From positions 19,331 through 83,330 of the forward strand of contig PLPK01000076.1 in assembly GCA_003159795.1 (NCBI GenBank): a stretch of 64,000 nucleotides of DNA, written 5' to 3'. Source of the stretch: Acidimicrobiaceae bacterium. GTDB taxonomy: Bacteria > Actinomycetota > Acidimicrobiia > Acidimicrobiales > Bog-793. Each line of letters opens with the position of its first letter. Within the stretch, counting starts at the first letter, position 1. The notes under the pieces are model-generated. The model saw only the letters and a list, made by a program, of their open reading frames with translations. It was not told the DNA's origin and did not search any database. Position numbers and translations under genes: made by a program. Shown piece by piece: positions 1 through 64,000 of this stretch.

Positions 1-80
1 CCATCCCGCCGTGAGCACCCCGGCAGACTGACCGCAACCCGACGGTGCGGACCGCGCTGTTCGCTCGGGCCTCGCGCCGA

Positions 81-629
81 TCAGGTGAGAGGCTTCTTCG
101 TCCCGAAAACCGAGAGGCTGATCCTGCCGTGCTCGCACACCGGGTTCGGCGGGCTGAAGGGCCCGACGACGGCATCGCCGCGCGGCGGCACCTTGACCGA
201 CACGTGGTACGAGGTCAGCTCACACGGCCCGGTCTGCTGTTCACCGGTGCCCGGGATGTCCGCGGAGAACCGGCCCTCGGCCCACGCCGAGTGGCCGGGC
301 TTCAATGTGACGATGAACATCACGGCCACCCCCGGGTCGGCGTTCACCACGTGGGTCGGGAGCTTCTTCCCCTTCCTGCCGAGCAGCCGCATCCCGGCGA
401 GGCCGCTCACCTTGCAGGTCGAACTCGAAACGTTCTTCACCCGCAGTGCATAGGAGACATTGCCGGCCCCGGCGCTGAAGGGAACCAGCGAGAAGGAGAC
501 AGAGAGCTGCGTGCCCCCGCACCACGGCGCCTTCCCGGATGCGGAGGCGGTCGCCCCGCTCGAGAACGGAACGACGACTGAGGCGGCGCAGAGGGCGATT
601 GCCAGACCGATCAAACGAGTTGTTCTCAC
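81..629 (-). CDS. Secreted DUF4232-like protein
   Basis: 182-aa ORF. Signal-peptide-like N-terminus (MRTTRLIGLAIALCAASVVV...ASASG) followed by a beta-rich, Cys-containing domain (CGGTQLSVSF, CKVSG, CELTSYHV, CEHG), as in actinobacterial DUF4232 proteins. Confidence 0.6.
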   Translation of the reverse strand: MRTTRLIGLAIALCAASVVVPFSSGATASASGKAPWCGGTQLSVSFSLVPFSAGAGNVSYALRVKNVSSSTCKVSGLAGMRLLGRKGKKLPTHVVNADPGVAVMFIVTLKPGHSAWAEGRFSADIPGTGEQQTGPCELTSYHVSVKVPPRGDAVVGPFSPPNPVCEHGRISLSVFGTKKPLT

Positions 630-793
630 CGCTTCAATGTAACGACGCCACTACCGGACCGCGCGTCGCTCCGAGTCCGGGGTATCCGCCACGCCGAGAC
701 GAGCTGCTCCGCCCCAGCACTCAGGGGTTCGCGCGCTGAAAGCCACCGGAACCAACTGAGACTCCCCTGGCACGGAGGCAACTAGTCGTGTCG

Positions 794-1843
794 TCACTTG
801 GCAATCTGCAGGAGGCCGACGATCCCGATGACGTAGATGAGGATCGCCAGGATCGAGTCGGGACCCAGTCGTCTCGGGCGCGAAGGGCGCACGATCACGC
901 CGCCGACGTACATGACCGTCAATGCCAGACCGAGGGCAGCCAACCAGGCGTTCGGACCGCCCGTCGTCGGCAGCACCGGTCTCGCCGCCACGAGATCTGC
1001 GACAAGGAACAAGCAGAGCTGGAACGCATTGCCGCCGAACACGTCGCCGATCGCGAGCTGGTGATCGCCCAGTCGCACGGCCTCGATGCCCGAACTGATC
1101 TCCGGCAGTGCCGTTGCCAACGCGAGGAACGTGGCCCCGAAGACGACGCCGTTGATCCCGGCGCGGTTCGCGAGCTCGTTGCCGCTCATCTCCAGGGCGA
1201 CACCGGCCAGCAGCGTCACCGCCGACGAAATGCCGAACACCGACGCGACGCGCCACGTCGAATGCGTCGCGCTCGCCGCGTCCGCGACCGGGTGACGGAC
1301 GCGACGATGGGGCCGCCCGGGCTGAGCACCCTCCATCGTCACGGTCCACCTCGGGTGCGACCGCGTCCGGTTCAGCACCCACACCCCGGCGATCCAGATG
1401 ACCACGATCGCCAGCGACGCGGGGCTGACACGCCCGGCGATCGCCGTCGAGGCCGGCAGCAGAGCCCCCATGAGCACGACTGAGACGACGAGCACGACGA
1501 GCAAGCCCTCGAGAACCGGCACGAGCGACCCGACAAGGTACGTCAGCGGCCTTGGAGCGAAGAGGTCGCACACGACCAGCACCATCGTCGCCGTGGCGAT
1601 ACCACCGATCAGGTTCCCCGCCGCCAAACCGAGATGGCCCGACTCGGCGGCCGAAATCGTGACGGCCAGCTCCGGCAGGCTCCCGGCGATGGCGAGCAGC
1701 ACCATCCCGCCGATTGCATCCCCGAGCCCCAGCCGCCTGTCCAGCTCGTCAGTCGATGTCGACAGCTTCACCCCCGCCCCCCAGGTCACCGCCGACGCGA
1801 CGAGGAAGATGAAGAGGACGACGTACACCGAGAGCGAGGTCAC
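794..1843 (-). CDS. Na+/Ca2+ exchanger (CaCA) family membrane protein
   Basis: Polytopic membrane ORF with two alpha-repeat motifs (GMVLLAIAGSLPELAVTISAA and GATFLALATALPEISSGIEAV). The first 75 codons of the 424-aa ORF are Arg/Pro-rich and look non-coding, so the start is placed at the in-frame GTG at 1843. The start is uncertain. Confidence 0.75.
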   Translation of the reverse strand: MTSLSVYVVLFIFLVASAVTWGAGVKLSTSTDELDRRLGLGDAIGGMVLLAIAGSLPELAVTISAAESGHLGLAAGNLIGGIATATMVLVVCDLFAPRPLTYLVGSLVPVLEGLLVVLVVSVVLMGALLPASTAIAGRVSPASLAIVVIWIAGVWVLNRTRSHPRWTVTMEGAQPGRPHRRVRHPVADAASATHSTWRVASVFGISSAVTLLAGVALEMSGNELANRAGINGVVFGATFLALATALPEISSGIEAVRLGDHQLAIGDVFGGNAFQLCLFLVADLVAARPVLPTTGGPNAWLAALGLALTVMYVGGVIVRPSRPRRLGPDSILAILIYVIGIVGLLQIAK

Positions 1844-2460
1844 GGCGAAATCTTTGCCGATCGGACAGACCCAAGCCGGACTCTGAGCGCCGGGATGGGG
1901 TCGGAGAGCACACGACCATTCCACCAAGACGAATCTCTCTTGAGATGGCTGGCGCGGGCGGGAGCGGGTGCGTCGGCGCCCCGGCGCGCACACCCTGGCC
2001 ATGTGCACCGCAACGAGGCGCGCCCCGACCCGCCCACACCGGCTGTCCGGTCGGTCGCGGCGGCGCAACCGGCGGGCTGGAAGCAGGCGATGGCCATCTC
2101 CGCCGGTCCCCGGCCCGGGGCGACACCCGAGTCATCCCCCGACGCGGTGTTGGCGCCGCCGCCCCGCGGCCGTCCGGTGTGCGCCGACGACGTCGGTGAC
2201 GACCCGATCCGCGCAGAAGGCAAGGAGGCCGTCGGCGACCAGGGTCAGCCCGAGAAGGGCTGCGCACACAGTGCCCGACTGGTCGAAAGTGACGAGGTTT
2301 GCCAAGCCGAGAGGTGGAGCGCAATGAGCGACAGCTATGTCAGCTGGACGCGGCCTTTGGCTGGTCCCGACACGAAAAGAGTCGTTCCCCTTCACTGGCA
2401 CGAATTCAGGGCGCGCTTCATCCTCCACTGGTCCCTCGCTCTTCCCTAGAGTTGACCGCG

Positions 2461-4137
2461 GTGCTGGCGCTCCACGATCCCCTGAGAAGCCGCTCGTTCC
2501 GCTGGCTCGAGGGCACCGGGATGTTCGCCAACATCGGCGTCTGGATGGTCGCCCTCTTCGGCGGCTACATCATGGAACGCCTCACGACCTCACCGGTCCT
2601 CGTCGCCCTCGCCACCGACATGAGCCCGCTCGCGGGCATTCTCGCCGTCGCCTTCGCAGGCGCCGCGTCCGACTCCCGAGACCTGCGTCTCGTGCTGCTG
2701 CTCGCCAAGCTCCTGCTCGTCACATCGGTCACGTTCCTCGTCCTCATCTCCGCGACTCACGCCCTCAACCCGGCGACGTTGCTCATCGGGGTGGCCGGCA
2801 TGGGCCTAGCAAGCGGGGCGTCCTCCCCGTCCTGGTGGACGACGGTCGGGAACCTGGTGCGGCCCGAGCTCATCCCCGTCGCCCTGAGCATCGACAGCTT
2901 CCAGTGGAACATCGGTCAGGTCGTCGGACCGGTCCTCGGCGGCGTGATCGTCCACAGCGCCGGGTACACCTCCTTCTTCGCCGTGTGCGGCGTGGTCATG
3001 CTCCCCCTCGTCGGCTTCCTCTACATCTGGCGCGGGCGGACGAACCTCCGGCTCTCCACCCCCGGGGCGGGGGCCGTCGAGAGCTTCCTCGGCTCCATGT
3101 CCTCAGGGTGGCGGTTCTTCGTGAACACCCCGGGGCTGCGGAACGTCGCCGTTCGCACCGCCCTCTACGTCACGCCGGCCGCGGCCTTCGGCGCGTTGCT
3201 GCCGCTCTTCGCCGCCCGCTACCTGCACACTTCCGCCTTCGAATACGGGCTCTTCCTGGCATTGGGCGGCGTGGGAGCGATGGCCGCCGCCCTCCTTCTG
3301 CCCCGCGTGCAGGGTCACCTCCACCTCGACGCCCTGGTCGCGGCGGCCGCCCTCACCAACGCGATCGCACTCGTCGCGCTCGTCACGTGGCCCACGCGTT
3401 GGGCGGCGGCTCCCGTGCTCGTCGTCACGGGCGCGAGCTGGGTCGGGGCGACGACGACCCTGATCATCGCCGCCCGACAGGTCGTCCCACAGTGGGTCCA
3501 GACCCGTGCCCTGTCGATCTACTACATCGTCCTCCAAGGACCCATGGTGCTGGGAGGCATCGCCTTCGGTGTCGTCAATACCTTCCTTCCGCTGCGCACG
3601 ACGTTGCTCATCTCGGCCGCCGCCCTTCTGCCGGGCATCCTCGTCATCCCGCGCTTCGGCCTGCCGGTCGTGGACCGGGCGGCCCTCGAGCTCGTGGCGA
3701 GGTCAGACCTCACCGTCGGTGAGCACGTCCGCCCCGACGACGGACCCGTGCTCGTCCTCGTCGAGTACCGCGTCGACGAGCAGGACGTCGACGATTTCCT
3801 CGCGGCCATGGCTGAACTCCGCATCGTGCGGCGGCGCCTCGGGGGAACGCGCTGGGGCGTTTTCGAGGACTCCGCCGAACACGGCAAGTACCTCGAGACG
3901 TTCCTCGTCACCTCCTGGCGGGGGTACCTGCTCCAGCGCGACCACTACACGAAGCGCGACACGGCGATCGAGGCGAGGGCCTCCGCTTTCCACCGGGGAC
4001 CCGGCCAGCCGACCTTCACCCGGCTCGTGCACCCCGAAAGCGTCGAGGCGGCCCGGACCCGCTCCGCCTGGCGTCGCGAGATGCTCCGTCTCGTGAGCGA
4101 GCGGCCCGACTACGCGGCCCGGCCACCGGATGCGTGA
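2461..4137 (+). CDS. MFS transporter (MFS_3/EntS-like) with a C-terminal soluble domain
   Basis: About 12 predicted TM helices. N-terminus (LRSRSFRWLEGTGMFANIG) is typical of MFS_3 'transmembrane secretion effector' transporters. GTG at 2461 chosen as start. The last ~170 aa are hydrophilic (VLVLVEYRVDEQDVDDFLAAMAEL...WGVFED...YLETFLVTSW). Confidence 0.75.
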   Translation: MLALHDPLRSRSFRWLEGTGMFANIGVWMVALFGGYIMERLTTSPVLVALATDMSPLAGILAVAFAGAASDSRDLRLVLLLAKLLLVTSVTFLVLISATHALNPATLLIGVAGMGLASGASSPSWWTTVGNLVRPELIPVALSIDSFQWNIGQVVGPVLGGVIVHSAGYTSFFAVCGVVMLPLVGFLYIWRGRTNLRLSTPGAGAVESFLGSMSSGWRFFVNTPGLRNVAVRTALYVTPAAAFGALLPLFAARYLHTSAFEYGLFLALGGVGAMAAALLLPRVQGHLHLDALVAAAALTNAIALVALVTWPTRWAAAPVLVVTGASWVGATTTLIIAARQVVPQWVQTRALSIYYIVLQGPMVLGGIAFGVVNTFLPLRTTLLISAAALLPGILVIPRFGLPVVDRAALELVARSDLTVGEHVRPDDGPVLVLVEYRVDEQDVDDFLAAMAELRIVRRRLGGTRWGVFEDSAEHGKYLETFLVTSWRGYLLQRDHYTKRDTAIEARASAFHRGPGQPTFTRLVHPESVEAARTRSAWRREMLRLVSERPDYAARPPDA

Positions 4138-4211
4138 GGGGCGGTCGGCTCCGTAGCTCGGGCGGGAACGATTCTCACGCAGGTCAGCCGACCTCGACAC
4201 CTGACGACGGG

Positions 4212-5096
4212 TCAGATGTTCGTTTCGTCGGGCGGGACTCGTGGCAGCGCCGGTGAGCCGCCGCCGCCACCCGTGGCCAGCTCCCGACAACCGACCGTGT
4301 AGGCGTCCATCGAGAGCGAGCCCATCGCGCAGCCGTCGACAAGCACACGGGCCGTCTGTCCCGCCGCGGCGGCAAGACCCGCGAGGTAAAGGAGCGGGAT
4401 GAAGTGATCCGGGGTGGGGACCGCCACCGCGAAGTCCTCGCGCGCCTGGAGCCCAGCCAGCGCGGCGGGGCTGGTCGTCATGACGTCCGCGGCCGCCTCC
4501 CCGAAACGGCGTGCCCAGGCGAATCCGGCGTCCGGCTGGCCCCAGTCGATCAGCCGCAGGTTGTGCACGACGTTGCCGCTGGCGAGGATCAGCACCCCGC
4601 GCTCGCGCAGCTGCGCCAGCCTGGCCCCGAGATCGAGGTGGTACTCGAGTGGCTTCGTCGCGTTGATGGACAGCTGCACGACCGGCACGTCGGCTCCGGG
4701 AAAGGCGTGGACGAGGATGGACCAGGCGCCGTGGTCGATCCCCCAGGAGTCGGTGTCGAGGCCGACCCGCGTCGGCTGCGCCAAGTCGGCGACCTCCCCG
4801 GCGAGCTGCGGGTCACCTGGGGCCGGGTACTGCACGGCGAAAAGCTCGGCGGGGAAGCCGTAGAAGTCGTGGATCGTCTTCGGGGACGCCATCGCGGTCA
4901 CAGCCGAGGCGTTGATGTACCAGTGCGCCGAGATGACGAGGATCGCGCGCGGGCGCGGCACCTCGGCGCCGAACGCCCGCCACGCCTCGGTGTAGCGGTT
5001 GTGGTCGAGCGCGTTCATCGGCGTGCCGTGACCGAAGAAGGCGGCCGGCATAAGAACCGCCTTCGCGCCCCCAGCGCCGGATGAAGTCACAGTCAT
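4212..5096 (-). CDS. Class III extradiol ring-cleavage dioxygenase (YgiD / 4,5-DOPA dioxygenase family)
   Basis: Motifs [21 protein letters not shown] and [12 protein letters not shown] match the LigB/YgiD family. The true start may be the internal Met at 5051. Confidence 0.8.
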
Positions 5097-5258
5097 CGTC
5101 GTCCCGCGTCCTGGCCAGCGTGCACCCCGAATTCCGCCTTCACCTGGACGCGACCGTCACCGCCGTGCCCGCCGGTCGACCGAGCGGTGCCCGCGAGGAA
5201 GGCCGCACTACCGTGCAGCCCCGTCTCGCACCCTCCTGGGTCCAATGCCGCGCACGCT

Positions 5259-6656
5259 CTAGGGGTTGACGGCCGCGCAGAAGCCCTCGAACACCTCGAT
5301 GAACCGGTCGATGTGGCTCTCGTCGTGCCGCACCGAGAGCGTCCACTGCTCCTCGTTGCCCGGCGTCATGAAGATGCCGCGGTTGACGAGCCAGGCCCAC
5401 GAGGCGTTGAAGAGATCGGCGTTCGTCTCGAGGAAGCTCCGGTAGTCGACGAGCGGTTCCGGCCGGTACGAGACGCATCCCTTGCAGCCCATGTCGACGA
5501 CGTGGGCCGGGATCGAGTACTCGGAGATCGCCTTGCGGCACCCCTCCGCCAGGCGCGCGCCCATCTTCTTGAAGTGCTCGTAGGCGTCGGGGGTCAGTAC
5601 CTCGGTGAGGGCCGCCAGCCCCGCCGCGACGACGAGTGGGTTCCCGTTGAACGTCCCCTGCTGGGCGATCCCCGACCCGATCTCGTCCATGAGATCGGCG
5701 CGCCCGCCGAACGCACCCGCCGGCGTGCCGCCGAAGACGGACTTCGCGAAGCACGCCAGGTCGGGCTGCACACCGAACAACTCGATCGCCCCGCCGGCGG
5801 CGATCGTCGCGCCACACTTCACCTCGTCGAAAATGAGGACGATCCCGTACCGCGTGCACAGCTCGCGCAGTCCCTCGAGATAGCCGGGACGCGGAAGCAC
5901 GATCCCGATGTTCATCATCACCGGCTCGATGATGAGACAGGCGATCTCCGAGCCCCGCGCGGCGAACAGTTCCTCGGCCGCCCCGAGGTCGTTGTACGGG
6001 ATGGCGAGGGTCCACTTCGCCATTTCGGCGGGGATCCCCCGCGAGGCGGGTGGCTCCATCGCCTGAGTCTCGCTCGCCTTGATGAGCATGAGGCTCGGCG
6101 TGACCGAGAACATCACGGAGTCGTGGTGGCCGTGGTAGGAACCCACGATCTTGCAAATCGTGTCGCGCCCGGTCGCGCCGCGCGCGACGCGGATCGCGTC
6201 CATCGTCGCCTCGGTGCCGGAGTTGACGAAGCGGACCCGTTCCATCCGGAACCGACGGCACAGCTCCTCGGCGAGCCGCACCGTGAGCTCGGTCGTCACC
6301 GCGAAGTGCGTGCCGGAGTGGGCGGCCCGCTCGATCGCCGCCGCGACGAGGGGATGGGCGTGACCGACCGCCACCGCGCCGAAGCCGTTGTGGTAGTCGA
6401 CGTAGTGACGGCCGTCGACATCGATGACCTCGGCGCCGTCACCGCTTTTCAAGTAGATCGGGTAGGGCTTGGCCGCCTGGAAGGACGACGCGACGCCGAG
6501 TGGCATCACCTTCCGGGCCCTTTCGAAGAGGTCCCGCGACCGCGGAGTGGAATCGACGAGCTTGGCGAGCTCGGACTCGAACAGTTTCACCGCCCGGCTG
6601 GTCAACTCCTCGGATCCTGCCGTCACCGATCCGCTGTTTCCAGTGGTCTCACTCAT
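5259..6656 (-). CDS. Class III (GSA-aminomutase-like) PLP aminotransferase
   Basis: 466 aa from ATG 6656 (MSETTGN...). Class III layout with VDYHNGFGAVAVGHAHP, SGTEATMDAIRVARG and LIFDEVKCG. High third-position GC. Confidence 0.8.
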   Translation of the reverse strand: MSETTGNSGSVTAGSEELTSRAVKLFESELAKLVDSTPRSRDLFERARKVMPLGVASSFQAAKPYPIYLKSGDGAEVIDVDGRHYVDYHNGFGAVAVGHAHPLVAAAIERAAHSGTHFAVTTELTVRLAEELCRRFRMERVRFVNSGTEATMDAIRVARGATGRDTICKIVGSYHGHHDSVMFSVTPSLMLIKASETQAMEPPASRGIPAEMAKWTLAIPYNDLGAAEELFAARGSEIACLIIEPVMMNIGIVLPRPGYLEGLRELCTRYGIVLIFDEVKCGATIAAGGAIELFGVQPDLACFAKSVFGGTPAGAFGGRADLMDEIGSGIAQQGTFNGNPLVVAAGLAALTEVLTPDAYEHFKKMGARLAEGCRKAISEYSIPAHVVDMGCKGCVSYRPEPLVDYRSFLETNADLFNASWAWLVNRGIFMTPGNEEQWTLSVRHDESHIDRFIEVFEGFCAAVNP

Positions 6657-6779
6657 CGTCTCACGTCCATCCGACGCATCAATCGTGCGGCCCGCGGGTC
6701 GCGCGAGGGTGCGACCACGCACCCTTTGCCCGCGATTCTCCCATCGGAGCTGTGGGGCCGCAAAGAGCCCCCGGCGACA

Positions 6780-7201
6780 GCCCGGACGCCGGGGCCCCCG
6801 CATCGACAGCCGATCACGCCGGGGCCAGCGTCACCGAAACGATTTCGGCACGCCGGGGCGTTCGACGCGACACTGGCGATCGTCTTCGGCTACGAACCGA
6901 ACCCGATGGGGGCGAGACCTCGGACCACCAGGATCAGCTGAGACGACTCGCCGAGGACTTCGTCAGCACCGCCACCGACGAGGCCCGCCAGATCGATCCC
7001 AAACTCGCCGTCGAGCCGCTCGTCGTTGGTCTGCGCCCGGTCGACGCGCTGATCGAGACGGCCACCGAGCGCGAGGCCCGCGTCATCGTCGTCGGCTCGA
7101 TGGGTGAGATCCCGACTCTCGGCGCCACCCTGGGTTCGGTTCCCCACAAGCTCCTCCATCACTCGAAGATCCCGGTTCTCGTCGTCCCCCATCCCGACTG
7201 A
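6780..7201 (+). pseudogene. Universal stress protein (UspA-domain) remnant with frameshifts
   Basis: The C-terminal half is intact in one frame (ARVIVVGSMGEIPTLGATLGSVPHKLLHHSKIPVLVVP). The preceding USP-like strand (FDATLAIVFGYEP) lies in a different frame and ends at a stop at 6939-6941. No intact VDGS-type N-terminus was found. The 5' boundary is approximate. Confidence 0.45.
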
Positions 7202-7314
7202 ACCGACGGGTCACGCTCGATGGGCTCCCGAGGGCCGGACCGGTACCTGGCCGGGTAGGCGCGGTCGCGAGACTCCCCCGAGATGCGGCGCACCCGACAG
7301 GCCTTCCCGGCCGG

Positions 7315-7968
7315 GTGCCGGAACCGGAGGTGGCGATGGCGGACGTTCCCGAGAGCATCGCGTTCGGACGGTGGGTGCGTGTCACCCGTTGGGTCGACCC
7401 GCCGACCGAGAAGGCGGGCCATGACGCCCGTTCGGATTACGTGGAGCGGTTCTGGCTGCCGGTCCTCGGCCCGTCCACGACCTGCCTGCTGCGTCTCCTC
7501 GCCGCCCGGCTCGCCCGTTCACCCGCGGGGTGCGTGCTCGACGTCACCGAGACGGCCCGCGCCCTCGGCCTCGGCGGACGCCCGGGGCGGCACGCACCGT
7601 TTCTGCGCACGCTCGCCCGGGCGATCGACTTCCAAATGATCCGGGTCGAGCCGCCCGACGCCCTCGCCACCCGCGTCCTTCTCCCGCCGCTCCCGGAACG
7701 CCACCTCGCCCGCCTCCCCGCCGCGCTGCGCGCCGCGCACCGTCTCGCCGCGGCGTCGCCGGAGCCGGATCCGGCCGACCGCCTGCGGAACCAGGGCAAA
7801 CAGCTCGCCCTGAGCCTCGCCTCGATCGGCGCGGCGAAAGACGAGATCGAGCACCAGCTCCTGTCGTGGCGCTTCGAGGCCCCGCTCGCCGCGGCGTGCG
7901 CCTCCTGGGCCGCGGGCGAGGTCGTGCGCCCCGGTTCAGCACCGTGCCCCAGTCAGCTGGCTGGCTAG
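7315..7968 (+). CDS. Conserved hypothetical protein
   Basis: 217-aa ORF with coding-like composition (DYVERFWLPVLGPSTTCLLRLLAARL...). No family recognised. It sits 9 nt upstream of the ATP-grasp gene. Confidence 0.55.
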   Translation: MPEPEVAMADVPESIAFGRWVRVTRWVDPPTEKAGHDARSDYVERFWLPVLGPSTTCLLRLLAARLARSPAGCVLDVTETARALGLGGRPGRHAPFLRTLARAIDFQMIRVEPPDALATRVLLPPLPERHLARLPAALRAAHRLAAASPEPDPADRLRNQGKQLALSLASIGAAKDEIEHQLLSWRFEAPLAAACASWAAGEVVRPGSAPCPSQLAG

Positions 7969-7977
7969 CGTCGGGAC

Positions 7978-8868
7978 ATGGCACGGGAAACCCCGCGGGG
8001 GCATCGCGCCCGAGTCGCCCTCGCGACCTGTCGGCGCTCCCCGGATCTCGGGGGGGACGGGCCAGCAGCGATCACCGCCCTCGCGGCCCTGAACATCACG
8101 GCGACGCCCGAGATCTGGGACGCACCCGGCACGGACTGGTCGGCGTTCGACCTCGTCGTCATCCGCGCGACCTGGGACTATGTCGAACAGCGCGAGGCGT
8201 TCCTCGACTGGGCACGGGACGTCCCTCGCCTCGCCAACCCGTACGGGGTGATCGAGTGGAACACTGACAAGACCTACCTCGCCGACCTCGCCGCCGCGGG
8301 GGTCGCGACCATCCCGACATCCTGGTACCGGCCCGGTTCGGCGGTCGAACTGCCGCCCGGCGAGATCGTCGTCAAGCCCTCGGTCGGGGCGGGCGCGCGG
8401 CATGCCGGCCACTACGGCCCCACGGACCGGGCGGCGGCACGCGACCACGTCACACGGCTGCTGGCCCAGGGTCGCACCGTGATGGTGCAGCCCTACCTCG
8501 CCCAGCTCGAGGACTCGGGCGAGCGTGGCCTCGTCTACCTCGGCGACCGCTACAGCCACGCGATCGCGAAGCCCGCCATCCTGACCACCCGCGGGCCCTA
8601 TGTCGAGGGCACGCTCGACTGGGATGGCGCCGTCGCCGCCACGACGGCGACCGACGAGGAACGGGCCTTCGCCGAGTCGGTGCTCGACGCCGTGCCGGGT
8701 GGGCGGGAGCACCTGCTCTACGCCCGGGTCGACCTCGTCCCGGACCGGAACGGGGACCCGCTCGTCATCGAACTCGAGGCGACCGAGCCGCGCCTCTACG
8801 TGGACCGTACCCCCGGCACCGCGGCGGCGTTCGCCGCGGTGGTGGCGGCGCGTCTCGACCGGACCTGA
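7978..8868 (+). CDS. ATP-grasp (RimK-like) domain protein
   Basis: EIVVKPSVGAGARHAG, TVMVQPYL, ERGLVYLG and ARVDLV...PLVIELEATEP follow the ATP-grasp fold pattern. Confidence 0.65.
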   Translation: MARETPRGHRARVALATCRRSPDLGGDGPAAITALAALNITATPEIWDAPGTDWSAFDLVVIRATWDYVEQREAFLDWARDVPRLANPYGVIEWNTDKTYLADLAAAGVATIPTSWYRPGSAVELPPGEIVVKPSVGAGARHAGHYGPTDRAAARDHVTRLLAQGRTVMVQPYLAQLEDSGERGLVYLGDRYSHAIAKPAILTTRGPYVEGTLDWDGAVAATTATDEERAFAESVLDAVPGGREHLLYARVDLVPDRNGDPLVIELEATEPRLYVDRTPGTAAAFAAVVAARLDRT

Positions 8869-8947
8869 CCGAGCGCGGGTTCCAGCGGGTCATAGGCCCC
8901 GCGCCCGCCGCAGCCGGGGCCTGACCGCCCGGTAGCCTGGGTGGACC

Positions 8948-11900
8948 GTGACCGGATACCTCGACCTGCTGGCCGAGCGCGTCGTCATCTTCGACGGCGC
9001 GACCGGCACGAACCTGCAGCTGCGCGAGCTCGGACCGGACGACTTCGGCGGACCGGAGCTCGAGGGCTGCAACGAGATGCTCGTCGTGACACGCCCGGAC
9101 GTCGTGCAGGACCTCCACCGCTCGTTCCTCGACGTCGGTGTGGACGTCATCGAGACCGACTCGTTCGGCGCCTTCCCGGTCGTGCTCACCGAGTACCAGA
9201 TCGCCGAGCGTTCGGCCGAGCTCGCCCGCCGGGCCGCCGAGCTCGCCCGGGAGGTCGCGCACGGCTACTCGACGCCCGATCACCCGCGCTTCGTCGCCGG
9301 CAGCATGGGGCCCGGGACGAAGTTCCCCTCCCTCGGCCAGATCAGCTACGCCGCGCTGCGCGACGCCTACGAGGTCGAGGCGGTGGCCCTCCTCGAGGGT
9401 GGCATCGACCTGCTCCTCGTCGAGACGCAGTTCGACCTGCTGAGCGCCAAGGCGGGACTCACCGCCTGCCGGCGGGCGATGGCCGCGACCGGCATCACCG
9501 TGCCACTGCAGGTCCAGGTGACGATCGAACTCACCGGCCGAATGCTCCCCGGCACCGAGATCGCCGCCGCGCTCTGCGCCCTCGAGGCGATGCGCCCCGA
9601 CGTGATCGGGATCAACTGCGCGACGGGCCCCGTCGAGATGTACGAGCCGCTGCGCCACCTGACGGGGCACTCGACCAGGGCGGTCTCGGCGCTTCCCAAC
9701 GCCGGGCTGCCCTCGGTCGTCGACGGCCGGATGCACTACGACCTCACGCCCGACCAGCTCGCCGAGCACCTCCACCGCTTCGCGACCGAGCTCGGGGTGT
9801 CGGTGATCGGCGGCTGCTGCGGCACGACGCCGGCGCACCTCGATGCCGTCGTGCGGCGCTGCGCGGGGCTGCCAGCAACCCGCCGGGCCGTCGAGCACGA
9901 GGCCGGCGCGGCGTCGCTCTACAGCTTCGTGCCCTTCGAGCAGGAGCTCTCATTCCTCGTCATTGGCGAGCGCACAAACGCCAACGGGTCGAAACGCTTC
10001 CGCGAGGCGATGCTGGCGGGCGACTTCGACACGACGACCGCCATGGCCCGCGACCAGGTACGGGAGGGGGCGCACCTCATCGACGTCTGCGTGGACTACA
10101 CGGGAGCCGACGGAGTCGCCGACATGGGCCAGGTGATGAGCCGGATCGCGACGCAGTCGACGGCACCTGTCGTCATCGACTCGACCGAAGCCGCCGTCGT
10201 GCGCACCGCGCTCGAGCTGGTGGGCGGGCGCGCCGTCATCAACTCAGTGAACCTCGAGGATGGCGATGCGACCGGCACGCGGCTCGATGCGTTCCTGACC
10301 CTCGCCGCCGAGCACGGCGCCGCCGTGATCTGCACCTGCATCGACGAGAACGGCCAGGCCCGCACCGCCGAGTGGAAGCTCGCCGCGGCCCGCGCGATCC
10401 GTGACCTCGCCGTCGGGCGCTACGGGCTCACCGACGAGGACCTCTTCTTCGACGCCCTGGCGCTGCCGCTCTCGACCGGCATGGAGGAGAGCCGCCGCGA
10501 CGGCATCGAGACGATCGAGGCGATCCGTGCGATCAAGCGGGAGCTCCCGGGCACCCACACCGTGCTCGGTATCTCGAACGTCTCGTTCGGGCTCGCCCCC
10601 GCGGCCCGGCGGGTGCTGAACGCCGTGTTCCTCCACGAGTGCGTCGCCGCGGGCCTTGACGCGGCGATCGTCCACGCCGGCAGGATCGCACCGCTGCACA
10701 AGATCGACCCCGCCGGAAGGGAGATCTGCCTCGACCTCATCTACGACCGCCGGCGCGACGGTTACGACCCCCTCATCGCGCTCACCGGCGTCTTCGCCGG
10801 CGCCGAATCGGGGCCCGCCCCCGCCGAGGACCGCCGTGGCTGGACCGTCGAGAAGCGGCTTGGCCAGCGCATCGTGGACGGCGACCGGATCGGGCTCGAG
10901 GCCGACCTCGATGAGGCGCTGGCGGACCACGGCGCCCTCGCGATCGTCAACGAGGTGCTCCTGCCGGGGATGAAGACCGTCGGCGAGCTCTTCGCCTCAG
11001 GCGAGATGCAGCTGCCCTTCGTCCTGCAGTCGGCCGAGACGATGAAGGCCGCCGTCGCCTACCTCGAACCGCACATGGAAAGGAGCGAGTCCGGCGGGCG
11101 CGGCACCGTCGTACTGGCGACCGTGAAGGGCGACGTCCACGACATCGGCAAGAACCTCGTCGACATCATCCTCACGAACAACGGCTACAAGGTCCACAAC
11201 CTGGGCATCAAGGTGCCGATCAACGACATCCTGGAGCAAGTCGAGGCGACGGGCGCCGACGTCATCGGCATGAGTGGGCTGCTCGTGCGCTCGACGCTCA
11301 TCATGCGCGAGAACCTCGAGGAGATGAACCGCCGGGGAACGACCGCGACCCCGGTGCTGTTGGGCGGGGCCGCGCTCACCCGCAGCTACGTCGAACGCGA
11401 CCTGCGCCAGCTCTACCAGGGACGCGTCTTCTACGGCAGGGACGCCTTCGAGGGACTGCGCACGCTCGACAAGCTCATGGCGGAAAAGGCCGGGGGCGAC
11501 GTCGATCCGGAGTTCGGGAACGTTCCCACCGGCCGCAACCTCCCACCGCGCAAGAGCGCCGTCCTCGGCCTCGTCGACCCGGCCGGCCTGCCCCGCCGCT
11601 CCCCCGCTGTCGCCTCCGACAACCCCGTCTTCCCACCGCCGTTCCTCGGCACACGGGTCGCCAAGGGGATCGCGCTCGACGAGGTGCGTGGCTACCTCAA
11701 CGAGACGGCCCTTTTCCGCAACCAGTGGGGCTACCGGCCGAACTCCGGCGAGACCGACGACGAGTTCAAGGCGCGGCTGCGCGCCGAGCTGCGCAGCCGC
11801 CTCGACGGGGCCAAGGCCGACGATGTCCTCGTCCCCCAGGTCACCTGGGGCTACTTCGCCGCCGGCTCCGACGGCGACGACCTCGTCGTATACGAGACGG

Positions 11901-12412
11901 CGGACCGCGCGGCCCCGCTCGCCCGCTTCCACTTCCCCCGTCAGCGCAAACACCCTTACCTGTGCATCGCGGACTTCTTCCGGCCGGTCGACGGCCCCGA
12001 GCTCGACTACGCCGCCTTCTTCGTCGCCACGATCGGCGACGCCGCGTCGCGAGCAGCGGCAGAACTCTTCGCCGCCGACCGCTACCTCGACTACGTCGCG
12101 CTCCACGGACTTTCGGTCGAGATGACCGAGGCGCTCGCCGAGTGCTGGCACCGTCGCATCCGGGAGGAGTGGGGGTTCGCCCAAGAGGACGGCCCGAGCC
12201 TGGCGGGCCTGTTCCGCCAGAAGTACCGGGGGGGCCGCTACTCGTGGGGCTATCCGGCCTGCCCGGACCTCGAGGACAACGCCAAGGTCGTCGAGCTCGT
12301 CGACGCCGGCCGCGTCGGCGTCACGGTCTCCGAGGGCTTCCAGCTCGAGCCAGAGCAGACGACGCTCGCCATCGTCTGCCACCACCCGCAGGCGAAGTAC
12401 TTCGTCGTCTGA
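8948..12412 (+). CDS. metH: Cobalamin-dependent methionine synthase
   Basis: 1154 aa with the Hcy-methyltransferase, pterin-binding, B12-binding (GDVHDIGKNLV = DxHxxG; MSGLL) and AdoMet-activation domains in canonical order. GTG start. Confidence 0.95.
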   Translation: MTGYLDLLAERVVIFDGATGTNLQLRELGPDDFGGPELEGCNEMLVVTRPDVVQDLHRSFLDVGVDVIETDSFGAFPVVLTEYQIAERSAELARRAAELAREVAHGYSTPDHPRFVAGSMGPGTKFPSLGQISYAALRDAYEVEAVALLEGGIDLLLVETQFDLLSAKAGLTACRRAMAATGITVPLQVQVTIELTGRMLPGTEIAAALCALEAMRPDVIGINCATGPVEMYEPLRHLTGHSTRAVSALPNAGLPSVVDGRMHYDLTPDQLAEHLHRFATELGVSVIGGCCGTTPAHLDAVVRRCAGLPATRRAVEHEAGAASLYSFVPFEQELSFLVIGERTNANGSKRFREAMLAGDFDTTTAMARDQVREGAHLIDVCVDYTGADGVADMGQVMSRIATQSTAPVVIDSTEAAVVRTALELVGGRAVINSVNLEDGDATGTRLDAFLTLAAEHGAAVICTCIDENGQARTAEWKLAAARAIRDLAVGRYGLTDEDLFFDALALPLSTGMEESRRDGIETIEAIRAIKRELPGTHTVLGISNVSFGLAPAARRVLNAVFLHECVAAGLDAAIVHAGRIAPLHKIDPAGREICLDLIYDRRRDGYDPLIALTGVFAGAESGPAPAEDRRGWTVEKRLGQRIVDGDRIGLEADLDEALADHGALAIVNEVLLPGMKTVGELFASGEMQLPFVLQSAETMKAAVAYLEPHMERSESGGRGTVVLATVKGDVHDIGKNLVDIILTNNGYKVHNLGIKVPINDILEQVEATGADVIGMSGLLVRSTLIMRENLEEMNRRGTTATPVLLGGAALTRSYVERDLRQLYQGRVFYGRDAFEGLRTLDKLMAEKAGGDVDPEFGNVPTGRNLPPRKSAVLGLVDPAGLPRRSPAVASDNPVFPPPFLGTRVAKGIALDEVRGYLNETALFRNQWGYRPNSGETDDEFKARLRAELRSRLDGAKADDVLVPQVTWGYFAAGSDGDDLVVYETADRAAPLARFHFPRQRKHPYLCIADFFRPVDGPELDYAAFFVATIGDAASRAAAELFAADRYLDYVALHGLSVEMTEALAECWHRRIREEWGFAQEDGPSLAGLFRQKYRGGRYSWGYPACPDLEDNAKVVELVDAGRVGVTVSEGFQLEPEQTTLAIVCHHPQAKYFVV

Positions 12413-12452
12413 CCTCGCCGGGGTGGGGGACGCCATCCGGTAGCGTCGCAAC

Positions 12453-13160
12453 GTGACCCGCGAAACGACCGATGCCACCTTCCAGAGCGACGTGATCGCC
12501 CGCTCGAACGAGGTGCCCGTCGTCGTCGACCTCTGGGCGCCCTGGTGCGGGCCGTGTAAGACGCTCGGCCCGATGCTCGAGGCGGTCGTCGGCGAGACCG
12601 GAGGCGCGGTCGAGCTCGTCACGGTGAACGTCGACGAGAACCCGCAGGTCGCCACGGCCTTCCAGGCCCAGTCGATCCCGGCTGTCTATGCGATGCGCGC
12701 CGGCAAGGTCGTCGACGGCTTCATCGGGGCCGTGGCCGAGCCGACCGTGCGCGACTTCGTCGGGCGCCTCGCGCCGGCCCCCTCGGAGGCGGACCTCCTC
12801 GTCGCGGCCGGTGACGAGGCCTCGCTCAGATCCGCGCTCGAACTCCAGCCCGACCACCCCGGCGGCGTCGTCGCCCTGGCCGAGCTGAGGATTGCGCGCA
12901 ACGAGACCGAGGAGGCGCTCGCGCTGCTGGCACGGATCCCCGAGACCGAGCAGACCCGCCGCCTCGCCGCCCGGGCCCGTCTCGCCGCCCAAGACAACCC
13001 GGCGTCCGAGTCGCTCGACACGCGCCTTGCGGACCTGCTCACGCGGGTGCGCACCGACGACGCCGCCCGCCTGGAGTACCTCGACCTCCTCGAGACGATG
13101 GATCCCGAGGACCCCCGGCGGGGAAGCTACCGTCGGGCGCTCGCCTCGCAGCTCTTCTGA
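12453..13160 (+). CDS. Thioredoxin-domain / TPR co-chaperone (YbbN/CnoX-like)
   Basis: N-terminal thioredoxin fold with WAPWCGPCK, followed by a helical TPR-like C-terminus. Confidence 0.85.
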   Translation: MTRETTDATFQSDVIARSNEVPVVVDLWAPWCGPCKTLGPMLEAVVGETGGAVELVTVNVDENPQVATAFQAQSIPAVYAMRAGKVVDGFIGAVAEPTVRDFVGRLAPAPSEADLLVAAGDEASLRSALELQPDHPGGVVALAELRIARNETEEALALLARIPETEQTRRLAARARLAAQDNPASESLDTRLADLLTRVRTDDAARLEYLDLLETMDPEDPRRGSYRRALASQLF

Positions 13161-13165
13161 GCGCC

Positions 13166-14047
13166 GTGGGCGCGCCGACCGACCGCCCCCGCGCCGTGCG
13201 GCCGGCGGCACCCGCCTTCGTCGCCCTCGGCGCCCGCCGCTACGACGTCACCGCGCGCGCCCTCGTCATGGGCATCATCAACCGCACGCCGGACTCATTC
13301 TACGACCACGGCGCCACCTTCGAGCTCGACTCCGCCATTCGCCGCGCCGAGCGGCTCATTGCCGACGGTGCCGACATCATCGACGTCGGCGGCGTGAAGG
13401 CCGGCGCCGGCGAGCCCGTAAGCGTCGCCGAGGAGCTCGACCGTGTCGTCCCCGTGATCGAGGCGATCGCGGCCCGCCTCGACGTCGCACTCTCGGTCGA
13501 CACCTGGCGCGCCGTGGTCGCCAAGGCCGCGTATGCGGCCGGGGCGGTGCTCGGCAACGACATCAGCGGGTTCGCCGACCCGGGTTACCTCGCCGTCGCG
13601 GCGGCGGCCGGCGTCTCGGTCGTCGCGACCCACATCCGCCTGCGCCCCCGCGTCGACGACCCCGACCCCCGCTACCCCGACGACAACGTCGTCGCCGCCG
13701 TCGAGCACTTCCTCGTCGACCGCCTCGAGATGGCGGTTGTGGCGGGGATCCCGGCCGAGAGGGTGCTGCTCGACGTGGGCCTCGACCTCGGCAAGACGAC
13801 GCCGCAGTCGCTCGAACTCCTGCGGGCGACCGACCGATTCGCGAGAATGGGCCAGACAATGCTGCTGTCGGCCTCGAACAAGGGCTTCCTCGGTGACCTC
13901 CTCGGCTTGGGGATAGAGGCGCGCGAGGACGCCTCGCTCGCCGCCGTCGCCATCGGTGTCGCCTGCGGCTGCCGCGTCGTACGGGTCCATGACGTCGTCC
14001 GGGCGCGACGCGCGGTCGACGTGCTCGGCGCGGTGCTCGGCTCATGA
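13166..14047 (+). CDS. Dihydropteroate synthase paralog (FolP2 type)
   Basis: Pterin-binding TIM barrel (MGIINRTPDSF, SVDTW, ND, RVHDV). It carries DVGGVKAGAG where canonical DHPS has GGESTRPG. Confidence 0.8.
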   Translation: MGAPTDRPRAVRPAAPAFVALGARRYDVTARALVMGIINRTPDSFYDHGATFELDSAIRRAERLIADGADIIDVGGVKAGAGEPVSVAEELDRVVPVIEAIAARLDVALSVDTWRAVVAKAAYAAGAVLGNDISGFADPGYLAVAAAAGVSVVATHIRLRPRVDDPDPRYPDDNVVAAVEHFLVDRLEMAVVAGIPAERVLLDVGLDLGKTTPQSLELLRATDRFARMGQTMLLSASNKGFLGDLLGLGIEAREDASLAAVAIGVACGCRVVRVHDVVRARRAVDVLGAVLGS

Positions 14048-15111
14048 CACGGACCCATCTCGGAGCCGACGGCGCGCCGCTGTCCGCCTACCTCGTCCAG
14101 GGCGAGGACCCGGGGCTCGTCAGCCAGGCGCTCTCCGCGCTCCTCGCCGAGCTCGAAGCCCTCGACGGCGCCGGCGCGATACCGATCGAGGAATATGGCG
14201 AGATGAGCCGCCCCGAGGCGAGCAGCGGCGAGCCCTTCTCGCTCGGCCCGGTCCTCGACGCCTGCCGCACGCCACCGTTCCTCGCGTCCCGTCGGGTCGT
14301 CGTCCTGCGCGACGCCTCCGCGCTCGACACCGGCCAGGTCCGTCAGCTCGTCGGCTACCTCGGAGAGCCACTGGCGACGACGGTCCTCGTCGTCGTCTGG
14401 CCGGCACGACGGGTGCCGACCGCGCTGGCCCGCGCGGTCGGCGCGGTCGGCCTGGTCGTCGACGCCGAACCCGCGCCGACGGCCCGGGCCCGGGCGCAGT
14501 GGGTCACCGAACGGCTGCGTCAAGCGCCGGTCCGCCTCGACCCCGCGGCGACGGAACTCCTCGAAGAGCACCTCGGCGAGGACCTCGCGCGCCTCGACGG
14601 CCTGCTGGCGACGCTCGAGGCGGCGTACGGCGCGGGGGCGGCGGTCGACGCCGCGGGGCTGGCGCCCTTCCTCGGCTCCGCCGGCGGGGTGGCCCCCTGG
14701 GACCTCACCGACGCGATCAACGACGGCGACGCCGCCGCCGCCATCGCCGCCCTCGGTCGGCTCGTCGGCCCGGGCGAGCGCAACGCCTTCCAGGTCCTCG
14801 CCCAGCTCCACCGCCACTACGGCGCGATGCTGCGGCTCGACGGATCGGGGATCGCCGACGAGGCGTCCGCCGCGGCCGCGACCGGGATGAAGCCATACCC
14901 GGCCAGAAAGGCGCTCGAAGCCTCCCGACGGCTCGGGCACGCCGGTATCGTGCGGGCCATCACGCTGCTCGCCGACGCCGACATCGACCTGCGGGGCGAG
15001 GCGGGCTGGTCAGACGAGCTCATCCTCGAGGTCCTCGTCGCCCGGCTCGCCCGTCTGACCTCGGCCCGATTCCGGGCGCGGACCGCGCCCCGCCGGGCAC
15101 GGGTCCGGTGA
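14044..15111 (+). CDS. holA: DNA polymerase III delta subunit
   Basis: 355 aa with a HolA-like N-terminus (YLVQGEDPGLVSQAL) and a helical C-terminal domain. ATGA overlap with the upstream gene. Confidence 0.7.
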   Translation: MTRTHLGADGAPLSAYLVQGEDPGLVSQALSALLAELEALDGAGAIPIEEYGEMSRPEASSGEPFSLGPVLDACRTPPFLASRRVVVLRDASALDTGQVRQLVGYLGEPLATTVLVVVWPARRVPTALARAVGAVGLVVDAEPAPTARARAQWVTERLRQAPVRLDPAATELLEEHLGEDLARLDGLLATLEAAYGAGAAVDAAGLAPFLGSAGGVAPWDLTDAINDGDAAAAIAALGRLVGPGERNAFQVLAQLHRHYGAMLRLDGSGIADEASAAAATGMKPYPARKALEASRRLGHAGIVRAITLLADADIDLRGEAGWSDELILEVLVARLARLTSARFRARTAPRRARVR

Positions 15112-15935
15112 CCGGCGGGACCTCCGGGGCGGACCCGGCGGCCCTCGTCGAGCTGGCGGAGCGTCTCGCCCGGCGAGCGGGCCGGCTCCTCATCGCGGCG
15201 GGCCGGCGCCGTGACGACCGGGAAGCGCTCGCCGACTCGGCGCGGCACAAGTCATCGGCGACCGACCTCGGCACCGAGGCGGACCGCGCGAGCGAGCGCC
15301 TCATCGTCGAGGGGCTTCGCCGTGCCCGCCCCGACGACGCCGTGCTCGGCGAGGAGAGCGGCGAGCACGCCGGCTCCTCCGGCCTCACCTGGATCATCGA
15401 CCCGATCGACGGCACGACGAACTTCGTCTACGGCTTCGGGTGCTGGGCCGTCTCGATCGGGGTCGCCGACTGCGCCGGCCCGCTCGCCGGCGCCGTCTAC
15501 GACCCTTTGCGCGACGAGATGTTCACCGCCGCCCGACACCACGGCGCCCGCCTGGGCGACCGGGTCCTGGGCTCGCTCGTCGCGCCGCCACTCGCCGAGT
15601 CGCTCATCGGGACCGGCTTCAGCTACGCCAAGGAGGACCGCCGCGGCCAGGCGCGACTACTCCCGGTCGTGCTCCCCCGGGTGCGCGACATCCGCCGCAC
15701 CGGGGCTGCCTCGCTCGACCTGTGCTACGTCGCGGCGGGGAGGCTGAACGGCTACTACGAGGCGGGGCTCCACCCCTGGGACCGGGCCGCCGGGCTGCTC
15801 GTCGCCACCGAGGCCGGTGCCGACCACCGCGACGTCGACGGTATCGAGCCGCGGAGGTCGACCCTCGTCGTCGCCCCGCCGGGACTCCTCGACGAGCTGC
15901 TCGCCCTATTGCTGGAGGCCGCGGCCGGCTTCTGA
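15108..15935 (+). CDS. Inositol monophosphatase family protein (SuhB/HisN-like)
   Basis: LGEESG, WIIDPIDGTTNFVYG and WDRAAG motifs. The GTG start overlaps the holA stop (GTGA). Confidence 0.85.
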   Translation: MTGGTSGADPAALVELAERLARRAGRLLIAAGRRRDDREALADSARHKSSATDLGTEADRASERLIVEGLRRARPDDAVLGEESGEHAGSSGLTWIIDPIDGTTNFVYGFGCWAVSIGVADCAGPLAGAVYDPLRDEMFTAARHHGARLGDRVLGSLVAPPLAESLIGTGFSYAKEDRRGQARLLPVVLPRVRDIRRTGAASLDLCYVAAGRLNGYYEAGLHPWDRAAGLLVATEAGADHRDVDGIEPRRSTLVVAPPGLLDELLALLLEAAAGF

Positions 15936-16028
15936 GTACCATGCCTGTGCCGCGGTGAGAAGCCCGCGCACTCGACGAGACGGCGACGTGCCCCGACGCG
16001 GCCGCTACCAACGGAGGGACCGGAGAAC

Positions 16029-18377
<2,349 letters not shown>

Positions 18378-18409
18378 GCCTTAGCCGCCGGATCAGCATC
18401 GGCCACAAC

Positions 18410-18438
18410 CCGCCCCGCAGCCGCCCGCCGCGGGGCGG
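18410..18438 (+). terminator. GC-rich hairpin downstream of hppA
   Basis: CCGCCCCGC / GCGGGGCGG, a 9-bp perfect stem with an 11-nt loop, starting 33 nt after the hppA stop. No U-tract follows. Confidence 0.4.
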
Positions 18439-18884
18439 TGGCGCGTCCGGGCCACGACGGGTTATGGCCGCGGACAGGGCGACGGCGCCAGCTTCCCGGT
18501 TCGAAGGCGTGGAACCGACCGCCGAGGAAGGCGGCCGGATTCCACCGGGGGTTCTCCCGTGACGCGCCCGCACGCAGTTTCCTCCCGGTCCTGGTTGTCG
18601 CGGTAACCGCCGGCGGGGTGAGCGGGGTCGTGCTCGCCGCGGCCTCGTCTGTGGCGCCCGCCGGGTGGAACGCCGACGTCGTCGTCCAGATGGTCAATAC
18701 CGTCACCCCAGCGGGGTCTGCTCGTCGCGAGTCGCACGGGTTGGGTCGGCCGGTGCGGCACGCACTGCGACCCGACAGGGGCCAGACTCGACGTCTCCAT
18801 CGGCTGTACGGGAATGATTGCTACGGCCTGAATCACTGCCCCTGTCAGCGACAAGTCCTTGATGTCGCCACTAGCGGGGCATAG
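18438..18884 (+). CDS. Possible small membrane-anchored protein or gene remnant
   Basis: 148-aa ORF with an Arg-rich N-terminus and one TM-like segment (FLPVLVVAVTAGGVSGVVLAAASSV). Third-position GC is high in the first ~45 codons after the TM segment begins and then decays. No family recognised. Confidence 0.25.
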   Translation: MARPGHDGLWPRTGRRRQLPGSKAWNRPPRKAAGFHRGFSRDAPARSFLPVLVVAVTAGGVSGVVLAAASSVAPAGWNADVVVQMVNTVTPAGSARRESHGLGRPVRHALRPDRGQTRRLHRLYGNDCYGLNHCPCQRQVLDVATSGA

Positions 18885-19082
18885 GGGTTCGCGTCGGAGG
18901 GCCGACGGCGCGCATCTCCGACTGGCCGTGAGGCCGGGTCGGGTACGATCAACGTCGGAGCGATGAGGCCCGCCCCGTGAATCGCCGAGCACCGCTCGGC
19001 TGATGGCTTCTACCAGCACTGACAGCCGCTGGTAGGGCCGCGGGAGAGACACCGTACCCCTGCCAAACCCAGGAGGTACGGA

Positions 19083-20294
19083 ATGAACATCTACTACATC
19101 GCAGCGATCTGGCTCGGGATGGCGCTTCTCGCGTCGTTCATCAGCATTCGAATCAGCGTCTCGGTTGCCCTCGTCGAGATCCTCGTGGGCGCGGTCCTGG
19201 GAAACATTCCTGGGATGAAGGAGCACATCGTCCAGACCGGTTTTACGACCTTCCTTGCTGGGGTTGGCTCGATCCTGCTGACTTTCCTCGCCGGAGCGGA
19301 GATTGATCCGGTTTCACTGAAGAAGCATTGGAAGGCCAGTATCACGATCGGGTTCTTGTCGTTCCTGCTTCCGCTCTTGGGTGCCTTCGGTGTCTGCAAA
19401 CTTGTTCTCGGCTGGCACCTGCATGCTGCCGAGATCGGCGGTATCGCCTTGAGCACGACATCGGTGGCCGTCGTGTATGCCGTGATGGTTGAGACCGGAC
19501 TAAACCGGCAGGACATCGGCAAGCTCATCCTCGCAGCATGCTTCGTTACCGATCTCGGGACCGTCATGGCACTCGGTGGGTTCTTTGCGACCTACGGGTG
19601 GCTGCTCTTGGTGTTCGTAGTTGTCACAGCCATCTGCCTGTTTGTCCTTCCACGAGCGATGCGACTGGTGATCGCACGGGTTGGGCACCGGGTGAGCGAG
19701 CCGGAGGTGAAGGTTCTCCTCGTTGTGCTGCTGGGCCTTGGGGGGCTTGCGACTGCGGCGGGAAGTGAGGCGGTGCTCCCCGCCTACGTCGCCGGCCTTG
19801 TCATGGCCGGGGTGTTCATGCAGGACCGAGTGATCATGGACCGGATTCGGACAATCGCCTTTGCATTCCTGACGCCGTTCTTCTTCCTCCGTGCCGGAAC
19901 GCTCATCTCTGCACCCGAGCTTGTCTCGGGTGCCGGGATCATCGGAGCGCTCTTCCTTGTCAAGATGGCGACCAAGTTCGCCGGAGTCTGGCCGAGCTCG
20001 ACAGCGTTCCGCATACCGATGCGGGAACGGACGTACACAACCCTTCTGATGGCGACCGGGTTGACCTTCGGTTCAATCTCAGCGCTGTTCGGCTTAAACC
20101 ACCACTTCATCAATCAGGCTCAGTACACCGAACTGGTAACGGTGGTAGTCCTCTCGGCGCTCATACCGACCCTCATCGCCCAGCAGTTCTTCCAGCCAAA
20201 GGTCGCAGTCGGAACTGAAGTCGCTGAGGAAGAGGAGGCCTTGGCAGAGGAGGACGCTTCGATCGTTCACCGTCGTCGTCGTTCGCTCGTCTAG
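19083..20294 (+). CDS. Cation:proton antiporter (CPA2 / Na+/H+ exchanger family)
   Basis: 403 aa and polytopic, with N-terminus MNIYYIAAIWLGMALLASFISIRI...VEILVGAVLGN typical of Kef/CPA2 exchangers. AGGAGG lies 8 nt upstream of the ATG. GC is visibly lower than in neighbouring genes. Confidence 0.85.
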   Translation: MNIYYIAAIWLGMALLASFISIRISVSVALVEILVGAVLGNIPGMKEHIVQTGFTTFLAGVGSILLTFLAGAEIDPVSLKKHWKASITIGFLSFLLPLLGAFGVCKLVLGWHLHAAEIGGIALSTTSVAVVYAVMVETGLNRQDIGKLILAACFVTDLGTVMALGGFFATYGWLLLVFVVVTAICLFVLPRAMRLVIARVGHRVSEPEVKVLLVVLLGLGGLATAAGSEAVLPAYVAGLVMAGVFMQDRVIMDRIRTIAFAFLTPFFFLRAGTLISAPELVSGAGIIGALFLVKMATKFAGVWPSSTAFRIPMRERTYTTLLMATGLTFGSISALFGLNHHFINQAQYTELVTVVVLSALIPTLIAQQFFQPKVAVGTEVAEEEEALAEEDASIVHRRRRSLV

Positions 20295-20481
20295 ACGCCG
20301 GAGGGTACGCGCCCTGTAACTCTCAATACTTAAAGGGTCCCTGGACGAGGCCCGGTCAAGGCCGGCCGCAGGCTGCCCATGGGGGAAGCCTTGAGGGGGC
20401 CGGTCATTGTCGCGGAGGCCCTGGTGGAAGAGCCCGCGGAGCGGGCTCCTGGGGGCTGCCTCCCATTCCGAGCATCGCCGA

Positions 20482-20898
20482 TTAGTGGTGCCCGTCGGCG
20501 ACTCGCACCGTTACGTCTCCCAAGGCCGTGTGGCCCTGTACGCGGACTACATGTTCTCGACGATCTTCAGGCACTGCGAGGACATCGTTCCGTAGGTGGT
20601 CGTTGTTGGCACGGCCGGAGAGCTCCACATGGGTGTTCGTCCCGACGAACACCTCAACATCGCGGAGGCCTGCATACGCGTTGATGGCGATCTCAGCGGG
20701 CACAGTCTTCGCCTGCGACAGGTCGATCGTGACGTCCCCCAGCAGTGCCACGGCGACGACCTTGCTCTCGACATCCCACGATCGCGCCCGCTTACCACGG
20801 TGCAGCCATCCGCCTTCGAAGATCGGCTCCAAACCCAAGAGCCAGCGAGTGCGCTTGCTCGCGGGCGGGCTCTGTTTGCCGTTGAGTGGGGTGTTCAT
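20482..20898 (-). CDS. LiaF-like / DUF2154 domain protein (soluble form)
   Basis: Repetitive beta pattern (VAVALLGDVTIDLSQA...INAYAGLRDVEVFV...HVELSG...GHTALGDVTVRV) resembling the C-terminal domain of cell-wall-stress protein LiaF. No TM segment. Confidence 0.55.
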   Translation of the reverse strand: MNTPLNGKQSPPASKRTRWLLGLEPIFEGGWLHRGKRARSWDVESKVVAVALLGDVTIDLSQAKTVPAEIAINAYAGLRDVEVFVGTNTHVELSGRANNDHLRNDVLAVPEDRREHVVRVQGHTALGDVTVRVADGHH

Positions 20899-20927
20899 CG
20901 CTTCCTCTCGCCCGGTTCGGCGGCTAG

Positions 20928-20944
20928 TTGATTGACTCCATCAA
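20928..20944. promoter_or_regulatory. Candidate MarR operator (inverted repeat TTGAT-N7-ATCAA)
   Basis: Perfect 5-bp arms in the 64-bp divergent intergenic region between the LiaF-like gene and the MarR gene, which is AT-rich relative to its surroundings. Confidence 0.3.
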
Positions 20945-20962
20945 GTAACATAGCATGGTGGC

Positions 20963-21430
20963 ATGCCGCCGAACAAGAGCGACGTGCAGTCGATGGTCGT
21001 TGCCCTCTTCACGCTGATCGCCGGAATCGACCGGGCAACGCGTCTCAGTCAGGGCGCGAGCACACTGAGCGTCCTTCAAGTCGTTGCCGGTCGCGCAGCA
21101 ATCCGTCCGTCGCAGATCGCCGACATCCAGCATGTCCACCCATCCCTCGTCACTCGTCAGCTTCGAGAACTGGAGCGCATGGGCTACATCGAAGTCAGAT
21201 CGGATCCTGCTGACAGGCGCGCCTGCCTGGTGTCGGTCACGTCCGCAGGAGCCGACAAGATGCGCCTGCTGCAGCAGATGGGCCTTGAGCGCTTTGCCAC
21301 GTTCGTCGCCGATTGGGAGCCTGACGACGTGCGGATGCTCACCTCGCTACTTGAGAAGCTGGAACAGTCCAAGGCCGCGGTCGGCGAATCCGAACGCCGG
21401 TCTGCGCGGCGCGAGAGAGTTCCGGCCTAG
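20963..21430 (+). CDS. MarR family transcriptional regulator
   Basis: Winged-HTH core (IRPSQIADIQHVHPSLVTRQLRELERMGYIEVRSDPADRRACLVSVT). Confidence 0.85.
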   Translation: MPPNKSDVQSMVVALFTLIAGIDRATRLSQGASTLSVLQVVAGRAAIRPSQIADIQHVHPSLVTRQLRELERMGYIEVRSDPADRRACLVSVTSAGADKMRLLQQMGLERFATFVADWEPDDVRMLTSLLEKLEQSKAAVGESERRSARRERVPA

Positions 21431-21558
21431 GTCCGGAAGAGGTTCCCCCACCCCGCTCAGATCCGAAGCCCCGGATAGGGCCGTCGGGACGGATGCCGCG
21501 CGCAGCGCGCGCCCAGCTGGAGTCCCACGGAGCCAACCGCCTTTGACGGGCGGGCGGG

Positions 21559-22623
21559 TCAGAGCTTGATGTGCCAGATACCTTCGATGCGGTTCACGAC
21601 GTAGCCGCCGACCAGGTCGTCGCCGCCCGGCGGGGCGATGTGGATCCCGTCGGAGTCACGGACCTCGACGAGGTTGCCACTCTTGTCCGACAGGAACTCG
21701 GAGTACTGGCCGGCCTTGTTCGAGAAGAGCTTCCAGGTCGGGATGAACACGACCCCCGGATAGCGGTGCGACTGGGCGAGGAAGATGGAGTTCAGGAACG
21801 CCATGTGGGAGCCGAACTCTGGGCTCGACATGATCGGCAGCCCGACCCAGAGCATGTGGGCCCCGGCCGCCGTCGCCTCGGCCATCATCTCGTCGACGCG
21901 CTGCGTGTAGACGCTGACCCACAGCTTCGTTCCGGTGTAGGCGACCTCGCCATTGGACAGGGCGAACCCCTGCCAGTCATTTCCGCCGAGCATGACGACG
22001 ACGAGTCTCGGGTGGTACTGGCGGAGCTGCTGCGCCAGCGTGGCGGGCCAGTCGAAATAGTCGAGGTTGGAGAGCCCGGTGTCGCCGACGGCGTTCTGCA
22101 GCACGTGGACGCGGGGGTCGGTGCCGATCTCGTCGGCGAGCCCGAAGCCGAGGTCCTCGCCGATCGAGTCACCCACCTCGAGGATCGTCATCGGCTTCGC
22201 CACGGTCGGCGACTTGAGGGGGGGCGGGCCGACCCGTTGCTTGGGGGGAGGCTTGTGGTGCCCGCCCTTCTTCGCCGGCAGCGTCGTCGTCGGGGGGGTC
22301 ACGCCCCCTCCCGGCGTCATGTAGTTCATCCGGCCGAGCGCCCGGTTGCCCCCGTCGACGATCCGGTCGGCGCCGAGGAAGGACTCTGCGCGCGCGATCG
22401 GGCGCGTCAGCGACATCGCGACGCTGCGCCGCACGCCGAGCGGCGAGGCGTTCGCCGAGTTGAATAGTTGGCGGCTGTCGAGGAAGGTCCACAGGCCGAA
22501 GCAGAGCAGCCCGACGGCGAGGGCGTGGCCGACCGGCATGACGCGGGGCCGTTCGGCGCCGGGCGGGCGGCTGGCCGGAGTGGCGGCGACCTGCCTGGTC
22601 GCGAAGAACTCAGTGTTCGCCAT
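21559..22623 (-). CDS. Membrane-anchored SGNH/GDSL hydrolase (DUF459-like)
   Basis: N-terminal TM anchor followed by SGNH blocks ILEVGDSIG (block I), MLGGNDWQG (block III) and DSDGIHI (block V). Start set to ATG 22623. Confidence 0.7.
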   Translation of the reverse strand: MANTEFFATRQVAATPASRPPGAERPRVMPVGHALAVGLLCFGLWTFLDSRQLFNSANASPLGVRRSVAMSLTRPIARAESFLGADRIVDGGNRALGRMNYMTPGGGVTPPTTTLPAKKGGHHKPPPKQRVGPPPLKSPTVAKPMTILEVGDSIGEDLGFGLADEIGTDPRVHVLQNAVGDTGLSNLDYFDWPATLAQQLRQYHPRLVVVMLGGNDWQGFALSNGEVAYTGTKLWVSVYTQRVDEMMAEATAAGAHMLWVGLPIMSSPEFGSHMAFLNSIFLAQSHRYPGVVFIPTWKLFSNKAGQYSEFLSDKSGNLVEVRDSDGIHIAPPGGDDLVGGYVVNRIEGIWHIKL

Positions 22624-22724
22624 GGTCGCTGCCACCACATCCTGCCTGCATCGCAGCACAGTCAATCACTTCCGCCGGCCGAGTCGACGTCACCCCCGCC
22701 ACTTTTCTCATAGTCCGGCCGCCC

Positions 22725-24161
22725 CTAAAACCGGTAGTAGATGAAAGGCGCGACCCCTGGTGGGCCAAGCGTCGTGATGACGAGCAGGCAGCCGGCGAGG
22801 ACGGCGCCCTTCGCCACGAGGCCAAGGCTGGCGAAGGCGGCCTGGGCCCGCGCCGGGAGGTCCCGGGGCAGGTACTGCATCCCCAGCGCGCCGACGACGG
22901 CGAGCACGACCGGCCACCGCACGAGTGGTGCCGCCTGGCCCCACGTCGTGAAGAGCCGGCCGACGAGGGTGAGCGCGTCGTTGAAGGTGTTCGCCCGGAA
23001 AAAGATCCAGGCGAAGCAGACGACCTGGAACGTCGCGAAGCGTTGCCAGGCGACGGCGAGCGGGCCGGTCGGCTGCGCCGCAAGGCCGCGGGCCTCCCGT
23101 CGCGAGCGCCGGAAGTGCCCGACCGTCTGCCCGAGCCCGTGGATCCCACCCCAGATGACGAAGGTCCACGCCGCGCCGTGCCAGAGCCCGCCGAGCAGCA
23201 TCGTGATCATGATGTTGCGGTACATCTGCGAGCGCTTGCCGCGGTTGCCCCCCAACGGGATGTAGAGGTAGTCGCGCAGCCACGAGCTGAGCGTCATGTG
23301 CCAGCGACGCCAGAAGTCCTGCAACGAGGTCGCCGTGTAGGGCGCGTTGAAGTTCTGCGGGAACCGGAAGCCGAGCAGCAGGGCGCAGCCGATGGCGATG
23401 TCGGTGTAACCGGAGAAATCGCAGTAGATCTGCACAGCGAAGCCGTAGGTCGCGAGCAGGATCTCCGGCGCCGAGTGGAGGGAGGGGTTGTTGTAGACGG
23501 GCGTGACGATCGCCGTCGAGACGTAGCTCGAGATGACGACCTTCTTGAACAACCCCCCGAAGATCAGGTAGGCGGCCTCGGGGAACTCCAGCTGGCGCGG
23601 GTCGCGCTGCTCGGCGGATTCCACCTGGGGCAACAGGTCGGCGCCGCGCACGATCGGCCCGGCGACGAGGTGCGGGAAGAAGGCGACGAAGACGGCGACG
23701 TCTAGGAACTTGGCCCGCCGTAGCTTGCGGCGGTAGATGTCGAACACGTACGACAAACCCATGAAGGTGAAGAACGAGATCCCGACCGGCAGCGTGACCG
23801 ACATGAGCGGCAGGAACGTGCCGTGGACCCCGAGTTTGTGCAGGCCGTTGTCGACCGAGACGGAGAAGAACCCGTAGTACTTGAACCAGCCGAGGAGTCC
23901 CAGCTCGGCGACGAGGGTCGCGATCAGCCCGGCGCGCCGGCCCCGTTCGGTCGAGGCCCGGTCGACGAGGTACCCCCCGGTCGCCGTGCAGATCGTCGAG
24001 GCGGCAAGCAGGAAGACGAAGCGCCAGTCCCACCAGGCGTAGAAAACGTAGCTGGCGAGCAGGATGAACAGCTTCCAGGGCGTCTTGAAGGGCCTGAGCA
24101 GCCAGTTCCCGAGGAACACGATCCCGAAAAAGATCGCAAAGTCGGTTGTCGGGAACAGCAC
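22725..24161 (-). CDS. MBOAT family O-acyltransferase (AlgI/DltB/PatA-like)
   Basis: Polytopic protein with the conserved MBOAT histidine region (MLLGGLWHGAAWTFVIWG) and RRWHMTLSSWLRDYLYIPLGG. GTG at 24161 chosen as start (VLFPTTDFAIFF). Confidence 0.85.
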   Translation of the reverse strand: MLFPTTDFAIFFGIVFLGNWLLRPFKTPWKLFILLASYVFYAWWDWRFVFLLAASTICTATGGYLVDRASTERGRRAGLIATLVAELGLLGWFKYYGFFSVSVDNGLHKLGVHGTFLPLMSVTLPVGISFFTFMGLSYVFDIYRRKLRRAKFLDVAVFVAFFPHLVAGPIVRGADLLPQVESAEQRDPRQLEFPEAAYLIFGGLFKKVVISSYVSTAIVTPVYNNPSLHSAPEILLATYGFAVQIYCDFSGYTDIAIGCALLLGFRFPQNFNAPYTATSLQDFWRRWHMTLSSWLRDYLYIPLGGNRGKRSQMYRNIMITMLLGGLWHGAAWTFVIWGGIHGLGQTVGHFRRSRREARGLAAQPTGPLAVAWQRFATFQVVCFAWIFFRANTFNDALTLVGRLFTTWGQAAPLVRWPVVLAVVGALGMQYLPRDLPARAQAAFASLGLVAKGAVLAGCLLVITTLGPPGVAPFIYYRF

Positions 24162-24414
24162 GTCGATGCCTTTCCGGGACCAACCCTCCGATTGGCTGCC
24201 CGCAGGATAGTGGCCCGAGATGGCAGAACAAGTGCACCCTGAGGGACAAATCGCGCCGGATTTCCTGCTCTCCGGTGGCGATAAGCGCGGCGAGATTCTG
24301 GCGAGACCCTTGCCAGTCGGCCCGGACCCGCATACGATCGTGCCGCCGACTAGCTCGTGGTCGGCCCACGTCTGACAGCTCACGGGACGAGTGCGATAAG
24401 CGGTCGTCTCTACT

Positions 24415-24430
24415 TGTGAACTTGTGCACA
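24415..24430. promoter_or_regulatory. CRP/FNR-like half-palindrome TGTGA-N6-GCACA upstream of whiB
   Basis: The site is seen directly and ends 16 nt before the whiB ATG, just upstream of a GGAG Shine-Dalgarno. It matches 9/10 positions of TGTGA-N6-TCACA. Confidence 0.3.
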
Positions 24431-24445
24431 GATACGGAGAGCCAG

Positions 24446-24766
24446 ATGCTGACGGAGAGTCGCCGAGGCGGGAGCGTTGCTCTCACCTGGACCAGGACGA
24501 TCGAATGGGACTGCGCCGAGTGGCGCACCCGGGCTGCCTGCCGCGACACCGACCCCGATCTGTTCTTCCCCGTCGGCACCACCGGGCAGGCCGTCGACCA
24601 GATTGAGGCGGCGAAGGCTGTCTGTGCCCAGTGCTCGGCGCAGCCGGAATGCCTCGAGTTCGCGCTGGCGACGAACCAGGAGTCCGGGGTGTGGGGCGGA
24701 GCCCCCGAGGAGGAGCGCCGGAAGCTGCGCAAGGTCTGGCTCGCCGAGCGGCGCCGGGCCTCCTAA
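24446..24766 (+). CDS. whiB: WhiB family redox-sensing transcription factor (WhiB1-like context)
   Basis: Four-Cys pattern (C-x..-CRDTDPDLFFP...CAQCSAQPEC), GVWGG turn and basic tail. Adjacent and convergent with a PdtaS-like kinase, as at the whiB1 locus of mycobacteria. Confidence 0.9.
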   Translation: MLTESRRGGSVALTWTRTIEWDCAEWRTRAACRDTDPDLFFPVGTTGQAVDQIEAAKAVCAQCSAQPECLEFALATNQESGVWGGAPEEERRKLRKVWLAERRRAS

Positions 24767-24784
24767 CCCGGGCAACGCGGCCGC

Positions 24785-26302
24785 CTACCCGGCGGCCTGA
24801 TCGGGTGCTGTCGGGATGACGAGGCGCACCACGGCGCCGTCGTCGTTGGCGACCGAGATCGAACCCCCGAGCTGTGAGCGCACGAGGTCGCGCACGATCG
24901 ACAGGCCGAGGCCGGACGTCCGGTCGACGTCGAATCCCGGCGGGAAGCCGATCCCGTCGTCGCGGACCTCGACCTCGAGCTTCGGGGGCCCCGGTCTGAA
25001 CGACAGGTCAACGAGCAGCGAGGCCGAGTCGACCCCGACGTGCGCGTGCTCGACGGCGTTCTGCAGGAGTTCGGCGATGATGAGCGAGAGCGGCGTGGCG
25101 ACGTCAGCGTTGAGGTCGCCCGCGTCGCCGCTCACCCGGATGGCGACCTTGGTCGCGTCGACGACGGCGTCCCCGGCGAGCGCGACGAGGGAGGGCACGA
25201 TCTCGCCGAAAGGCACCTGCGCCGAGGGCTCCCGGGCGAGCACCTCGTGGACGACGGCGATGGCGCGCACCCGGCGCTCCGCCTCGACGAGGGCGTCCTG
25301 GCCCGGCCCCGCGCCCATCCGGCGCGATTGCAGGCGCAGAAGCGATGAGATCGTCTGCAGGTTGTTCTTCACCCGGTGGTGCACCTCGCGGATCGCGGCG
25401 TCCTTCGAGAGCAGCAGCCGGTCACGCCGCCGCAGGTCGGTCACGTCCCGCAGGAGCAGCACCGCGCCCACGACGACGTCGGCCTCGACAAGCGGGATGC
25501 AGTGGACCGCCACGACGCCCTCGGGGCGCCGTTCGATCTCCTCGATGACGGGGAGCCGTCCGGTGAACACCCTCGACACGGCGTGCGTCTCGGCCTCGAG
25601 CGGTTCCAGGCCCGAGCCGACGATCTGCGAGACGATCCCCATCCGGTGCAGGGCGTTCACGGCGTTCGGCGAGGCGAAGGTGACCCGGCGGTTCTCGTCG
25701 AGCACGATCACCCCGTCGCCGACGCGCGGGGTGTCCGTCACGGCGGCGACGCCGGTGTGGAACGGGAAGAGCCCCGCCGCCACCATCGAGGCGAGCCGCT
25801 CGAAGATCCGCCGGTAGACGCGCTCGAGACCGCCGGTGCGCCGGCCGGTGCGCGGCGACCAGACCCGGACGAGCACGGCGATGATGGAGTCCTCGAAGCG
25901 CACGGGGATGCACTGGCAACGGACCGGGGCCGTCTCGCCGCTGTAGGGGCAGTCCCCGACGACGATCTGACCGCTCCCCCACGCCTCGCGCACGAGCACA
26001 CCCTCGCCCGCCTCATCGGCGGCCTGGCCCACGAGGTCGACTGCGAACAGCGTCTGGCTCGTCGTGGGGCGCATCTGGCCGACCGCCACGAACACCAGCT
26101 GCTGATCGCCCGCCCCGCCCGGCTGCGGCCCGCCCGGCTGCGGCCCGCCCGCCGGACGGCCGGCGACCACCGGGACGTAGCACACGAGGTCCGAGAACGA
26201 CAGGTCGGCGAGCATGCCCCACGACCCCATGAGCGACTCGAGGTGAACCCGGGCGGCCTCGGAGAGCTGCTCGAGCCGTCGGACGAGCTCCGCCGAGGTC
26301 AC
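24785..26302 (-). CDS. Soluble GAF/PAS sensor histidine kinase (PdtaS-like, HisKA_2)
   Basis: H-box HHRVKNNLQTISSLLRLQSRR, HATPase region ELLQNAVEHA...EVRDDGIGFPPGF...GLGLSIVRDLV, and no TM segments. Start is either GTG 26302 or ATG 26350. Confidence 0.8.
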   Translation of the reverse strand: MTSAELVRRLEQLSEAARVHLESLMGSWGMLADLSFSDLVCYVPVVAGRPAGGPQPGGPQPGGAGDQQLVFVAVGQMRPTTSQTLFAVDLVGQAADEAGEGVLVREAWGSGQIVVGDCPYSGETAPVRCQCIPVRFEDSIIAVLVRVWSPRTGRRTGGLERVYRRIFERLASMVAAGLFPFHTGVAAVTDTPRVGDGVIVLDENRRVTFASPNAVNALHRMGIVSQIVGSGLEPLEAETHAVSRVFTGRLPVIEEIERRPEGVVAVHCIPLVEADVVVGAVLLLRDVTDLRRRDRLLLSKDAAIREVHHRVKNNLQTISSLLRLQSRRMGAGPGQDALVEAERRVRAIAVVHEVLAREPSAQVPFGEIVPSLVALAGDAVVDATKVAIRVSGDAGDLNADVATPLSLIIAELLQNAVEHAHVGVDSASLLVDLSFRPGPPKLEVEVRDDGIGFPPGFDVDRTSGLGLSIVRDLVRSQLGGSISVANDDGAVVRLVIPTAPDQAAG

Positions 26303-26306
26303 GGCG

Positions 26307-27215
26307 TCACGCCTTCCCCGGCGCCCGGCGTCCAGGGTCGAGGGCCACATCGTGGCCGACCCGCTGCCGGAAGGCGCGCAGCGTCGTGTAGCCGGCGGCC
26401 GCGGCGAACCGGCCGAGCTCGCTGGCGCGCTCGCCGACGCATCCCGGCCCGTGCGAGTCCGAGGCGGTCGTGACCGGCACGCCGCGGGCCGCGAAACGCG
26501 CCAGCAGCCCCGTCGCCGGGTACTGCTCACCGACGGGGGCGCGGAAGCCCGCCGAGGAGATCTCCGCCGCCATCCCCGAGGCGAGGGCCGCCTCCGCCAT
26601 CCGGTCGTAGCACTCGTCGAGCGTCGCCGCCGAGGGCCGGCGCCCGGCGAGCTTCACGAGGTCCGGGTGGGCCAGGACATCGCAGGTCCGCGTGGCGGCG
26701 AGCTCCTCGAGCGCCTCCGTGTAGCGGCGCCAGACGTCCTCGACACGGCGCCGGTCCCACTCGGCCAGGCATCCCTCGTCGTCGAGGAGGTCGAACTGCC
26801 ACGTGCCGAGCCAGTGGACGGATCCGAGCAGCACGTCGAAGGGGTAGCCGTCGAGAAGCCGCGCCACCGCGTCCATCTTGCCGGGGTAGTAGTCGACCTC
26901 GAGGCCGACGACGACGGGGAGGCCGGCGTCGCGGGCCTCGCAGGCCGCCGTCACGTAGGCGTCGAGATCGGCCGTCGCGTGGTGGTCGAAGTAGGCGCCC
27001 ATCGTCGCGGCGAACGGCAGGCCCGGCTCGTCCAGCCAGAAGTCCCCCACCGCGGCTCGCCCCTGGGTGAAGCGGAAGAAGTGCTCGGTGAGCGCGATCT
27101 CGCCGACCTCCTCGGCGGCGGCCCGGTCACAGTAGACGGCGAGCCGCTCTAGGCGCTGCTCAGAGGCCTCGGCCCGCATCGCGTGAGGCCAGAGGTGGAC
27201 GTGGTAGTCAATCAC
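26307..27215 (-). CDS. PHP-domain phosphoesterase (HisJ-type histidinol-phosphatase family)
   Basis: MIDYHVHLWPH, ALTEHF, GSVHW, AHPD and SDSHGP metal-ligand motifs of the PHP fold. Confidence 0.8.
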   Translation of the reverse strand: MIDYHVHLWPHAMRAEASEQRLERLAVYCDRAAAEEVGEIALTEHFFRFTQGRAAVGDFWLDEPGLPFAATMGAYFDHHATADLDAYVTAACEARDAGLPVVVGLEVDYYPGKMDAVARLLDGYPFDVLLGSVHWLGTWQFDLLDDEGCLAEWDRRRVEDVWRRYTEALEELAATRTCDVLAHPDLVKLAGRRPSAATLDECYDRMAEAALASGMAAEISSAGFRAPVGEQYPATGLLARFAARGVPVTTASDSHGPGCVGERASELGRFAAAAGYTTLRAFRQRVGHDVALDPGRRAPGKA

Positions 27216-27297
27216 GGCGTCATGGTAGGTCGACGGTTACGGAATCCCGGGCCGCCCCGGCCGGGCGTCCGGCCGCCCGAATCGCGGGCCCGGCCGA

Positions 27298-27534
27298 TCA
27301 GGGTGCGCCAAATCCGACCCGCCGGTCCTCGGCCGTGCCGCCGACCTCAACGTAGGCGACCTTGGCGGTTGGCACGCCGACCTGCCGCCCGCGCCGGTCG
27401 GTCAGCCAGAGCACGCCGTTCGCGTCGGCAAGCGCCGTCTCGATAACGGCGAGGACTTCCTCCCGGGTGACGTCGTCACCGACTTCGACATCGAGTTCCT
27501 TCGTCGACTGGATGATTCCGATGCGAACGTCCAC
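27298..27534 (-). CDS. DUF3107 family protein
   Basis: 78 aa. MDVRIGIIQSTKELDVEV...LWLTDRRGRQVGVPTAKVAYVEVG matches the conserved actinobacterial DUF3107 pattern. Confidence 0.8.
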   Translation of the reverse strand: MDVRIGIIQSTKELDVEVGDDVTREEVLAVIETALADANGVLWLTDRRGRQVGVPTAKVAYVEVGGTAEDRRVGFGAP

Positions 27535-27691
27535 AAGCCAACTCCTGGTCGAGGTTGCTCCTTATCCTAAGGGAGGGCACCAGTCCGCGACACCGCCCCA
27601 CTGCTCCCAGGGTACGCTCACCATTGGGACGTGCGCCTCAGCGCGCACGGGTCCCGGGCGGCACCTCGTGCCGTCGCTGGAGGGAGGACCA

Positions 27692-28222
27692 ATGTGGATT
27701 GTCGCCGGCGTGCTCCTCGGGCTCGTCGTGTTCTCCTCGATCTTCGGCTTCCACATCGGACCGCATGCCCACGCCGTCGCGGCCGTCGCCGGGATCGCAG
27801 CGGCGGGGTTCTTGATCGCGATCGCGGCGGCCGGTGACACCCGCTCGTTCGTCTTCCTCCTGCTGAGCGCCGACGTCGTCGTCTCCGCGGGGGTCGGGGC
27901 GATCGCCTGGAAGGGGCTCACCGACCCGCGCCTGCGCGGCGCGCACGCCATGCATTCGCTGGTCTCGGCTGAGGGCGTCGCGGTGAACGACCTCGAACCG
28001 TCGGGCATCGTGCGCGTCGCCGGCGAGAACTGGTCGGCGACCTCGCTCAACGGACGTATCCCCGCCGGCGCGAGGATTCAGGTGATCCAGGCCGACGGCG
28101 TCCGTCTGTCGGTCTGGGGAGACAACGGACTTCCCCGGGAAACTGGCGGCCAGCCGGCGCTCGATGAGCGCTCCCCTGCCACCGACGCCTCCCGGCCGAG
28201 CGAAGGGACACACGAGTCGTGA
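27692..28222 (+). CDS. NfeD family membrane protein
   Basis: Two or three N-terminal TM helices and a C-terminal OB-like NfeD domain (GIVRVAGENWSATS...RIQVIQADGVRLSV). GGAGGGAGG lies upstream of ATG 27692. Confidence 0.75.
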   Translation: MWIVAGVLLGLVVFSSIFGFHIGPHAHAVAAVAGIAAAGFLIAIAAAGDTRSFVFLLLSADVVVSAGVGAIAWKGLTDPRLRGAHAMHSLVSAEGVAVNDLEPSGIVRVAGENWSATSLNGRIPAGARIQVIQADGVRLSVWGDNGLPRETGGQPALDERSPATDASRPSEGTHES

Positions 28223-29130
28223 TTCTCGGCATCGTCATTGCGGTAGCTGTCATCGTCATCATCGGCGTCGCGAGGTCGGTGAAGATCATCCGTGAGTACC
28301 AGCGGATCGTGCTGTTCCGCCTCGGACGGGCGATCGGTTTGCGCGGACCGGGCATCGTCTTCATCAACCCGATCACGGACCGCACCACGCTCGTCGACCT
28401 GCGCGAGCAGTACCTCGAGATCCCCCACCAGACGGCGATCACGAAGGACAACGCGCCGATCTCGATCGACTTCATCATCTTTTACAAGGTCGTCGACCCG
28501 TCGATGTCCGTCCTCACCGTGCAGAACTTCGCCGGCGCCGCCCTCAACCTCGCGGCCACGACGCTGCGCAGCGTCGTCGGTGACATGCCGCTCGACGACG
28601 TGCTGTCCAAGCGTGAGGACATGAACGCGTCGCTGCGCGTCCGGCTCGACGATGTCACCGAGCGCTGGGGCGTGAAGGTGACGAGCGTCGAGGTGCGCGA
28701 GGTAAACCCGCCCCCCGGGGTCCTCGAGGCGATGACCCGCCAGATGTCGGCCGAGCGGACCCGGCGTGCCCAGGTGACCGAGGCCGAGGGTCAGAAGTCG
28801 GCGGCGATCCTGTCCGCCGAGGGCGAGGCCCAGGCGGCGATCAACCTCGCCGAAGGCCGTCAGAAGGCGACGATCCTCGCTGCCGAGGCCGACCGCCAGT
28901 CGGCGATCCTGCGTGCCGAGGGCTACGCCAGGGGCCTCGAGAAGGTCCTCGTCGTCGCCCAGACGCTCGACCAGAAGACGATGGTGCTGCAGTACCTCGA
29001 CACCCTGAAGCAGGTCGGGACTTCGGCCTCGACGAAGATCGTCGTTCCGATGGAGATCCTCGACGGGCTGCGCAACCTGCTGCCCGGCGCGGAACTGCCG
29101 GCCGCGGGCGCCAAGCACTCGTCGAGCTGA
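28219..29130 (+). CDS. SPFH/band-7 (stomatin-like) protein
   Basis: VKIIREYQRIVLFRLGR...IDFIIFYKVVDP followed by a coiled-coil AEGEAQA repeat region. GTGA overlap with the NfeD gene, which is the classic nfeD-stomatin operon arrangement. Confidence 0.9.
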   Translation: MILGIVIAVAVIVIIGVARSVKIIREYQRIVLFRLGRAIGLRGPGIVFINPITDRTTLVDLREQYLEIPHQTAITKDNAPISIDFIIFYKVVDPSMSVLTVQNFAGAALNLAATTLRSVVGDMPLDDVLSKREDMNASLRVRLDDVTERWGVKVTSVEVREVNPPPGVLEAMTRQMSAERTRRAQVTEAEGQKSAAILSAEGEAQAAINLAEGRQKATILAAEADRQSAILRAEGYARGLEKVLVVAQTLDQKTMVLQYLDTLKQVGTSASTKIVVPMEILDGLRNLLPGAELPAAGAKHSSS

Positions 29131-29143
29131 ACCCTCTCGGCCT

Positions 29144-30241
29144 CTAGGTACCGCGCGCGAGATAGCGCGCCGGGAGCTCCTCCTCGGGCCAGTCCAACAG
29201 GCGCAGGGCGGCCTCGACCGCGAAGCGGTCGGTCATCCCGGCGACGTATTCGACGGCGGCACGCACCGCTTCCGGTGCCGCGGCGGTGAGGTCACGCGCC
29301 CGACCGTCCGGCAGCAGTTCCGGGGAGTGCGCGTACGTCTCGACCAGCGCGCCCAGCAGGCGACGGACGCGCCGTCCCTGCTCGACCGAGTCCGGTCGCA
29401 GGTAGATCCGCTCGTAGTTCCACGCCCGGAACGCGGCCAGGGCCTCCGCGGCGGCGGCGTCCATGCCGACCGTGCCGGTGCGCGTGACCGCCCCGACGAC
29501 AGCCGAGATGAACGCCGAGATCTGTGCGGCCCGCGTCAACCCGCAGCGCTCGGCGACGAGGGGCGGCAGCTCCTCCGGCCTGACGATCCCCGCGGCGACG
29601 GCGTCCTCGAAGTCGTGGCAGACATAAGCGATCCGGTCCGCCCAGGACAGGACCTCGCCCTCGGGGGTCGCGGGCGCGGGACGCGACCACGAATGGTTCC
29701 GCACCGCGTCGAGCGTCTCGCGGCACAAATTGAGCGGCCGCAGCACGACGTCGGCCCCCCAGGTCGCATGATCGAAATCCCCCCCGAGGAAGGCACCGAA
29801 CGCCTCCTCGCTCGCGTGCCCCCCGGGGCCGTGGCCGCAGTCGTGAGCGATCGAGGCGGCATAGACGAGGTCCTCGTTGAGACGCGTCGCCCGTGCGATC
29901 GCCTGGGCGACCTGGGCCACCTCCATCGCGTGGGTGAGCCGCGTCCGCTGATGATCGAGCGGATCGATGAAGACTTGGGTCTTGCCCGCCAGGCGCCGGA
30001 AGGCAGCGGAGTGGAGCACCCGGTCGCTGTCGCGCTCGAAACAGGTTCGCAGCACGTCCGCTTTCTCGTGACGCGCCCGGTTTCCCGCCCCGGCCGCCCG
30101 GGTCGCCGCCGGTGCCAGGATCGAGTCCTGCTCGGCCTCCCGTTCGGCGCGGGCCCTCGGCGTGACGTCCCCGGTGCGCGCGTGACTCGTCGCGTGGGCA
30201 ACGCGCACGCCGGAATCCGGGTCGAGGACGTAGCCGGCCAT
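29144..30241 (-). CDS. dgt: dGTP triphosphohydrolase-like HD-domain protein
   Basis: FERDSDRVLHSAAFRRLAGKTQV, RLTHAMEVAQVAQ and IAHDCGHGPGGH. The start may be ATG 30241 or 30331. Confidence 0.85.
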   Translation of the reverse strand: MAGYVLDPDSGVRVAHATSHARTGDVTPRARAEREAEQDSILAPAATRAAGAGNRARHEKADVLRTCFERDSDRVLHSAAFRRLAGKTQVFIDPLDHQRTRLTHAMEVAQVAQAIARATRLNEDLVYAASIAHDCGHGPGGHASEEAFGAFLGGDFDHATWGADVVLRPLNLCRETLDAVRNHSWSRPAPATPEGEVLSWADRIAYVCHDFEDAVAAGIVRPEELPPLVAERCGLTRAAQISAFISAVVGAVTRTGTVGMDAAAAEALAAFRAWNYERIYLRPDSVEQGRRVRRLLGALVETYAHSPELLPDGRARDLTAAAPEAVRAAVEYVAGMTDRFAVEAALRLLDWPEEELPARYLARGT

Positions 30242-30434
30242 CGTCGACGCCCACAGGGGCCCCCGCTCACCGTCGCCGCCCTCGCCGGGCACGGCTCCCC
30301 GTCGACCCCGCACGACGTCGCCCGACTCCACACGACAAGCCTACGGGCACGCCATCCCGGTGGTGCGTGCTACCTCCCCGGTCTAGGCCGACTCGGCCCG
30401 GGACAATCCTCTGGGCATTTCACCCCAGCGGGGT

Positions 30435-30572
30435 CTAACCCCGATCTTTTTGCAAGTGGCCCTTCTTGTGGTTGGACTGTTGCTTCGACAACACCAGTCT
30501 TCCCTACAAGAGGGGCTTTTCCGCGGACGCGCGCTGGTCAGGTCACGGGGACTCGCGAAAGATCGGGGCTAG
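30435..30572. repeat. 138-nt element bounded by a 15-nt inverted repeat
   Basis: CTAACCCCGATCTTT (30435-30449) pairs with AAAGATCGGGGCTAG (30558-30572) at 14/15 positions. An internal imperfect hairpin (CTTGT...GGACTGTTG/CAACACCAGTC...ACAAG) lies at about 30466-30510. Confidence 0.4.
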
Positions 30573-30862
30573 TTGTGGGGCAGCGTCCCTTCCTCGGAAT
30601 TCGGTTGAGGATCGTGTTCGCGGGTGATCGCCTCTTTAGGCTCTTTGGAGCGCATCCCCAGCAACCAAAGAAAGAATCGCCCGGGCCACGCCGGCCTGTG
30701 GTGCTTCTTGCCGTCCGAGCCGTGACCGAATCGGCCGTATCGCAGTCCGAAACTGCTTCCACCCCCGATTCCTGGGAGGGGCAGTGAATTGGGTTCCTCG
30801 TACTTCGGTACCTTGGCGAGTGGATGCCTCGGCTTACGTGGTTTGTCGTCGGCTGAACCCAT
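30569..30862 (-). CDS. Small basic hypothetical protein (doubtful)
   Basis: 97 aa from ATG 30862 (MGSADDKPRKPRHPLAKVPKYEEP...). Moderate third-position GC, weak RBS, no recognised family. Confidence 0.25.
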   Translation of the reverse strand: MGSADDKPRKPRHPLAKVPKYEEPNSLPLPGIGGGSSFGLRYGRFGHGSDGKKHHRPAWPGRFFLWLLGMRSKEPKEAITREHDPQPNSEEGTLPHN

Positions 30863-31205
30863 GACGAGATTATGCCTGATGAATTCCCATCGCGAACCGG
30901 GGACGCGTCCAGATCGACACAGCCAGAGGGCTCGAGCGGTGGCAGGCGTCTGATGGCACGTGGTCAGCACGACAACCGCCGATCCCCAAGGCGTGCGAAC
31001 CGTCTCTTGAGCCGGGCCAGCCGTCCGGCTTCATCTGGGCCAAGTCGGCCTACGCCTCCCCGCCCGGTTTCATGGGACGTCCCCACTCCCCATGGACCTA
31101 ATGTGTCAGCCAGCTTGGCAGATCACCAGTCGTCAGGGTGGTCGCATGGACCTCGGCGATCACCTGGCTCTCGTTCAGCGAGGTTTCCAACCTTGAGGAG
31201 GCGGG

Positions 31206-32036
31206 ATGCCGAAACTAGCCGCCATTCGTCTGTTCGCTGCCGTTGCGCTGCTGTTTGCGGCGACCTCGGCGGTACTTGCTGCTGGGCTTCCGTCACCGGC
31301 CGCGGCTTCGTCTTAGAACGTTGTAATCCTGTCTGTTAAGGCGACGCCACGCACGCTTCCGGACAGTGGCGGGTTAACCACCGTGACCGCCTCGCTCAAG
31401 AACGCCGACACCTGCCAATTACAGCCGTCATCCTGGTCGAACCCGCAGCTCACCCCCACCATCTACAACTTCGGTGGAAACGGCGACTCTCCGGGTTACG
31501 GCACACCGGTGGTGAAGTTCTCCGACAGCGTGCGGCGGTGCTCGACGACCTTCACGATCCCCGTGCGCTTCACCGCGAACCAGGTTGGCACTCGGGCCAC
31601 GGTCACGCTGACGCTGGAGGCGCGCAACTCGTATAAGAACAACGGAAAGAACTGGACCTCCTCGCAGACGAAGTCGTTCTCCGTCGTGGTCCTCCCGCAA
31701 CCACCGGTCTCGATTGTCGAGGCGACCGCCCCCGGGAACCTCCTATGTCTGCCGCACTTCCCTGGGACGACCGTCGGCAAGGGCTTCGTCGCCCACTTCG
31801 TGATTTCGGGACCGGTAGGCACCAGCGTCGTCGAAATCAGCTATGGCGACATAACAGTGCCAGGGTGGCACAGCCACAGCCCGATCAATGGCTGGCTCAT
31901 GAGGTCGCTCACCGACCAGCGGTCGTCGTCGCTTGTCATTACCAGCCACTTGAACATGGGTCCCACGTGGCGCATCGAGTTGACAGCCGGGGGTAAGCCC
32001 TTCGACTTCGTCGTCCACTGCCCGAACGGCTCGTGA
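31206..32036 (+). pseudogene. Secreted two-domain beta-sandwich protein interrupted by an in-frame TAG
   Basis: GAGGAGG RBS, then ATG 31206 encodes the signal peptide MPKLAAIRLFAAVALLFAATSAVLAAGLPSPAAASS. A TAG follows at 31314-31316. The same frame then continues as NVVILSVKATPRTLPDSGGLTTVTASLKNADTCQL... to 32036. Confidence 0.6.
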
Positions 32037-32553
32037 TACGCCCACAAGCGCGCCATAAGACGCTTACTGGTACTCGCTCTTGTTGCGGGGCTTCTTGCCA
32101 CTTGCGCCCATACCGCAGAGTCTGTCTCACCGCTCGCCAAGCAGAGGCTCGCGCTCTCTATACGTGAGACGGAACGAGGCAGTAAAGCCCCCGTCCCTCA
32201 GCAAATGAGGCTACGAGGGTGGCCTCGTGCCGACGGCCCCGCTGATACCAAGTGCCAGCCCGACCACCACGACTACGACCGTCAAGCCTTTGACGACGCG
32301 TCCCCGCACGGGACGGACCGGAACGACTCCCCCATCGGACAGCCCGGCTCGAATTGTGCCCGCACGAGGCTGGCGGGTGCACGGGTTACACCGCCGCATC
32401 GCGGGGCGGCAGTTCGCGCCGCGCCCCTCTACCGAGGAGGCGCCGCCGGGCGCACTGGCAGCTGCGGCGGCGGCCCTGGTCTAATTCCGCCCTGGTTAAC
32501 GAGGAGTTGTCTGATCGCGGAAGGCATGACCCGGGGCACCTGGAAAGGCGGCA

Positions 32554-33353
32554 ATGGACTCGGCGAGTAGCGAAGGGGCGCCTTTCAAGCTGACGGTCGT
32601 CATCCCCGTCTACAACGAGGAAAGGACGCTGCGCGAGGTTCTCGGCGCGCTGATGGCCCAGCCCATCCCGGGCGACACGGAGATCATGTCGTGGACGACG
32701 GTTCGACGGACCGGACTGCCGAGATCCTCGTCGGCCTCGATCTCGTCGTCCTCCGCCACGCCGTCAACCGCGGGAAAGGTGCCGCCGTCCTGACCGGCAT
32801 CGAGCGGGCCACCGGGACGCATCTCCTCATCTTCGACGGTGACTCGGAGTACGACCCCGCCGAGATAGTGAGCCTCGTCGATCCGATCCTCGCCGGCCGA
32901 GCCGAGGTCGTCTACGGCGTGCGGGTGCGCGGGTTGGGGACGGTGTTCCCGTCGCTCCTCTACGCCGTCGGCAACCGGGTGATGACCGGATTCGCCAACC
33001 TGCTGTTCGGCGCGGCAATCAGCGACTCCTTCACCTGTCTCAAGCTCTTCCCCCTCCCGCTCGTGCGCCGGATGCGCCTCGGCGAGCCGCGCTTCGCGGT
33101 CGAGGCCGAACTCACGACCGAGATGCTCCGCCTCGGCTTCCGGCCCTACGAGGTCCCCGTTTCCTATGTCGGGCGATCCCGCGAGGAGGGGAAGAAGATC
33201 GGGTCCGCCGACGCCGTCCGCGGCCTGGTCGTGATGGCGAAGGTGAGGATGCGCGGGCGCGTCGCCCCGGGGGCACGGGACCGCTCGCTGGCCCCCCGCG
33301 TCCTGCCGCCGACCCGCTCGCGGCGCACGAAGCCCCTCGCACCGGGAGCCTGA
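32554..33353 (+). pseudogene. Family 2 glycosyltransferase with a -1 nt frameshift
   Basis: N-terminal part KLTVVIPVYNEERTLREVL...GDTEI is in one frame. The canonical continuation VVDDGSTDRTAEIL...NRGKGAAV...FDGDSEYDP is in another frame. The junction is at about 32686-32688 (atcat|gtcgtggacgacggt). Confidence 0.7.
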
Positions 33354-33413
33354 GGCCCACCGGCTTCCCGGCCCGCGCCCGAAAAGAGGGACGGTAGCGC
33401 CGGGCCGCCAGAA

Positions 33414-34508
33414 TCAGGTGACCTTGAGCTCGCTTCGGTAGACGCGGGAGGGACCGAGCTCGACGACGCGGGCCGCGAGCGTGCCGAATGCCTGCGCCGC
33501 CTCCCCGTCCGGGTCGACGAGGAGCGCGGGAAGGCCCTCGTCCGCCCCCTCCCGCACGGCGGGCTCGAAGGGGATCTGGGCGAGCAGCTCGACGCCGAGC
33601 TCGTCCGCCAGCGCCTTCCCGCCGCCGGCGCCGAACAGCTCGAGGCGGGTGCCGTCCGGGGCGATGAACCACGACATGTTCTCGACGACACCCCGGATCG
33701 GCAGCCGGAGCTCGCGGGCGAGCGCCCCGGCACGTTGCGCAACCCGCTCGGCCGCGGGCTGGGGGGTCGTCACGACACAGAGCTCCGACGCCGGCAGGTG
33801 CTGGGCGACGCTCAGCGCGACATCACCCGTGCCGGGCGGCATGTCGATGAGGAGGAATTCGGGATCGCCCCAGTGCACCTCGGTGATGAACTGCTCGAGT
33901 GCCTTGTGCAGCATCGGCCCCCGCCAGGCGACCGCCCGGCTCTCGTCGACGAAGAACCCCATCGACACGCAGCGCACGCCGTGGGCGACCGGGGGCACGA
34001 TCGTCGGGCCGAGGACAACAGGCTGGTGCGTGACGCCCAGCATGCGGGGGATCGAGAACCCGTAGAGGTCGGCGTCGAGCAGCCCGACGGTGTGGCCGGA
34101 CGCCGCGAGCGCGACGGCGAGGTTCGCCGTCACGGTCGACTTCCCCACGCCCCCCTTGCCCGAGGCGATGGAGAGCACGCGCCTCCCCGCCGTCGATCTC
34201 CCGTCCGCCGGGTGGTCGAGCTCGCGCAGGCGCTCACCGAGAGCCTCGGATTCCGCCTCGTCCATCGCCTCGACGACGACGTCGACCGCGACGGCCGACC
34301 CCGCCGCCTCGGCGGCTGCCGTCAGGCGCCTCCGCAACTCGTCGCGCGCCGGGTGCCCGTCCGACGGGATCCGCACGACGACGTCGACGCCGCCGGGGCG
34401 GGCACGCACGTCACCTAGCAGACCGGCATCGCCGAGTCGGGCGAGCACAAACGGGTCCTCCACCGATTCGAACGCCGCACGCAGCGCGGGGAGTTCTGCA
34501 GCATTCAT
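33414..34508 (-). CDS. mrp: Mrp/ApbC-type Fe-S cluster carrier ATPase
   Basis: DUF59-like N-terminus, deviant Walker A SGKGGVGKSTVTANLA, and the C-terminal part typical of Mrp/NBP35. ATG at 34508. Confidence 0.9.
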   Translation of the reverse strand: MNAAELPALRAAFESVEDPFVLARLGDAGLLGDVRARPGGVDVVVRIPSDGHPARDELRRRLTAAAEAAGSAVAVDVVVEAMDEAESEALGERLRELDHPADGRSTAGRRVLSIASGKGGVGKSTVTANLAVALAASGHTVGLLDADLYGFSIPRMLGVTHQPVVLGPTIVPPVAHGVRCVSMGFFVDESRAVAWRGPMLHKALEQFITEVHWGDPEFLLIDMPPGTGDVALSVAQHLPASELCVVTTPQPAAERVAQRAGALARELRLPIRGVVENMSWFIAPDGTRLELFGAGGGKALADELGVELLAQIPFEPAVREGADEGLPALLVDPDGEAAQAFGTLAARVVELGPSRVYRSELKVT

Positions 34509-34577
34509 CGAGGGCCACGCTTTCCGCTGGTCACGCCGACGCCGGGATTCCGGCGCACCGCAAGTAGGATACCCATC

Positions 34578-35375
34578 GTGCGCTCCGCCACTTCTCCGGC
34601 GTCGGCAGCGTCCAAGCCGAGGATGTCCCGGCGGCCCGTGGCGCCCGTCAGCGACGCTGCCCGGATGGCCCCCGACGACAACCACGACGACGAGTCCTTC
34701 TCGGCCGCCGTCGCCGCCATCACGAGTGCCTTCGGGGACGCGACGCGTCGCCACATCTACCTGTTCGCCCGGGAGGTCGACGGCGCGACCGCCGGCGAGG
34801 TCGCGCACCGGTTCGCCCTCCACCCGAACGTCGCCCGGCACCACCTCGACAAGCTCGCCGCCGGCGGCTATCTCGAGGTCACGCTCGACCATGCCGCACC
34901 GGGGGCCGGACGCCCCTCGAAGCGCTATCGGCCGTCGTCGCGGGAGACGACGGTGCCGATGCCCCCGCGACCCAACGAGCTCGTCATCAACCTGCTCGTG
35001 CGGGCGCTTGCCGCACTCGACCCCGCTGTCGCCGACCGCCTCGCCGAGGACGTCGGCGAGGAGTACGGCCGCTCCCTCGCCGCCCTGATGGCGCCGGGCG
35101 AGTCGCAGCGCTCGATGCGCGCCGCGATGTCTGCCGTCGTCGACGCCCTCACCGCCCACGGGTTCGCCGCCCGCACCGAGAGCGACGCCGCGACGACCTG
35201 GGTCGTACGCGAGCACTGCCCGTTCGGCGAGGTCGTCCTCGAGCACCCCGTCCTCTGCGCCGTCGATCGCGGCATGGTGAAGGGGCTGCTCGCCGGGCTC
35301 TGCGGCGGCGAGGTCCCCGTGCAGCTGTCCTCGCGGGCCCTCGGCGACCGGTCCTGCTCGAGCGTCGCCGGCTGA
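34578..35375 (+). CDS. ArsR-type HTH regulator with a C-terminal Cys cluster (SufR-like)
   Basis: HTH region FGDATRRHIYLFAREVDGATAGEVAHRFALHPNVARHHLDKLAAGGYLEV. The C-terminus has the spacing C-x12-C-x14-C-x17-C. The gene lies 8 nt upstream of a cysteine desulfurase. Confidence 0.6.
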   Translation: MRSATSPASAASKPRMSRRPVAPVSDAARMAPDDNHDDESFSAAVAAITSAFGDATRRHIYLFAREVDGATAGEVAHRFALHPNVARHHLDKLAAGGYLEVTLDHAAPGAGRPSKRYRPSSRETTVPMPPRPNELVINLLVRALAALDPAVADRLAEDVGEEYGRSLAALMAPGESQRSMRAAMSAVVDALTAHGFAARTESDAATTWVVREHCPFGEVVLEHPVLCAVDRGMVKGLLAGLCGGEVPVQLSSRALGDRSCSSVAG

Positions 35376-35383
35376 GCCGAGGC

Positions 35384-36517
35384 GTGGCCCGGCACTACCT
35401 CGACCACGCCTCGACGAGCCCTTTGCGGCCCGAGGCGGCCGTGGCGATGGCCGACTGGCTCGCGGCGGGCAACTTCGCCGATCCGGGTCGTGTCTACGAG
35501 GAGGGTCGCCTCGCCGCCGCCGACATCGAAAGGGCCCGGGAAGCCGTCGCCGACCTTGTCCACGCCACACCGCAGCAAGTCGTGTTCACCTCCGGCGGGA
35601 CCGAGGCCACGAACTGGGCGAACTGGGCGACACGCCAGCGTGATCCCGCCGCGCCGATCGCCTGCACCGCCGTCGAGCACTCGGCGGTCCGGCTCTCGGC
35701 CGCCCGGGACGGGCCCGTCGCGACGATCCCGGTCGACGAGGTCGGCCGGGTCGACCTGGCGGCGCTCGACGGGCTCCTCGCCGGTCGGCACCGCCCAGTC
35801 CTCGTCAACTGCCAGCTCGCCAACCACGAGGTCGGGACGGTCCAGCCGGTGGCCGAGGTCGTCGCCCGCTGCCGGGAGCGCGGCGTCGCGGTCCACGTCG
35901 ATGCCTGCGCGGCCGTCGGCCAGATGCCGGTCGACCTCTCGGCGCTCGGCGCGGACCTCTTCTCGATCTCGGCTCACAAGCTCGGCGGGCCCGCCGGAGT
36001 GGGCGCCCTCATCGTCGGCCGGGGCTTCCGCCTTCCGGCGCTTCTCGTCGGCGGCGACCAGGAGCGGGCGCGGCGCGCGGGCATGGAGGCCGTGTCCGCC
36101 ATCGTCGGCTTCGGGGCCGTGGCCCGGGCACTTGCCCTGCCCGGCGCCCTGGGGGAGGCGGCGGCGCGCGCGCGACGACTCTCCGACGCGATCGCGGCGG
36201 CGGCTCTCGGCGTCGAGGGCGTCGTCCGTCACGGCGATCCGGACATCCGCGTCCCGCACATCGCCTGCTTCGGCGTCCCGGGTGTCGAGGCAGAGGGTGT
36301 CGTCCTCGGGCTCGACGCGGCGGGCGTGGCCGTCCACTCCGGGTCGGCGTGCTCCTCGGAGACCCTCGAGCCCTCCCCCGTGCTCGCCGCGATGGGCGCG
36401 GCGGCCGACCGCTCGCTGCGCTGCTCCGTCGGCTGGTCGACCGGCGACGCCGACGTCGCCGCCTTCGCGGAATCGTTCCCCTCGGTCATCGCGCAGCTGC
36501 GCGCCCTCGCGGGCTAG
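35384..36517 (+). CDS. Cysteine desulfurase (class V aminotransferase, NifS/IscS-like)
   Basis: HYLDHASTSPL, PLP-lysine region SISAHKLGGPAGVGALIV, and active-site loop HSGSACSS. Confidence 0.85.
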   Translation: MARHYLDHASTSPLRPEAAVAMADWLAAGNFADPGRVYEEGRLAAADIERAREAVADLVHATPQQVVFTSGGTEATNWANWATRQRDPAAPIACTAVEHSAVRLSAARDGPVATIPVDEVGRVDLAALDGLLAGRHRPVLVNCQLANHEVGTVQPVAEVVARCRERGVAVHVDACAAVGQMPVDLSALGADLFSISAHKLGGPAGVGALIVGRGFRLPALLVGGDQERARRAGMEAVSAIVGFGAVARALALPGALGEAAARARRLSDAIAAAALGVEGVVRHGDPDIRVPHIACFGVPGVEAEGVVLGLDAAGVAVHSGSACSSETLEPSPVLAAMGAAADRSLRCSVGWSTGDADVAAFAESFPSVIAQLRALAG

Positions 36518-36544
36518 GACCTCCCCGGCGGGCCGGCCGGGCGG

Positions 36545-37507
36545 CTAGCGCCGCAGGATGGCAAGGTCGGCGTCGACCATCATCTCGATGAGCTCGGCGA
36601 ATGCAACCTCTGGTGCCCACTCCAGCGTCGTGCGGGCCTTTGTCGCGTCGCCGACGAGGACGTCGACCTCGGCGGGACGGAGGAACTTCTCGTCGACGAC
36701 CACGTAGTCCTCCCAGTGCAGGCCCACCCGGCCGAAGGCCACCTCGCAGAGCTCGCGCACCGAGTGCGTCTCGCCCGTCGCGATGACGAAGTCGTCCGGC
36801 TGGTCCTGCTGGAGCATGCGCCACATCGCCTTCACGTAGTCGCCGGCGAAGCCCCAGTCCCTCTGCGCATCGAGGTTGCCGAGCCGCACCTCGCGCCCGA
36901 GGCCGACCGCGACACGGGCCGCGGCGTGCGTCACCTTGCGCGTCACGAACTCGAGACCGCGCCGCGGGCTCTCGTGGTTGAACAGGATCCCCGACGAGGC
37001 GTGCAGCCCGTAGCTCTCGCGGTAGTTGAGAGTGATCCAGTGGCCGTAGACCTTGGCGACGCCGTAGGGGCTACGAGGGTGGAATGGCGTGAGCTCGGTT
37101 TGCGGCGACTCGTGGACCTTGCCGAACATCTCCGACGAGCTCGCCTGGTAGAAGCGGATCTCCGGGTTGACGAGGCGGATCGCGTCGAGCACACGCGTCA
37201 CGCCCAGTGCCGTCACCTCACCGGTGAAGACCGGCTGGCTGAACGAGGTCTGGACGAAGGACTGCGCCGCCAGGTTGTACAGCTCGTCGGGCTTGCACTC
37301 CTTCAACACGTTGATGATCGAGACCTCGTCAAGCATCTCGCCCGGGATGAGGGTGATGCGGTCCTGGATGTGGGCGACGCGCTCGAATGTGACCGTGCTC
37401 GACCGGCGGACCATGCCGAACACCTCGTAGCCCTGGTCGAGGAGGAACTCCGCGAGGTAGGAACCGTCCTGTCCTGTCACACCGGTGATGAGCGCGCGCC
37501 GGGCCAT
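36545..37507 (-). CDS. gmd: GDP-mannose 4,6-dehydratase
   Basis: [38 protein letters not shown] and [11 protein letters not shown] are highly characteristic of Gmd. Confidence 0.92.
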
Positions 37508-37701
37508 CGCACTGTTCTAGGCGAGGGACCGGGGCGTCGCAACCACTGGCCACGAGTACTTCCAGACGGTCAGCCCCGGCGGCGGGATCCGGCACGTGGC
37601 CGCGCGACGGCTCCGGTGGCCGCGGAACTCATATCGGCGCGCCACTACGGCGGCGCTGCGGATGCGGAACCAGGGATCCGCGCTCGAATCGTCGCGAGCA
37701 C

Positions 37702-37731
37702 CCCGACGGACCGTTCGGCGGTGCCGTCGGG
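37702..37731 (-). terminator. Hairpin downstream of cspA
   Basis: CCCGACGG / CCGTCGGG, an 8-bp stem with a 14-nt loop, starting 12 nt after the csp stop codon. Confidence 0.35.
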
Positions 37732-37742
37732 ACGAGAGACGG

Positions 37743-37943
37743 TCAGACCGCCCGAACGTTCGCTGCCTGGAGGCCCTTCTGCCCCTCTTGGACCTCGAAC
37801 TCGACCTGCTGGCCCTCTTCGAGCGTGCGGTAGCCGTTCATCTGGATGGCGGAGTGATGCACGAAGACATCGGCACCGCCCTCCTGGGAGATGAAGCCAT
37901 AGCCCTTCTCAGCGTTAAACCACTTCACAGTTCCGGTCGCCAC
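37743..37943 (-). CDS. cspA: Cold-shock protein
   Basis: [15 protein letters not shown] (RNP1) and DVFVHHSAI (RNP2). GTG at 37943 gives a canonical 66-aa Csp. A leader of about 270 nt lies upstream. Confidence 0.9.
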
Positions 37944-38212
37944 TTCGGCGATCCCCCTTCGTTCGATTCCACGTGCCACGAGGGAACGCCGACGTCACCG
38001 CCACCCGCACCGACCCGGCCGATCCTTTCGGACAGGCCCACTCCGGCGGTCGCGAGACGGCCGTAACCACAGGGCAGTTTCTCTCGGCGCGCAGGCTACC
38101 AGCCCAATCTCCCGCCGTCACCCTGCGATTTCCCGGCCGGCCCCAGGCGTGCCCCAGGACTTCGCCGGGCGAGGACCGGCGGGTGTCGGGCTGCCGGTGA
38201 GGGTAGGGACTG

Positions 38213-39571
38213 TCAGCGGTAGACGCGCGTCCCGCCGGAAGTGTCCTCGACGACCCAACCCGACTGCTCGATCTCGGCCCGCAGCCGGTCGGCTGCCGCG
38301 AAATCACGCGCCGCCCTGGCCTCGTCCCGACGCCGCACGAGGTCCAGGACCCGCTCGTCGACCTCCTGCCGCCCGCCGGCGGCCTCGACTCCGAGCGCCG
38401 CGAACAGGTCCAGCACCGTGCGCGCGAGCGTGCCGCCGGCGCGCAGGTCGCCCGCGTCCCAGAAGGCATTCGCCCGCCGCATCGCCGAGAACAGTCCACC
38501 CAGCGCGCGGGGCGTATCGAGGTCGTTGTCCATCGCCTCTCGGAACTGGCGGCGTTCCTCGCCCGCGTCGCCGGCCTCGGCGTCCGGTGGCGCGTCGGCG
38601 AAACGGCGGGCGAGGCTGTCGATGCGCCCCAGCGCCGTCGTCGCGTCCTCGAGCGTGCGCTCGTTCACCTCGACCGCCTGGCGGTAGTGCGAGCCGAGCA
38701 CGAGGAGGCGATAGGCACGCGGGTCCGACCGTTCCAGCAGGTCCGCCATCGTCCTGAAGTTGCCGAGCGACTTCGACATCTTCTCGCCGTCGACGCGCAC
38801 GAGCCCGTTGTGCATCCAGCGGTGGGCGAAGCGCTTGCCGCGGGCCTCCGCCTGGGCCCGTTCGTTCTCGTGGTGGGGGAAGATGAGGTCCTCGCCGCCG
38901 CCGTGGAGATCGAAGTTCTCCCCCAGGAGCGCGAGCGACATCACGACGCACTCCGTGTGCCAACCCGGGCGGCCCGCGCCGAAAGGCGCCTCCCAGCTCG
39001 GTTCCCCGGGTTTCGACCTCTTCCAGAGGGCGAAGTCGACCGGCGAGCGCTTCTGGTCATCGACTTCGACGCGGGCGCCGGCGCGCAGCGACTCGATGCT
39101 CTGGTGCTTTAGGAACCCGTAGTCCGCGACCGACGACGTGTCGAAGTAGACACCGTCGCCTGTCTCGTAGGCGCTCCCGCGGGCCCGTAACTCACCCACG
39201 AACTCGACCATCTCGGCGATGTATTCGGTCGCGTGGGGGGTCGCAGTCGGCCGGGCGAGGCCCATCTGGTCCATCGCGGCCCACCATTCGGCCTCGGCCT
39301 CGGCAGCTACGTCACGCCAGCTGCGACCCTCGCTCGCGGCACGGTCGATGATCTTGTCGTCGATATCGGTCACGTTCGAGACGTGATCGACCCGCAGGCC
39401 GCAGAACTCGAGGTAACGCCGCAGCACGTCGTAGACGAGGGCGAAACGCCCGTGGCCGACGTGGGGGGCGCCGTAGACGGTCGGGCCGCATACGTAGAGA
39501 CCGGTACGACCGGCGTCCCGTGGCACCAGTTCAGCGACACGACCGGTAGCCGTGTCGCGCAACCTGAGCAC
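38213..39571 (-). CDS. cysS: Cysteine--tRNA ligase
   Basis: HIGH-type HVGHGR, KMSKSLGN, and a C-terminal DALR/anticodon-binding tail. At 452 aa the length fits CysS rather than MshC. Confidence 0.88.
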   Translation of the reverse strand: MLRLRDTATGRVAELVPRDAGRTGLYVCGPTVYGAPHVGHGRFALVYDVLRRYLEFCGLRVDHVSNVTDIDDKIIDRAASEGRSWRDVAAEAEAEWWAAMDQMGLARPTATPHATEYIAEMVEFVGELRARGSAYETGDGVYFDTSSVADYGFLKHQSIESLRAGARVEVDDQKRSPVDFALWKRSKPGEPSWEAPFGAGRPGWHTECVVMSLALLGENFDLHGGGEDLIFPHHENERAQAEARGKRFAHRWMHNGLVRVDGEKMSKSLGNFRTMADLLERSDPRAYRLLVLGSHYRQAVEVNERTLEDATTALGRIDSLARRFADAPPDAEAGDAGEERRQFREAMDNDLDTPRALGGLFSAMRRANAFWDAGDLRAGGTLARTVLDLFAALGVEAAGGRQEVDERVLDLVRRRDEARAARDFAAADRLRAEIEQSGWVVEDTSGGTRVYR

Positions 39572-39591
39572 ACGACTACGGTACTAGTCCG

Positions 39592-42279
39592 ATGCCAGCC
39601 GAAGACGAGCCCGCGATGGCACGCGCCCTCGGCCCGGAGGCGTCCTCCAATCCAGGTCCTGCGCAGGCCGAGGCGACAGGGCTTCCGCCCGGTCGTGTGA
39701 TCCGGATCCCCGACCACCCGCAGCTCGAGGGCCTCGAGGAACGCTGGGCCCCGCGATGGGACGAGTGGGGCACGCACCGCTTCAGCGCGACCACCGGGCG
39801 GGCCGACGTCTACTCGATCGACACGCCGCCGCCCACGGTGTCGGGGTCGCTGCACGTGGGGCACATCTTCTCGTTCACCCAGACCGACTTCATCGCCCGC
39901 TTCCAACGCATGCGCGGCAAGGACGTCTTCTATCCGATCGGGTGGGACGACAACGGCCTGCCGACCGAGCGCCGGGTCCAGAACCACTACGGGGTCCGCT
40001 GCGACCCGTCGGTGGCCTACGACCCCGACTTCTCCCCCCCGGCCACGCCGCCGAAGCACGCCCTCTCGATCTCCCGACCGAACTTCGTCGAGCTGTGCCA
40101 CAAGCTCACGGCCGAGGACGAGAAGGCCTTCGAGGCGCTGTTCCGCCGGATCGGGCTGAGCGTCGACTGGGAGACCCAGTACACGACGATCGGAGCGCTC
40201 GCCCAGCGGACCTCGCAATGCGCCTTCCTGCGGATGGTGGCTGGCGGCCACGCCTATCGCCAGGAGGCGCCGACACTGTGGGACGTCGACTTCCAGACCG
40301 CCGTCGCGCAGGCCGAGCTCGAAGACCGGGAGATCGAGGCGAAGTTCCACAGGCTGCGCTTCCGGTCGGCCAAGACGGGCGAGCCGATCGAGATCGACAC
40401 GACGCGCCCCGAACTCCTCCCCGCCTGCGTCGCCCTCGTCGCCAACCCCGACGACCCCCGCTACCGGGCGTTGCTCGGAACGAACGCCGTGACGCCGCTG
40501 TTCGGCGTCGAGGTGCCGATCCACGCCCACCCGCTCGCCGATCCGGAGAAGGGGTCGGGCATCGCCATGGTCTGCACGTTCGGCGACCTCACCGACGTCA
40601 CGTGGTGGCGCGACCTCGGTCTCGCCACCCGGACGATCGTGACCCGCGACGGCCGGCTCGGCCACGCCCCCTTCGGCTCCGCGGGCTGGGAATCCCGGGA
40701 CGCGGGGCGTGCCGCGACCCAGTACGCCGAGCTCGAGGGTCTGACCGCCCGCAAGGCCCAGGGTCGCATCGTCGAGCTCCTCGCGGCCTCGGGGGACCTC
40801 GTCGGCGAGCCGCGCTCGATCACGCACGCCGTCAACTTCTACGAGAAGGGCGAGCGCCCGCTGGAGATCGTCTCCTCGCGCCAGTGGTACGTCCGCACCC
40901 TCGAGCGGCGCGCCACGCTCATCTCGGCGGGCCGCCAGATCTCCTGGCACCCCGAGTTCATGCGCACCCGCTACGAGGCCTGGGTCGAGGGGCTCACCGG
41001 GGACTGGAACATCTCCCGCCAGCGCTACTTCGGCGTGCCCTTCCCCGTCTGGTACGCCGTGCGGGCCGACGGCTCGATCGATGACGCCAACCCGATCCTC
41101 GCCCAGGACAGCCAGCTCCCGCTCGACCCGGCGACCACCGTCCCCGACGGCTACGCGGCCGACCAGCGCGACCAACCGGGCGGCTTCGCCGCCGACCCGG
41201 ACGTGATGGACACCTGGGCGACGTCCTCGCTCAGCCCACACATCGCCGGGCACTGGGTCGACCGGCCGGAACTGTTTGCCCGGATCTTCCCGATGGACCT
41301 GCGCCCCCAAGCACACGAGATCATCCGGACGTGGCTGTTCTCCTCGGTCGTGCGGAGCGAGCTCGAGCACAACTGCGTGCCCTGGCACCACGTCGCGATC
41401 TCGGGGTGGATCGTCGACCCTGACCACAAGAAGATCTCGAAGTCCAAGGGGAACGTCGTCGTGCCGAGCGACTCGCTCGACGCCCACGGGACCGACGCCG
41501 TCCGCTACTGGGCGGCGTGCGCCCGCCTCGGCGTCGACACAACCTTCGATGACCAGCAGATGAAGATCGGGCGGCGCCTCGCCATCAAGATCCTCAACGC
41601 GACGAAATTCATCCTGCAACGGCTCACCGACGGGTCCCTCCCACTCGCCGAGGCCACCGGCGCGCAACCCAGCCACCCGCTCGACTTGGCGATGTTGAAG
41701 CGCCTGGCTGCGGTCGTCGCCGAGGCGACCGAGGCGTTCGAGAACTACGAGCACGCCCGGGCGCTCGAGCGGATCGAGCACTTCTTCTGGACCTTCTGTG
41801 ACGACTACCTCGAGCTCGTGAAGGGCCGCGCCTACGCCGAGGGGCCCGCCGCCGACTCGGCCCGTCAGGCCCTGCTGCTCGCGATCGACACCCAACTCCG
41901 CCTGTTCGCCCCGTTCCTGCCGTTCGCGACGGAGGAGGCGTGGTCCTGGAGCCACGAGGGATCAGTCCACTCGGCGTCGTGGCCCAGCGCCGACGAGCTC
42001 GCGACGAGTGCCGACGGGCCCGACGAGCGGCTGCTCGACGAGGTGGGAACGGTGCTCGCCGCGGTGCGGCGCGCGAAGACGGCGGCGAAACAGTCGATGC
42101 GCGCGCCCGTCGCCCGCCTCGCGGTGGCGGCACCCGCCGCCACGGTGGACCTTCTCCGGCTGGCCGCGGACGATCTCGCGACCGCCGGCGTCATCGACCG
42201 TGTCGAGTTCTCGCCCCGCGACGGCGAGATCGAGGTCACGGTCGAGCTCGCCGAGCCCGGCACCGACCCCGCCGGGTGA
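39592..42279 (+). CDS. valS: Valine--tRNA ligase
   Basis: 895 aa with PPPTVSGSLHVGH, an editing domain, KISKSKGN and a C-terminal coiled coil. Confidence 0.92.
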   Translation: MPAEDEPAMARALGPEASSNPGPAQAEATGLPPGRVIRIPDHPQLEGLEERWAPRWDEWGTHRFSATTGRADVYSIDTPPPTVSGSLHVGHIFSFTQTDFIARFQRMRGKDVFYPIGWDDNGLPTERRVQNHYGVRCDPSVAYDPDFSPPATPPKHALSISRPNFVELCHKLTAEDEKAFEALFRRIGLSVDWETQYTTIGALAQRTSQCAFLRMVAGGHAYRQEAPTLWDVDFQTAVAQAELEDREIEAKFHRLRFRSAKTGEPIEIDTTRPELLPACVALVANPDDPRYRALLGTNAVTPLFGVEVPIHAHPLADPEKGSGIAMVCTFGDLTDVTWWRDLGLATRTIVTRDGRLGHAPFGSAGWESRDAGRAATQYAELEGLTARKAQGRIVELLAASGDLVGEPRSITHAVNFYEKGERPLEIVSSRQWYVRTLERRATLISAGRQISWHPEFMRTRYEAWVEGLTGDWNISRQRYFGVPFPVWYAVRADGSIDDANPILAQDSQLPLDPATTVPDGYAADQRDQPGGFAADPDVMDTWATSSLSPHIAGHWVDRPELFARIFPMDLRPQAHEIIRTWLFSSVVRSELEHNCVPWHHVAISGWIVDPDHKKISKSKGNVVVPSDSLDAHGTDAVRYWAACARLGVDTTFDDQQMKIGRRLAIKILNATKFILQRLTDGSLPLAEATGAQPSHPLDLAMLKRLAAVVAEATEAFENYEHARALERIEHFFWTFCDDYLELVKGRAYAEGPAADSARQALLLAIDTQLRLFAPFLPFATEEAWSWSHEGSVHSASWPSADELATSADGPDERLLDEVGTVLAAVRRAKTAAKQSMRAPVARLAVAAPAATVDLLRLAADDLATAGVIDRVEFSPRDGEIEVTVELAEPGTDPAG

Positions 42280-42345
42280 GACGACCCGCGGGCGCTGCCG
42301 GGACACGTCCCTCGGCCTCTCCGCTAGGTTCGCAGGGACACCGCG

Positions 42346-42399
42346 ATGAACGCCAACCCGCACGAGACGCCGCCCCCGGGAACGGTCCCGTGGCCGTGA
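42346..42399 (+). promoter_or_regulatory. 17-codon upstream ORF (MNANPHETPPPGTVPWP) overlapping the ABC ATPase start
   Basis: ATG 42346. The TGA stop at 42397-42399 overlaps the GTG at 42396 chosen as the ATPase start (GTGA). The peptide contains a PPPG tract. Confidence 0.25.
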
Positions 42400-43391
42400 C
42401 CAGCCACCGGGCCGCGCCCGGGCCCCACGACGCCGAGAACGCCGACTGGGTCATCCGCACGGTCGACCTCACCAAGATCTACGCCGGCACCGACTTCCGC
42501 GCCGTCGACGACCTGAACCTCACGGTCCACAAGGGCGAGATCTTCGGCCTCCTGGGCCCGAACGGCGCCGGGAAGACGACGACGGCCGGGATGCTCACGA
42601 CCCGGGTCATCCCGACGTCGGGACGGGCCTTCGTCGCCGGCATCGACGTGGTCCGGCACCCCTCGCCCGCCAAGCAGCTGATCGGCGTCGTCTCGCAGAC
42701 GAACTCGCTCGACCGGCAACTCTCCGTCTGGGAGAACCTGTACTTCCACGGCCGACTCTTCGGCATGGGCGCGGCGGAGTCGCGTCGGACCGCCGACGAA
42801 CTCCTCGAGCGGTTCCAGCTCTCGAAGTGGGCCAGGGCGTCGGTCTACGCGCTCAGTGGCGGGATGGCCCAGCGGCTCATGGTCGCCCGCTCGATCTTCC
42901 ACCGGCCGGCGGTCCTTTTCATGGACGAGCCGACGGCCGGGCTCGACCCGCAGAGCCGCCTCGCGCTGTGGGGCCTGTTGCAGGAGCTGAACGCCGACGG
43001 CCAGACGATCCTTCTCACGACGCATTACATGGAGGAGGCGGACCGGCTCTGCGGCCGGGTGGCGATCATGGACCACGGCAGGGTCCTCGCCCTCGACACC
43101 CCGGCGGAGCTCAAGCGGACCGTCGGCGCCGACACGATCGTCACGGTTAGAGCGACCGGTGATCAGGAACTGCTCGCGGCCGCGCTCACCGCCGAGATCG
43201 GGGGCGTCACCCGCACGCGCCATACCGAGGCCGGCCTCGAACTGCACGTCCGGGGCGGGACCAGGCTCGTCGCCCGGGTCGCCGCCGCGGCCGAGGCGGG
43301 CGGCTTCGGCGTCGTCGACCTGGCGGTCACCGAACCGAGCCTCGAAACGGTCTTCATCAACCTCACCGGCCGGGAGCTGCGGGAGCAGTGA
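42396..43391 (+). CDS. ABC transporter ATP-binding protein (DrrA/NodI-like)
   Basis: Walker A GPNGAGKTT, signature LSGGMAQRL and Walker B LFMDEPTAGLD. The start codon is uncertain. Confidence 0.85.
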   Translation: MTSHRAAPGPHDAENADWVIRTVDLTKIYAGTDFRAVDDLNLTVHKGEIFGLLGPNGAGKTTTAGMLTTRVIPTSGRAFVAGIDVVRHPSPAKQLIGVVSQTNSLDRQLSVWENLYFHGRLFGMGAAESRRTADELLERFQLSKWARASVYALSGGMAQRLMVARSIFHRPAVLFMDEPTAGLDPQSRLALWGLLQELNADGQTILLTTHYMEEADRLCGRVAIMDHGRVLALDTPAELKRTVGADTIVTVRATGDQELLAAALTAEIGGVTRTRHTEAGLELHVRGGTRLVARVAAAAEAGGFGVVDLAVTEPSLETVFINLTGRELREQ

Positions 43392-44269
43392 GCGACCACC
43401 CCGTCGGCCCCGTCCACGTCCCCGTCGCCACCCGGCCCCGGCGCACGACGCTCGCCGCCAGCCGGACGGCGCTGCGGGCGCTACTCCTGCGCGACTTCAC
43501 CGTCTTGCGCAAGAACATGTTCGAGTTCACGATCCGCACGCTCGTGCAGCCGTTCCTCCTCTGTTTCGTCTTCCTCTACGTCTTCCCCAAGATCGGCCAG
43601 TCGGTCGGGGGTTCGGGGACAACCCACGGCGAGTCCTCGTTCGCGACGGTCCTCGTGCCCGGGGTCGTCGGGATCTCGATCATGTTCCAGGGCGTGCAGT
43701 CGGTCGCCCTCCAGCTCTCCCAGGAGTTCGGGTTCACCCGCGAGATCGAGGACCGCGTCCAGGCGCCGTGCCCGATCTGGCTGGTCGCCATCGCCAAGGT
43801 GCTCTCCGGGGCCATCCAGGGGATGATCTCGGCGGCCATCGTCCTGCCGATCGCCTCGCTCGTCCACGCCGCCGGGGTCGAGGCCCAGATCAACCTGCAC
43901 TGGTGGATCATCCTCACGCTCGTGCCCATCTCGTGCGCCGCCATGGCCTCGCTCGGCCTCGTGCTCGGCACGAGCTTCGAGCCGCGCAACATCGGCCTCA
44001 TGTTCGGCTTCGTCATCCTGCCGGTCACATTCCTCGGCGGTACCTACTATCCCTGGACGCGGCTCGCGCCCGTGAAGCTCGGCGCCTGGCACTGGTTGCA
44101 GACCGTCGTGCTCGTCAACCCGCTCATCTACGTGAACGAGGGGATGCGCGCCGCCTTCACGGCCTCGCCGCACCTCCACCTCTACGTCGTCTACCCGGCG
44201 CTCCTCGGGTTCTGCGCGGCGTTCCTCGCGATCGGCTTGCACAACTTCCGCCGGCGGGTGCTCTCCTGA
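43388..44269 (+). CDS. ABC-2 type transporter permease
   Basis: Six TM segments with ABC-2 family topology. 4-nt overlap with the ATPase gene. Confidence 0.8.
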   Translation: MSDHPVGPVHVPVATRPRRTTLAASRTALRALLLRDFTVLRKNMFEFTIRTLVQPFLLCFVFLYVFPKIGQSVGGSGTTHGESSFATVLVPGVVGISIMFQGVQSVALQLSQEFGFTREIEDRVQAPCPIWLVAIAKVLSGAIQGMISAAIVLPIASLVHAAGVEAQINLHWWIILTLVPISCAAMASLGLVLGTSFEPRNIGLMFGFVILPVTFLGGTYYPWTRLAPVKLGAWHWLQTVVLVNPLIYVNEGMRAAFTASPHLHLYVVYPALLGFCAAFLAIGLHNFRRRVLS

Positions 44270-44287
44270 GGTTCCCGGGGATCCCGC

Positions 44288-44947
44288 CTAGCGGGTGAGC
44301 GCCGAGTCGGCGGCGCCCGCGTAGAGCTCGCAGGCGCGCCAGCAGTACCAGGCGGCGACCGACCGGTACGGCCGGAAGGCGTCGCCCAACGGCTCGAGCT
44401 CACGCGCCGTCGGCGGAGAGATCCGCCAAGCGAGCCCGTAACCCCGCCGCACGCCTAGGTCCCCGGTCGGCCAGACGTCGAGGCGGCGCAGCTGGAACAT
44501 GAGGAACATCTGCGCCGTCCACTCGCCGATCCCGCGCACCATCGACAGGTGCCCGACGATCTCCGCGTCGCTCGCCCGGCCGAGGCGCCGCCGGTCGAGA
44601 TCGACCGTCCCGTCGAGCACCTTGGTCGCGAGGTCCCGCAACGACAACGTCTTGTTACGGCTGAGCCCGACCCCGCGCAGCGCCTCGTCGGAGAGCGCGA
44701 GGAGCGCGGCGGGATCGTCGGCGTCGCCCATCGCGGCGACAAGCCGGCCGTGGATCGCCGCCGCGGCCGGCCCGGCCAGCTGCTGGTAGAGGATCGAACG
44801 CGACAGCGCGGCGAAAGCGGTCTCGGACGGGCGCCGGAACGTCGGTGGACCCGCCGCCTCGATGAGCGAACCGAGCACCTGGTCCCGGGTGGCGAGCTCG
44901 ACGGCGGCGGCGCGGTGGGACGGGCGGGCGGGCCGGGGTGTGGTCAC
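44288..44947 (-). CDS. alkA: DNA-3-methyladenine glycosylase II (HhH-GPD, AlkA-like)
   Basis: HhH-GPD motif MVRGIGEWTAQMFLMF followed by the catalytic-Asp region WPTGDLGVRRG. Confidence 0.8.
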   Translation of the reverse strand: MTTPRPARPSHRAAAVELATRDQVLGSLIEAAGPPTFRRPSETAFAALSRSILYQQLAGPAAAAIHGRLVAAMGDADDPAALLALSDEALRGVGLSRNKTLSLRDLATKVLDGTVDLDRRRLGRASDAEIVGHLSMVRGIGEWTAQMFLMFQLRRLDVWPTGDLGVRRGYGLAWRISPPTARELEPLGDAFRPYRSVAAWYCWRACELYAGAADSALTR

Positions 44948-45029
44948 CCCAAGAGTCTGCCCGGCGCGGCAACCCCCTAACAGACCACCCGACGCGGCCG
45001 GTCCGCCGGCGGGGCGCGATGATCAGGCC

Positions 45030-45374
45030 ATGGTCGCGATGACGACCGAGCGGTTCGAGGAGCTCGTCGCCTCGGCGCTCGACAGCCTGCCGGAGAGCCT
45101 CGGGCGCCAGATGGAGAACGTCTCGGTCCGGGTCGACCCGTACGCGCCGGCGGGCAGGCTCTTCGGCCTCTACGAGGGGATCCCGCTCACGCAACGCGGC
45201 ATCAACTACTCGGCGGTGCTGCCGGACCGGATCACGATCTTCATGCGCAGCATCTGCGCGAGCTGCCGGAGTGAGACCGAGGTCACGGAGGTCGTGCGCC
45301 GGACCGTGATCCACGAGGTCGCCCACCACTTCGGGATCAGCGACGCCCGTCTCTCCGAGCTCGGCTGGGCCTGA
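45030..45374 (+). CDS. Zincin-like metallopeptidase family protein (DUF1025)
   Basis: 114 aa with VIHEVAHHFG (HExxH) and a conserved N-terminal FEELVASALDSLP. Confidence 0.75.
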   Translation: MVAMTTERFEELVASALDSLPESLGRQMENVSVRVDPYAPAGRLFGLYEGIPLTQRGINYSAVLPDRITIFMRSICASCRSETEVTEVVRRTVIHEVAHHFGISDARLSELGWA

Positions 45375-45426
45375 CCGGCCAAACCGCCCGCGGGCACGGC
45401 GAACCTCGAACCCGAAAGCCGCCTCC

Positions 45427-45855
45427 CTACGGGCCGGGCTTCTCGGTAAGGCGTGCCCGGATCTGCTCGGCGACCTCGGCCGTGGTGGAGGGCACCGCGA
45501 ACGTGATGAGCGCCCACTCGTCGCAGGGCTCAAAGCCGACACGGTCGTCGTGGAGCACGTACGTCCCGTCGTCGAGGGTGCGGAACCCGACGAGGAGGTG
45601 CGCCTCGTGGATCCCGAGGAACTTCGCCGCCTTGTCCAGCAGAGCGAAGATGTCGTTTCTCGACGCGAAACTCCAGCGGTAGCGGTCCCCCCGGCGCTCG
45701 ATGAGGATCTCGGCATCGATTGTCACCGCCGCGACGACCGCCTCGCAGACGGCATCGATCGGCGAGAACGTGAAGGCGCTCTCGAGCAGCCCGACCCGGT
45801 TGGGTTCCGACGGTGTCTCCGGGGAGGTGGTCACTGGTCGTTTCTCATCTCTCAC
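45427..45855 (-). CDS. Hypothetical protein
   Basis: 142-aa ORF with a GTG start and strongly GC-biased third positions. No recognisable motif. Confidence 0.55.
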   Translation of the reverse strand: MRDEKRPVTTSPETPSEPNRVGLLESAFTFSPIDAVCEAVVAAVTIDAEILIERRGDRYRWSFASRNDIFALLDKAAKFLGIHEAHLLVGFRTLDDGTYVLHDDRVGFEPCDEWALITFAVPSTTAEVAEQIRARLTEKPGP

Positions 45856-45979
45856 CGTTCTATCGCGCGAAACCGCGTCGCACGGCGGCAGTGGCCGATC
45901 GGGGAGGGCGAACCTGCCCTCCCAGCTCTGGCGGGGTGGCTGGTTCCATTATCGCAGGACGTCCGGTCTCGCTCGACGC

Positions 45980-46795
45980 TCACGCCGCCTGTTCACCCGC
46001 CTCGGACCCCAACCGCCCGAGGATCGCGGCCGCCGCCCTCTGGATGCGCCCGCAGGAGGCCCGGACGGCGGCGACCGCCTGTTCACCGCCGCCCGCCCAC
46101 GTCGCGACGTACCCGAACGAGTAGTCGCCGCTGTCGACGCCGAGCGCGCGGCACACGACGTAGGCGGTCGATTCGGCCTCGAGCTCGGCGAGTGCCCGGT
46201 CCGCGAAGCCCTCGTGGAGGAGGGCGTGGGCCAGCTCGTGGGCGAGGGTCTTCAACCGCTGGGCCGGCGCGTTGCGGGTCTCGATCCGGATACGACGGTC
46301 GTCGTGGGAGCAGTCGCCGTTGATGCTCCCCGCCAGGACGTGGTCCTCGACGGCGAAACCAAGCGATCCGGCGACCTCGACCAGCCGGGCGAAGTGCCCA
46401 TCCGGGTCGTCGCCGACGAGTTGGTTGCAGACTGACGGCAGCTCGGCCCCGTCGGTCTGCGCGACGTCGAAGACCGGCACGAACTTGAAACCCCGCACGA
46501 CGCGCTCGGATTCGTCCTCGACGAGGCCCTGGGGCCGGTAGACGATGGGCGCGAGAATCCAGATCGCCTTCTCCCCGGCACGGACGAACCGGCCGAGGCC
46601 CCGCCACGCCCGAAAGCCCGCCACCTGTGTCGCGCCCGGGCACTGGGCGGCGATGAGGAGCACGTTGTTGAAGCTGTAGCGGTGGAACCGGCTCTGGAAC
46701 TCGAGGTAGCGCCGCCACTCGCCCGATGTCGTTAGACGGGCGATCCCCTCGGCTAGCTGGTTGATGCATTTCGCGTGCCTGTCGCTGCCGGTCAC
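45980..46795 (-). CDS. ArdC-like ssDNA-binding / metalloprotease protein
   Basis: N-terminal ArdC/DUF1738 pattern (WRRYLEFQSRFHRYSFNNVLLIAAQCPGATQVAGFRAWRGLGRFVRAGEKAIWILAP) and a C-terminal HExxH (LAHELAHALLHE). The start is uncertain because the upstream ORF part is Pro/Arg-rich. Confidence 0.7.
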   Translation of the reverse strand: MTGSDRHAKCINQLAEGIARLTTSGEWRRYLEFQSRFHRYSFNNVLLIAAQCPGATQVAGFRAWRGLGRFVRAGEKAIWILAPIVYRPQGLVEDESERVVRGFKFVPVFDVAQTDGAELPSVCNQLVGDDPDGHFARLVEVAGSLGFAVEDHVLAGSINGDCSHDDRRIRIETRNAPAQRLKTLAHELAHALLHEGFADRALAELEAESTAYVVCRALGVDSGDYSFGYVATWAGGGEQAVAAVRASCGRIQRAAAAILGRLGSEAGEQAA

Positions 46796-47115
46796 GTGCC
46801 TGTCCCTCCCTGTCGAGCCAGTGCGGAACACCCCGGGACATCGGGGTGGAGCGGCCCGACGGCCCGCCGGGACGGGCCACCGCGGGTGCGGCGGTCGTGG
46901 CGGAGCTCCGGCGGGTGACGCCGATACAGGGACGCTGGGGGGAACGACCGATCGCCATGCCGGCAGCGACATCCCGGCAGGCGCGGTGAGAAGGGATCAG
47001 CGCGGTGACCCGATTGCGGTCGACACGCTAGGTGCGGCCAGTGACATTCCGCGCCCCTGGCGACGGGGGGCGGCGCCGGGTCCGGCGCGGCCCTCAGCTC
47101 AGTGCTGCGGGAGCC

Positions 47116-48288
47116 TCAGGCGCTCCGCGCGATCGACGCTCCCAGGTGGCGGGCGATGATCGCCATCCGCATCGGGATCATGTTCGCCATCTGCTCGACG
47201 TCTTTCATCCTCGGGTCCGAGTCGACGCTCGGATCCAGCTCGTCCCGGCGGGGGCGCGGGTGCAGCACCATGCTGTCCGGCGCCATCTGCTGGATCCGGT
47301 CGTAGTCGACGATCCAGCTCGCGTAGTCACGGGCCAGCTGCTCGGCGCGCACGATCTCCGCCGGGTCCTCCCCCGTGTACTCGTCCGGGTTGCGGCCGAG
47401 GTACAGGACGTCCGTCTCGTGCATCGCCGCGTCGAGGTCGCCGGTCCTCGTCAGGCGGTCGCCGAGCAGCTCGACGAGCGCGCGGGGCACTCGGGCCGCG
47501 GGCGACTCCACGGCGACGATCTTCATGCCCAGCGTCGCGGCCCCGATCATGAGGGAGTGGTGCGCCCGGTACCGCTCCTGGTCGCCGACCACCGTGATGA
47601 CCAGCCCGTCGAAGTGCTCGAACTTCTTGTGCACGGTGAACAGGTCGCCGAGGGCCTGGGTCGGGTGCTCGTTGTGCCCGTCGCCGAGGTTGATGACCGG
47701 CACGACCCGTACCAGCTGCCCGTACTCGAAGGCCTTGGCGATGACCTGGGCCGCGAAGGCCGGACCCCCGTTCTCGGCGGTCCGGATGCCCAATAGGTCC
47801 GCCTGGGTCGCGAACGCCACCCAGGAATCCGCGAGCGACTCCCCCTTCGCCTCCGAGGAGCTGCTCATACCGCTGATCAGCTCGGCGGAGCCGCCGAGCT
47901 TCCGCATCGCCGAGGTGCAGCTGCCGCCGGTCCGGGTCGACGGCTGCCGCATGATCGCCTTCATGACGGCGCGGGGCAGGAGCGGCACGCCGCGGCGCTC
48001 GGGGTCCCGGATGGCACGCTCGGCGGCGTAGGCCTCGTCGAGGTAGATCGCGATGTCGTCGGCAGACAGCTGGTGCATCGAGAGCAGGTTCTTGCCCGAG
48101 GCGTCGCCGTCGATCGGTTGGCTCACCGCGGACAGGTCAATCACTTCCACCGTCTCGGTTGCGGCCTTCTTCTTCTCCCTGGGCATGAGGCTCCAGTCAA
48201 ACGTGTCGATACGGGCTTCCGCCCCGCCGTCGGTCATGTCGGACAAGCCGGCGATCGGTCCACCACGACGGCTTCGCCATCCCGTCAT
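47116..48288 (-). CDS. Divergent aspartate/ornithine carbamoyltransferase-family protein (ATCase-like, paralog 3)
   Basis: QPSTRTGGS (degenerate STRTR), KGESLADS, GDGHNEHPTQALGDL and LHPRPRRDEL. It has an N-terminal extension of about 60-80 aa. Confidence 0.7.
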   Translation of the reverse strand: MTGWRSRRGGPIAGLSDMTDGGAEARIDTFDWSLMPREKKKAATETVEVIDLSAVSQPIDGDASGKNLLSMHQLSADDIAIYLDEAYAAERAIRDPERRGVPLLPRAVMKAIMRQPSTRTGGSCTSAMRKLGGSAELISGMSSSSEAKGESLADSWVAFATQADLLGIRTAENGGPAFAAQVIAKAFEYGQLVRVVPVINLGDGHNEHPTQALGDLFTVHKKFEHFDGLVITVVGDQERYRAHHSLMIGAATLGMKIVAVESPAARVPRALVELLGDRLTRTGDLDAAMHETDVLYLGRNPDEYTGEDPAEIVRAEQLARDYASWIVDYDRIQQMAPDSMVLHPRPRRDELDPSVDSDPRMKDVEQMANMIPMRMAIIARHLGASIARSA

Positions 48289-48472
48289 CCCAGGATCCTG
48301 GCCTGGAACCTCGGTTTCTCCGCGGTGATGCGAATCGCACGTGACGCTCCGACGGGGTCGGTCGTCGTCAGGCTAATTGCGTCCTGGGCGCGGATGGGGA
48401 ACAACTCTCGGTGACTTGCGGCCAGGTGAGCGCGCGCCCCCACGATCGTCGCGGACTGCCGGACCAGCTGGC

Positions 48473-48934
48473 CTAGAGATCGGTCACGTCGGCGATCGGC
48501 ACCGAGTTCTGCCCCCAGTCCGATCCCTCGGCCCAGGTCTCGCGCTTCCAGATCGGCACCGTCGCCTTGACCATGTCGAGAGCGCGCCGGGCCGCCTCGA
48601 GGGCGTCGGAACGGTGCGGGGTGCCGACGATCACCGCCACCGAAACCTCGCCGACTCGGAGCACACCCACACGGTGCAAAAGCGCGATCCGGCGCACCTC
48701 GGGGAATCGGGCCCGCACGGCGTCGGCGACCTCCACCATCTTGGTGGTGACGTAGGCCTCGTAGGCCTCGTACTCCAGGCTGACCACGCCGGGACGGCCC
48801 TCGGAGGCGTCGCGCACCGAGCCGCAGAACGCTACGACCGCCCCGCAGTCCGGCCGGGACGCCCAGGCCAGCGCCTCCGCTACCGGCAGTTCGTCGGCCG
48901 AGACGGCGATCCAGCTGTCCTTTTCACCCGTCAT
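48473..48934 (-). CDS. moaE: Molybdopterin synthase catalytic subunit
   Basis: 153 aa. GAVVAFCGSVRD, LEYEAYE, VGEVSVAVIVGTPHR and PIWKRE are typical of MoaE. Confidence 0.85.
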   Translation of the reverse strand: MTGEKDSWIAVSADELPVAEALAWASRPDCGAVVAFCGSVRDASEGRPGVVSLEYEAYEAYVTTKMVEVADAVRARFPEVRRIALLHRVGVLRVGEVSVAVIVGTPHRSDALEAARRALDMVKATVPIWKRETWAEGSDWGQNSVPIADVTDL

Positions 48935-49053
48935 CGCGAATCGATCGTAGGCCGGACGACCCGCCGCGCAACCGCCGGCGGGGCTGGCGCCGGCAGGCCT
49001 GCGGCCCAGCGCGCGGATGGCACCCTACCGGCTCCACCCTTACGCTCTCTGGC

Positions 49054-50208
49054 GTGCAGGAGATCCTCGGCGATATCGAGCGGTGGCGTTCGATCGGCCG
49101 GCGGGTGGCGCTGGCCCGGGTCATCGGGACCCAGGGATCGGCTCCGCGCGAGCCTGGCGCCGCGATGGCCGTGAGCGAGGACGGCGAGGTCGCCGGGTCC
49201 GTGTCGGGCGGTTGCGTGGAGACCGCGGTCGTCACCGAGGCACTCGACGCCCTCGCGACAGGAAGACCGCGACTCGCGACGTTCGGCTACTCCGACGACG
49301 AGGCCTTCGCCGTCGGCCTCACCTGTGGCGGGACGATCCGGCTGTTCGTCGAGCCCCTGGGACCCCCGGGGATGGACCAAGGAACCGTGGAGGCACTGCG
49401 CGGCCACCTCGAGGCACACCGGCCCGTCGCGCTCGCGACGGTCATCGAGGCCGACACCTGCGCCGGATCGGCGGCAGATGACCGCCCCACAGCCCCGGGT
49501 ACGACGATGCTCGTCACCCCCGACGCGGATTCTCTCGGCTCGTTGGGCGATCCCGGTCTCGACGACGCGGTGCGTCGGGATGCACTCGGGCATCTCGACG
49601 CCGGCACGACCGCCCTGCGCCGCTACGGCCCCCACGGCGAGGCCACCGGGCAGGACATCGCCGTCTTTGTCGAGAGCTTCGCCCCGCCTTCCCGGATGGT
49701 GATCTTCGGTGCGGTCGACTTCACCGCGGCGCTCGCCAGAGTCGCCAAGGTCCTCGGCTACCGGGTCACCGTGTGCGACGCACGTCCCGTGTTCGCCACA
49801 CCGGCGCGGTTCCCGATGGCGGACGAGATCGTCGTCGACTGGCCCGACCGCCACCTCGCGACGATCGGCCCCGAGCTCCGCGAGCGGGACGCGGTGTGCC
49901 TCCTCACTCACGATCCCAAGTTCGACGTGCCGGCCGTCGTCGCGGCCCTCGGCACCCGCGTCGGCTATATCGGCGTCATGGGGTCGCGCCGCACCGCCGC
50001 CGACCGCGAGAAGCGGCTGCGGGCGGCCGGTGTGGACGACGCCGGCCTCGCCCGGGTGATGGCCCCGATCGGCCTCGACATCGGGGCACGGACTCCGGAG
50101 GAAACGGCGATATCGATCTGTGCCGAAATCGTCGCCCTGCATTCGAGGAACCACACGGGCGTGCCGCTCCGCGCGACGGACGGACCCATCCACGATGCGG
50201 GTTCCTGA
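49054..50208 (+). CDS. XdhC/CoxI-family molybdenum-cofactor insertion protein
   Basis: N-terminal XdhC_CoxI domain (VIGTQGSAPREPGAAMAVSEDGEVAGSVSGGCVE) and a C-terminal Rossmann-like domain (MVIFGAVDFTAALA). Confidence 0.85.
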   Translation: MQEILGDIERWRSIGRRVALARVIGTQGSAPREPGAAMAVSEDGEVAGSVSGGCVETAVVTEALDALATGRPRLATFGYSDDEAFAVGLTCGGTIRLFVEPLGPPGMDQGTVEALRGHLEAHRPVALATVIEADTCAGSAADDRPTAPGTTMLVTPDADSLGSLGDPGLDDAVRRDALGHLDAGTTALRRYGPHGEATGQDIAVFVESFAPPSRMVIFGAVDFTAALARVAKVLGYRVTVCDARPVFATPARFPMADEIVVDWPDRHLATIGPELRERDAVCLLTHDPKFDVPAVVAALGTRVGYIGVMGSRRTAADREKRLRAAGVDDAGLARVMAPIGLDIGARTPEETAISICAEIVALHSRNHTGVPLRATDGPIHDAGS

Positions 50209-50282
50209 ACGCGAGGACTCGCTGACAATCGCCGGTGGCGTGACGGGGCCGGACCGCTAGCGTTCGAAGCGAGAGAGATCCG

Positions 50283-52673
50283 TTGGACACGATCACCACC
50301 GTCGGGACCCGAGGCAGGGTCGGAGAAGCCACTCCGCGCATCGACGGGGAACCGAAGGTCACGGGCGCGTTCGCCTACGCGAGCGATCTGCACCGCGAAG
50401 GGATGCTCTTCGGGGCCACCCTGCGCTCCCAGGTGGCGTACGCCCGCATCCACAGCGTCGACACATCTGGGGCGGCCGCGACCCCCGGCGTGGTGGCGGT
50501 CATGCTCGGCTCCGACGTGCCGGGCAAGAACCGCTTCGGGCTGAACTTCTTCGACCAGCCGGTCCTCGCCGAGGACGTCGTGCGCTATTCGGGCGAGCCG
50601 ATCGCCATCCTCGCCGCCTCGACACCGGGGATCGCCCGGCAGGCGATAGGACGGATCGCCGTCGAGCTCGAGGAGCTGCCCGGCGTCTACGACATGGAGA
50701 AGGCGCTGGCACCTGACGCGCCGCGCCTGCACGAGTTCGGGAACGTCCTGCGTCACGTGCACATCGTCCACGGCGAGCCCGACACCGCCGAGGCGGACGT
50801 CTGGGTCGACGGCTACTACGAGACGGCGATGCAGGACCAGGCGGCGCTCGGACCGGAGGCGGGACTGGCGGTGCCGGCCGAGGACGGCGGCGTCGACCTC
50901 TACGTCGCGACGCAGTGGCTGCACGTCGACCGCGAGCAGATCGCGCCGTGCCTGGGACTGCCCGAGGACAAGGTCCGGTTGCACCTCGCCGGTGTCGGGG
51001 GCGCGTTCGGTTCCCGCGAGGACATCCACATGCAGATCCACGCCTGCATGCTGGCCCTGCGAACCGGCCGGCCCGTGAAGTTCAGCTACGGGCGCGAGGA
51101 GTCCTTCCACGGCCACGTCCACCGCCACCCCTCGAGGATCTGGATGCGGCACGGCGCCAACCGCGACGGCCGCCTCGTGACCCTCGACGTCCGGCTGATG
51201 TTCGACGGCGGCGCCTATGCCTCCTCCTCCCCCGCCGTGGTCGGCAACGCGGCGAGCATGGCCGCCGGTCCCTACGAGATTCCGAATGTCCGGATAGAGG
51301 GCACGGTCGTCTACACGAACAACCCGCCGTGCGGGGCGATGCGCGGCTTCGGCGCGCCGCAGGTCTGTTTCGCCCACGAAGCCCAGATGGACAAGCTCGC
51401 CCGTGCCCTCTCGCTCGACCCGGTCGAGCTGCGGTTGCGCAACGCCGTGTCCACCGGCTCGGTCCTGCCGACCGGACAGGTCGTCACCGGAGCCGCCCCG
51501 GTGCGGGAGCTGATCGAGCGATGCGTCGCGATCCCCCTGCCGGAGCCCGAACCCGACCGGGGCCGCGACCTCATGCACTACCCCGGCGGCGCCGGCAACG
51601 TCACCCACGGCGAGGGGATCCGCCGCGGCGTGGGCCTCGCCGTCGGCTACAAGAACGTGGCGTTCAGCGAGGGTTTCGACGACTCCGCGACGGCGCGGGT
51701 GACCCTCGCCCGCACCCCCGACGGTCCCGAGGCCGAGATCCACACCGCCGCGGTCGAGATGGGCCAGGGCCTCTACACCTTCCTCACCCAGGTCGTGCGG
51801 ACCGAGCTCGAGATCGACCGCGTCGAGCTCCACGCCATCGACACCCTGATCGGTGGCGCCGGGTCGACCTCGGCGTCGCGCCAGTCGACGATGGCGGGCG
51901 GGGCCGTCCAGATGGCCTGCGCCGCGGTCCGCGAGGCCCTTTACGGCCGGGCGCGGGCCCGGACGGCGTCGGTGCCGCCCGGCGCCGAGCTCGCGCTCGG
52001 CGATGGCTGGGTCACCTGTGACGGCGCGCCGCTCGTCGAACTGGGGGACCTGCTCGACGAGCCGGTCTCGTGCGAGGCCGTCTACCACCACCGCCCGACG
52101 GGGAACCTCGATGAGAACGGCCAGGGGGACATCCACGTCTCGTTCGCCTTCGCAGCCGAGCGGGCGGTCGTCGAGGTGGACGAGGACCTCGGGCTCGTAC
52201 GCGTCCTGCAGGTGGCGGCGGCGATCGACGTCGGCCGCGTCCTCAATCCGCTCGGTCTCACGGGCCAGATCGAGGGGGCGACCGCCCAGGGCCTCGGGCT
52301 CGGGCTGATGGAGGAGGTCCAGCTCCGAGACGGCGTGATCTCCAACCCGTCCTTCACCGACTACCTCATCCCGACCATCCTCGACATGCCGCCGGTCGTC
52401 TCCGTGGCGGTCGAGGATCCCGAGCCCGGCGCCCCCTACGGCCTGAAGGGCATCGGCGAGTCGCCGACCATCGTCGCTACGGCGGCCGTGGTCGCCGCCT
52501 TGCGCGACGCGACGGGGCGGGAGCTGAACCGCGCGCCGGTCACGCCGGACGAGCTCGTCGGCCTGCGGGGTCCCGCAACGACGTCGGGCCCCCCACCGAT
52601 TCCCGAGGTACCCGGCCAGAAGTCGGTGCCGTTCTACTTCGGGATGAGCTCCGGCCAGCAGAAGATCATGTAG
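50283..52673 (+). CDS. Xanthine dehydrogenase-family molybdopterin-binding large subunit
   Basis: 796 aa with an a/b-hammerhead N-terminus (RIDGEPKVTGAFAYASD), GGAFGSRED, AMRGFGAPQ and LKGIGESP. Confidence 0.9.
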   Translation: MDTITTVGTRGRVGEATPRIDGEPKVTGAFAYASDLHREGMLFGATLRSQVAYARIHSVDTSGAAATPGVVAVMLGSDVPGKNRFGLNFFDQPVLAEDVVRYSGEPIAILAASTPGIARQAIGRIAVELEELPGVYDMEKALAPDAPRLHEFGNVLRHVHIVHGEPDTAEADVWVDGYYETAMQDQAALGPEAGLAVPAEDGGVDLYVATQWLHVDREQIAPCLGLPEDKVRLHLAGVGGAFGSREDIHMQIHACMLALRTGRPVKFSYGREESFHGHVHRHPSRIWMRHGANRDGRLVTLDVRLMFDGGAYASSSPAVVGNAASMAAGPYEIPNVRIEGTVVYTNNPPCGAMRGFGAPQVCFAHEAQMDKLARALSLDPVELRLRNAVSTGSVLPTGQVVTGAAPVRELIERCVAIPLPEPEPDRGRDLMHYPGGAGNVTHGEGIRRGVGLAVGYKNVAFSEGFDDSATARVTLARTPDGPEAEIHTAAVEMGQGLYTFLTQVVRTELEIDRVELHAIDTLIGGAGSTSASRQSTMAGGAVQMACAAVREALYGRARARTASVPPGAELALGDGWVTCDGAPLVELGDLLDEPVSCEAVYHHRPTGNLDENGQGDIHVSFAFAAERAVVEVDEDLGLVRVLQVAAAIDVGRVLNPLGLTGQIEGATAQGLGLGLMEEVQLRDGVISNPSFTDYLIPTILDMPPVVSVAVEDPEPGAPYGLKGIGESPTIVATAAVVAALRDATGRELNRAPVTPDELVGLRGPATTSGPPPIPEVPGQKSVPFYFGMSSGQQKIM

Positions 52674-52745
52674 GGATCGGAGACCAGGACCGATGCGGTT
52701 TATGCAACTGCGGGCACGGGTGGCACGGCGGCGGAGGGTGACACC

Positions 52746-53618
52746 ATGAGCTACCTGCGCCCGACGAGCTGGGCGGAGGCGCTCGCCGCCCGAGCGGAGT
52801 ACCCCGAGGCCGTCGTCGTCGCGGGAGGGACCGACGTGATGGTCGAGATCAACTTCGGTCGCCTCCACCCATCGGCCCTCCTCGACCTGTCACGGGTCGG
52901 GGAGCTGCGCGCGCTGGGCCGGGAGGACGGGCACGTCCGGGTGGGCTCCGGCGTCACCTACCAGTCGATCATGCGTGATCTCCCGGGCGAACTCCCCGGC
53001 CTCGCCGCCGCCGCCCGCACCGTGGGATCGCCTCCGATCCGGAACCGCGGCACGATCGGCGGCAACCTCGGCTCGGCATCCCCCGCCGGGGACTGCCACC
53101 CGCCGCTCCTCGCCTGCGGCGCCGAAGTCGAGATCGCCTCGGTGCACACGAGCAGAACCACGCCCGTCGCCGACTTCTTCGTCGGCCCGAAGCGCAGCGT
53201 CCTCGGCCCCGACGAGCTGATCGCCGCCGTCTGGGTGCCGGCGGCGACAGGGCCGCAGACGTTCTCCAAGGTGGGGTCGCGCAACGCCATGGTCATCGCG
53301 ATCTGCTCTTTCGCCCTGGCACTCCACCCGGACGTTGGCCGGGTAGGCACCGGGATCGGCTCCGCCGGGCCCGTGCCGCTGCGGGCCCGCGCCGCCGAGC
53401 AGTTCCTCGAGGGGCATCTCGGCGAGACGGGGGCCTGGGAATCGCGACCACGCCTGGGTGACGCCGTCGTCGATGAGTTCGCCCGACTTGTTGCCGGGGC
53501 CGCCCAGCCGATCGACGACGTGCGGGGCTCCGCCGACTACCGCCGGCACGCCCTCGGGGTGGTCGCGCGGCGATCGCTCATGTGGTGCTGGGACGAGTTC
53601 CGGGGAGGCAGGCCGTGA
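52746..53618 (+). CDS. Molybdenum hydroxylase FAD-binding subunit (CoxM/XdhB-like)
   Basis: VVAGGTDVMVEINFG, RNRGTIGGNL and a CO-dehydrogenase flavoprotein C-terminal domain. Confidence 0.85.
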   Translation: MSYLRPTSWAEALAARAEYPEAVVVAGGTDVMVEINFGRLHPSALLDLSRVGELRALGREDGHVRVGSGVTYQSIMRDLPGELPGLAAAARTVGSPPIRNRGTIGGNLGSASPAGDCHPPLLACGAEVEIASVHTSRTTPVADFFVGPKRSVLGPDELIAAVWVPAATGPQTFSKVGSRNAMVIAICSFALALHPDVGRVGTGIGSAGPVPLRARAAEQFLEGHLGETGAWESRPRLGDAVVDEFARLVAGAAQPIDDVRGSADYRRHALGVVARRSLMWCWDEFRGGRP

Positions 53619-54073
53619 GGGTCTCGTTGACCGTCAACGGGGTTGACCGTGTGGTCGACGGCGTCGAGGAGCACGAGAGCCTCCTCCACCTGCTGCGGGA
53701 ACACCTCGATCTGTTCGGCACGAAGAACGCCTGCGAGCAGGGTGAATGCGGATCGTGCTCGGTTTACCTCGACGGCGTGCTGGTCTGCTCCTGCCTTGTC
53801 GCCGCCGGTCAGGCGGAAGGGGGCACCGTCACGACGGTCGAGGGATTGTCCGACGATGGCATCCTCGATCCCGTCCAACAAGCCTTCATCGAGGCTGGCG
53901 CCGTCCAGTGCGGATTCTGCACCCCGGGCTTCGTCCTGGCCGCCCATGACCTCCTGCGACACGTGCCGGATCCCGACGACGCCCAGATCCGCGAGGCGCT
54001 ATCGGGAAACCTCTGCCGGTGCACCGGCTATCAGAAGATCATCGACGCGGTCCACCGCGCGGCAGGCCGCTAG
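53615..54073 (+). CDS. Molybdenum hydroxylase [2Fe-2S] small subunit (CoxS-like)
   Basis: CEQGECGSCSV, CGFCTPG and CRCTGYQKI. The GTG start overlaps the FAD-subunit stop (GTGA). Confidence 0.9.
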   Translation: MRVSLTVNGVDRVVDGVEEHESLLHLLREHLDLFGTKNACEQGECGSCSVYLDGVLVCSCLVAAGQAEGGTVTTVEGLSDDGILDPVQQAFIEAGAVQCGFCTPGFVLAAHDLLRHVPDPDDAQIREALSGNLCRCTGYQKIIDAVHRAAGR

Positions 54074-54126
54074 TTGGCTGGTCGGATATTCTTGCATTCG
54101 AGCAGCTCAGCGCACTGAACAGTGCT

Positions 54127-54164
54127 CGCGATTCGGTCGGGCGTCGGCTGAATACCCGAATCGC
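54127..54164. terminator. Hairpin between the convergent xdh and carbamate kinase operons
   Basis: CGCGATTCGG / CCGAATCGCG, a 10-bp perfect stem with an 18-nt loop, in a relatively AT-rich 112-nt spacer. Confidence 0.4.
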
Positions 54165-54185
54165 GCGACCTCGTTCGACGCCGAT

Positions 54186-55136
54186 CTAGTCGACGGTGAA
54201 GTGTGTCCCCGTCCGGCCGGCGACCGCCCTCGCGAGGTTCGGCGTATCCGTGACGATGGCGTGCTTCCCCCCGTTCTCGAGGTACTCGATGACCGCCTCG
54301 ATCTTCGGCGCCATGCTTCCTGCTGCGAAGTGCACGCCCTCGGCGAGATACCGCCGCGCCTCGGCGAGGCTGAGATGGTCCACCCAGCGCTCGACAGGCG
54401 TGCCGAAGTTGAGCGCCACCTTCTCGACCGAGGTGGAGATGAGGAACAGCTCGGCCCCGAGGTTGCGCGCGAGCAGGGAGCAGCCAAGGTCCTTGTCGAT
54501 CACGGCCTCGACCCCCTGGAGGTCTCCATCGGGGTCGGCGACGACGGGGATCCCCCCGCCGCCGACCCCGATGACGATGACCCCGGCCGAGAGAAGCGAC
54601 CTGATCGCGTCGAGCTCCACGATGCGCAGCGGGCGCGGTGAGGCGACGACGCGCCGCCAACCCCGATTGGCGTCCTCGACGACGTCCCAGCCGTCCTGCT
54701 GCCGGCGCCGACGCGCCTCGCCATCGTCCATGAACGATCCGATCGGCTTGGTCGGGTTCGTGAAGGCGGGATCGTCCGCCGCCACCTCCGTCTGGGTCAC
54801 GATCGCCACCACGGGCCTGTCCATGGCCCGGCGCCGCAGCACGTTCTGCAGGTTCTGCGCGAGGGCGTAGCCGATCGCGCCCTGGGAGTCCGCGCCGCAG
54901 GCGTCGAGCGGCACCTCGTGGAGCTCGTGGGCGGCGAGCTCCGAACGGCGCAGGATGAAGCCCACCTGCGGGCCGTTGCCGTGGCCGATCACGACGTCCC
55001 AGCCGTCGGCGATCATGGCCGCCACGTGCTGGGACGTTTCGTGGGCCGCGATGTACTGGTCACGCACCTCCTGGTGCATCCGGTCCTTGATCAGCGAGTT
55101 GCCGCCGATCGCAACGACGGCGAGCCGATCGCCCAT
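54186..55136 (-). CDS. Carbamate kinase
   Basis: 316 aa with LAVVAIGGNSL, VVIGHGNGPQVG and GGGGIPV. This is the ArcC/YqeA family. Confidence 0.9.
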   Translation of the reverse strand: MGDRLAVVAIGGNSLIKDRMHQEVRDQYIAAHETSQHVAAMIADGWDVVIGHGNGPQVGFILRRSELAAHELHEVPLDACGADSQGAIGYALAQNLQNVLRRRAMDRPVVAIVTQTEVAADDPAFTNPTKPIGSFMDDGEARRRRQQDGWDVVEDANRGWRRVVASPRPLRIVELDAIRSLLSAGVIVIGVGGGGIPVVADPDGDLQGVEAVIDKDLGCSLLARNLGAELFLISTSVEKVALNFGTPVERWVDHLSLAEARRYLAEGVHFAAGSMAPKIEAVIEYLENGGKHAIVTDTPNLARAVAGRTGTHFTVD

Positions 55137-55147
55137 CGCCGGGACCT

Positions 55148-56125
55148 CTAGCCCATCGTCAGCGCCATAACGGCCTTCTGGCCGTGCAGGCGGTTCTCGG
55201 CCTGGTCGTAGACGACGGAGTGCGGCCCGTCGATGACCTCATCGGTGACCTCGACGTTGCGGTCCGCCGGCAGCGGGTGCATGAAGATCGCCTCCTCGCT
55301 CGCCAGTCCCACCCGGCGGCTGTCGGTGATCCAGTCGGAATACTTGGCGATGAGCTTCGCCCCCTCGGCCTCGTCCGTCGTCGTGCGCAGCGCCCCCCAG
55401 CTCTTGGCGTAGATGACGTCCGTGCCCCGCATGCCGGCGTCGAAGTCGTGCGAGACCTCGAACGAGGCGTGAGCCCGGCGGGCCTCGGACTCCGCCTGCT
55501 CGACGATCTCGGGCAGGAGGCTGAACTCGGGCGGGTGGACGAGCCGCACGTTCATGCCGAAGCGCGGGAGCAACAGCGCCAGGCTCTGGGGCACGCTGAT
55601 CGGCTTCTGGTAGCTCGCGGCACAGGCCCAGCTGATCGTCGCCGTGCGGCCCCGCGGGTCGCCAAAGCGCTCGATGATCGTCATCAGGTCCGCCAGCGCC
55701 TGGTGGGGGTGGAAGACGTCGCACTGCATGTTGAGCACGGGCACCCGGCTCGCCGCGGCGACGTCGCGCAGGTATTTGTTGCCCACCAGCCAGTCGACGT
55801 TGCGGATGGCGATGCCGTCGTTGTAACGGCCGAGGATCTCGCCGATCTCCTTGGCGGTGTCACCGTGGGCGATCTGGGTGGTCCTGCTCTCGATGAACTG
55901 GGCGTGCCCCCCGAGCTGCGCCATGCCGGCCTCGAACGAGGCCCGCGTCCGGGTACTCGAGAAGAAGAACAGCATCGCGAGGACCTTGTCCCGCAGCAGC
56001 GGATGGGGCCGCCCGAGGGCGCGGTCGCGCTTGAGCTCGAACGCCACGTCGAGCACGGTGTCGATCTCCTGTCTGGTCCACTCGGAGAAGTCGATGACGT
56101 CCCGACCCCTAAGGTTCGTCTGCAT
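55148..56125 (-). CDS. YgeW-type (knotted) carbamoyltransferase of unknown substrate
   Basis: FFSSTRTRASFE, IAHGDTAKE, NMQCDVFHPHQALADL, SWACAASYQKPISVPQS, RFGMNVRLVHP, IYAKSW and FMHPLPADRNVEVTDEV. By recollection these closely parallel E. coli YgeW and the AOTCase-like clade rather than ArgF. Confidence 0.75.
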   Translation of the reverse strand: MQTNLRGRDVIDFSEWTRQEIDTVLDVAFELKRDRALGRPHPLLRDKVLAMLFFFSSTRTRASFEAGMAQLGGHAQFIESRTTQIAHGDTAKEIGEILGRYNDGIAIRNVDWLVGNKYLRDVAAASRVPVLNMQCDVFHPHQALADLMTIIERFGDPRGRTATISWACAASYQKPISVPQSLALLLPRFGMNVRLVHPPEFSLLPEIVEQAESEARRAHASFEVSHDFDAGMRGTDVIYAKSWGALRTTTDEAEGAKLIAKYSDWITDSRRVGLASEEAIFMHPLPADRNVEVTDEVIDGPHSVVYDQAENRLHGQKAVMALTMG

Positions 56126-56137
56126 GGTCCCTCCCCC

Positions 56138-57088
56138 CTAGCTCACGGCCCCGAGGACCAGCGAGAGCAGCGCCATGCGCATCACGACGCCGTTGAAGGC
56201 CTCGAACCAGTAGCGCGCGTGGCGGGTCTCGTCGACGTCGGCGGGCAGCTCGTCCATCCTCGGCAGCGAGTGCAGGATGATGGCGTCGGTCTTCGCCCTC
56301 GTCGCCATGAGCTCCTTGGTCACGCGGTAGGCGACCGGGGTGAGCCCGTGCTCCTCGACCTCCTCCCGGGACTTCGTGTAGTCGGCCTGCACGACCGGCT
56401 CCATGTAGACGACGTCCGCCTTCGAGAGGCACTCTTCGACGCTCTCGAACTCGGCATAGCGCAGGCCGCGGGTCGCGAGCTCGGCCGCGAACTCCGGCAG
56501 GAGCGACATCTCCGGCGGGTAGACGAGCGACGCCGTCATGTCGAATTGCGTCATCGCGTAGAGGATCGAGTGCATCGTGCGCATCCGCATGTCCCCTACG
56601 CAGAGCACGTTCAGCCCGTCGAGCGTGCCCTTGTCCTTCCAGATCGTGTAGAGGTCGGTGAGCACCTGGGTCGGGTGCTCGCCCCAGCCGTCACCGCAGT
56701 TGATCACCGGCACCGAGGACCACCTGGCGGCCTCGGCGGGTGCGCCCTGCTCGAAGTGGCGCATCGCGATCACGTCGCCGTAGTACTCGAGCATGTGGAC
56801 GGTGTCCTTGATGCTCTCCTGGTAGAAGTCTCCGGCCCGCGTCATCTTGGCGTCGGAGAAGCCGAGCACGTGCCCGCCCAGTCGGTGCATCGCCGCCTCG
56901 GTGGCGAGACGGGTCCTGGTGCTCGGCTGGTAGAAGGCGGTGAGCAGCGTCTTGGAAGCGAGCAGGTCCCCGTTCTCGCGCCGCTCGGCAAACGGCCTCA
57001 GCTCGTCGGCGACCCGGAAGACCTCGAAGAACTCGTCTCGCTCGAAGTCCTTGAGCGAGAGGATGTCCCGTCCGGCAAAGCTCCTCAT
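56138..57088 (-). CDS. ATCase-like carbamoyltransferase (paralog 2) with an altered second-substrate site
   Basis: YQPSTRTRLATE, IAMRH, GDGWGEHPTQVLTDL, VGDMRMRT and HSLPRMDEL. The segment that looks equivalent to the ATCase Asp-binding MTRVQKER reads MEPVVQAD. Confidence 0.75.
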   Translation of the reverse strand: MRSFAGRDILSLKDFERDEFFEVFRVADELRPFAERRENGDLLASKTLLTAFYQPSTRTRLATEAAMHRLGGHVLGFSDAKMTRAGDFYQESIKDTVHMLEYYGDVIAMRHFEQGAPAEAARWSSVPVINCGDGWGEHPTQVLTDLYTIWKDKGTLDGLNVLCVGDMRMRTMHSILYAMTQFDMTASLVYPPEMSLLPEFAAELATRGLRYAEFESVEECLSKADVVYMEPVVQADYTKSREEVEEHGLTPVAYRVTKELMATRAKTDAIILHSLPRMDELPADVDETRHARYWFEAFNGVVMRMALLSLVLGAVS

Positions 57089-57119
57089 CTTGTACCGCCC
57101 TTCCTGAATTGAAGGCTCG

Positions 57120-58109
57120 TCACGAGCCGAAAGTGTCGATCATCAGCCGCACGTCGCTGCCGAGCGGGTAAAGGATCGGGCAGGTCGCGCCGTTGGCGAT
57201 GTACTCGTCGACCTTGGCGCGGCACTCCTCGGGGGTTCCCGAGGCGGTGATCATCTGGACCGCGTCGTCGGGCACGAGCTTCATCGCCCGGTGGATCTCC
57301 TCCGGCCCGGCCGGCCAGGTGAGTACCTCGCCGATCTCCTCGATGAGGGTGGGGTCCACCCCGCTCGCTTTCATGATGTGGGGTTGCTGCCCGAGGTACT
57401 GGGTGAGGAGCTCCCGGGACCGGTCGAGGGCCAGCCCGCGGTCCTCGTCGAGCGAGCACACGACGAGCTGGGGCCGGTCGATCTCGTCGACCGATCGCCC
57501 GGCGCGGGCCGCGCCGATGGCGAGGTGCTCCATCGCCTGTCTGTTGTACTCGGGGCTCACCATGTAGTTGAGCACGACCCCGTCGGCGACCTCGCCGGCG
57601 AGCTCCATCATCTGCATCCCGGTCGCGCCGATGTAGATCGGCACGTGCTTGGGCGAGCGATCGCCGTGGACGATGTCGATCTCCACGTCGTCGAGGTGCA
57701 CGAAGGTGCCGTGATACGTGACGCGCTCCATGGCGAGGAGCCGGCGGGTCGCCTCGACGACCTCACGCATCGCCAGCAGCGGTCGGGTGCGGTTGACACC
57801 GACTTTCGTGGCGAGCGGCTCCCACCACGCGCCGAGCCCGAGGATCACCCGCCCCGGGGCGAGCTCGTCGAGCGTCGAGAACGTCGCGGCCAGCAGGCCC
57901 ACGTTGCGCGTCCAGATCGGGATCACCCCGGAGGCGACCTTGATCCGGCTCGTCACGGCGGCGTAGGCGGCCATCGGCACGGTCGCCTCCCGAACGAGCC
58001 GGCTCTCCGCCTGCCAGACCGCCTCGAATCCCCGCTCCTCGGCATAGCGCGAGTACTCCATCCCGTCCCGGATCGGGTGCATGTCCTGCAGGTACAAGGC
58101 GGCCCTCAT
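57120..58109 (-). CDS. Luciferase-like (LLM) flavin/F420-dependent oxidoreductase
   Basis: MRAALYLQD...[15 protein letters not shown]...VILGLGAWW is typical of LLM-class oxidoreductases. ATG 58109 overlaps the ssnA-like stop by 1 nt (TGATG). Confidence 0.8.
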
Positions 58110-59464
58110 CACTTCTCCCTCCGTGGATCGTACGTGTGCACCGGCGTCGCCTCGAGACGGCTCCACAACCGCCCGGCCACATGGACCTCGTCGGCGGCGA
58201 CGGCGGCCTCGTCGACACGGGTCGACCGACCGTCCTCGACGACGAGCTCGCCGGCCACGTAGACGTCACGCACCCGTCCCGGCGCCAGTCCGAAGACCCA
58301 GTGCCCCGCAAGGTTCTCGGCACTGATGGGTGTCGGCGGGTCGTAGGAAAGAACGCAGAGATCGGCCGGTGCGCCGGGCCGCAGTGTGCCGAGCAGCGGC
58401 TCGCCGAAGCGCTCACCGGCGACGCGCGCCCCCTCGGCCAGCCGGGCGAGCGGCCAATCCGGTGGCGTGGCGAGGTCCGACTCCCTGGCGCGGAAGAACC
58501 CGGCCTGGGCCTCGGCCACCATGTCGCCGCCGATGCCGTCGGTCCCCAGCGCGACCTTCCCCGGGCGCCGGTTGAACGGCGAGTGGCCGACACCGTTGTT
58601 CATGTTCGAGCGCGGATTGCACACGACGGTCGCGCCCGTCTCCTCGATGAGGCGCGCCTCGTCGTCGTCGACGTGCACGCAGTGCGCGAGCAACGCGCGC
58701 TCGTTCAGCACACCCGCCTCGGCGAGCCGCCTCGCCACCCGACGGCCGGCGCGCCGCAGGCTGTCGCGCTCGTCGACCGCGCCCTCGGCCACGTGGATGT
58801 GCACGCCGACCCCGGCGTCGGAGGCCACCTCGGCGCAGCCCTCGAGGGTCTCGTCGGACAACGTGAAAGAGGCGTGCGCCCCCACCATGCCCCGCGCCAG
58901 GTCGCGGAACTCCCGCAGGAAGCGCCGGTTCTCCTCGATCCCGGCCGCCGCGCGTACCGGGCCGTCCCGGTCGGAGACCTCGTAGCAGAGCACCGAGCGG
59001 ACGCCCAGCTCCCCCAGGGCTCCGGCGATCACGTCGAGCGAGCCGTCGATGAAGTTCGGTGAGGCGTGGTGGTCGATGATCGTCGTCGTGCCGGCGAGCA
59101 GCGCGTCGAGCCCGCCCCGCACCGCTGAGGCGCGCACCGACTCCTCGTCGAGCGCGCGGTCGAGCCGCCACCAGATCCGCTGGAGGATCTCCGTGAAGTC
59201 GGTCGGCGGCAAAAGCGCATAGGGCATCCCCCGGGAAAGCGCCGAGTACAGGTGGTGGTGGGCACAGACGTTGCCCGGCACGATCAGCGTGCCGGAGCAA
59301 TCCCGGGTCACGGGGCCCCGCTCCCCCGCCCCGAGCGAACGCACGCGCCCGTCGGCGATGACCAGGTCAGCTCGGATGACCTCGGGCGGCGACAGGGTCA
59401 CGACGACCGTCGCGTCGCACAGGGCGACCGGCGGGGCGGCGCCGGCGCGGTCCGGCCGGGTCAT
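58109..59464 (-). CDS. ssnA: SsnA-type amidohydrolase
   Basis: [58 protein letters not shown] and [11 protein letters not shown]. By recollection these are near-identical in pattern to E. coli SsnA. Confidence 0.85.
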
Positions 59465-60812
59465 CGCCCGCGTTCGATCCCCGTGAACAGCAGCACCACC
59501 CGTTCGGTGGGTGCTACCGCGCCCACTGCTATCAGTTCGGCGAGCCCGGCGAGCCCGGCCGAACCGGTGGCACTGACGGCGTAACCGGCCTCCTGGCCGA
59601 GCTCGTGCGCCCTGACGAGACGCGCCTCGTCGACGACGACGGGCTCACCGCCCGTCTCGAGCATGGCCCGCACGACCGCCAGCCAGTCGTACGTCTCGTC
59701 GTCGAGGATCCCCTCGGCGACGCTTCGCGGCTCGGTTTCCCAGGGCCACATGAACATGGAGCGCCGCTTGGCGGCCGACGCGAGGACCCGGGCGAGCTCG
59801 GCGGCGTCCGACGGGTCGACGAGCTCCCCGCGCACCCGGCGCCAGGCGCGCTCGAGCGGGTGGGCGGCGGCCGTCTGCACGGTGTGGATCCGCGGCAGGC
59901 CTCCGAGCTCACCGATGGCGTGCGCCTCGCCGAGCGCCTGCGCACAGCTGCTCGCGAGCGCTCCGCCACCCACCTGGACGACGAGGTGGTCGAGCGTGAG
60001 CCCCTCCCCCGCCAGCTGCGACACGAGCTCGTAACCGAGGGTCTCGCCCCCCTCGATCGCCAGGCCGTTCAGGTTCCCCTGGCAGGTGAAGGCGAGGGCG
60101 CCCTCGTCGAGCTCGGCGAGCAGGCGCAGGTAGGTCGGGTCGCCGCTGGCGCCGTTGCGGCGTTCGCACACCACGATCTCGGCGCCGAGCTCGACTAGCC
60201 GCCGGACGATGCCGTCGTCGGCGCCGACGGGCACGAAGACCCGCAACGGCCAGCCGACCGCCGCCGCGACGACACCGGCCGCGAGCGCGGCGTTCCCACA
60301 GCTCGCGACGGCGAGTGTCGGGCGCTCGCCGCGAGGGGCGAGTCCGAGCGCCCCGGCCACCTCGAGATGCAGGGCCACGCCCATCAGATGGCGCGACTTG
60401 TGCGAGCCGGCGACGTTGCCGGTCTCGTCCTTCACCCACACGCCTCCCGGCTCAGAAAAGCCGAGGGCGCCCGAAAGGACGTCGCTGCGCTCGAGCGGCG
60501 TCACCGAGAACCCGTGGCCGTCGACCCGGGCGACCGCCGAGTCGAGCCGGCGCACCAGCTCGACGAAGGCCGCGTCACTCATCCCACCGGCAAGCGCGCG
60601 GTGGTAGCTGTGCAGGAACCCCCGGTAAGCGACGAAGGAGCAGGGATCGGCCGCCCCCGCCCCCGGGAAGCGCAGCCCGTCGGGCGGAAGGACGCGGCTG
60701 AGCACGTGGTCGACATCCCCGTCCCGGTGACGCGGGCAGCGGAATGGGTAGGGGTCGCGAGGCCCGGGCGAGGAAGCGCAGCCGGCGCAGACGAGCCTGC
60801 TCGCCGGGGTGT

Positions 60813-60816
<4 letters not shown>
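59461..60816 (-). CDS. Fold-type II PLP-dependent enzyme with an N-terminal Cys/His-rich segment
   Basis: [21 protein letters not shown] (PLP-lysine region), [13 protein letters not shown] and [12 protein letters not shown]. The N-terminus carries CAGC...CPRH. 4-nt overlaps with both neighbouring genes. Confidence 0.7.
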
Positions 60817-62309
<1,493 letters not shown>

Positions 62310-62533
62310 CTTCCTCCTCCGTGTCGCTTCCTCGCGACGATCCCCTCGTCGCTACCAGCCGCACCTGAGGTCCCCGAGCCTCCTTCGACCGCTCCGTGCA
62401 CCTGTCTTATCCGACAATCTTGGCCGGGCATCGCGCCCGGCCCTTCCCTCACCACGGGACGGCTCACCCGCCCGGGCTCCTACCCGCCTGCGCACCCTGG
62501 TGACCACACGGGTCCCCCGGCGCGCCCGACAGG

Positions 62534-62568
62534 GCGGTGGCCCCCGCGCGGCGCGCGGGGGCCACCGC
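62534..62568 (-). terminator. Strong hairpin immediately downstream of the NCS1 permease gene
   Basis: GCGGTGGCCCCCGCGC / GCGCGGGGGCCACCGC, a 16-bp perfect stem with a 3-nt loop, 7 nt from the permease stop codon. Confidence 0.55.
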
Positions 62569-62575
62569 TATCTGC

Positions 62576-64000
62576 CTAGGAGGAGTGCTTTGCGACCTCC
62601 TTTGGAACCGAACGGAACGACAGCACCAAGTAGACGACCGCGCTGACGATCATTCCGAAGGCCCAGCTGAAGTCGGCACCGTGGGTCCAGTTCGACAACG
62701 GCGAAGAGTACGAGGGCGTGTAGAACGCCGCGTCGATCCACATCATCGCCGCGAACATTCCAGCTCCCAGCGATACCAGCGCCTTCCAGTTGAAGCCGCC
62801 GTTGCGCCAGTACAAACCACCGTGCTTGGCGGCCAGTGAAGCGAACTCGTAACGGCCGCGCCGGAGCCAGTAGTCGACGATGTAGACGCCGAACCACGCA
62901 CCGAGCCAGACGACGATGTAGTCGAGGAACCCGGCAAGGTCCGTGTAGAAGTTCCCCTTGAAGATCACGAGGGCCGTCACGCCACCGGAGATGATGGTGT
63001 CGATGACGACGCAGACCCACCGCTTGGCCGGGAGGCCGAGCGCCTGGAGGGTGACCCCCGAGGAGTACATGTCGAGCGTGTTGATCGCGAACAGCTGCGG
63101 CAGCGCCAGGATCAGGAACGGCCAGAAGAACCAGCTGGCGAACGCCGTCGGAAGAGCGGCGGCGGCACCGGGGCCGTAGATGTTGCTCTGGAGCGACGTG
63201 CTGACGAGGTAGGCGCAGGCGCCGAGGAGCTCGAGCAGGATCGACGGGATGGCCCCGCCGAGCGTCGCGGCCCAGAACGTCTTCGCCGGGGGGGTGTCAG
63301 CCGGCAGGTAGCGGGAGTAGTCCGCCGCGTTCTCGGTCCAGCCGAGACCCCCTGCCGAGACGATGAGCACGAGCCCGGTGGTCCACAGCCACCACGAGTC
63401 CGTGCCGTGCGCGTGCAGGTCGGACAGGTGAACGTGGGGAAGGACCAGGCACGCCATGATGGCGAAGACCACGACGAACACGTAGGACAGGTAGTGCAGG
63501 ACCTTCGTGATCGTCGCGTGCCCGAGGAACGGCACGACGAACTGGATGAGGACGGCGATGATGATCGCGATCGTCTTGCCGGTGTCGTTGAGGTGGATCC
63601 CCTCGTGGCTGAACATCGCCACGACGACCAAGACCGCGATCACGAGACCTTCGACCTCGAAGCCGACCTGGGTGATCCAGTTGAACAACGACGGTGCGCG
63701 GTTCCCGTTTCGCCCGAAGGGCGCGCGGCTCACCATGAAAGTCGTCGTTCCCGACTTCGGCCCGGCAAGGCTCGCCGCGCCGAGGAAGACGTAGACGACG
63801 TTCCCGAGGAGGATCGCGAAGACGGCCTGCCAGAACGTCAGCCCGAAGGCGACGATCAGGGCGCCGTAGACGAGGAACTCGACGTTCCAGATCCCGCCGG
63901 CCCACATCCAGAACAGGCCCGCTGGGCGCATTTTCCGGTCGGCGTCGGCGACGTGCTCAATGCCCCGCTGCTCGAGTTTGAAGGCGCTATACCCCTCAGC
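62576..64000 (-). CDS. NCS1 (purine-cytosine/hydantoin/allantoin-type) permease, 5' end outside the window
   Basis: Polytopic with a CodB/NCS1-like pattern (FWMWAGGIWNVEFLVYG, FGRNGNR, NWITQVGFEVEG). The reading frame stays open upstream of Met 63931 (LEQRGIEHVADADRK...) to the window edge. Confidence 0.85.
   Translation of the reverse strand, partial: AEGYSAFKLEQRGIEHVADADRKMRPAGLFWMWAGGIWNVEFLVYGALIVAFGLTFWQAVFAILLGNVVYVFLGAASLAGPKSGTTTFMVSRAPFGRNGNRAPSLFNWITQVGFEVEGLVIAVLVVVAMFSHEGIHLNDTGKTIAIIIAVLIQFVVPFLGHATITKVLHYLSYVFVVVFAIMACLVLPHVHLSDLHAHGTDSWWLWTTGLVLIVSAGGLGWTENAADYSRYLPADTPPAKTFWAATLGGAIPSILLELLGACAYLVSTSLQSNIYGPGAAAALPTAFASWFFWPFLILALPQLFAINTLDMYSSGVTLQALGLPAKRWVCVVIDTIISGGVTALVIFKGNFYTDLAGFLDYIVVWLGAWFGVYIVDYWLRRGRYEFASLAAKHGGLYWRNGGFNWKALVSLGAGMFAAMMWIDAAFYTPSYSSPLSNWTHGADFSWAFGMIVSAVVYLVLSFRSVPKEVAKHSS

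Follow-up and report, generated by a model that had tools for sequence, protein, structure and literature searches.

The closest described system to the locus analysed here is the ygeW...xdhD pathway of gut-bacterial urate breakdown, which was reconstituted for E. coli and Clostridium in two papers published in 2025. In the solved route urate is converted to 2,8-dioxopurine (also called 'yanthine'), which is reduced; SsnA, described as related to PydB, then opens the ring, and a hydantoinase step leads to diureidopropionate, diaminopropionate and finally pyruvate. The published papers disagree over which ureido group YgeW removes. The original prediction for this DNA, that it carries a variant of the E. 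coli locus, had described the chemistry of that locus as largely unassigned, a statement that the two reconstitutions have made outdated.

The window, by which we mean the whole 64,000-nucleotide stretch of DNA that was analysed, has a GC content of ~70%, and a WhiB-like motif is found at 24539-24700. Families were assigned with Pfam and NCBIfam profile models and their curated cut-offs, giving the following features:

62576..64000, minus strand: NCS1 permease, cut by the window edge at its 5' end (PF02133)
60813..62309, minus strand: PLP498, 498-aa fold-type-II PLP enzyme (weak PALP match, motifs, AlphaFold2 model)
59461..60816, minus strand: PLP451, 451-aa threonine-synthase-like PLP enzyme (PALP)
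58109..59464, minus strand: SsnA-family amidohydrolase (NF005540 and TIGR03314, below cut-offs; identity to E. coli SsnA)
57120..58109, minus strand: LLM, luciferase-like oxidoreductase of 329 aa (F420-class NCBIfam and PDB matches)
56138..57088, minus strand: ATC316, pseudo-aspartate carbamoyltransferase (TIGR00670, altered motifs)
55148..56125, minus strand: OTC325, 325-aa carbamoyltransferase of the OTCase/AOTCase/YgeW group (below every NCBIfam cut-off; motifs)
54186..55136, minus strand: carbamate kinase, YqeA counterpart (NF009007)
53615..54073, plus strand: xanthine dehydrogenase 2Fe-2S subunit, 152 aa (XDH Fe-S families, below cut-off)
52746..53618, plus strand: xanthine dehydrogenase FAD-binding subunit (XdhB-type; Pfam FAD_binding_5, CO_deh_flav_C)
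50283..52673, plus strand: xanthine dehydrogenase molybdopterin subunit, PucD-type (TIGR03196)
49054..50208, plus strand: XdhC-family molybdenum-cofactor insertion factor (Pfam XdhC_CoxI, XdhC_C)
48473..48934, minus strand: MoaE, molybdopterin synthase large subunit (NF007959, below cut-off)
47116..48288, minus strand: ATC390, third ATCase-like gene (below ATCase cut-offs; STRTG, HPRP and RNP motifs)

The seven minus-strand genes from PLP498 to carbamate kinase are tightly coupled, with junctions of, in order, -4, -4, -1, +31, +12 and +11 nt (the PLP451 gene overlapping both neighbours by 4 nt each) and with GGAGG-type ribosome-binding sites in the run; the NCS1 permease gene lies ahead of them at a spacing of 266 nt. 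The plus-strand operon of xdhC and a three-subunit molybdenum hydroxylase, in which the genes for the FAD subunit and the 2Fe-2S subunit (152-aa start) overlap by 4 nt, converges on the carbamate kinase gene with 112 nt between. These coordinates and junctions bear out the gene order, strands, lengths, tight packing and convergence originally described. Most of the family calls were likewise supported by Pfam and NCBIfam, the exceptions being the 325-aa protein, which scored below the YgeW models, and the molybdenum subunit, which was PucD-type and not XdhD-type.

The SsnA-like protein fell just under the cut-offs of NF005540 (422.7 bits, cut-off 444) and TIGR03314 (406.7 bits, cut-off 455.5), with the next family at only 145 bits. 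It aligned over its full length with E. coli SsnA (37% identity over 433 aa), which nested within the clade of the window homologue in a neighbour-joining tree, upholding its identification as an SsnA-type relative of the E. coli locus; we propose that it would act on reduced 2,8-dioxopurine, opening its ring. The carbamate kinase passed NF009007 (373 bits, cut-off 266) and was 47% identical to YqeA, as whose counterpart it is predicted to make ATP from carbamoyl phosphate and ADP. The permease, presumed to be the substrate importer, matched PF02133 (149 bits) and was below the cut-off of TIGR00800 (124 bits, cut-off 353). Contig L082 matches the window without a difference for 13,188 nt, runs on past position 64000 and completes the permease gene (497 aa, ending at 64069). 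Just beyond 64000 it encodes a dihydropyrimidinase with 41% identity to HyuA and a TIGR02033 score above the cut-off (482 bits, cut-off 393), an adjoining YgfM-like FAD subunit (31.5% identical to YgfM) and a fused Fe-S/Mo protein with 36.6% identity to XdhD across 1006 residues (full length), itself below the curated NCBIfam cut-offs; an 8-oxoguanine-deaminase-like gene is also alongside. Counterparts of HyuA, YgeY and YgfK had originally been looked for and not found. The last two are indeed missing from the window, and the dihydropyrimidinase just outside it is a HyuA counterpart.

We surveyed 80 loci fetched with the SsnA alignment, which span Actinomycetota, Chloroflexota, Binatia, Dormibacterota, Planctomycetota and one cyanobacterium. 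A PLP498 homologue was near SsnA in 46 loci, a ThrC-like PLP gene in 45, LLM in 44, a carbamoyltransferase of OTC325/YgeW type in 39, ATC316 in 28, carbamate kinase in 26 and a hydantoinase in 17. Co-conservation in relatives, for which the original prediction had suggested a neighbourhood check, was therefore found across several phyla, and the recurrence of this gene set in dozens of genomes means that the genes do not lie side by side by chance. Together with the identities of the SsnA and YqeA counterparts, this co-conserved set supports the view of the locus as a variant of ygeW...xdhD.

All of the best NCBIfam matches to LLM were to F420 classes (Mer, 162 bits), each below cut-off, and its closest PDB entries were the F420-dependent Mer (1.7e-37), Fgd and Adf, with FMN enzymes at ~1e-9. 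LLM orthologues adjoin SsnA across phyla (65-86% identical). In Chloroflexota, where the identity is 65-71%, their neighbours are npdG, cofE, cofD and cofC, all scoring over the curated cut-offs, and an fbiB C-terminal domain; Li et al. (2025) mention the F420 connection for this phylum in a single sentence. LLM and a stand-alone homologue of the YgfK N-domain appeared in 44 and 4 of the 80 loci, respectively, and never together, although contig truncation and shared ancestry affect these counts; at one locus (L002) the YgfK N-domain homologue takes the place of LLM in a cluster otherwise almost the same as that of the window. From this homology and context LLM is most likely F420-dependent, and we propose it as a candidate 2,8-dioxopurine reductase replacing YgfK; its substrate could also be another purine isomer. 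No F420 biosynthesis genes were seen within the 64-kb window, and F420 would be available to the host from what is generally known of Actinomycetota.

Neither carbamoyltransferase in the run looked conventional. ATC316 passed TIGR00670 (248.8 bits, cut-off 236.95) and failed NF002032 (220 bits, cut-off 263); it has HSLP for HPLP, has no equivalent of K84, and is altered in the aspartate-binding segment around R229/Q231. Of the four motifs by which Barba et al. (2013) defined 'pseudo-ATCase 2', it has three (STRT, HPTQ and H[ST]LP), the fourth (GX[SC]) not being placeable. The same authors noted a pseudo-ATCase/YgeW-like pair in Nocardioides and assigned the orthologue there to the pseudo-ATCases, apart from the true pyrB of that genome. 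Where an OTC325/YgeW-type gene was present, 24 loci had ATC316 only, 7 had YgeY only and none had both (Fisher p = 4e-4 with phylogeny ignored, and subject to the same truncation and ancestry effects); we propose that ATC316 might take over from the hydrolase YgeY by phosphorolysing one of the ureido groups. OTC325 was below every NCBIfam cut-off, its top match being OTCase (252 bits, cut-off 306), and it reached only 164 and 154 bits against two YgeW models with cut-offs of 453 and 500. It lacks the YgeW insertions, the ornithine-binding DxxxSMG motif of OTCase and the HCLP motif, and by pairwise score it was nearer to solved OTCase and AOTCase structures, OTCases being the closest. On the other side, it is 32% identical to YgeW, has the KSW and SYxKPxSVPQ motifs in common with it, and was its sister in a small neighbour-joining tree. 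HMM cut-offs and published motifs exclude the protein originally labelled 'YgeW-like' from the YgeW family; we propose OTC325 as a putative functional counterpart of YgeW. Adjacent pairs of the two types were found 18 times in the survey. ATC390, in contrast to the predicted membership of the cluster, had no homologue in the 80 SsnA loci; at L090 and L087 a homologue lies ~35 kb from the cluster beside ArdC and integrase genes, and in Saccharibacteria homologues have DHO_dh on one side and a DHOase-like gene on the other. Members of its family are usually ~350 aa, and it is probably outside the system.

PLP498 consists of a cysteine-synthase-like core with N- and C-terminal extensions, and its motifs HK112V, STGN and GSAGT were invariant across 41 homologues. 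An AlphaFold2 model (pLDDT 81.5) gave cysteine synthase, CBS and beta-cyanoalanine synthase as its best PDB matches (TM-scores of 0.7-0.8, normalised to target length). At locus L036 a PLP498-like gene lies beside a YgfK N-domain homologue, SsnA, a true YgeW, YgeY and carbamate kinase, where YgeX would be expected, and no YgeX is in view there. A YgeX-like gene was seen once in the 80 loci, where a 3-kb contig (L032) that shows no PLP498 ends in a fragment of one. PLP451 matched PALP (130.7 bits) and was far below the threonine synthase cut-off (82 bits, cut-off 303); its GSHK lysine is conserved and its N-terminal Cys motif is degenerate. Supporting the 451-aa length originally given, the N-terminal CxGC...CP motif, which an automated 414-aa call loses, was kept in 15 of 17 aligned homologues, the other two rows being off-frame or misaligned ORFs. 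The ThrC-like genes of the survey were of PLP451 type or of a Chloroflexota type (f8, 27% identical), and PLP451 is the constant partner of PLP498. Neither enzyme is in the diaminopropionate ammonia-lyase family. We infer from homology and position that PLP498 replaces the terminal lyase YgeX, and it is plausible that the two PLP enzymes together stand in for it. Of the members that had been named as new, LLM, ATC316 and the long PLP enzyme are plausible replacements for YgfK, YgeY and YgeX, and the third ATCase-like gene is not retained.

The molybdenum hydroxylase within the window had been read as XdhD/YgfM-like. Its molybdenum subunit passed TIGR03196 (pucD, 851 bits, cut-off 784) and was rejected as XdhD (TIGR03313, 190 bits, cut-off 1102), making it a PucD-type xanthine dehydrogenase; the XdhD/YgfM counterparts are those past the window end. 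Its FAD subunit best matched an XdhB-type model (163 bits, below cut-off), XdhC scored 208 bits against NF045664 (cut-off 350), and MoaE, an accessory gene of non-conserved adjacency, scored 81 bits against NF007959 (below cut-off). In 13 loci there are PucD-type orthologues at least 60% identical, whose operon often includes a guanine-deaminase-like gene, and the enzyme is absent beside the cluster in L090, a 77%-identical relative in which unrelated genes follow. The PucD/XdhC/MoaE block is thus a variable neighbour and not core, and the PucD-type enzyme likely feeds urate into the pathway. In 21 related loci a fused Fe-S/Mo gene that is missing here lies directly upstream of SsnA. Relatives use up to three classes of molybdenum enzyme and carry adenine deaminase, guanine or 8-oxoguanine-deaminase-like genes within or beside the operons of these enzymes.

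We consider it probable that an F420-linked form of reductive urate (2,8-dioxopurine) degradation is encoded here, with every function assigned from homology and gene context. The NCS1 permease would import a purine or urate-like base, and the PucD-type enzyme and the 8-oxoguanine-deaminase-like enzyme (outside the window) would funnel purines to urate. The XdhD/YgfM-like enzyme would then dehydroxylate urate to 2,8-dioxopurine, so that the pathway's own molybdenum step is a reductive dehydroxylation and not the hydroxylation first predicted. LLM would deliver hydride from F420H2, with the C6=N1 imine as the simplest acceptor; the SsnA homologue would hydrolyse the reduced ring to ureidomethyl-hydantoin, and the dihydropyrimidinase would open the hydantoin to 2,3-diureidopropionate. 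OTC325 and ATC316 would remove both ureido groups by phosphorolysis, and carbamate kinase would turn the carbamoyl phosphate into ATP (up to 2 per urate). The order originally predicted, from phosphorolysis of a ureido group through carbamoyl phosphate to ATP, agrees with the published biochemistry of YgeW and YqeA. Finally, from 2,3-diaminopropionate, or from the last beta-N-substituted alanine, the PLP498/PLP451 pair would release pyruvate and ammonia. Several observations weigh against this reading: the SsnA-like, LLM, OTC325 and XdhD-like proteins score below the curated cut-offs, the permease is not of the family used in E. coli, the window has no F420 biosynthesis genes, two PLP enzymes from outside the diaminopropionate ammonia-lyase family would do the work of one lyase, and the fused Fe-S/Mo gene next to SsnA in related loci is missing.

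A related but different purine route, for example one with direct reduction of urate, xanthine or 8-oxopurines by LLM, other intermediates than in E. coli and a mono-ureido amino acid in place of diaminopropionate as the substrate of the PLP enzymes, appears unlikely. It would accommodate the replacement of one YgeX by two PLP enzymes of new subfamilies, the cysteine-synthase type of PLP498 (beta-replacement or beta-elimination), which could eliminate urea from albizziin, the diversity of molybdenum enzymes in relatives, and the disagreement over YgeW. However, the XdhD/YgfM, SsnA, HyuA, YgeW-type and YqeA counterparts are retained one-to-one, and at L002 and L036 clusters that are otherwise similar exchange each displaced enzyme for a single other one, which argues that the intermediates are the same. 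Reductive pyrimidine or hydantoin catabolism seems quite improbable; here the permease would import uracil, thymine or hydantoin, LLM would reduce it, the dihydropyrimidinase would open the ring, and a carbamoyltransferase would phosphorolyse beta-ureidopropionate for ATP production by carbamate kinase. Known NCS1 substrates include uracil, hydantoins and allantoin, the neighbouring amidohydrolase scores above a dihydropyrimidinase equivalog cut-off, and SsnA is described as related to PydB, but E. coli HyuA, a urate-pathway enzyme, belongs to the same hydantoinase family. Against a pyrimidine substrate there are also the SsnA-family gene itself, the XdhD/YgfM-like enzyme, the PucD xanthine dehydrogenase, the 8-oxoguanine-deaminase-like gene and the adenine and guanine deaminases added in relatives, and two carbamoyltransferases with beta-eliminating PLP enzymes fit conversion of a diureido to a diamino C3 acid and not beta-alanine.

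That the run simply holds ordinary pyrB, argF or arcB, and arcC genes beside purine genes by chance we regard as highly improbable, even though ATC316 passes an ATCase equivalog, OTC325 has OTCase as its top model match and closest structures, and the arginine deiminase pathway is centred on an OTCase with a carbamate kinase. The altered or missing substrate motifs of both proteins and the sub-threshold OTCase scores of OTC325 speak against this, as do the Nocardioides precedent of Barba et al., the lack of arcA, pyrC or carAB nearby, and the translational packing of the pair and its co-conservation with SsnA and LLM across phyla.

Compared with E. coli, the F420-linked urate pathway that we favour would differ as follows. 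The transporters UacT and XanQ have as their counterpart an NCS1 permease, of a different family. YgfK is an Fe-S flavoprotein, whereas its counterpart here is luciferase-like and likely an F420 reductase. E. coli phosphorolyses one ureido group (YgeW) and hydrolyses the other (YgeY), whereas both are proposed to be phosphorolysed here, and the single lyase YgeX corresponds to two uncharacterised PLP enzymes. We read the locus as the probable counterpart, in soil actinobacteria, of the gut urate pathway, with unrelated enzymes in place of three of its own; a likely F420 reductase and, instead of a hydrolase, a second ATP-yielding carbamoyltransferase are among these replacements.

Frame-specific GC3 analysis combined with ORF listing gave a single clear gene for each stretch of the 47-64 kb region (window GC ~70%), and this re-analysis agreed with the original prediction as to genes, strands and packing:

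47116-48288, minus strand: ATC390, a third ATCase-like gene
48473-48934, minus strand: MoaE
49054-50208, plus strand: XdhC
50283-52673, plus strand: Mo subunit (PucD-type)
52746-53618, plus strand: FAD subunit
53615-54073, plus strand: 2Fe-2S subunit
54186-55136, minus strand: carbamate kinase
55148-56125, minus strand: OTC325, OTCase-like, 325 aa
56138-57088, minus strand: ATC316, ATCase-like, 316 aa
57120-58109, minus strand: LLM, luciferase-like oxidoreductase, 329 aa
58109-59464, minus strand: SsnA-like amidohydrolase
59461-60816, minus strand: PLP451, a 451-aa PLP enzyme
60813-62309, minus strand: PLP498, a 498-aa PLP enzyme
62576-window end, minus strand: NCS1 permease

The junctions from PLP498 through carbamate kinase were -4, -4, -1, +31, +12 and +11 nt, with ribosome-binding sites of the GGAGG type, and a 266-nt gap lay between NCS1 and PLP498; the plus-strand operon of XdhC and the Mo, FAD and 2Fe-2S subunits was convergent with the carbamate kinase gene. 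The closest homologues were in Acidimicrobiales MAGs. Promoter and terminator consensus scans across 46.9-64 kb found no match above shuffled background, and Rfam at gathering thresholds returned zero matches, and no riboswitch lead, in the whole 64-kb window or in L082, a public contig identical to the window end. We noted that automated calls of PLP451 on public contigs (L082 11605-12849) start 37 codons late, giving a 414-aa protein that drops an N-terminal CxGC...CP motif, which is kept in 15 of 17 aligned homologues and is similar to the zinc ribbon found in some threonine synthases; the 451-aa reading has a 4-nt overlap with PLP498. Elsewhere, positions 1-44000 held ordinary chromosomal genes (MFS_3 transporter, class-III aminotransferase, LigB-type dioxygenase, B12-dependent methionine synthase, H+-pyrophosphatase, an MBOAT/DUF459 pair, CysS, ValS, an ABC exporter and GDP-mannose dehydratase), and a WhiB-type motif (C...CxxC.....C...GVWGG) was seen at 24539-24700, the WhiB-like gene adjoining an opposite-strand gene for a GAF histidine kinase of the PdtaS type (24539-26653). 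This motif and the Acidimicrobiales homologues together assign the organism to Actinomycetota.

An exact-sequence look-up of PLP498 returned contigs carrying this gene and so found L082, which is identical to the window at all 13,188 overlapping bases. Past position 64000, L082 carried four genes, divergent from NCS1:

L082 6588-7913 (window-equivalent 64397-65722): 8-oxoguanine-deaminase-like amidohydrolase (NF006055, 538 vs 532 bits)
L082, beyond the window: dihydropyrimidinase/hydantoinase (TIGR02033, 482 vs 393; 41% identity to E. coli HyuA)
L082, beyond the window: YgfM-like FAD subunit (31.5% identity)
L082, beyond the window: fused Fe-S/Mo protein of 1007 aa (best family, the XdhD model)

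The 1007-aa protein is XdhD-like though it falls under the family cut-off (36.6% identity to XdhD over 1006 residues; TIGR03313 691 bits, below 1102). The original prediction had found no counterpart of HyuA, YgeY or YgfK; the first lies just past the window end, while the absence of the other two stood, as tblastn found no homologue of YgfK, YgeY or YgeX in the window, and the genes called on the L082 extension included none either. Selenium genes of the yqeC or selD type were likewise not seen in the 64 kb of the window plus ~7 kb beyond it, a stretch (~71 kb) too short for their absence to say much. Homologues of the deaminase (48-54% identical) occurred inside or next to PucD-type xanthine dehydrogenase operons in 10 loci, and a 75%-identical one lay just upstream of such an operon in locus L002; this placement hints at oxidised guanine as a possible feedstock.

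We collected 80 genome loci by SsnA alignment and searched them by tblastn, using as queries the proteins of the window and of E. coli together with representatives taken from the loci. The gene set recurred across several phyla, the loci coming from Actinomycetota, Chloroflexota, Binatia, Dormibacterota, Planctomycetota, Armatimonadota and a Pleurocapsa cyanobacterium. PLP498 was found in 46/80 loci, a ThrC-like PLP gene in 45/80, LLM in 44/80, the OTC325/YgeW type in 39/80, ATC316 in 28/80, carbamate kinase in 26/80 and hydantoinase in 17/80, all of these counts being lower bounds because many of the contigs are short. All 12 core genes (XdhD-like, YgfM-like, hydantoinase and deaminase, then NCS1, PLP498, PLP451, SsnA, LLM, ATC, OTC and carbamate kinase) were also found on L090, an 865-kb contig of a 77%-identical relative, where unrelated genes come next. 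SsnA-family genes with the same partners were present in hundreds of species-level genomes (at least 597 confirmed among 600 scanned stretches), and metagenomic homologues numbered in the thousands, mainly from Acidimicrobiales, other Actinomycetota and Chloroflexota. A 2025 commentary confined the reductive urate pathway to anaerobes, whether obligate or facultative; our set of loci points to a far broader distribution. The Chloroflexota loci also had genes with no counterpart in the window, namely a conserved ~230-aa protein between PLP498 and SsnA (e.g., L057 9293-9988; ~20 loci, no NCBIfam match) and a GT2-like membrane protein between the ThrC-like gene and PLP498 (e.g., L057 6398-7390).

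The SsnA-like protein scored narrowly under the curated cut-offs (NF005540, 422.7 vs 444 bits; TIGR03314, 406.7 vs 455.5 bits); its runner-up family reached only 145 bits, and its identity to E. coli SsnA was 37% (433 aa) vs 25% to GuaD. In a neighbor-joining tree, built without bootstrap, E. coli SsnA nested within the clade of the window protein with GuaD as outgroup, so that the protein groups with SsnA to the exclusion of other amidohydrolases. Carbamate kinase scored above NF009007 (373 vs 266 bits) and was 47% identical to YqeA. The hydroxylase encoded in the window had been predicted to be XdhD/YgfM-like, which did not hold: its Mo subunit exceeded the PucD equivalog TIGR03196 (851.4 vs 783.65 bits) and fell far under the XdhD model TIGR03313 (190 vs 1102 bits), and the enzyme consists of three separate subunits, unlike the fused XdhD with its YgfM-type FAD partner. 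The PucD/XdhC/MoaE block is a variable neighbour of the core, because unrelated genes follow the core in L090 instead. A further fused Fe-S/Mo hydroxylase without FAD subunit was seen to end within 400 nt upstream of SsnA in 21 related loci (L003, L006-L009, L012, L013, L015-L017, L020-L026, L028, L031, L033 and L056, at ~7.3-10.0 kb); it was at most 45% identical to PucD and ~30% to the XdhD-like protein, and was absent at that position in the window's genome. From these 21 loci, the cluster family employs up to three Mo-enzyme classes, and the maker of 2,8-dioxopurine may differ by host.

The two carbamoyltransferases of the core were harder to place. The best NCBIfam match of OTC325 was to OTCase (252 vs 306), and no cut-off was reached; its scores against the YgeW models NF005538 and TIGR03316 were 164.5 vs 453 and 154.2 vs 500 bits. 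At 325 aa vs ~396 aa it is shorter than YgeW, without the three YgeW insertions and the C-terminal tail, and its HPHQ and HPLP depart from the HP[TMF]Q and H[AVC]LP that Barba et al. (2013, Table 1) give for YTCases. It is 32% identical to YgeW, with KSW and SYxKPxSVPQ common to both, and was sister to YgeW in a small neighbor-joining tree in which the sole OTCase was E. coli ArgI; by pairwise score against the PDB it came nearer to Pyrococcus furiosus OTCase (203 bits) and AOTCase (181) than to YgeW 3q98 (149). We treat OTC325 as the likely functional counterpart of YgeW, outside the YgeW family in which the original prediction had placed it, the HMM cut-offs and YTCase motifs both speaking against membership. 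ATC316 scored above the ATCase equivalog TIGR00670 (248.8 vs 236.95) and below NF002032 (220 vs 263), and in the active site it had no equivalent of K84, HSLP for HPLP, and a replaced R229-x-Q231 (RxQ) segment that was split by a 12-residue insertion. Members of its family are likely annotated pyrB, since TIGR00670 is passed despite the missing aspartate-binding residues. Such scores might invite a reading of the two genes as pyrB and argF, or as part of an arginine-deiminase system, which we rejected on motifs and context; OTC325 also lacks the OTCase motifs DxxxSMG and HCLP.

ATC316 shares STRT, HPTQ and H[ST]LP with the motifs of pseudo-ATCase subgroup 2, known from Nocardioides sp. JS614 beside a ygeW homologue, xdh genes and hyuA (Barba et al. 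2013, PMC4016543). In that paper subgroup 2 came from one genome only and was given no function, while only subgroup 1 was characterised, as ureidoglycine carbamoyltransferase, acting on allantoate; we found no follow-up on subgroup 2 in the literature. Among the 39 loci with an OTC325/YgeW-type gene, ATC316 without YgeY occurred in 24, YgeY without ATC316 in seven, both in none and neither in eight (Fisher p = 4e-4, uncorrected for phylogeny and contig truncation). That ATC316 may replace YgeY is a new proposal that goes beyond Barba et al. Li et al. (2025) and Liu et al. (2025) differ on which ureido group YgeW takes off; by family resemblance, the ATCase-derived enzyme would act on the N-alpha (2-) ureido group and the OTCase/YgeW-derived enzyme on the omega (3-) ureido group, and the latter role would fit the order of Liu et al. 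for YgeW.

A comparable swap was found for the reductase. The top 15 NCBIfam matches of LLM were all to F420 classes (Mer, 162 bits), every one under cut-off, and against the PDB it matched F420-dependent Mer at 1.7e-37 vs ~1e-9 for FMN enzymes, which places it nearer the F420-using than the FMN-using luciferase-like proteins. Chloroflexota orthologues, 65-71% identical to LLM, had npdG, cofE, an FbiB C-terminal domain, cofD and cofC ahead of them; the npdG, cofE, cofD and cofC genes exceeded curated cut-offs and sit between SsnA and LLM. No F420 genes of the npdG/cofC/cofD/cofE type were found in the 64-kb window. Full-length YgfK was found in 0/80 loci (45% coverage filter), and a stand-alone homologue of its residues 1-410 (37-40% identity, E = 1e-69 to 1e-76) occurred in four LLM-less loci (L002, L014, L036 and L037) and never together with LLM, an exclusion pattern; the L002 cluster nearly matches that of the window apart from the reductase.

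PLP498 had only a weak PALP match, and its model (pLDDT 81.5) matched the folds of cysteine synthase, CBS and beta-cyanoalanine synthase; both sequence and fold searches against the PDB gave generic neighbours only and did not narrow the substrate. Its lysine (HK112V), STGN loop and GSAGT phosphate loop are kept across 41 homologues. PLP451 belongs with the PALP proteins as a diverged, threonine-synthase-like member; its PDB search gave distant threonine synthases only, and it has a GSHK lysine and a conserved N-terminal Cys motif. Both look catalytically competent from these residues. The YgeX model NF006058 (diaminopropionate ammonia-lyase) was in the match list of neither, and the similarity of PLP451 to YgeX (24% over 220 aa, E = 1e-5) is at a level common between PALP-fold proteins. 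A YgeX-like gene was found in one locus only (L032), as a fragment at the contig end. The E. coli-like locus L036, with a YgfK N-domain, SsnA, YgeW (65% identical to that of E. coli), YgeY and carbamate kinase, had a PLP498-like gene directly upstream of SsnA. The pair could be separate D- and L-specific lyases, a racemase with a lyase, or a heteromer. In Chloroflexota and Planctomycetota the ThrC-like gene embedded in the SsnA cluster (L057 5056-6318 and similar) passes NF006050 (319.6 vs 303); either it is a recruited thrC or NF006050 over-calls.

ATC390, which the original prediction had included in the cluster, turned out to be an outlier. It fell under both ATCase models (TIGR00670 and NF002032), with STRTG, HPRP and RNP motifs, and had no homologue in the 80 SsnA loci; in the relative represented by L087/L090 its distance from the cluster is ~35 kb and its neighbours are ArdC and integrase genes, a setting that it also has in the window, and we rejected it as a pathway member on synteny. 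Its family (typically ~350 aa; contigs L087, L088 and L089) occurs in Acidimicrobiales and Candidatus Saccharibacteria at ~55-72% identity, annotated by PGAP as 'hypothetical protein'. In Saccharibacteria (one genome, two contigs) the homologue has a DHO_dh gene on one side and a DHOase-like gene on the other, an order that resembles a pyrD-pyrB-pyrC set. Saccharibacteria are epibionts of Actinobacteria, so transfer between Saccharibacteria and Acidimicrobiales is conceivable. We also saw an ArdC-N/M78-peptidase protein (45980-46972) and small ORFs after ATC390 (window 44800-47000), and in the same neighbourhood of L087 (9300-17000) two tyrosine integrases and an ERCC4 nuclease are inserted; the ATC390 neighbourhood looks like a mobile-element remnant at the edge of the metabolic cluster.

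The original prediction regarded the chemistry of the E. coli ygeW...xdhD locus as still largely unassigned, which no longer applies as the route has been reconstituted by Li et al. 2025 (PMC12507026) and Liu et al. 2025 (bioRxiv 10.1101/2025.04.24.650524). In these studies XdhD-YgfM reduces urate to 2,8-dioxopurine and YgfK reduces the ring; SsnA then yields ureidomethyl-hydantoin and HyuA 2,3-diureidopropionate, from which YgeW takes one ureido group as carbamoyl phosphate, used by YqeA to make ATP, while YgeY hydrolyses the other; finally, YgeX converts 2,3-diaminopropionate to pyruvate. By analogy, in the Acidimicrobiales cluster the PucD xanthine dehydrogenase and the deaminase would channel purines to urate, the XdhD/YgfM-like enzyme would make 2,8-dioxopurine, and LLM would reduce it with F420H2. 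SsnA and the hydantoinase would open the two rings in turn, OTC325 and ATC316 would phosphorolyse both ureido groups, carbamate kinase would gain up to 2 ATP per urate, and PLP498 and PLP451 would turn the diamino acid into pyruvate plus ammonia. Of the eight E. coli roles, four have a homologue in the window or within 7 kb of its end, OTC325 stands for YgeW, and the other three have proposed analogues.

The cluster is a variant of the known ygeW...xdhD system, with functions predicted from sequence, and the original reading is partly supported: it held as to relationship and co-conservation and failed as to the unsolved state of the chemistry, the absence of HyuA, and its XdhD, YgeW and ATC390 parts. 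We suggest tentatively, with somewhat less than even confidence, that the cluster represents a form widespread in soil and water Actinomycetota and Chloroflexota that may tolerate oxygen, having an F420 reductase, two transcarbamylases that keep both ureido groups as carbamoyl phosphate, a doubled ATP yield and a new PLP pair. If these assignments hold, F420 would gain a role in purine catabolism; urate would give two ATP by substrate-level phosphorylation, not one; two large families now called 'cysteine synthase', 'pyridoxal-phosphate dependent enzyme' or 'threonine synthase' would gain a function; and the ATC316-type family, passing the ATCase equivalog, would be at risk of pyrB annotation. 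The YgeY/ATC316 swap would serve as a natural experiment on the order in which the ureido groups are cleaved, a point in dispute, and a true split of the transcarbamylases between N-alpha and omega groups would settle the published dispute over the ureido group of YgeW. The alternative enzymes, which may tolerate oxygen, would be candidates in the engineering of urate-lowering strains.

Parts of this system were glimpsed in earlier papers, namely the F420 link in Chloroflexota and, in Nocardioides, the pairing of a pseudo-ATCase with a YgeW-like protein; in the searchable literature we found no description of the combination, a second transcarbamylase for YgeY, a PLP pair for YgeX, the wide distribution or the exclusion patterns. 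Like the JS614 pseudo-ATCase, ATC316 adjoins a YgeW-related gene, and a Nocardioides MAG (L004) has the JS614 order of pseudo-ATCase, YgeW homologue, xdh genes and hyuA. The association of SsnA with LLM is common to the window and the Chloroflexota F420 loci of Li et al. (2025), but their remark, the one passage we found on the F420 variant, covers Chloroflexota and the reductase only, whereas the window variant is from Actinomycetota, and the Chloroflexota clusters contain cofC/D/E and npdG, which the window cluster does not. With Bacillus subtilis PucABCDE the window enzyme shares a large subunit passing PucD, separate FAD and 2Fe-2S subunits and an XdhC-type factor; however, it lies beside a reductive urate route rather than an oxidative (uricase) one, and its adjacency is not kept in close relatives. 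The E. coli/Clostridium route remains the nearest likeness, with homologues of SsnA and YqeA and a YgeW-type protein in the window and of HyuA, XdhD and YgfM on L082, and with a common logic in which a Mo step and ring reduction are followed by two ring openings, ATP-forming ureido cleavage and a PLP-dependent end. The window cluster differs from it in having an F420-type luciferase-like reductase in place of YgfK, a pseudo-ATCase in place of YgeY, two unrelated fold-type-II PLP enzymes in place of YgeX, an NCS1 rather than an NCS2 or AzgA transporter, no yqeC or selD-type genes seen within ~71 kb, and, as its host, an Acidimicrobiales bacterium rather than a gut anaerobe.

Follow-up and report, generated by a model that had tools for sequence, protein, structure and literature searches.

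The reductive urate pathway of gut bacteria was worked out in 2025, and the order of its ureido cleavages is debated (PMC12990295). In E. coli and Clostridium this 'yanthine' pathway comprises XdhD-YgfM, YgfK, SsnA, HyuA, YgeW together with YqeA, YgeY and YgeX (bioRxiv 10.1101/2025.04.24.650524; PMC12507026). The XdhD/YgfM, SsnA and HyuA genes lead to 2,3-diureidopropionate (DUPA), a compound with two ureido groups (PMC12507026; bioRxiv 10.1101/2025.04.24.650524), from which YgeW and YqeA yield ATP (bioRxiv 10.1101/2025.04.24.650524), and two published papers conflict over the ureido group that is removed by YgeW (PMC12990295). Two subgroups of pseudo-ATCases are also relevant here; the ureidoglycine carbamoyltransferase (UGTCase) Rxyl_2847 of subgroup 1 phosphorolyses allantoate, a diureido acid, while subgroup 2 was defined from Nocardioides sp. 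JS614 alone and its function was left unassigned (PMC4016543).

The stretch of DNA analyzed here (the window, 64 kb) belongs to an Acidimicrobiales MAG, and ORF calls identified three consecutive minus-strand ORFs encoding an ATCase-like carbamoyltransferase (CT_A), a YgeW-type carbamoyltransferase (CT_W) and a carbamate kinase. The trio forms the 3' end of a translationally coupled operon of seven genes, where it is preceded by genes for two fold-type-II PLP enzymes, SsnA and an F420-type LLM reductase. The features of the region are as follows:

62576..63931, minus strand: NCS1-family nucleobase:cation symporter, upstream of the operon
60813..62309, minus strand: CysK-like fold-type-II PLP enzyme, 498 aa
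59461..60816, minus strand: ThrC-like fold-type-II PLP enzyme, 451 aa, with an N-terminal Cys-rich segment
58109..59464, minus strand: SsnA-family amidohydrolase (NF005540; likeness to E. coli SsnA)
57120..58109, minus strand: LLM-class (F420-type) oxidoreductase (domain/profile match)
56138..57088, minus strand: CT_A (P0001), ATCase-like 'pseudo-ATCase' carbamoyltransferase, 316 aa (OTCace_N and OTCace domains)
55148..56125, minus strand: CT_W (P0002), short YgeW-type (knotted-clade) carbamoyltransferase, 325 aa (alignment, ML tree)
54186..55136, minus strand: carbamate kinase (P0003; NF009007 match)
49054..54073, plus strand: XdhC and a three-subunit molybdenum hydroxylase, convergent to the operon (Pfam; likeness to E. 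coli XdhA)
50283-52673, plus strand: molybdenum hydroxylase large subunit
52746-53618, plus strand: molybdenum hydroxylase FAD subunit
53582-54073, plus strand: molybdenum hydroxylase 2Fe-2S subunit

Reading of the sequence placed 12 nt (gggggagggacc) between the TAG of CT_A and the ATG of CT_W, and 11 nt between the TAG of CT_W and the ATG of the kinase gene, in agreement with the preliminary description of two distinct carbamoyltransferases followed by a carbamate kinase. Further upstream, the LLM oxidoreductase gene starts with the ATG at 58109, which shares 1 nt with the stop codon of ssnA (TGATG). An Rfam scan of positions 53500-64000, including the 266-nt operon leader, revealed no credible riboswitch. 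The operon sits inside a purine-catabolic island, some parts of which fall outside the 64-kb window, and which also encodes XdhD/YgfM-like and HyuA-like proteins, additional Mo-hydroxylases, and adenine and 8-oxoguanine-type deaminases; the Mo-hydroxylase set at 49054..54073 showed 31% identity to E. coli XdhA. The genes for the XdhD/YgfM-like protein, the LLM/F420 reductase, SsnA, the HyuA-like protein, the YgeW-type transferase and the carbamate kinase all lie on one contig (C54) within approximately 35 kb.

Like the E. coli and Clostridium pathway, the island thus combines XdhD/YgfM-, SsnA- and HyuA-like genes with a YgeW-clade carbamoyltransferase and a carbamate kinase, and its genes predict ATP formation via carbamoyl phosphate. 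In contrast to that pathway, homology and context place an F420-type LLM reductase, which is not of the UacX type either, in the position of YgfK; there is a second carbamoyltransferase, of the ATCase-like kind, but no YgeY, and there are two other PLP enzymes but no YgeX. The earlier proposal of a catabolic, ATP-yielding module is supported by this setting, with SsnA and the F420-type reductase in the operon and the XdhD/YgfM and HyuA homologs nearby. The same energy logic, in which a ureido compound and Pi give carbamoyl phosphate and then ATP, operates in the arginine deiminase (ADI) and agmatine deiminase pathways, which employ a catabolic OTCase or PTCase together with a carbamate kinase; however, the operon carries neither arcA nor aguA and the transferases lack the DxxxSMG/HCLP and PTCase motifs, so that these two pathways were correctly dismissed from the start. 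The reported absence of arcA and agmatine deiminase is true of the window, but the genome does encode an agmatine deiminase beside a putrescine-carbamoyltransferase-like gene, both on another contig.

The carbamate kinase scored 373 bits with NF009007 (cut-off 266) and 352.8 with TIGR00746, slightly below the cut-off of 358.25; it is single-copy, with one tblastn match in the genome, and shares 50% identity with E. coli YqeA. The SsnA homolog reached 422.7 bits with NF005540 (cut-off 444) and shared 37% identity over 433 aa with the E. coli protein. A full-length YgfK homolog is missing from the genome, in which the pyridine-nucleotide-reductase part of YgfK (residues ~446-949) matched paralogs only, and the LLM F420-type oxidoreductase is the probable substitute. 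The F420 biosynthesis gene cofD was found in the genome, and the same LLM/F420 family adjoins SsnA in Chloroflexota (PMC12507026). The genome contains no homolog of YgeY or YgeX, and neither uricase nor COX1 was detected there. The CysK-like 498-aa PLP enzyme is a candidate replacement of the diaminopropionate ammonia-lyase YgeX, and in 39 of 80 related loci the ThrC-like PLP gene directly precedes CT_A.

Unlike E. coli YgeW, CT_W is a short form of 325 aa that scored below the NCBIfam YgeW cut-offs (164.5 vs 453 for NF005538; 154.2 vs 500 for TIGR03316) and is devoid of the YgeW-specific insertions; YgeW comprises ~396 aa, with extra N- and C-terminal helices as well as 240s-loop helices. ML analysis recovered long YgeW as nested among the short forms in a joint clade (99/96), with AOTCase as sister and the OTCases outside. 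YgeW residues Q98, Q160, S200, K203, K270, D334 and E344 were all conserved in CT_W in the alignment, and the proposed substrate-site residues of YgeW were mostly invariant across 31 short and three long forms, D124 being ambiguous. CT_W carries the HPHQ motif pointed out in the preliminary description, yet this is of no diagnostic value, as the family has H, F or T at that position. Also, the stretch SWACAASYQKPISVPQS, which had been read as the replacement of the ornithine-binding DxxxSMG region, is instead a proline-rich loop aligning with TWAYSPSYGKPLSVPQG of YgeW, and the true DxxxSMG equivalent is AKSWGAL, which includes the equivalent of YgeW Lys270. The closest folds of the AF2 model (pLDDT 93) were AOTCase and OTCase. 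CT_W has AKSWGAL and HPLP rather than the OTCase motifs DxxxSMG and HCLP, and every OTCase model scored it under its cut-off. An assignment as AOTCase, considered since the AKSWGAL loop and the fold are similar, was rejected: STRT replaces SMRT in CT_W, Q stands in the place of E144, the 80s loop is short and has no Trp, and the tree puts the protein in the YgeW clade.

Public records label CT_A-like proteins as aspartate carbamoyltransferase, and CT_A scored 248.8 bits with TIGR00670 (cut-off 236.95) and 220 with NF002032 (cut-off 263). Its best PDB match was the ATCase of P. abyssi, and the AF2 model resembled ATCases (TM ~0.82), with a pLDDT of 79 and low confidence in the 80s and 240s loops. 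In an alignment of 81 CT_A orthologs from at least six phyla, the carbamoyl-phosphate site was complete in every sequence (STRTR, R110 as the R105 equivalent, and HPTQ), and R167 and L267 were likewise retained throughout. The aspartate-binding positions, on the other hand, were changed: K84 to Y, R229 to P and R234 to D in 81/81, and Q231 to V in 80/81, while E230 was invariant. CT_A has YMEPVVQAD at the position of the RxQxER 240s loop of ATCases, and the alignment thereby agrees with the preliminary description, where MEPVVQAD had been matched by eye to the Asp-binding stretch, with STRTR and HPTQ kept. The HSLPR motif, however, had wrongly been regarded as intact, since ATCases read HPLP and the change of Pro266 to Ser, which counts as a pseudo-ATCase signature (PMC4016543), is fixed across the CT_A family. 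Canonical aspartate- or ornithine-binding residues, for which an alignment check had been proposed, were found in neither transferase. R167 is the ligand of the alpha-carboxylate, whereas K84 and the RxQxER residues, present in all known ATCases, belong to the beta-carboxylate side (PMC4581275). In CT_A, R167 is the sole aspartate ligand kept, and the replacement and charge reversal of the beta-carboxylate ligands fit a substrate of the N-alpha-carbamoyl amino acid type whose side chain is cationic or neutral; as predicted from the aligned residues, the site does not fit albizziin. CT_A orthologs shared 74-88% identity across phyla, with a mean column identity of 84%, and this extreme conservation could also reflect a channelling complex with the carbamate kinase or the PLP enzymes.

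CT_A matches pseudo-ATCase subgroup 2 of Barba et al. (2013): it has the H[ST]LP motif (HSLP here), lacks R-x-Q, is annotated as ATCase and adjoins a ygeW homolog, with xdh and hyuA nearby. The 'GX[SC]' motif of this subgroup, compared by description, has no obvious match in the PVV of CT_A, which may be an alignment difference. With UGTCase, CT_A shares the ATCase branch, the purine catabolism setting and a nearby carbamate kinase, but UGTCase belongs to the oxidative (uricase/allantoinase) route and its predicted site has a K84 equivalent and S/K in the 240s loop (PMC4581275, Table 1), where CT_A has Y, P and V. An identification of CT_A as UGTCase was rejected, as the site residues differ and the allantoin route is missing.

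The two-transferase arrangement was found in dozens of species that represent several phyla and is hence not due to chance. A YgeW-type enzyme accompanied CT_A in all 30 CT_A-bearing genomes compared (27 short and three long forms). YgeX was absent from 28 of these genomes; in the remaining two it was located in the cluster, directly upstream of CT_A in one (locus L020), and their flanks contained neither of the PLP genes. YgeY was absent from 25 of the 30 but an ortholog was present in the cluster of the other five, indicating that CT_A is not a strict replacement of YgeY. Loci of Spirochaetota carried the self-sufficient set XdhD-HyuA-CT_A-PLP-CT_W-CK-YgfK-SsnA, and a Nocardioidaceae MAG the order CT_A-CT_W-YgfM-XdhD-HyuA (L026). 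The ATCase-like gene was not found on any plasmid in PLSDB.

Taken together, we consider it likely that a variant reductive urate (2,8-dioxopurine) pathway ends in this trio, which would conserve its energy. The XdhD/YgfM-like, LLM reductase, SsnA and HyuA homologs would convert urate to 2,3-diureidopropionate, of which CT_W would phosphorolyse the 3-ureido group. CT_A would then phosphorolyse the leftover 2-(N-alpha)-ureido group, a step performed hydrolytically by YgeY in E. coli, and the carbamate kinase would use both carbamoyl phosphates to form ATP, giving up to two ATP per urate instead of one. The phosphorolysis of allantoate by the pseudo-ATCase Rxyl_2847 (PMC4016543) sets a precedent for such a reaction on a diureido acid. 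One or both upstream PLP enzymes, in the place of YgeX, may consume 2,3-diaminopropionate and thereby pull the unfavorable phosphorolyses forward. Of the options raised in the preliminary description, two sequential ureido substrates is the one favored, as the neighboring genes match those making the diureido compound 2,3-diureidopropionate. If YgeW removes the 2-ureido group, the proposed regiochemistry is wrong. It also counts against the proposal that the intermediate has been proposed as the R (D) form, yet ATCases act on L-aspartate. More tentatively, the CT_A family as a whole may be a catabolic N-alpha-carbamoyl-2,3-diaminopropionate phosphorylase, giving with CT_W two carbamoyl phosphates (two ATP) in a widespread environmental 'all-phosphorolytic' pathway and leaving the 3-ureido group to YgeW by elimination.

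It is unlikely, but conceivable, that CT_A cleaves or makes a ureido compound not derived from DUPA, such as allantoate, 5-ureido-dihydrouracil (the minor SsnA branch) or another N-carbamoyl amino acid, and that the module serves two alternative rather than sequential substrates. The characterized pseudo-ATCase does act on allantoate (PMC4016543), SsnA makes two products in vitro (PMC12507026), and YgeY occurs alongside CT_A in five of 30 genomes. However, neither an allantoinase nor a uricase route was detected in the genome, CT_A and UGTCase have different residues at K84 and in the 240s loop, and in the 25/30 genomes that have the YgeW-type partner and no YgeY such a role of CT_A would leave the second ureido group without an enzyme. 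That CT_A and CT_W form a hetero-oligomer, or that one of them regulates the other without being catalytic itself, is the least probable explanation. Although the two genes are neighbors in close translational proximity (12 nt) and the 84% mean column identity of CT_A could mean extra protein interfaces, both enzymes have complete carbamoyl-phosphate sites, they fall into separate structural clades (unknotted vs knotted), and every known member of the family forms homotrimers (PMC4581275). Furthermore, within ±8 kb of CT_A a YgeW-type gene was present in 53 of 80 loci but directly downstream in only 38, and the partners, short or long YgeW types that are often non-adjacent, span 33-90% identity to the CT_W of the window, which disfavors the heteromeric or regulatory pairing suggested earlier.

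We also find it very improbable that CT_A is, or doubles as, the biosynthetic aspartate carbamoyltransferase of the genus, even if it clears the TIGR00670 cut-off and none of the nine genomes of the genus gave a match above 280 bits for a canonical pyrB. The genome has pyrR-pyrC-carA-carB and pyrF, and the pyr operon, on a different contig from the catabolic operon of CT_A, is without pyrB; pyrD and pyrE gave no match with E. coli queries, which may be too distant. In contrast, K84 and the RxQxER loop are replaced throughout the 81 orthologs, and a canonical PyrB is encoded alongside CT_A by 23 of the 30 other genomes and by two sister genera. Elsewhere, the genome carries an ArgF gene and a further ATCase-like one, answering the earlier question of further pyrB or argF copies. 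A genus-specific third paralog at 47116-48288 (390 aa) keeps K84, R167 and R229 and is, judged by these residues, a better PyrB candidate than CT_A.

The locus and its hundreds of relatives represent an environmental version of the reductive urate pathway with three probable non-orthologous replacements: YgfK would have given way to an F420-type reductase, YgeY to a second carbamoyltransferase and YgeX to new PLP enzymes. As survey markers for 'YgeW' and 'YgeX', PF00185 and PF00291 cannot separate such enzymes. If CT_A works as proposed, the ATP obtained from ureido groups doubles, as E. coli recovers one group only, and the ATCase-derived pocket of CT_A would allow the question of regiochemistry to be approached directly by experiment. 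In conclusion, the gene content suggests that a small soil-type actinobacterium probably converts both ureido groups of the breakdown intermediate into ATP.

The carbamoyltransferases P0001 (CT_A) and P0002 (CT_W) and the carbamate kinase P0003 are preceded by four further same-strand genes, either overlapping by 1-4 nt or set 31 nt apart, in the following arrangement:

56138-57088, minus strand: P0001, ATCase-like carbamoyltransferase, 316 aa
55148-56125, minus strand: P0002, short YgeW-type carbamoyltransferase, 325 aa
54186-55136, minus strand: P0003, carbamate kinase, 316 aa
ATG at 58109, minus strand: LLM-class F420-type oxidoreductase, start overlapping the preceding stop (TGATG)
upstream of the LLM gene, minus strand: SsnA-family amidohydrolase (422.7 bits, cut-off 444; 37% identity to E. 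coli SsnA)
within 59461-62309, minus strand: ThrC-like fold-type-II PLP enzyme, 451 aa, with an N-terminal CxxC...CPxH segment
within 59461-62309, minus strand: CysK-like fold-type-II PLP enzyme, 498 aa
before the seven-gene operon: NCS1 nucleobase permease
convergent to the operon, plus strand: XdhC and a three-subunit molybdenum hydroxylase

The trio spacing of 12 and 11 nt given in the preliminary description agrees with the junction sequences, TAG-gggggagggacc-ATG (P0001/P0002, 12 nt) and TAG-aggtcccggcg-ATG (P0002/P0003, 11 nt). Both carbamoyltransferase domains were identified in P0001 and likewise in P0002 by domain search, and NF009007 identifies P0003 as a carbamate kinase (373 bits; cut-off 266), the sole copy in the 2.08-Mb genome (approximately 70% G+C, 95% complete). 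The window takes up positions 19331-83330 of contig C54 in this genome, which the names of homologues assign to Acidimicrobiales. The ThrC-like and CysK-like genes are translationally coupled, and both proteins are distant from any solved structure. The 266-nt gap between the permease gene and the operon (62310-62575) holds G+C-rich hairpins and had no Rfam match, thus no known purine riboswitch was detected.

The reductive urate pathway was established by two studies in 2025, in which XdhD-YgfM reduces urate to 2,8-dioxopurine, YgfK carries out a further reduction, the two rings are opened by SsnA and HyuA to give 2,3-diureidopropionate (DUPA), and YgeW (with YqeA making ATP), YgeY and YgeX lead from DUPA to pyruvate (bioRxiv 10.1101/2025.04.24.650524; PMC12507026). 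Li et al. noted that a reductase of the F420 luciferase family takes the place of YgfK in some SsnA neighbourhoods, and their counts took every PF00185 protein for YgeW and every PF00291 protein for YgeX (PMC12507026); we saw no reference to a second carbamoyltransferase in these papers. Past the window, the same contig (positions 83331-100000) encodes:

8-oxoguanine-deaminase-like protein (537.8 bits, cut-off 532)
HyuA/dihydropyrimidinase homologue (41% identity to E. coli HyuA)
YgfM-like FAD subunit
fused XdhD-like subunit (37% identity over about 1000 aa)
further XDH-like enzyme, selenium-dependent-XDH-like (820 bits against 830)
adenine deaminase

Counting the one inside the window, three molybdenum hydroxylases lie within approximately 45 kb. 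Like the reductive urate pathway, the island has every upstream function, a YgeW-type enzyme and a kinase; unlike it, the island lacks YgeY and YgeX, neither of which had a tblastn match anywhere in the genome, and carries a second carbamoyltransferase and two different PLP enzymes instead. Full-length YgfK was also absent by tblastn, since only residues ~446-949, its pyridine-nucleotide-reductase part, gave matches, and these lay on other contigs, and the presence of cofD indicates that F420 is likely made. Searches for uricase (PF01014) and heme-copper oxidase subunit I (COX1, PF00115) in this 95%-complete genome found neither, which fits a purine route that does not need oxygen; the lifestyle is possibly anaerobic or microaerobic. 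On another contig (C84), a putrescine-carbamoyltransferase-like gene (3-791), whose product has TDCWWWTG where DxxxSMG is expected and a C-terminal extension of ~20 aa, adjoins an agmatine deiminase gene (775-1953) at the contig edge, which cuts the gene. No kinase was seen in the adjoining DNA, thus the single kinase of the urate operon may also serve an agmatine pathway.

Scanning one genome per species, we found a P0001-type protein encoded at no fewer than 583 loci, the best 80 of which (74-88% identity to P0001) belong, judging by record titles, to Actinomycetota, Chloroflexota, Planctomycetota, Verrucomicrobiota, Spirochaetota, Armatimonadota and other phyla. Within ±8 kb of the gene at these best 80 loci we counted CysK-like (56) and ThrC-like PLP genes (54, immediately upstream in 39), YgeW-type genes (53, immediately downstream in 38), carbamate kinase (50), Xdh-type genes (50), SsnA (41), LLM reductase (39), YgeY (5) and YgeX (2). 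When 30 carrier genomes were checked in full, all had a YgeW-type enzyme (27 short, 3 long), 25 had no YgeY orthologue and 28 had no YgeX. The two YgeX-bearing carriers have YgeX inside the cluster, at one locus (L020) immediately upstream of CT_A, and their flanks showed neither PLP gene. YgeX and the PLP pair were mutually exclusive in the clusters examined, and the pair appears to displace YgeX. Two Spirochaetota loci read XdhD-HyuA-CT_A-PLP-CT_W-CK-YgfK-SsnA (CK, carbamate kinase), a self-sufficient set without YgeY or YgeX.

The top sequence and fold matches of P0001 are ATCases. Of 30 other carrier genomes, 23 hold canonical PyrB (290-416 bits, NF002032) alongside the P0001-type paralogue (~210-240 bits), as do two sister genera, which argues against P0001 as the housekeeping enzyme. 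Canonical pyrB is absent from all nine genomes of the genus itself, and pyrR-pyrC-carA-carB and pyrF are present without it (contig C73, 37725-45849); E. coli queries, which may be too distant, retrieved neither pyrD nor pyrE. The likely substitute ATCase is a genus-specific paralogue:

47116-48288, minus strand: ATCase-like protein, 390 aa, with STRTG and HPRPR, K84, R167 and R229 kept, Q231 replaced by P, and an N-terminal extension of ~65 aa

Between this gene and unrelated genes, at the island edge, lies an ArdC-N/M78-peptidase-like gene (45980-46972, minus strand), which may be a mobile-element remnant.

Barba et al. (2013) described pseudo-ATCases. Phosphorolysis of allantoate was demonstrated for subgroup 1 (Rxyl_2847), and subgroup 2 (Nocardioides sp. 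JS614), with an H[ST]LP motif, an adjacent ygeW homologue, xdhABC and hyuA, was assigned no function (PMC4016543). P0001 agrees with subgroup 2 in motif and context, and we found no later work on that subgroup in the literature. In an alignment of 81 P0001 orthologues with E. coli PyrB, STRTR, R105, HPTQ, R167 and L267 were unchanged, S80→R, K83→D, K84→Y, R229→P, R234→D and P266→S occurred in all 81 and Q231→V in 80, with E230 and D236 also invariant, indicating that the carbamoyl-phosphate site and one α-carboxylate ligand are kept, and that the β-carboxylate pocket is gone with its charge reversed. Judging from these residues, the site would suit an amino acid that is carbamoylated at Nα and has a side chain either cationic or neutral, e.g., 3-amino-2-ureidopropionate or DUPA. 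It is unsuited to albizziin, for which the opposite residue pattern would be needed. Mean column identity of the ATCase-like protein is 84% over at least six phyla (the 80 compared loci), well above its neighbours; at the Spirochaetota loci its identity to P0001 is ~75%, against 40-55% identity to the window's proteins for the YgeW-type enzyme, the kinase, SsnA and the PLP enzymes. This could reflect additional protein interfaces or tight limits set by catalysis.

P0002 scores below the NCBIfam YgeW cut-offs and is without YgeW's extra helices. Nevertheless, its earlier labelling as YgeW-type was correct: the proposed YgeW substrate residues Q98, Q160, S200, K203, K270, D334 and E344 are all retained, the proline-rich loop has the same length, and in a maximum-likelihood tree the short forms group in a single clade with long YgeW, the E. 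coli protein among the latter (support 99/96), with long YgeW nested among short forms, AOTCase as sister and OTCases outside. Two details in the preliminary description did not hold, as SWACAASYQKPISVPQS had been misplaced at the DxxxSMG position, of which AKSWGAL is the equivalent, and HPHQ is no distinguishing mark since the position varies (H/F/T) within the family.

We propose that both ureido groups of DUPA would be phosphorolysed. The YgeW clade, derived from OTCase/AOTCase, would suit a carbamoyl group on a distal nitrogen with K270 as remote carboxylate anchor, and P0002 would then act on the 3-ureido group, in agreement with the findings of Liu et al. on YgeW; Li et al., in contrast, give YgeW the 2-ureido group. 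The ATCase-derived P0001 would suit the Nα-carbamoyl group beside the α-carboxylate, and may act on the 2-ureido group in place of the YgeY hydrolase, although YgeY is kept in five carriers; the R (D) form proposed for the pathway intermediates also speaks against this scheme. The kinase would form ATP from both carbamoyl phosphates. Carbamoyltransferase equilibria lie toward synthesis (PMC4016543). The tight linkage between PLP genes and CT_A would be explained if an irreversible PLP lyase encoded next to CT_A took the diaminopropionate away. That two PLP enzymes are needed is not accounted for and is a weak point of the mechanism.

In summary, the catabolic, ATP-yielding module with two carbamoyltransferases put forward in the preliminary description is a real observation and its main interpretation is supported, the module probably being a variant of the recently described reductive urate pathway rather than a system of a new kind. 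A doubling of the ATP yield is predicted from it, and it gives a route to settling the order of ureido cleavage.
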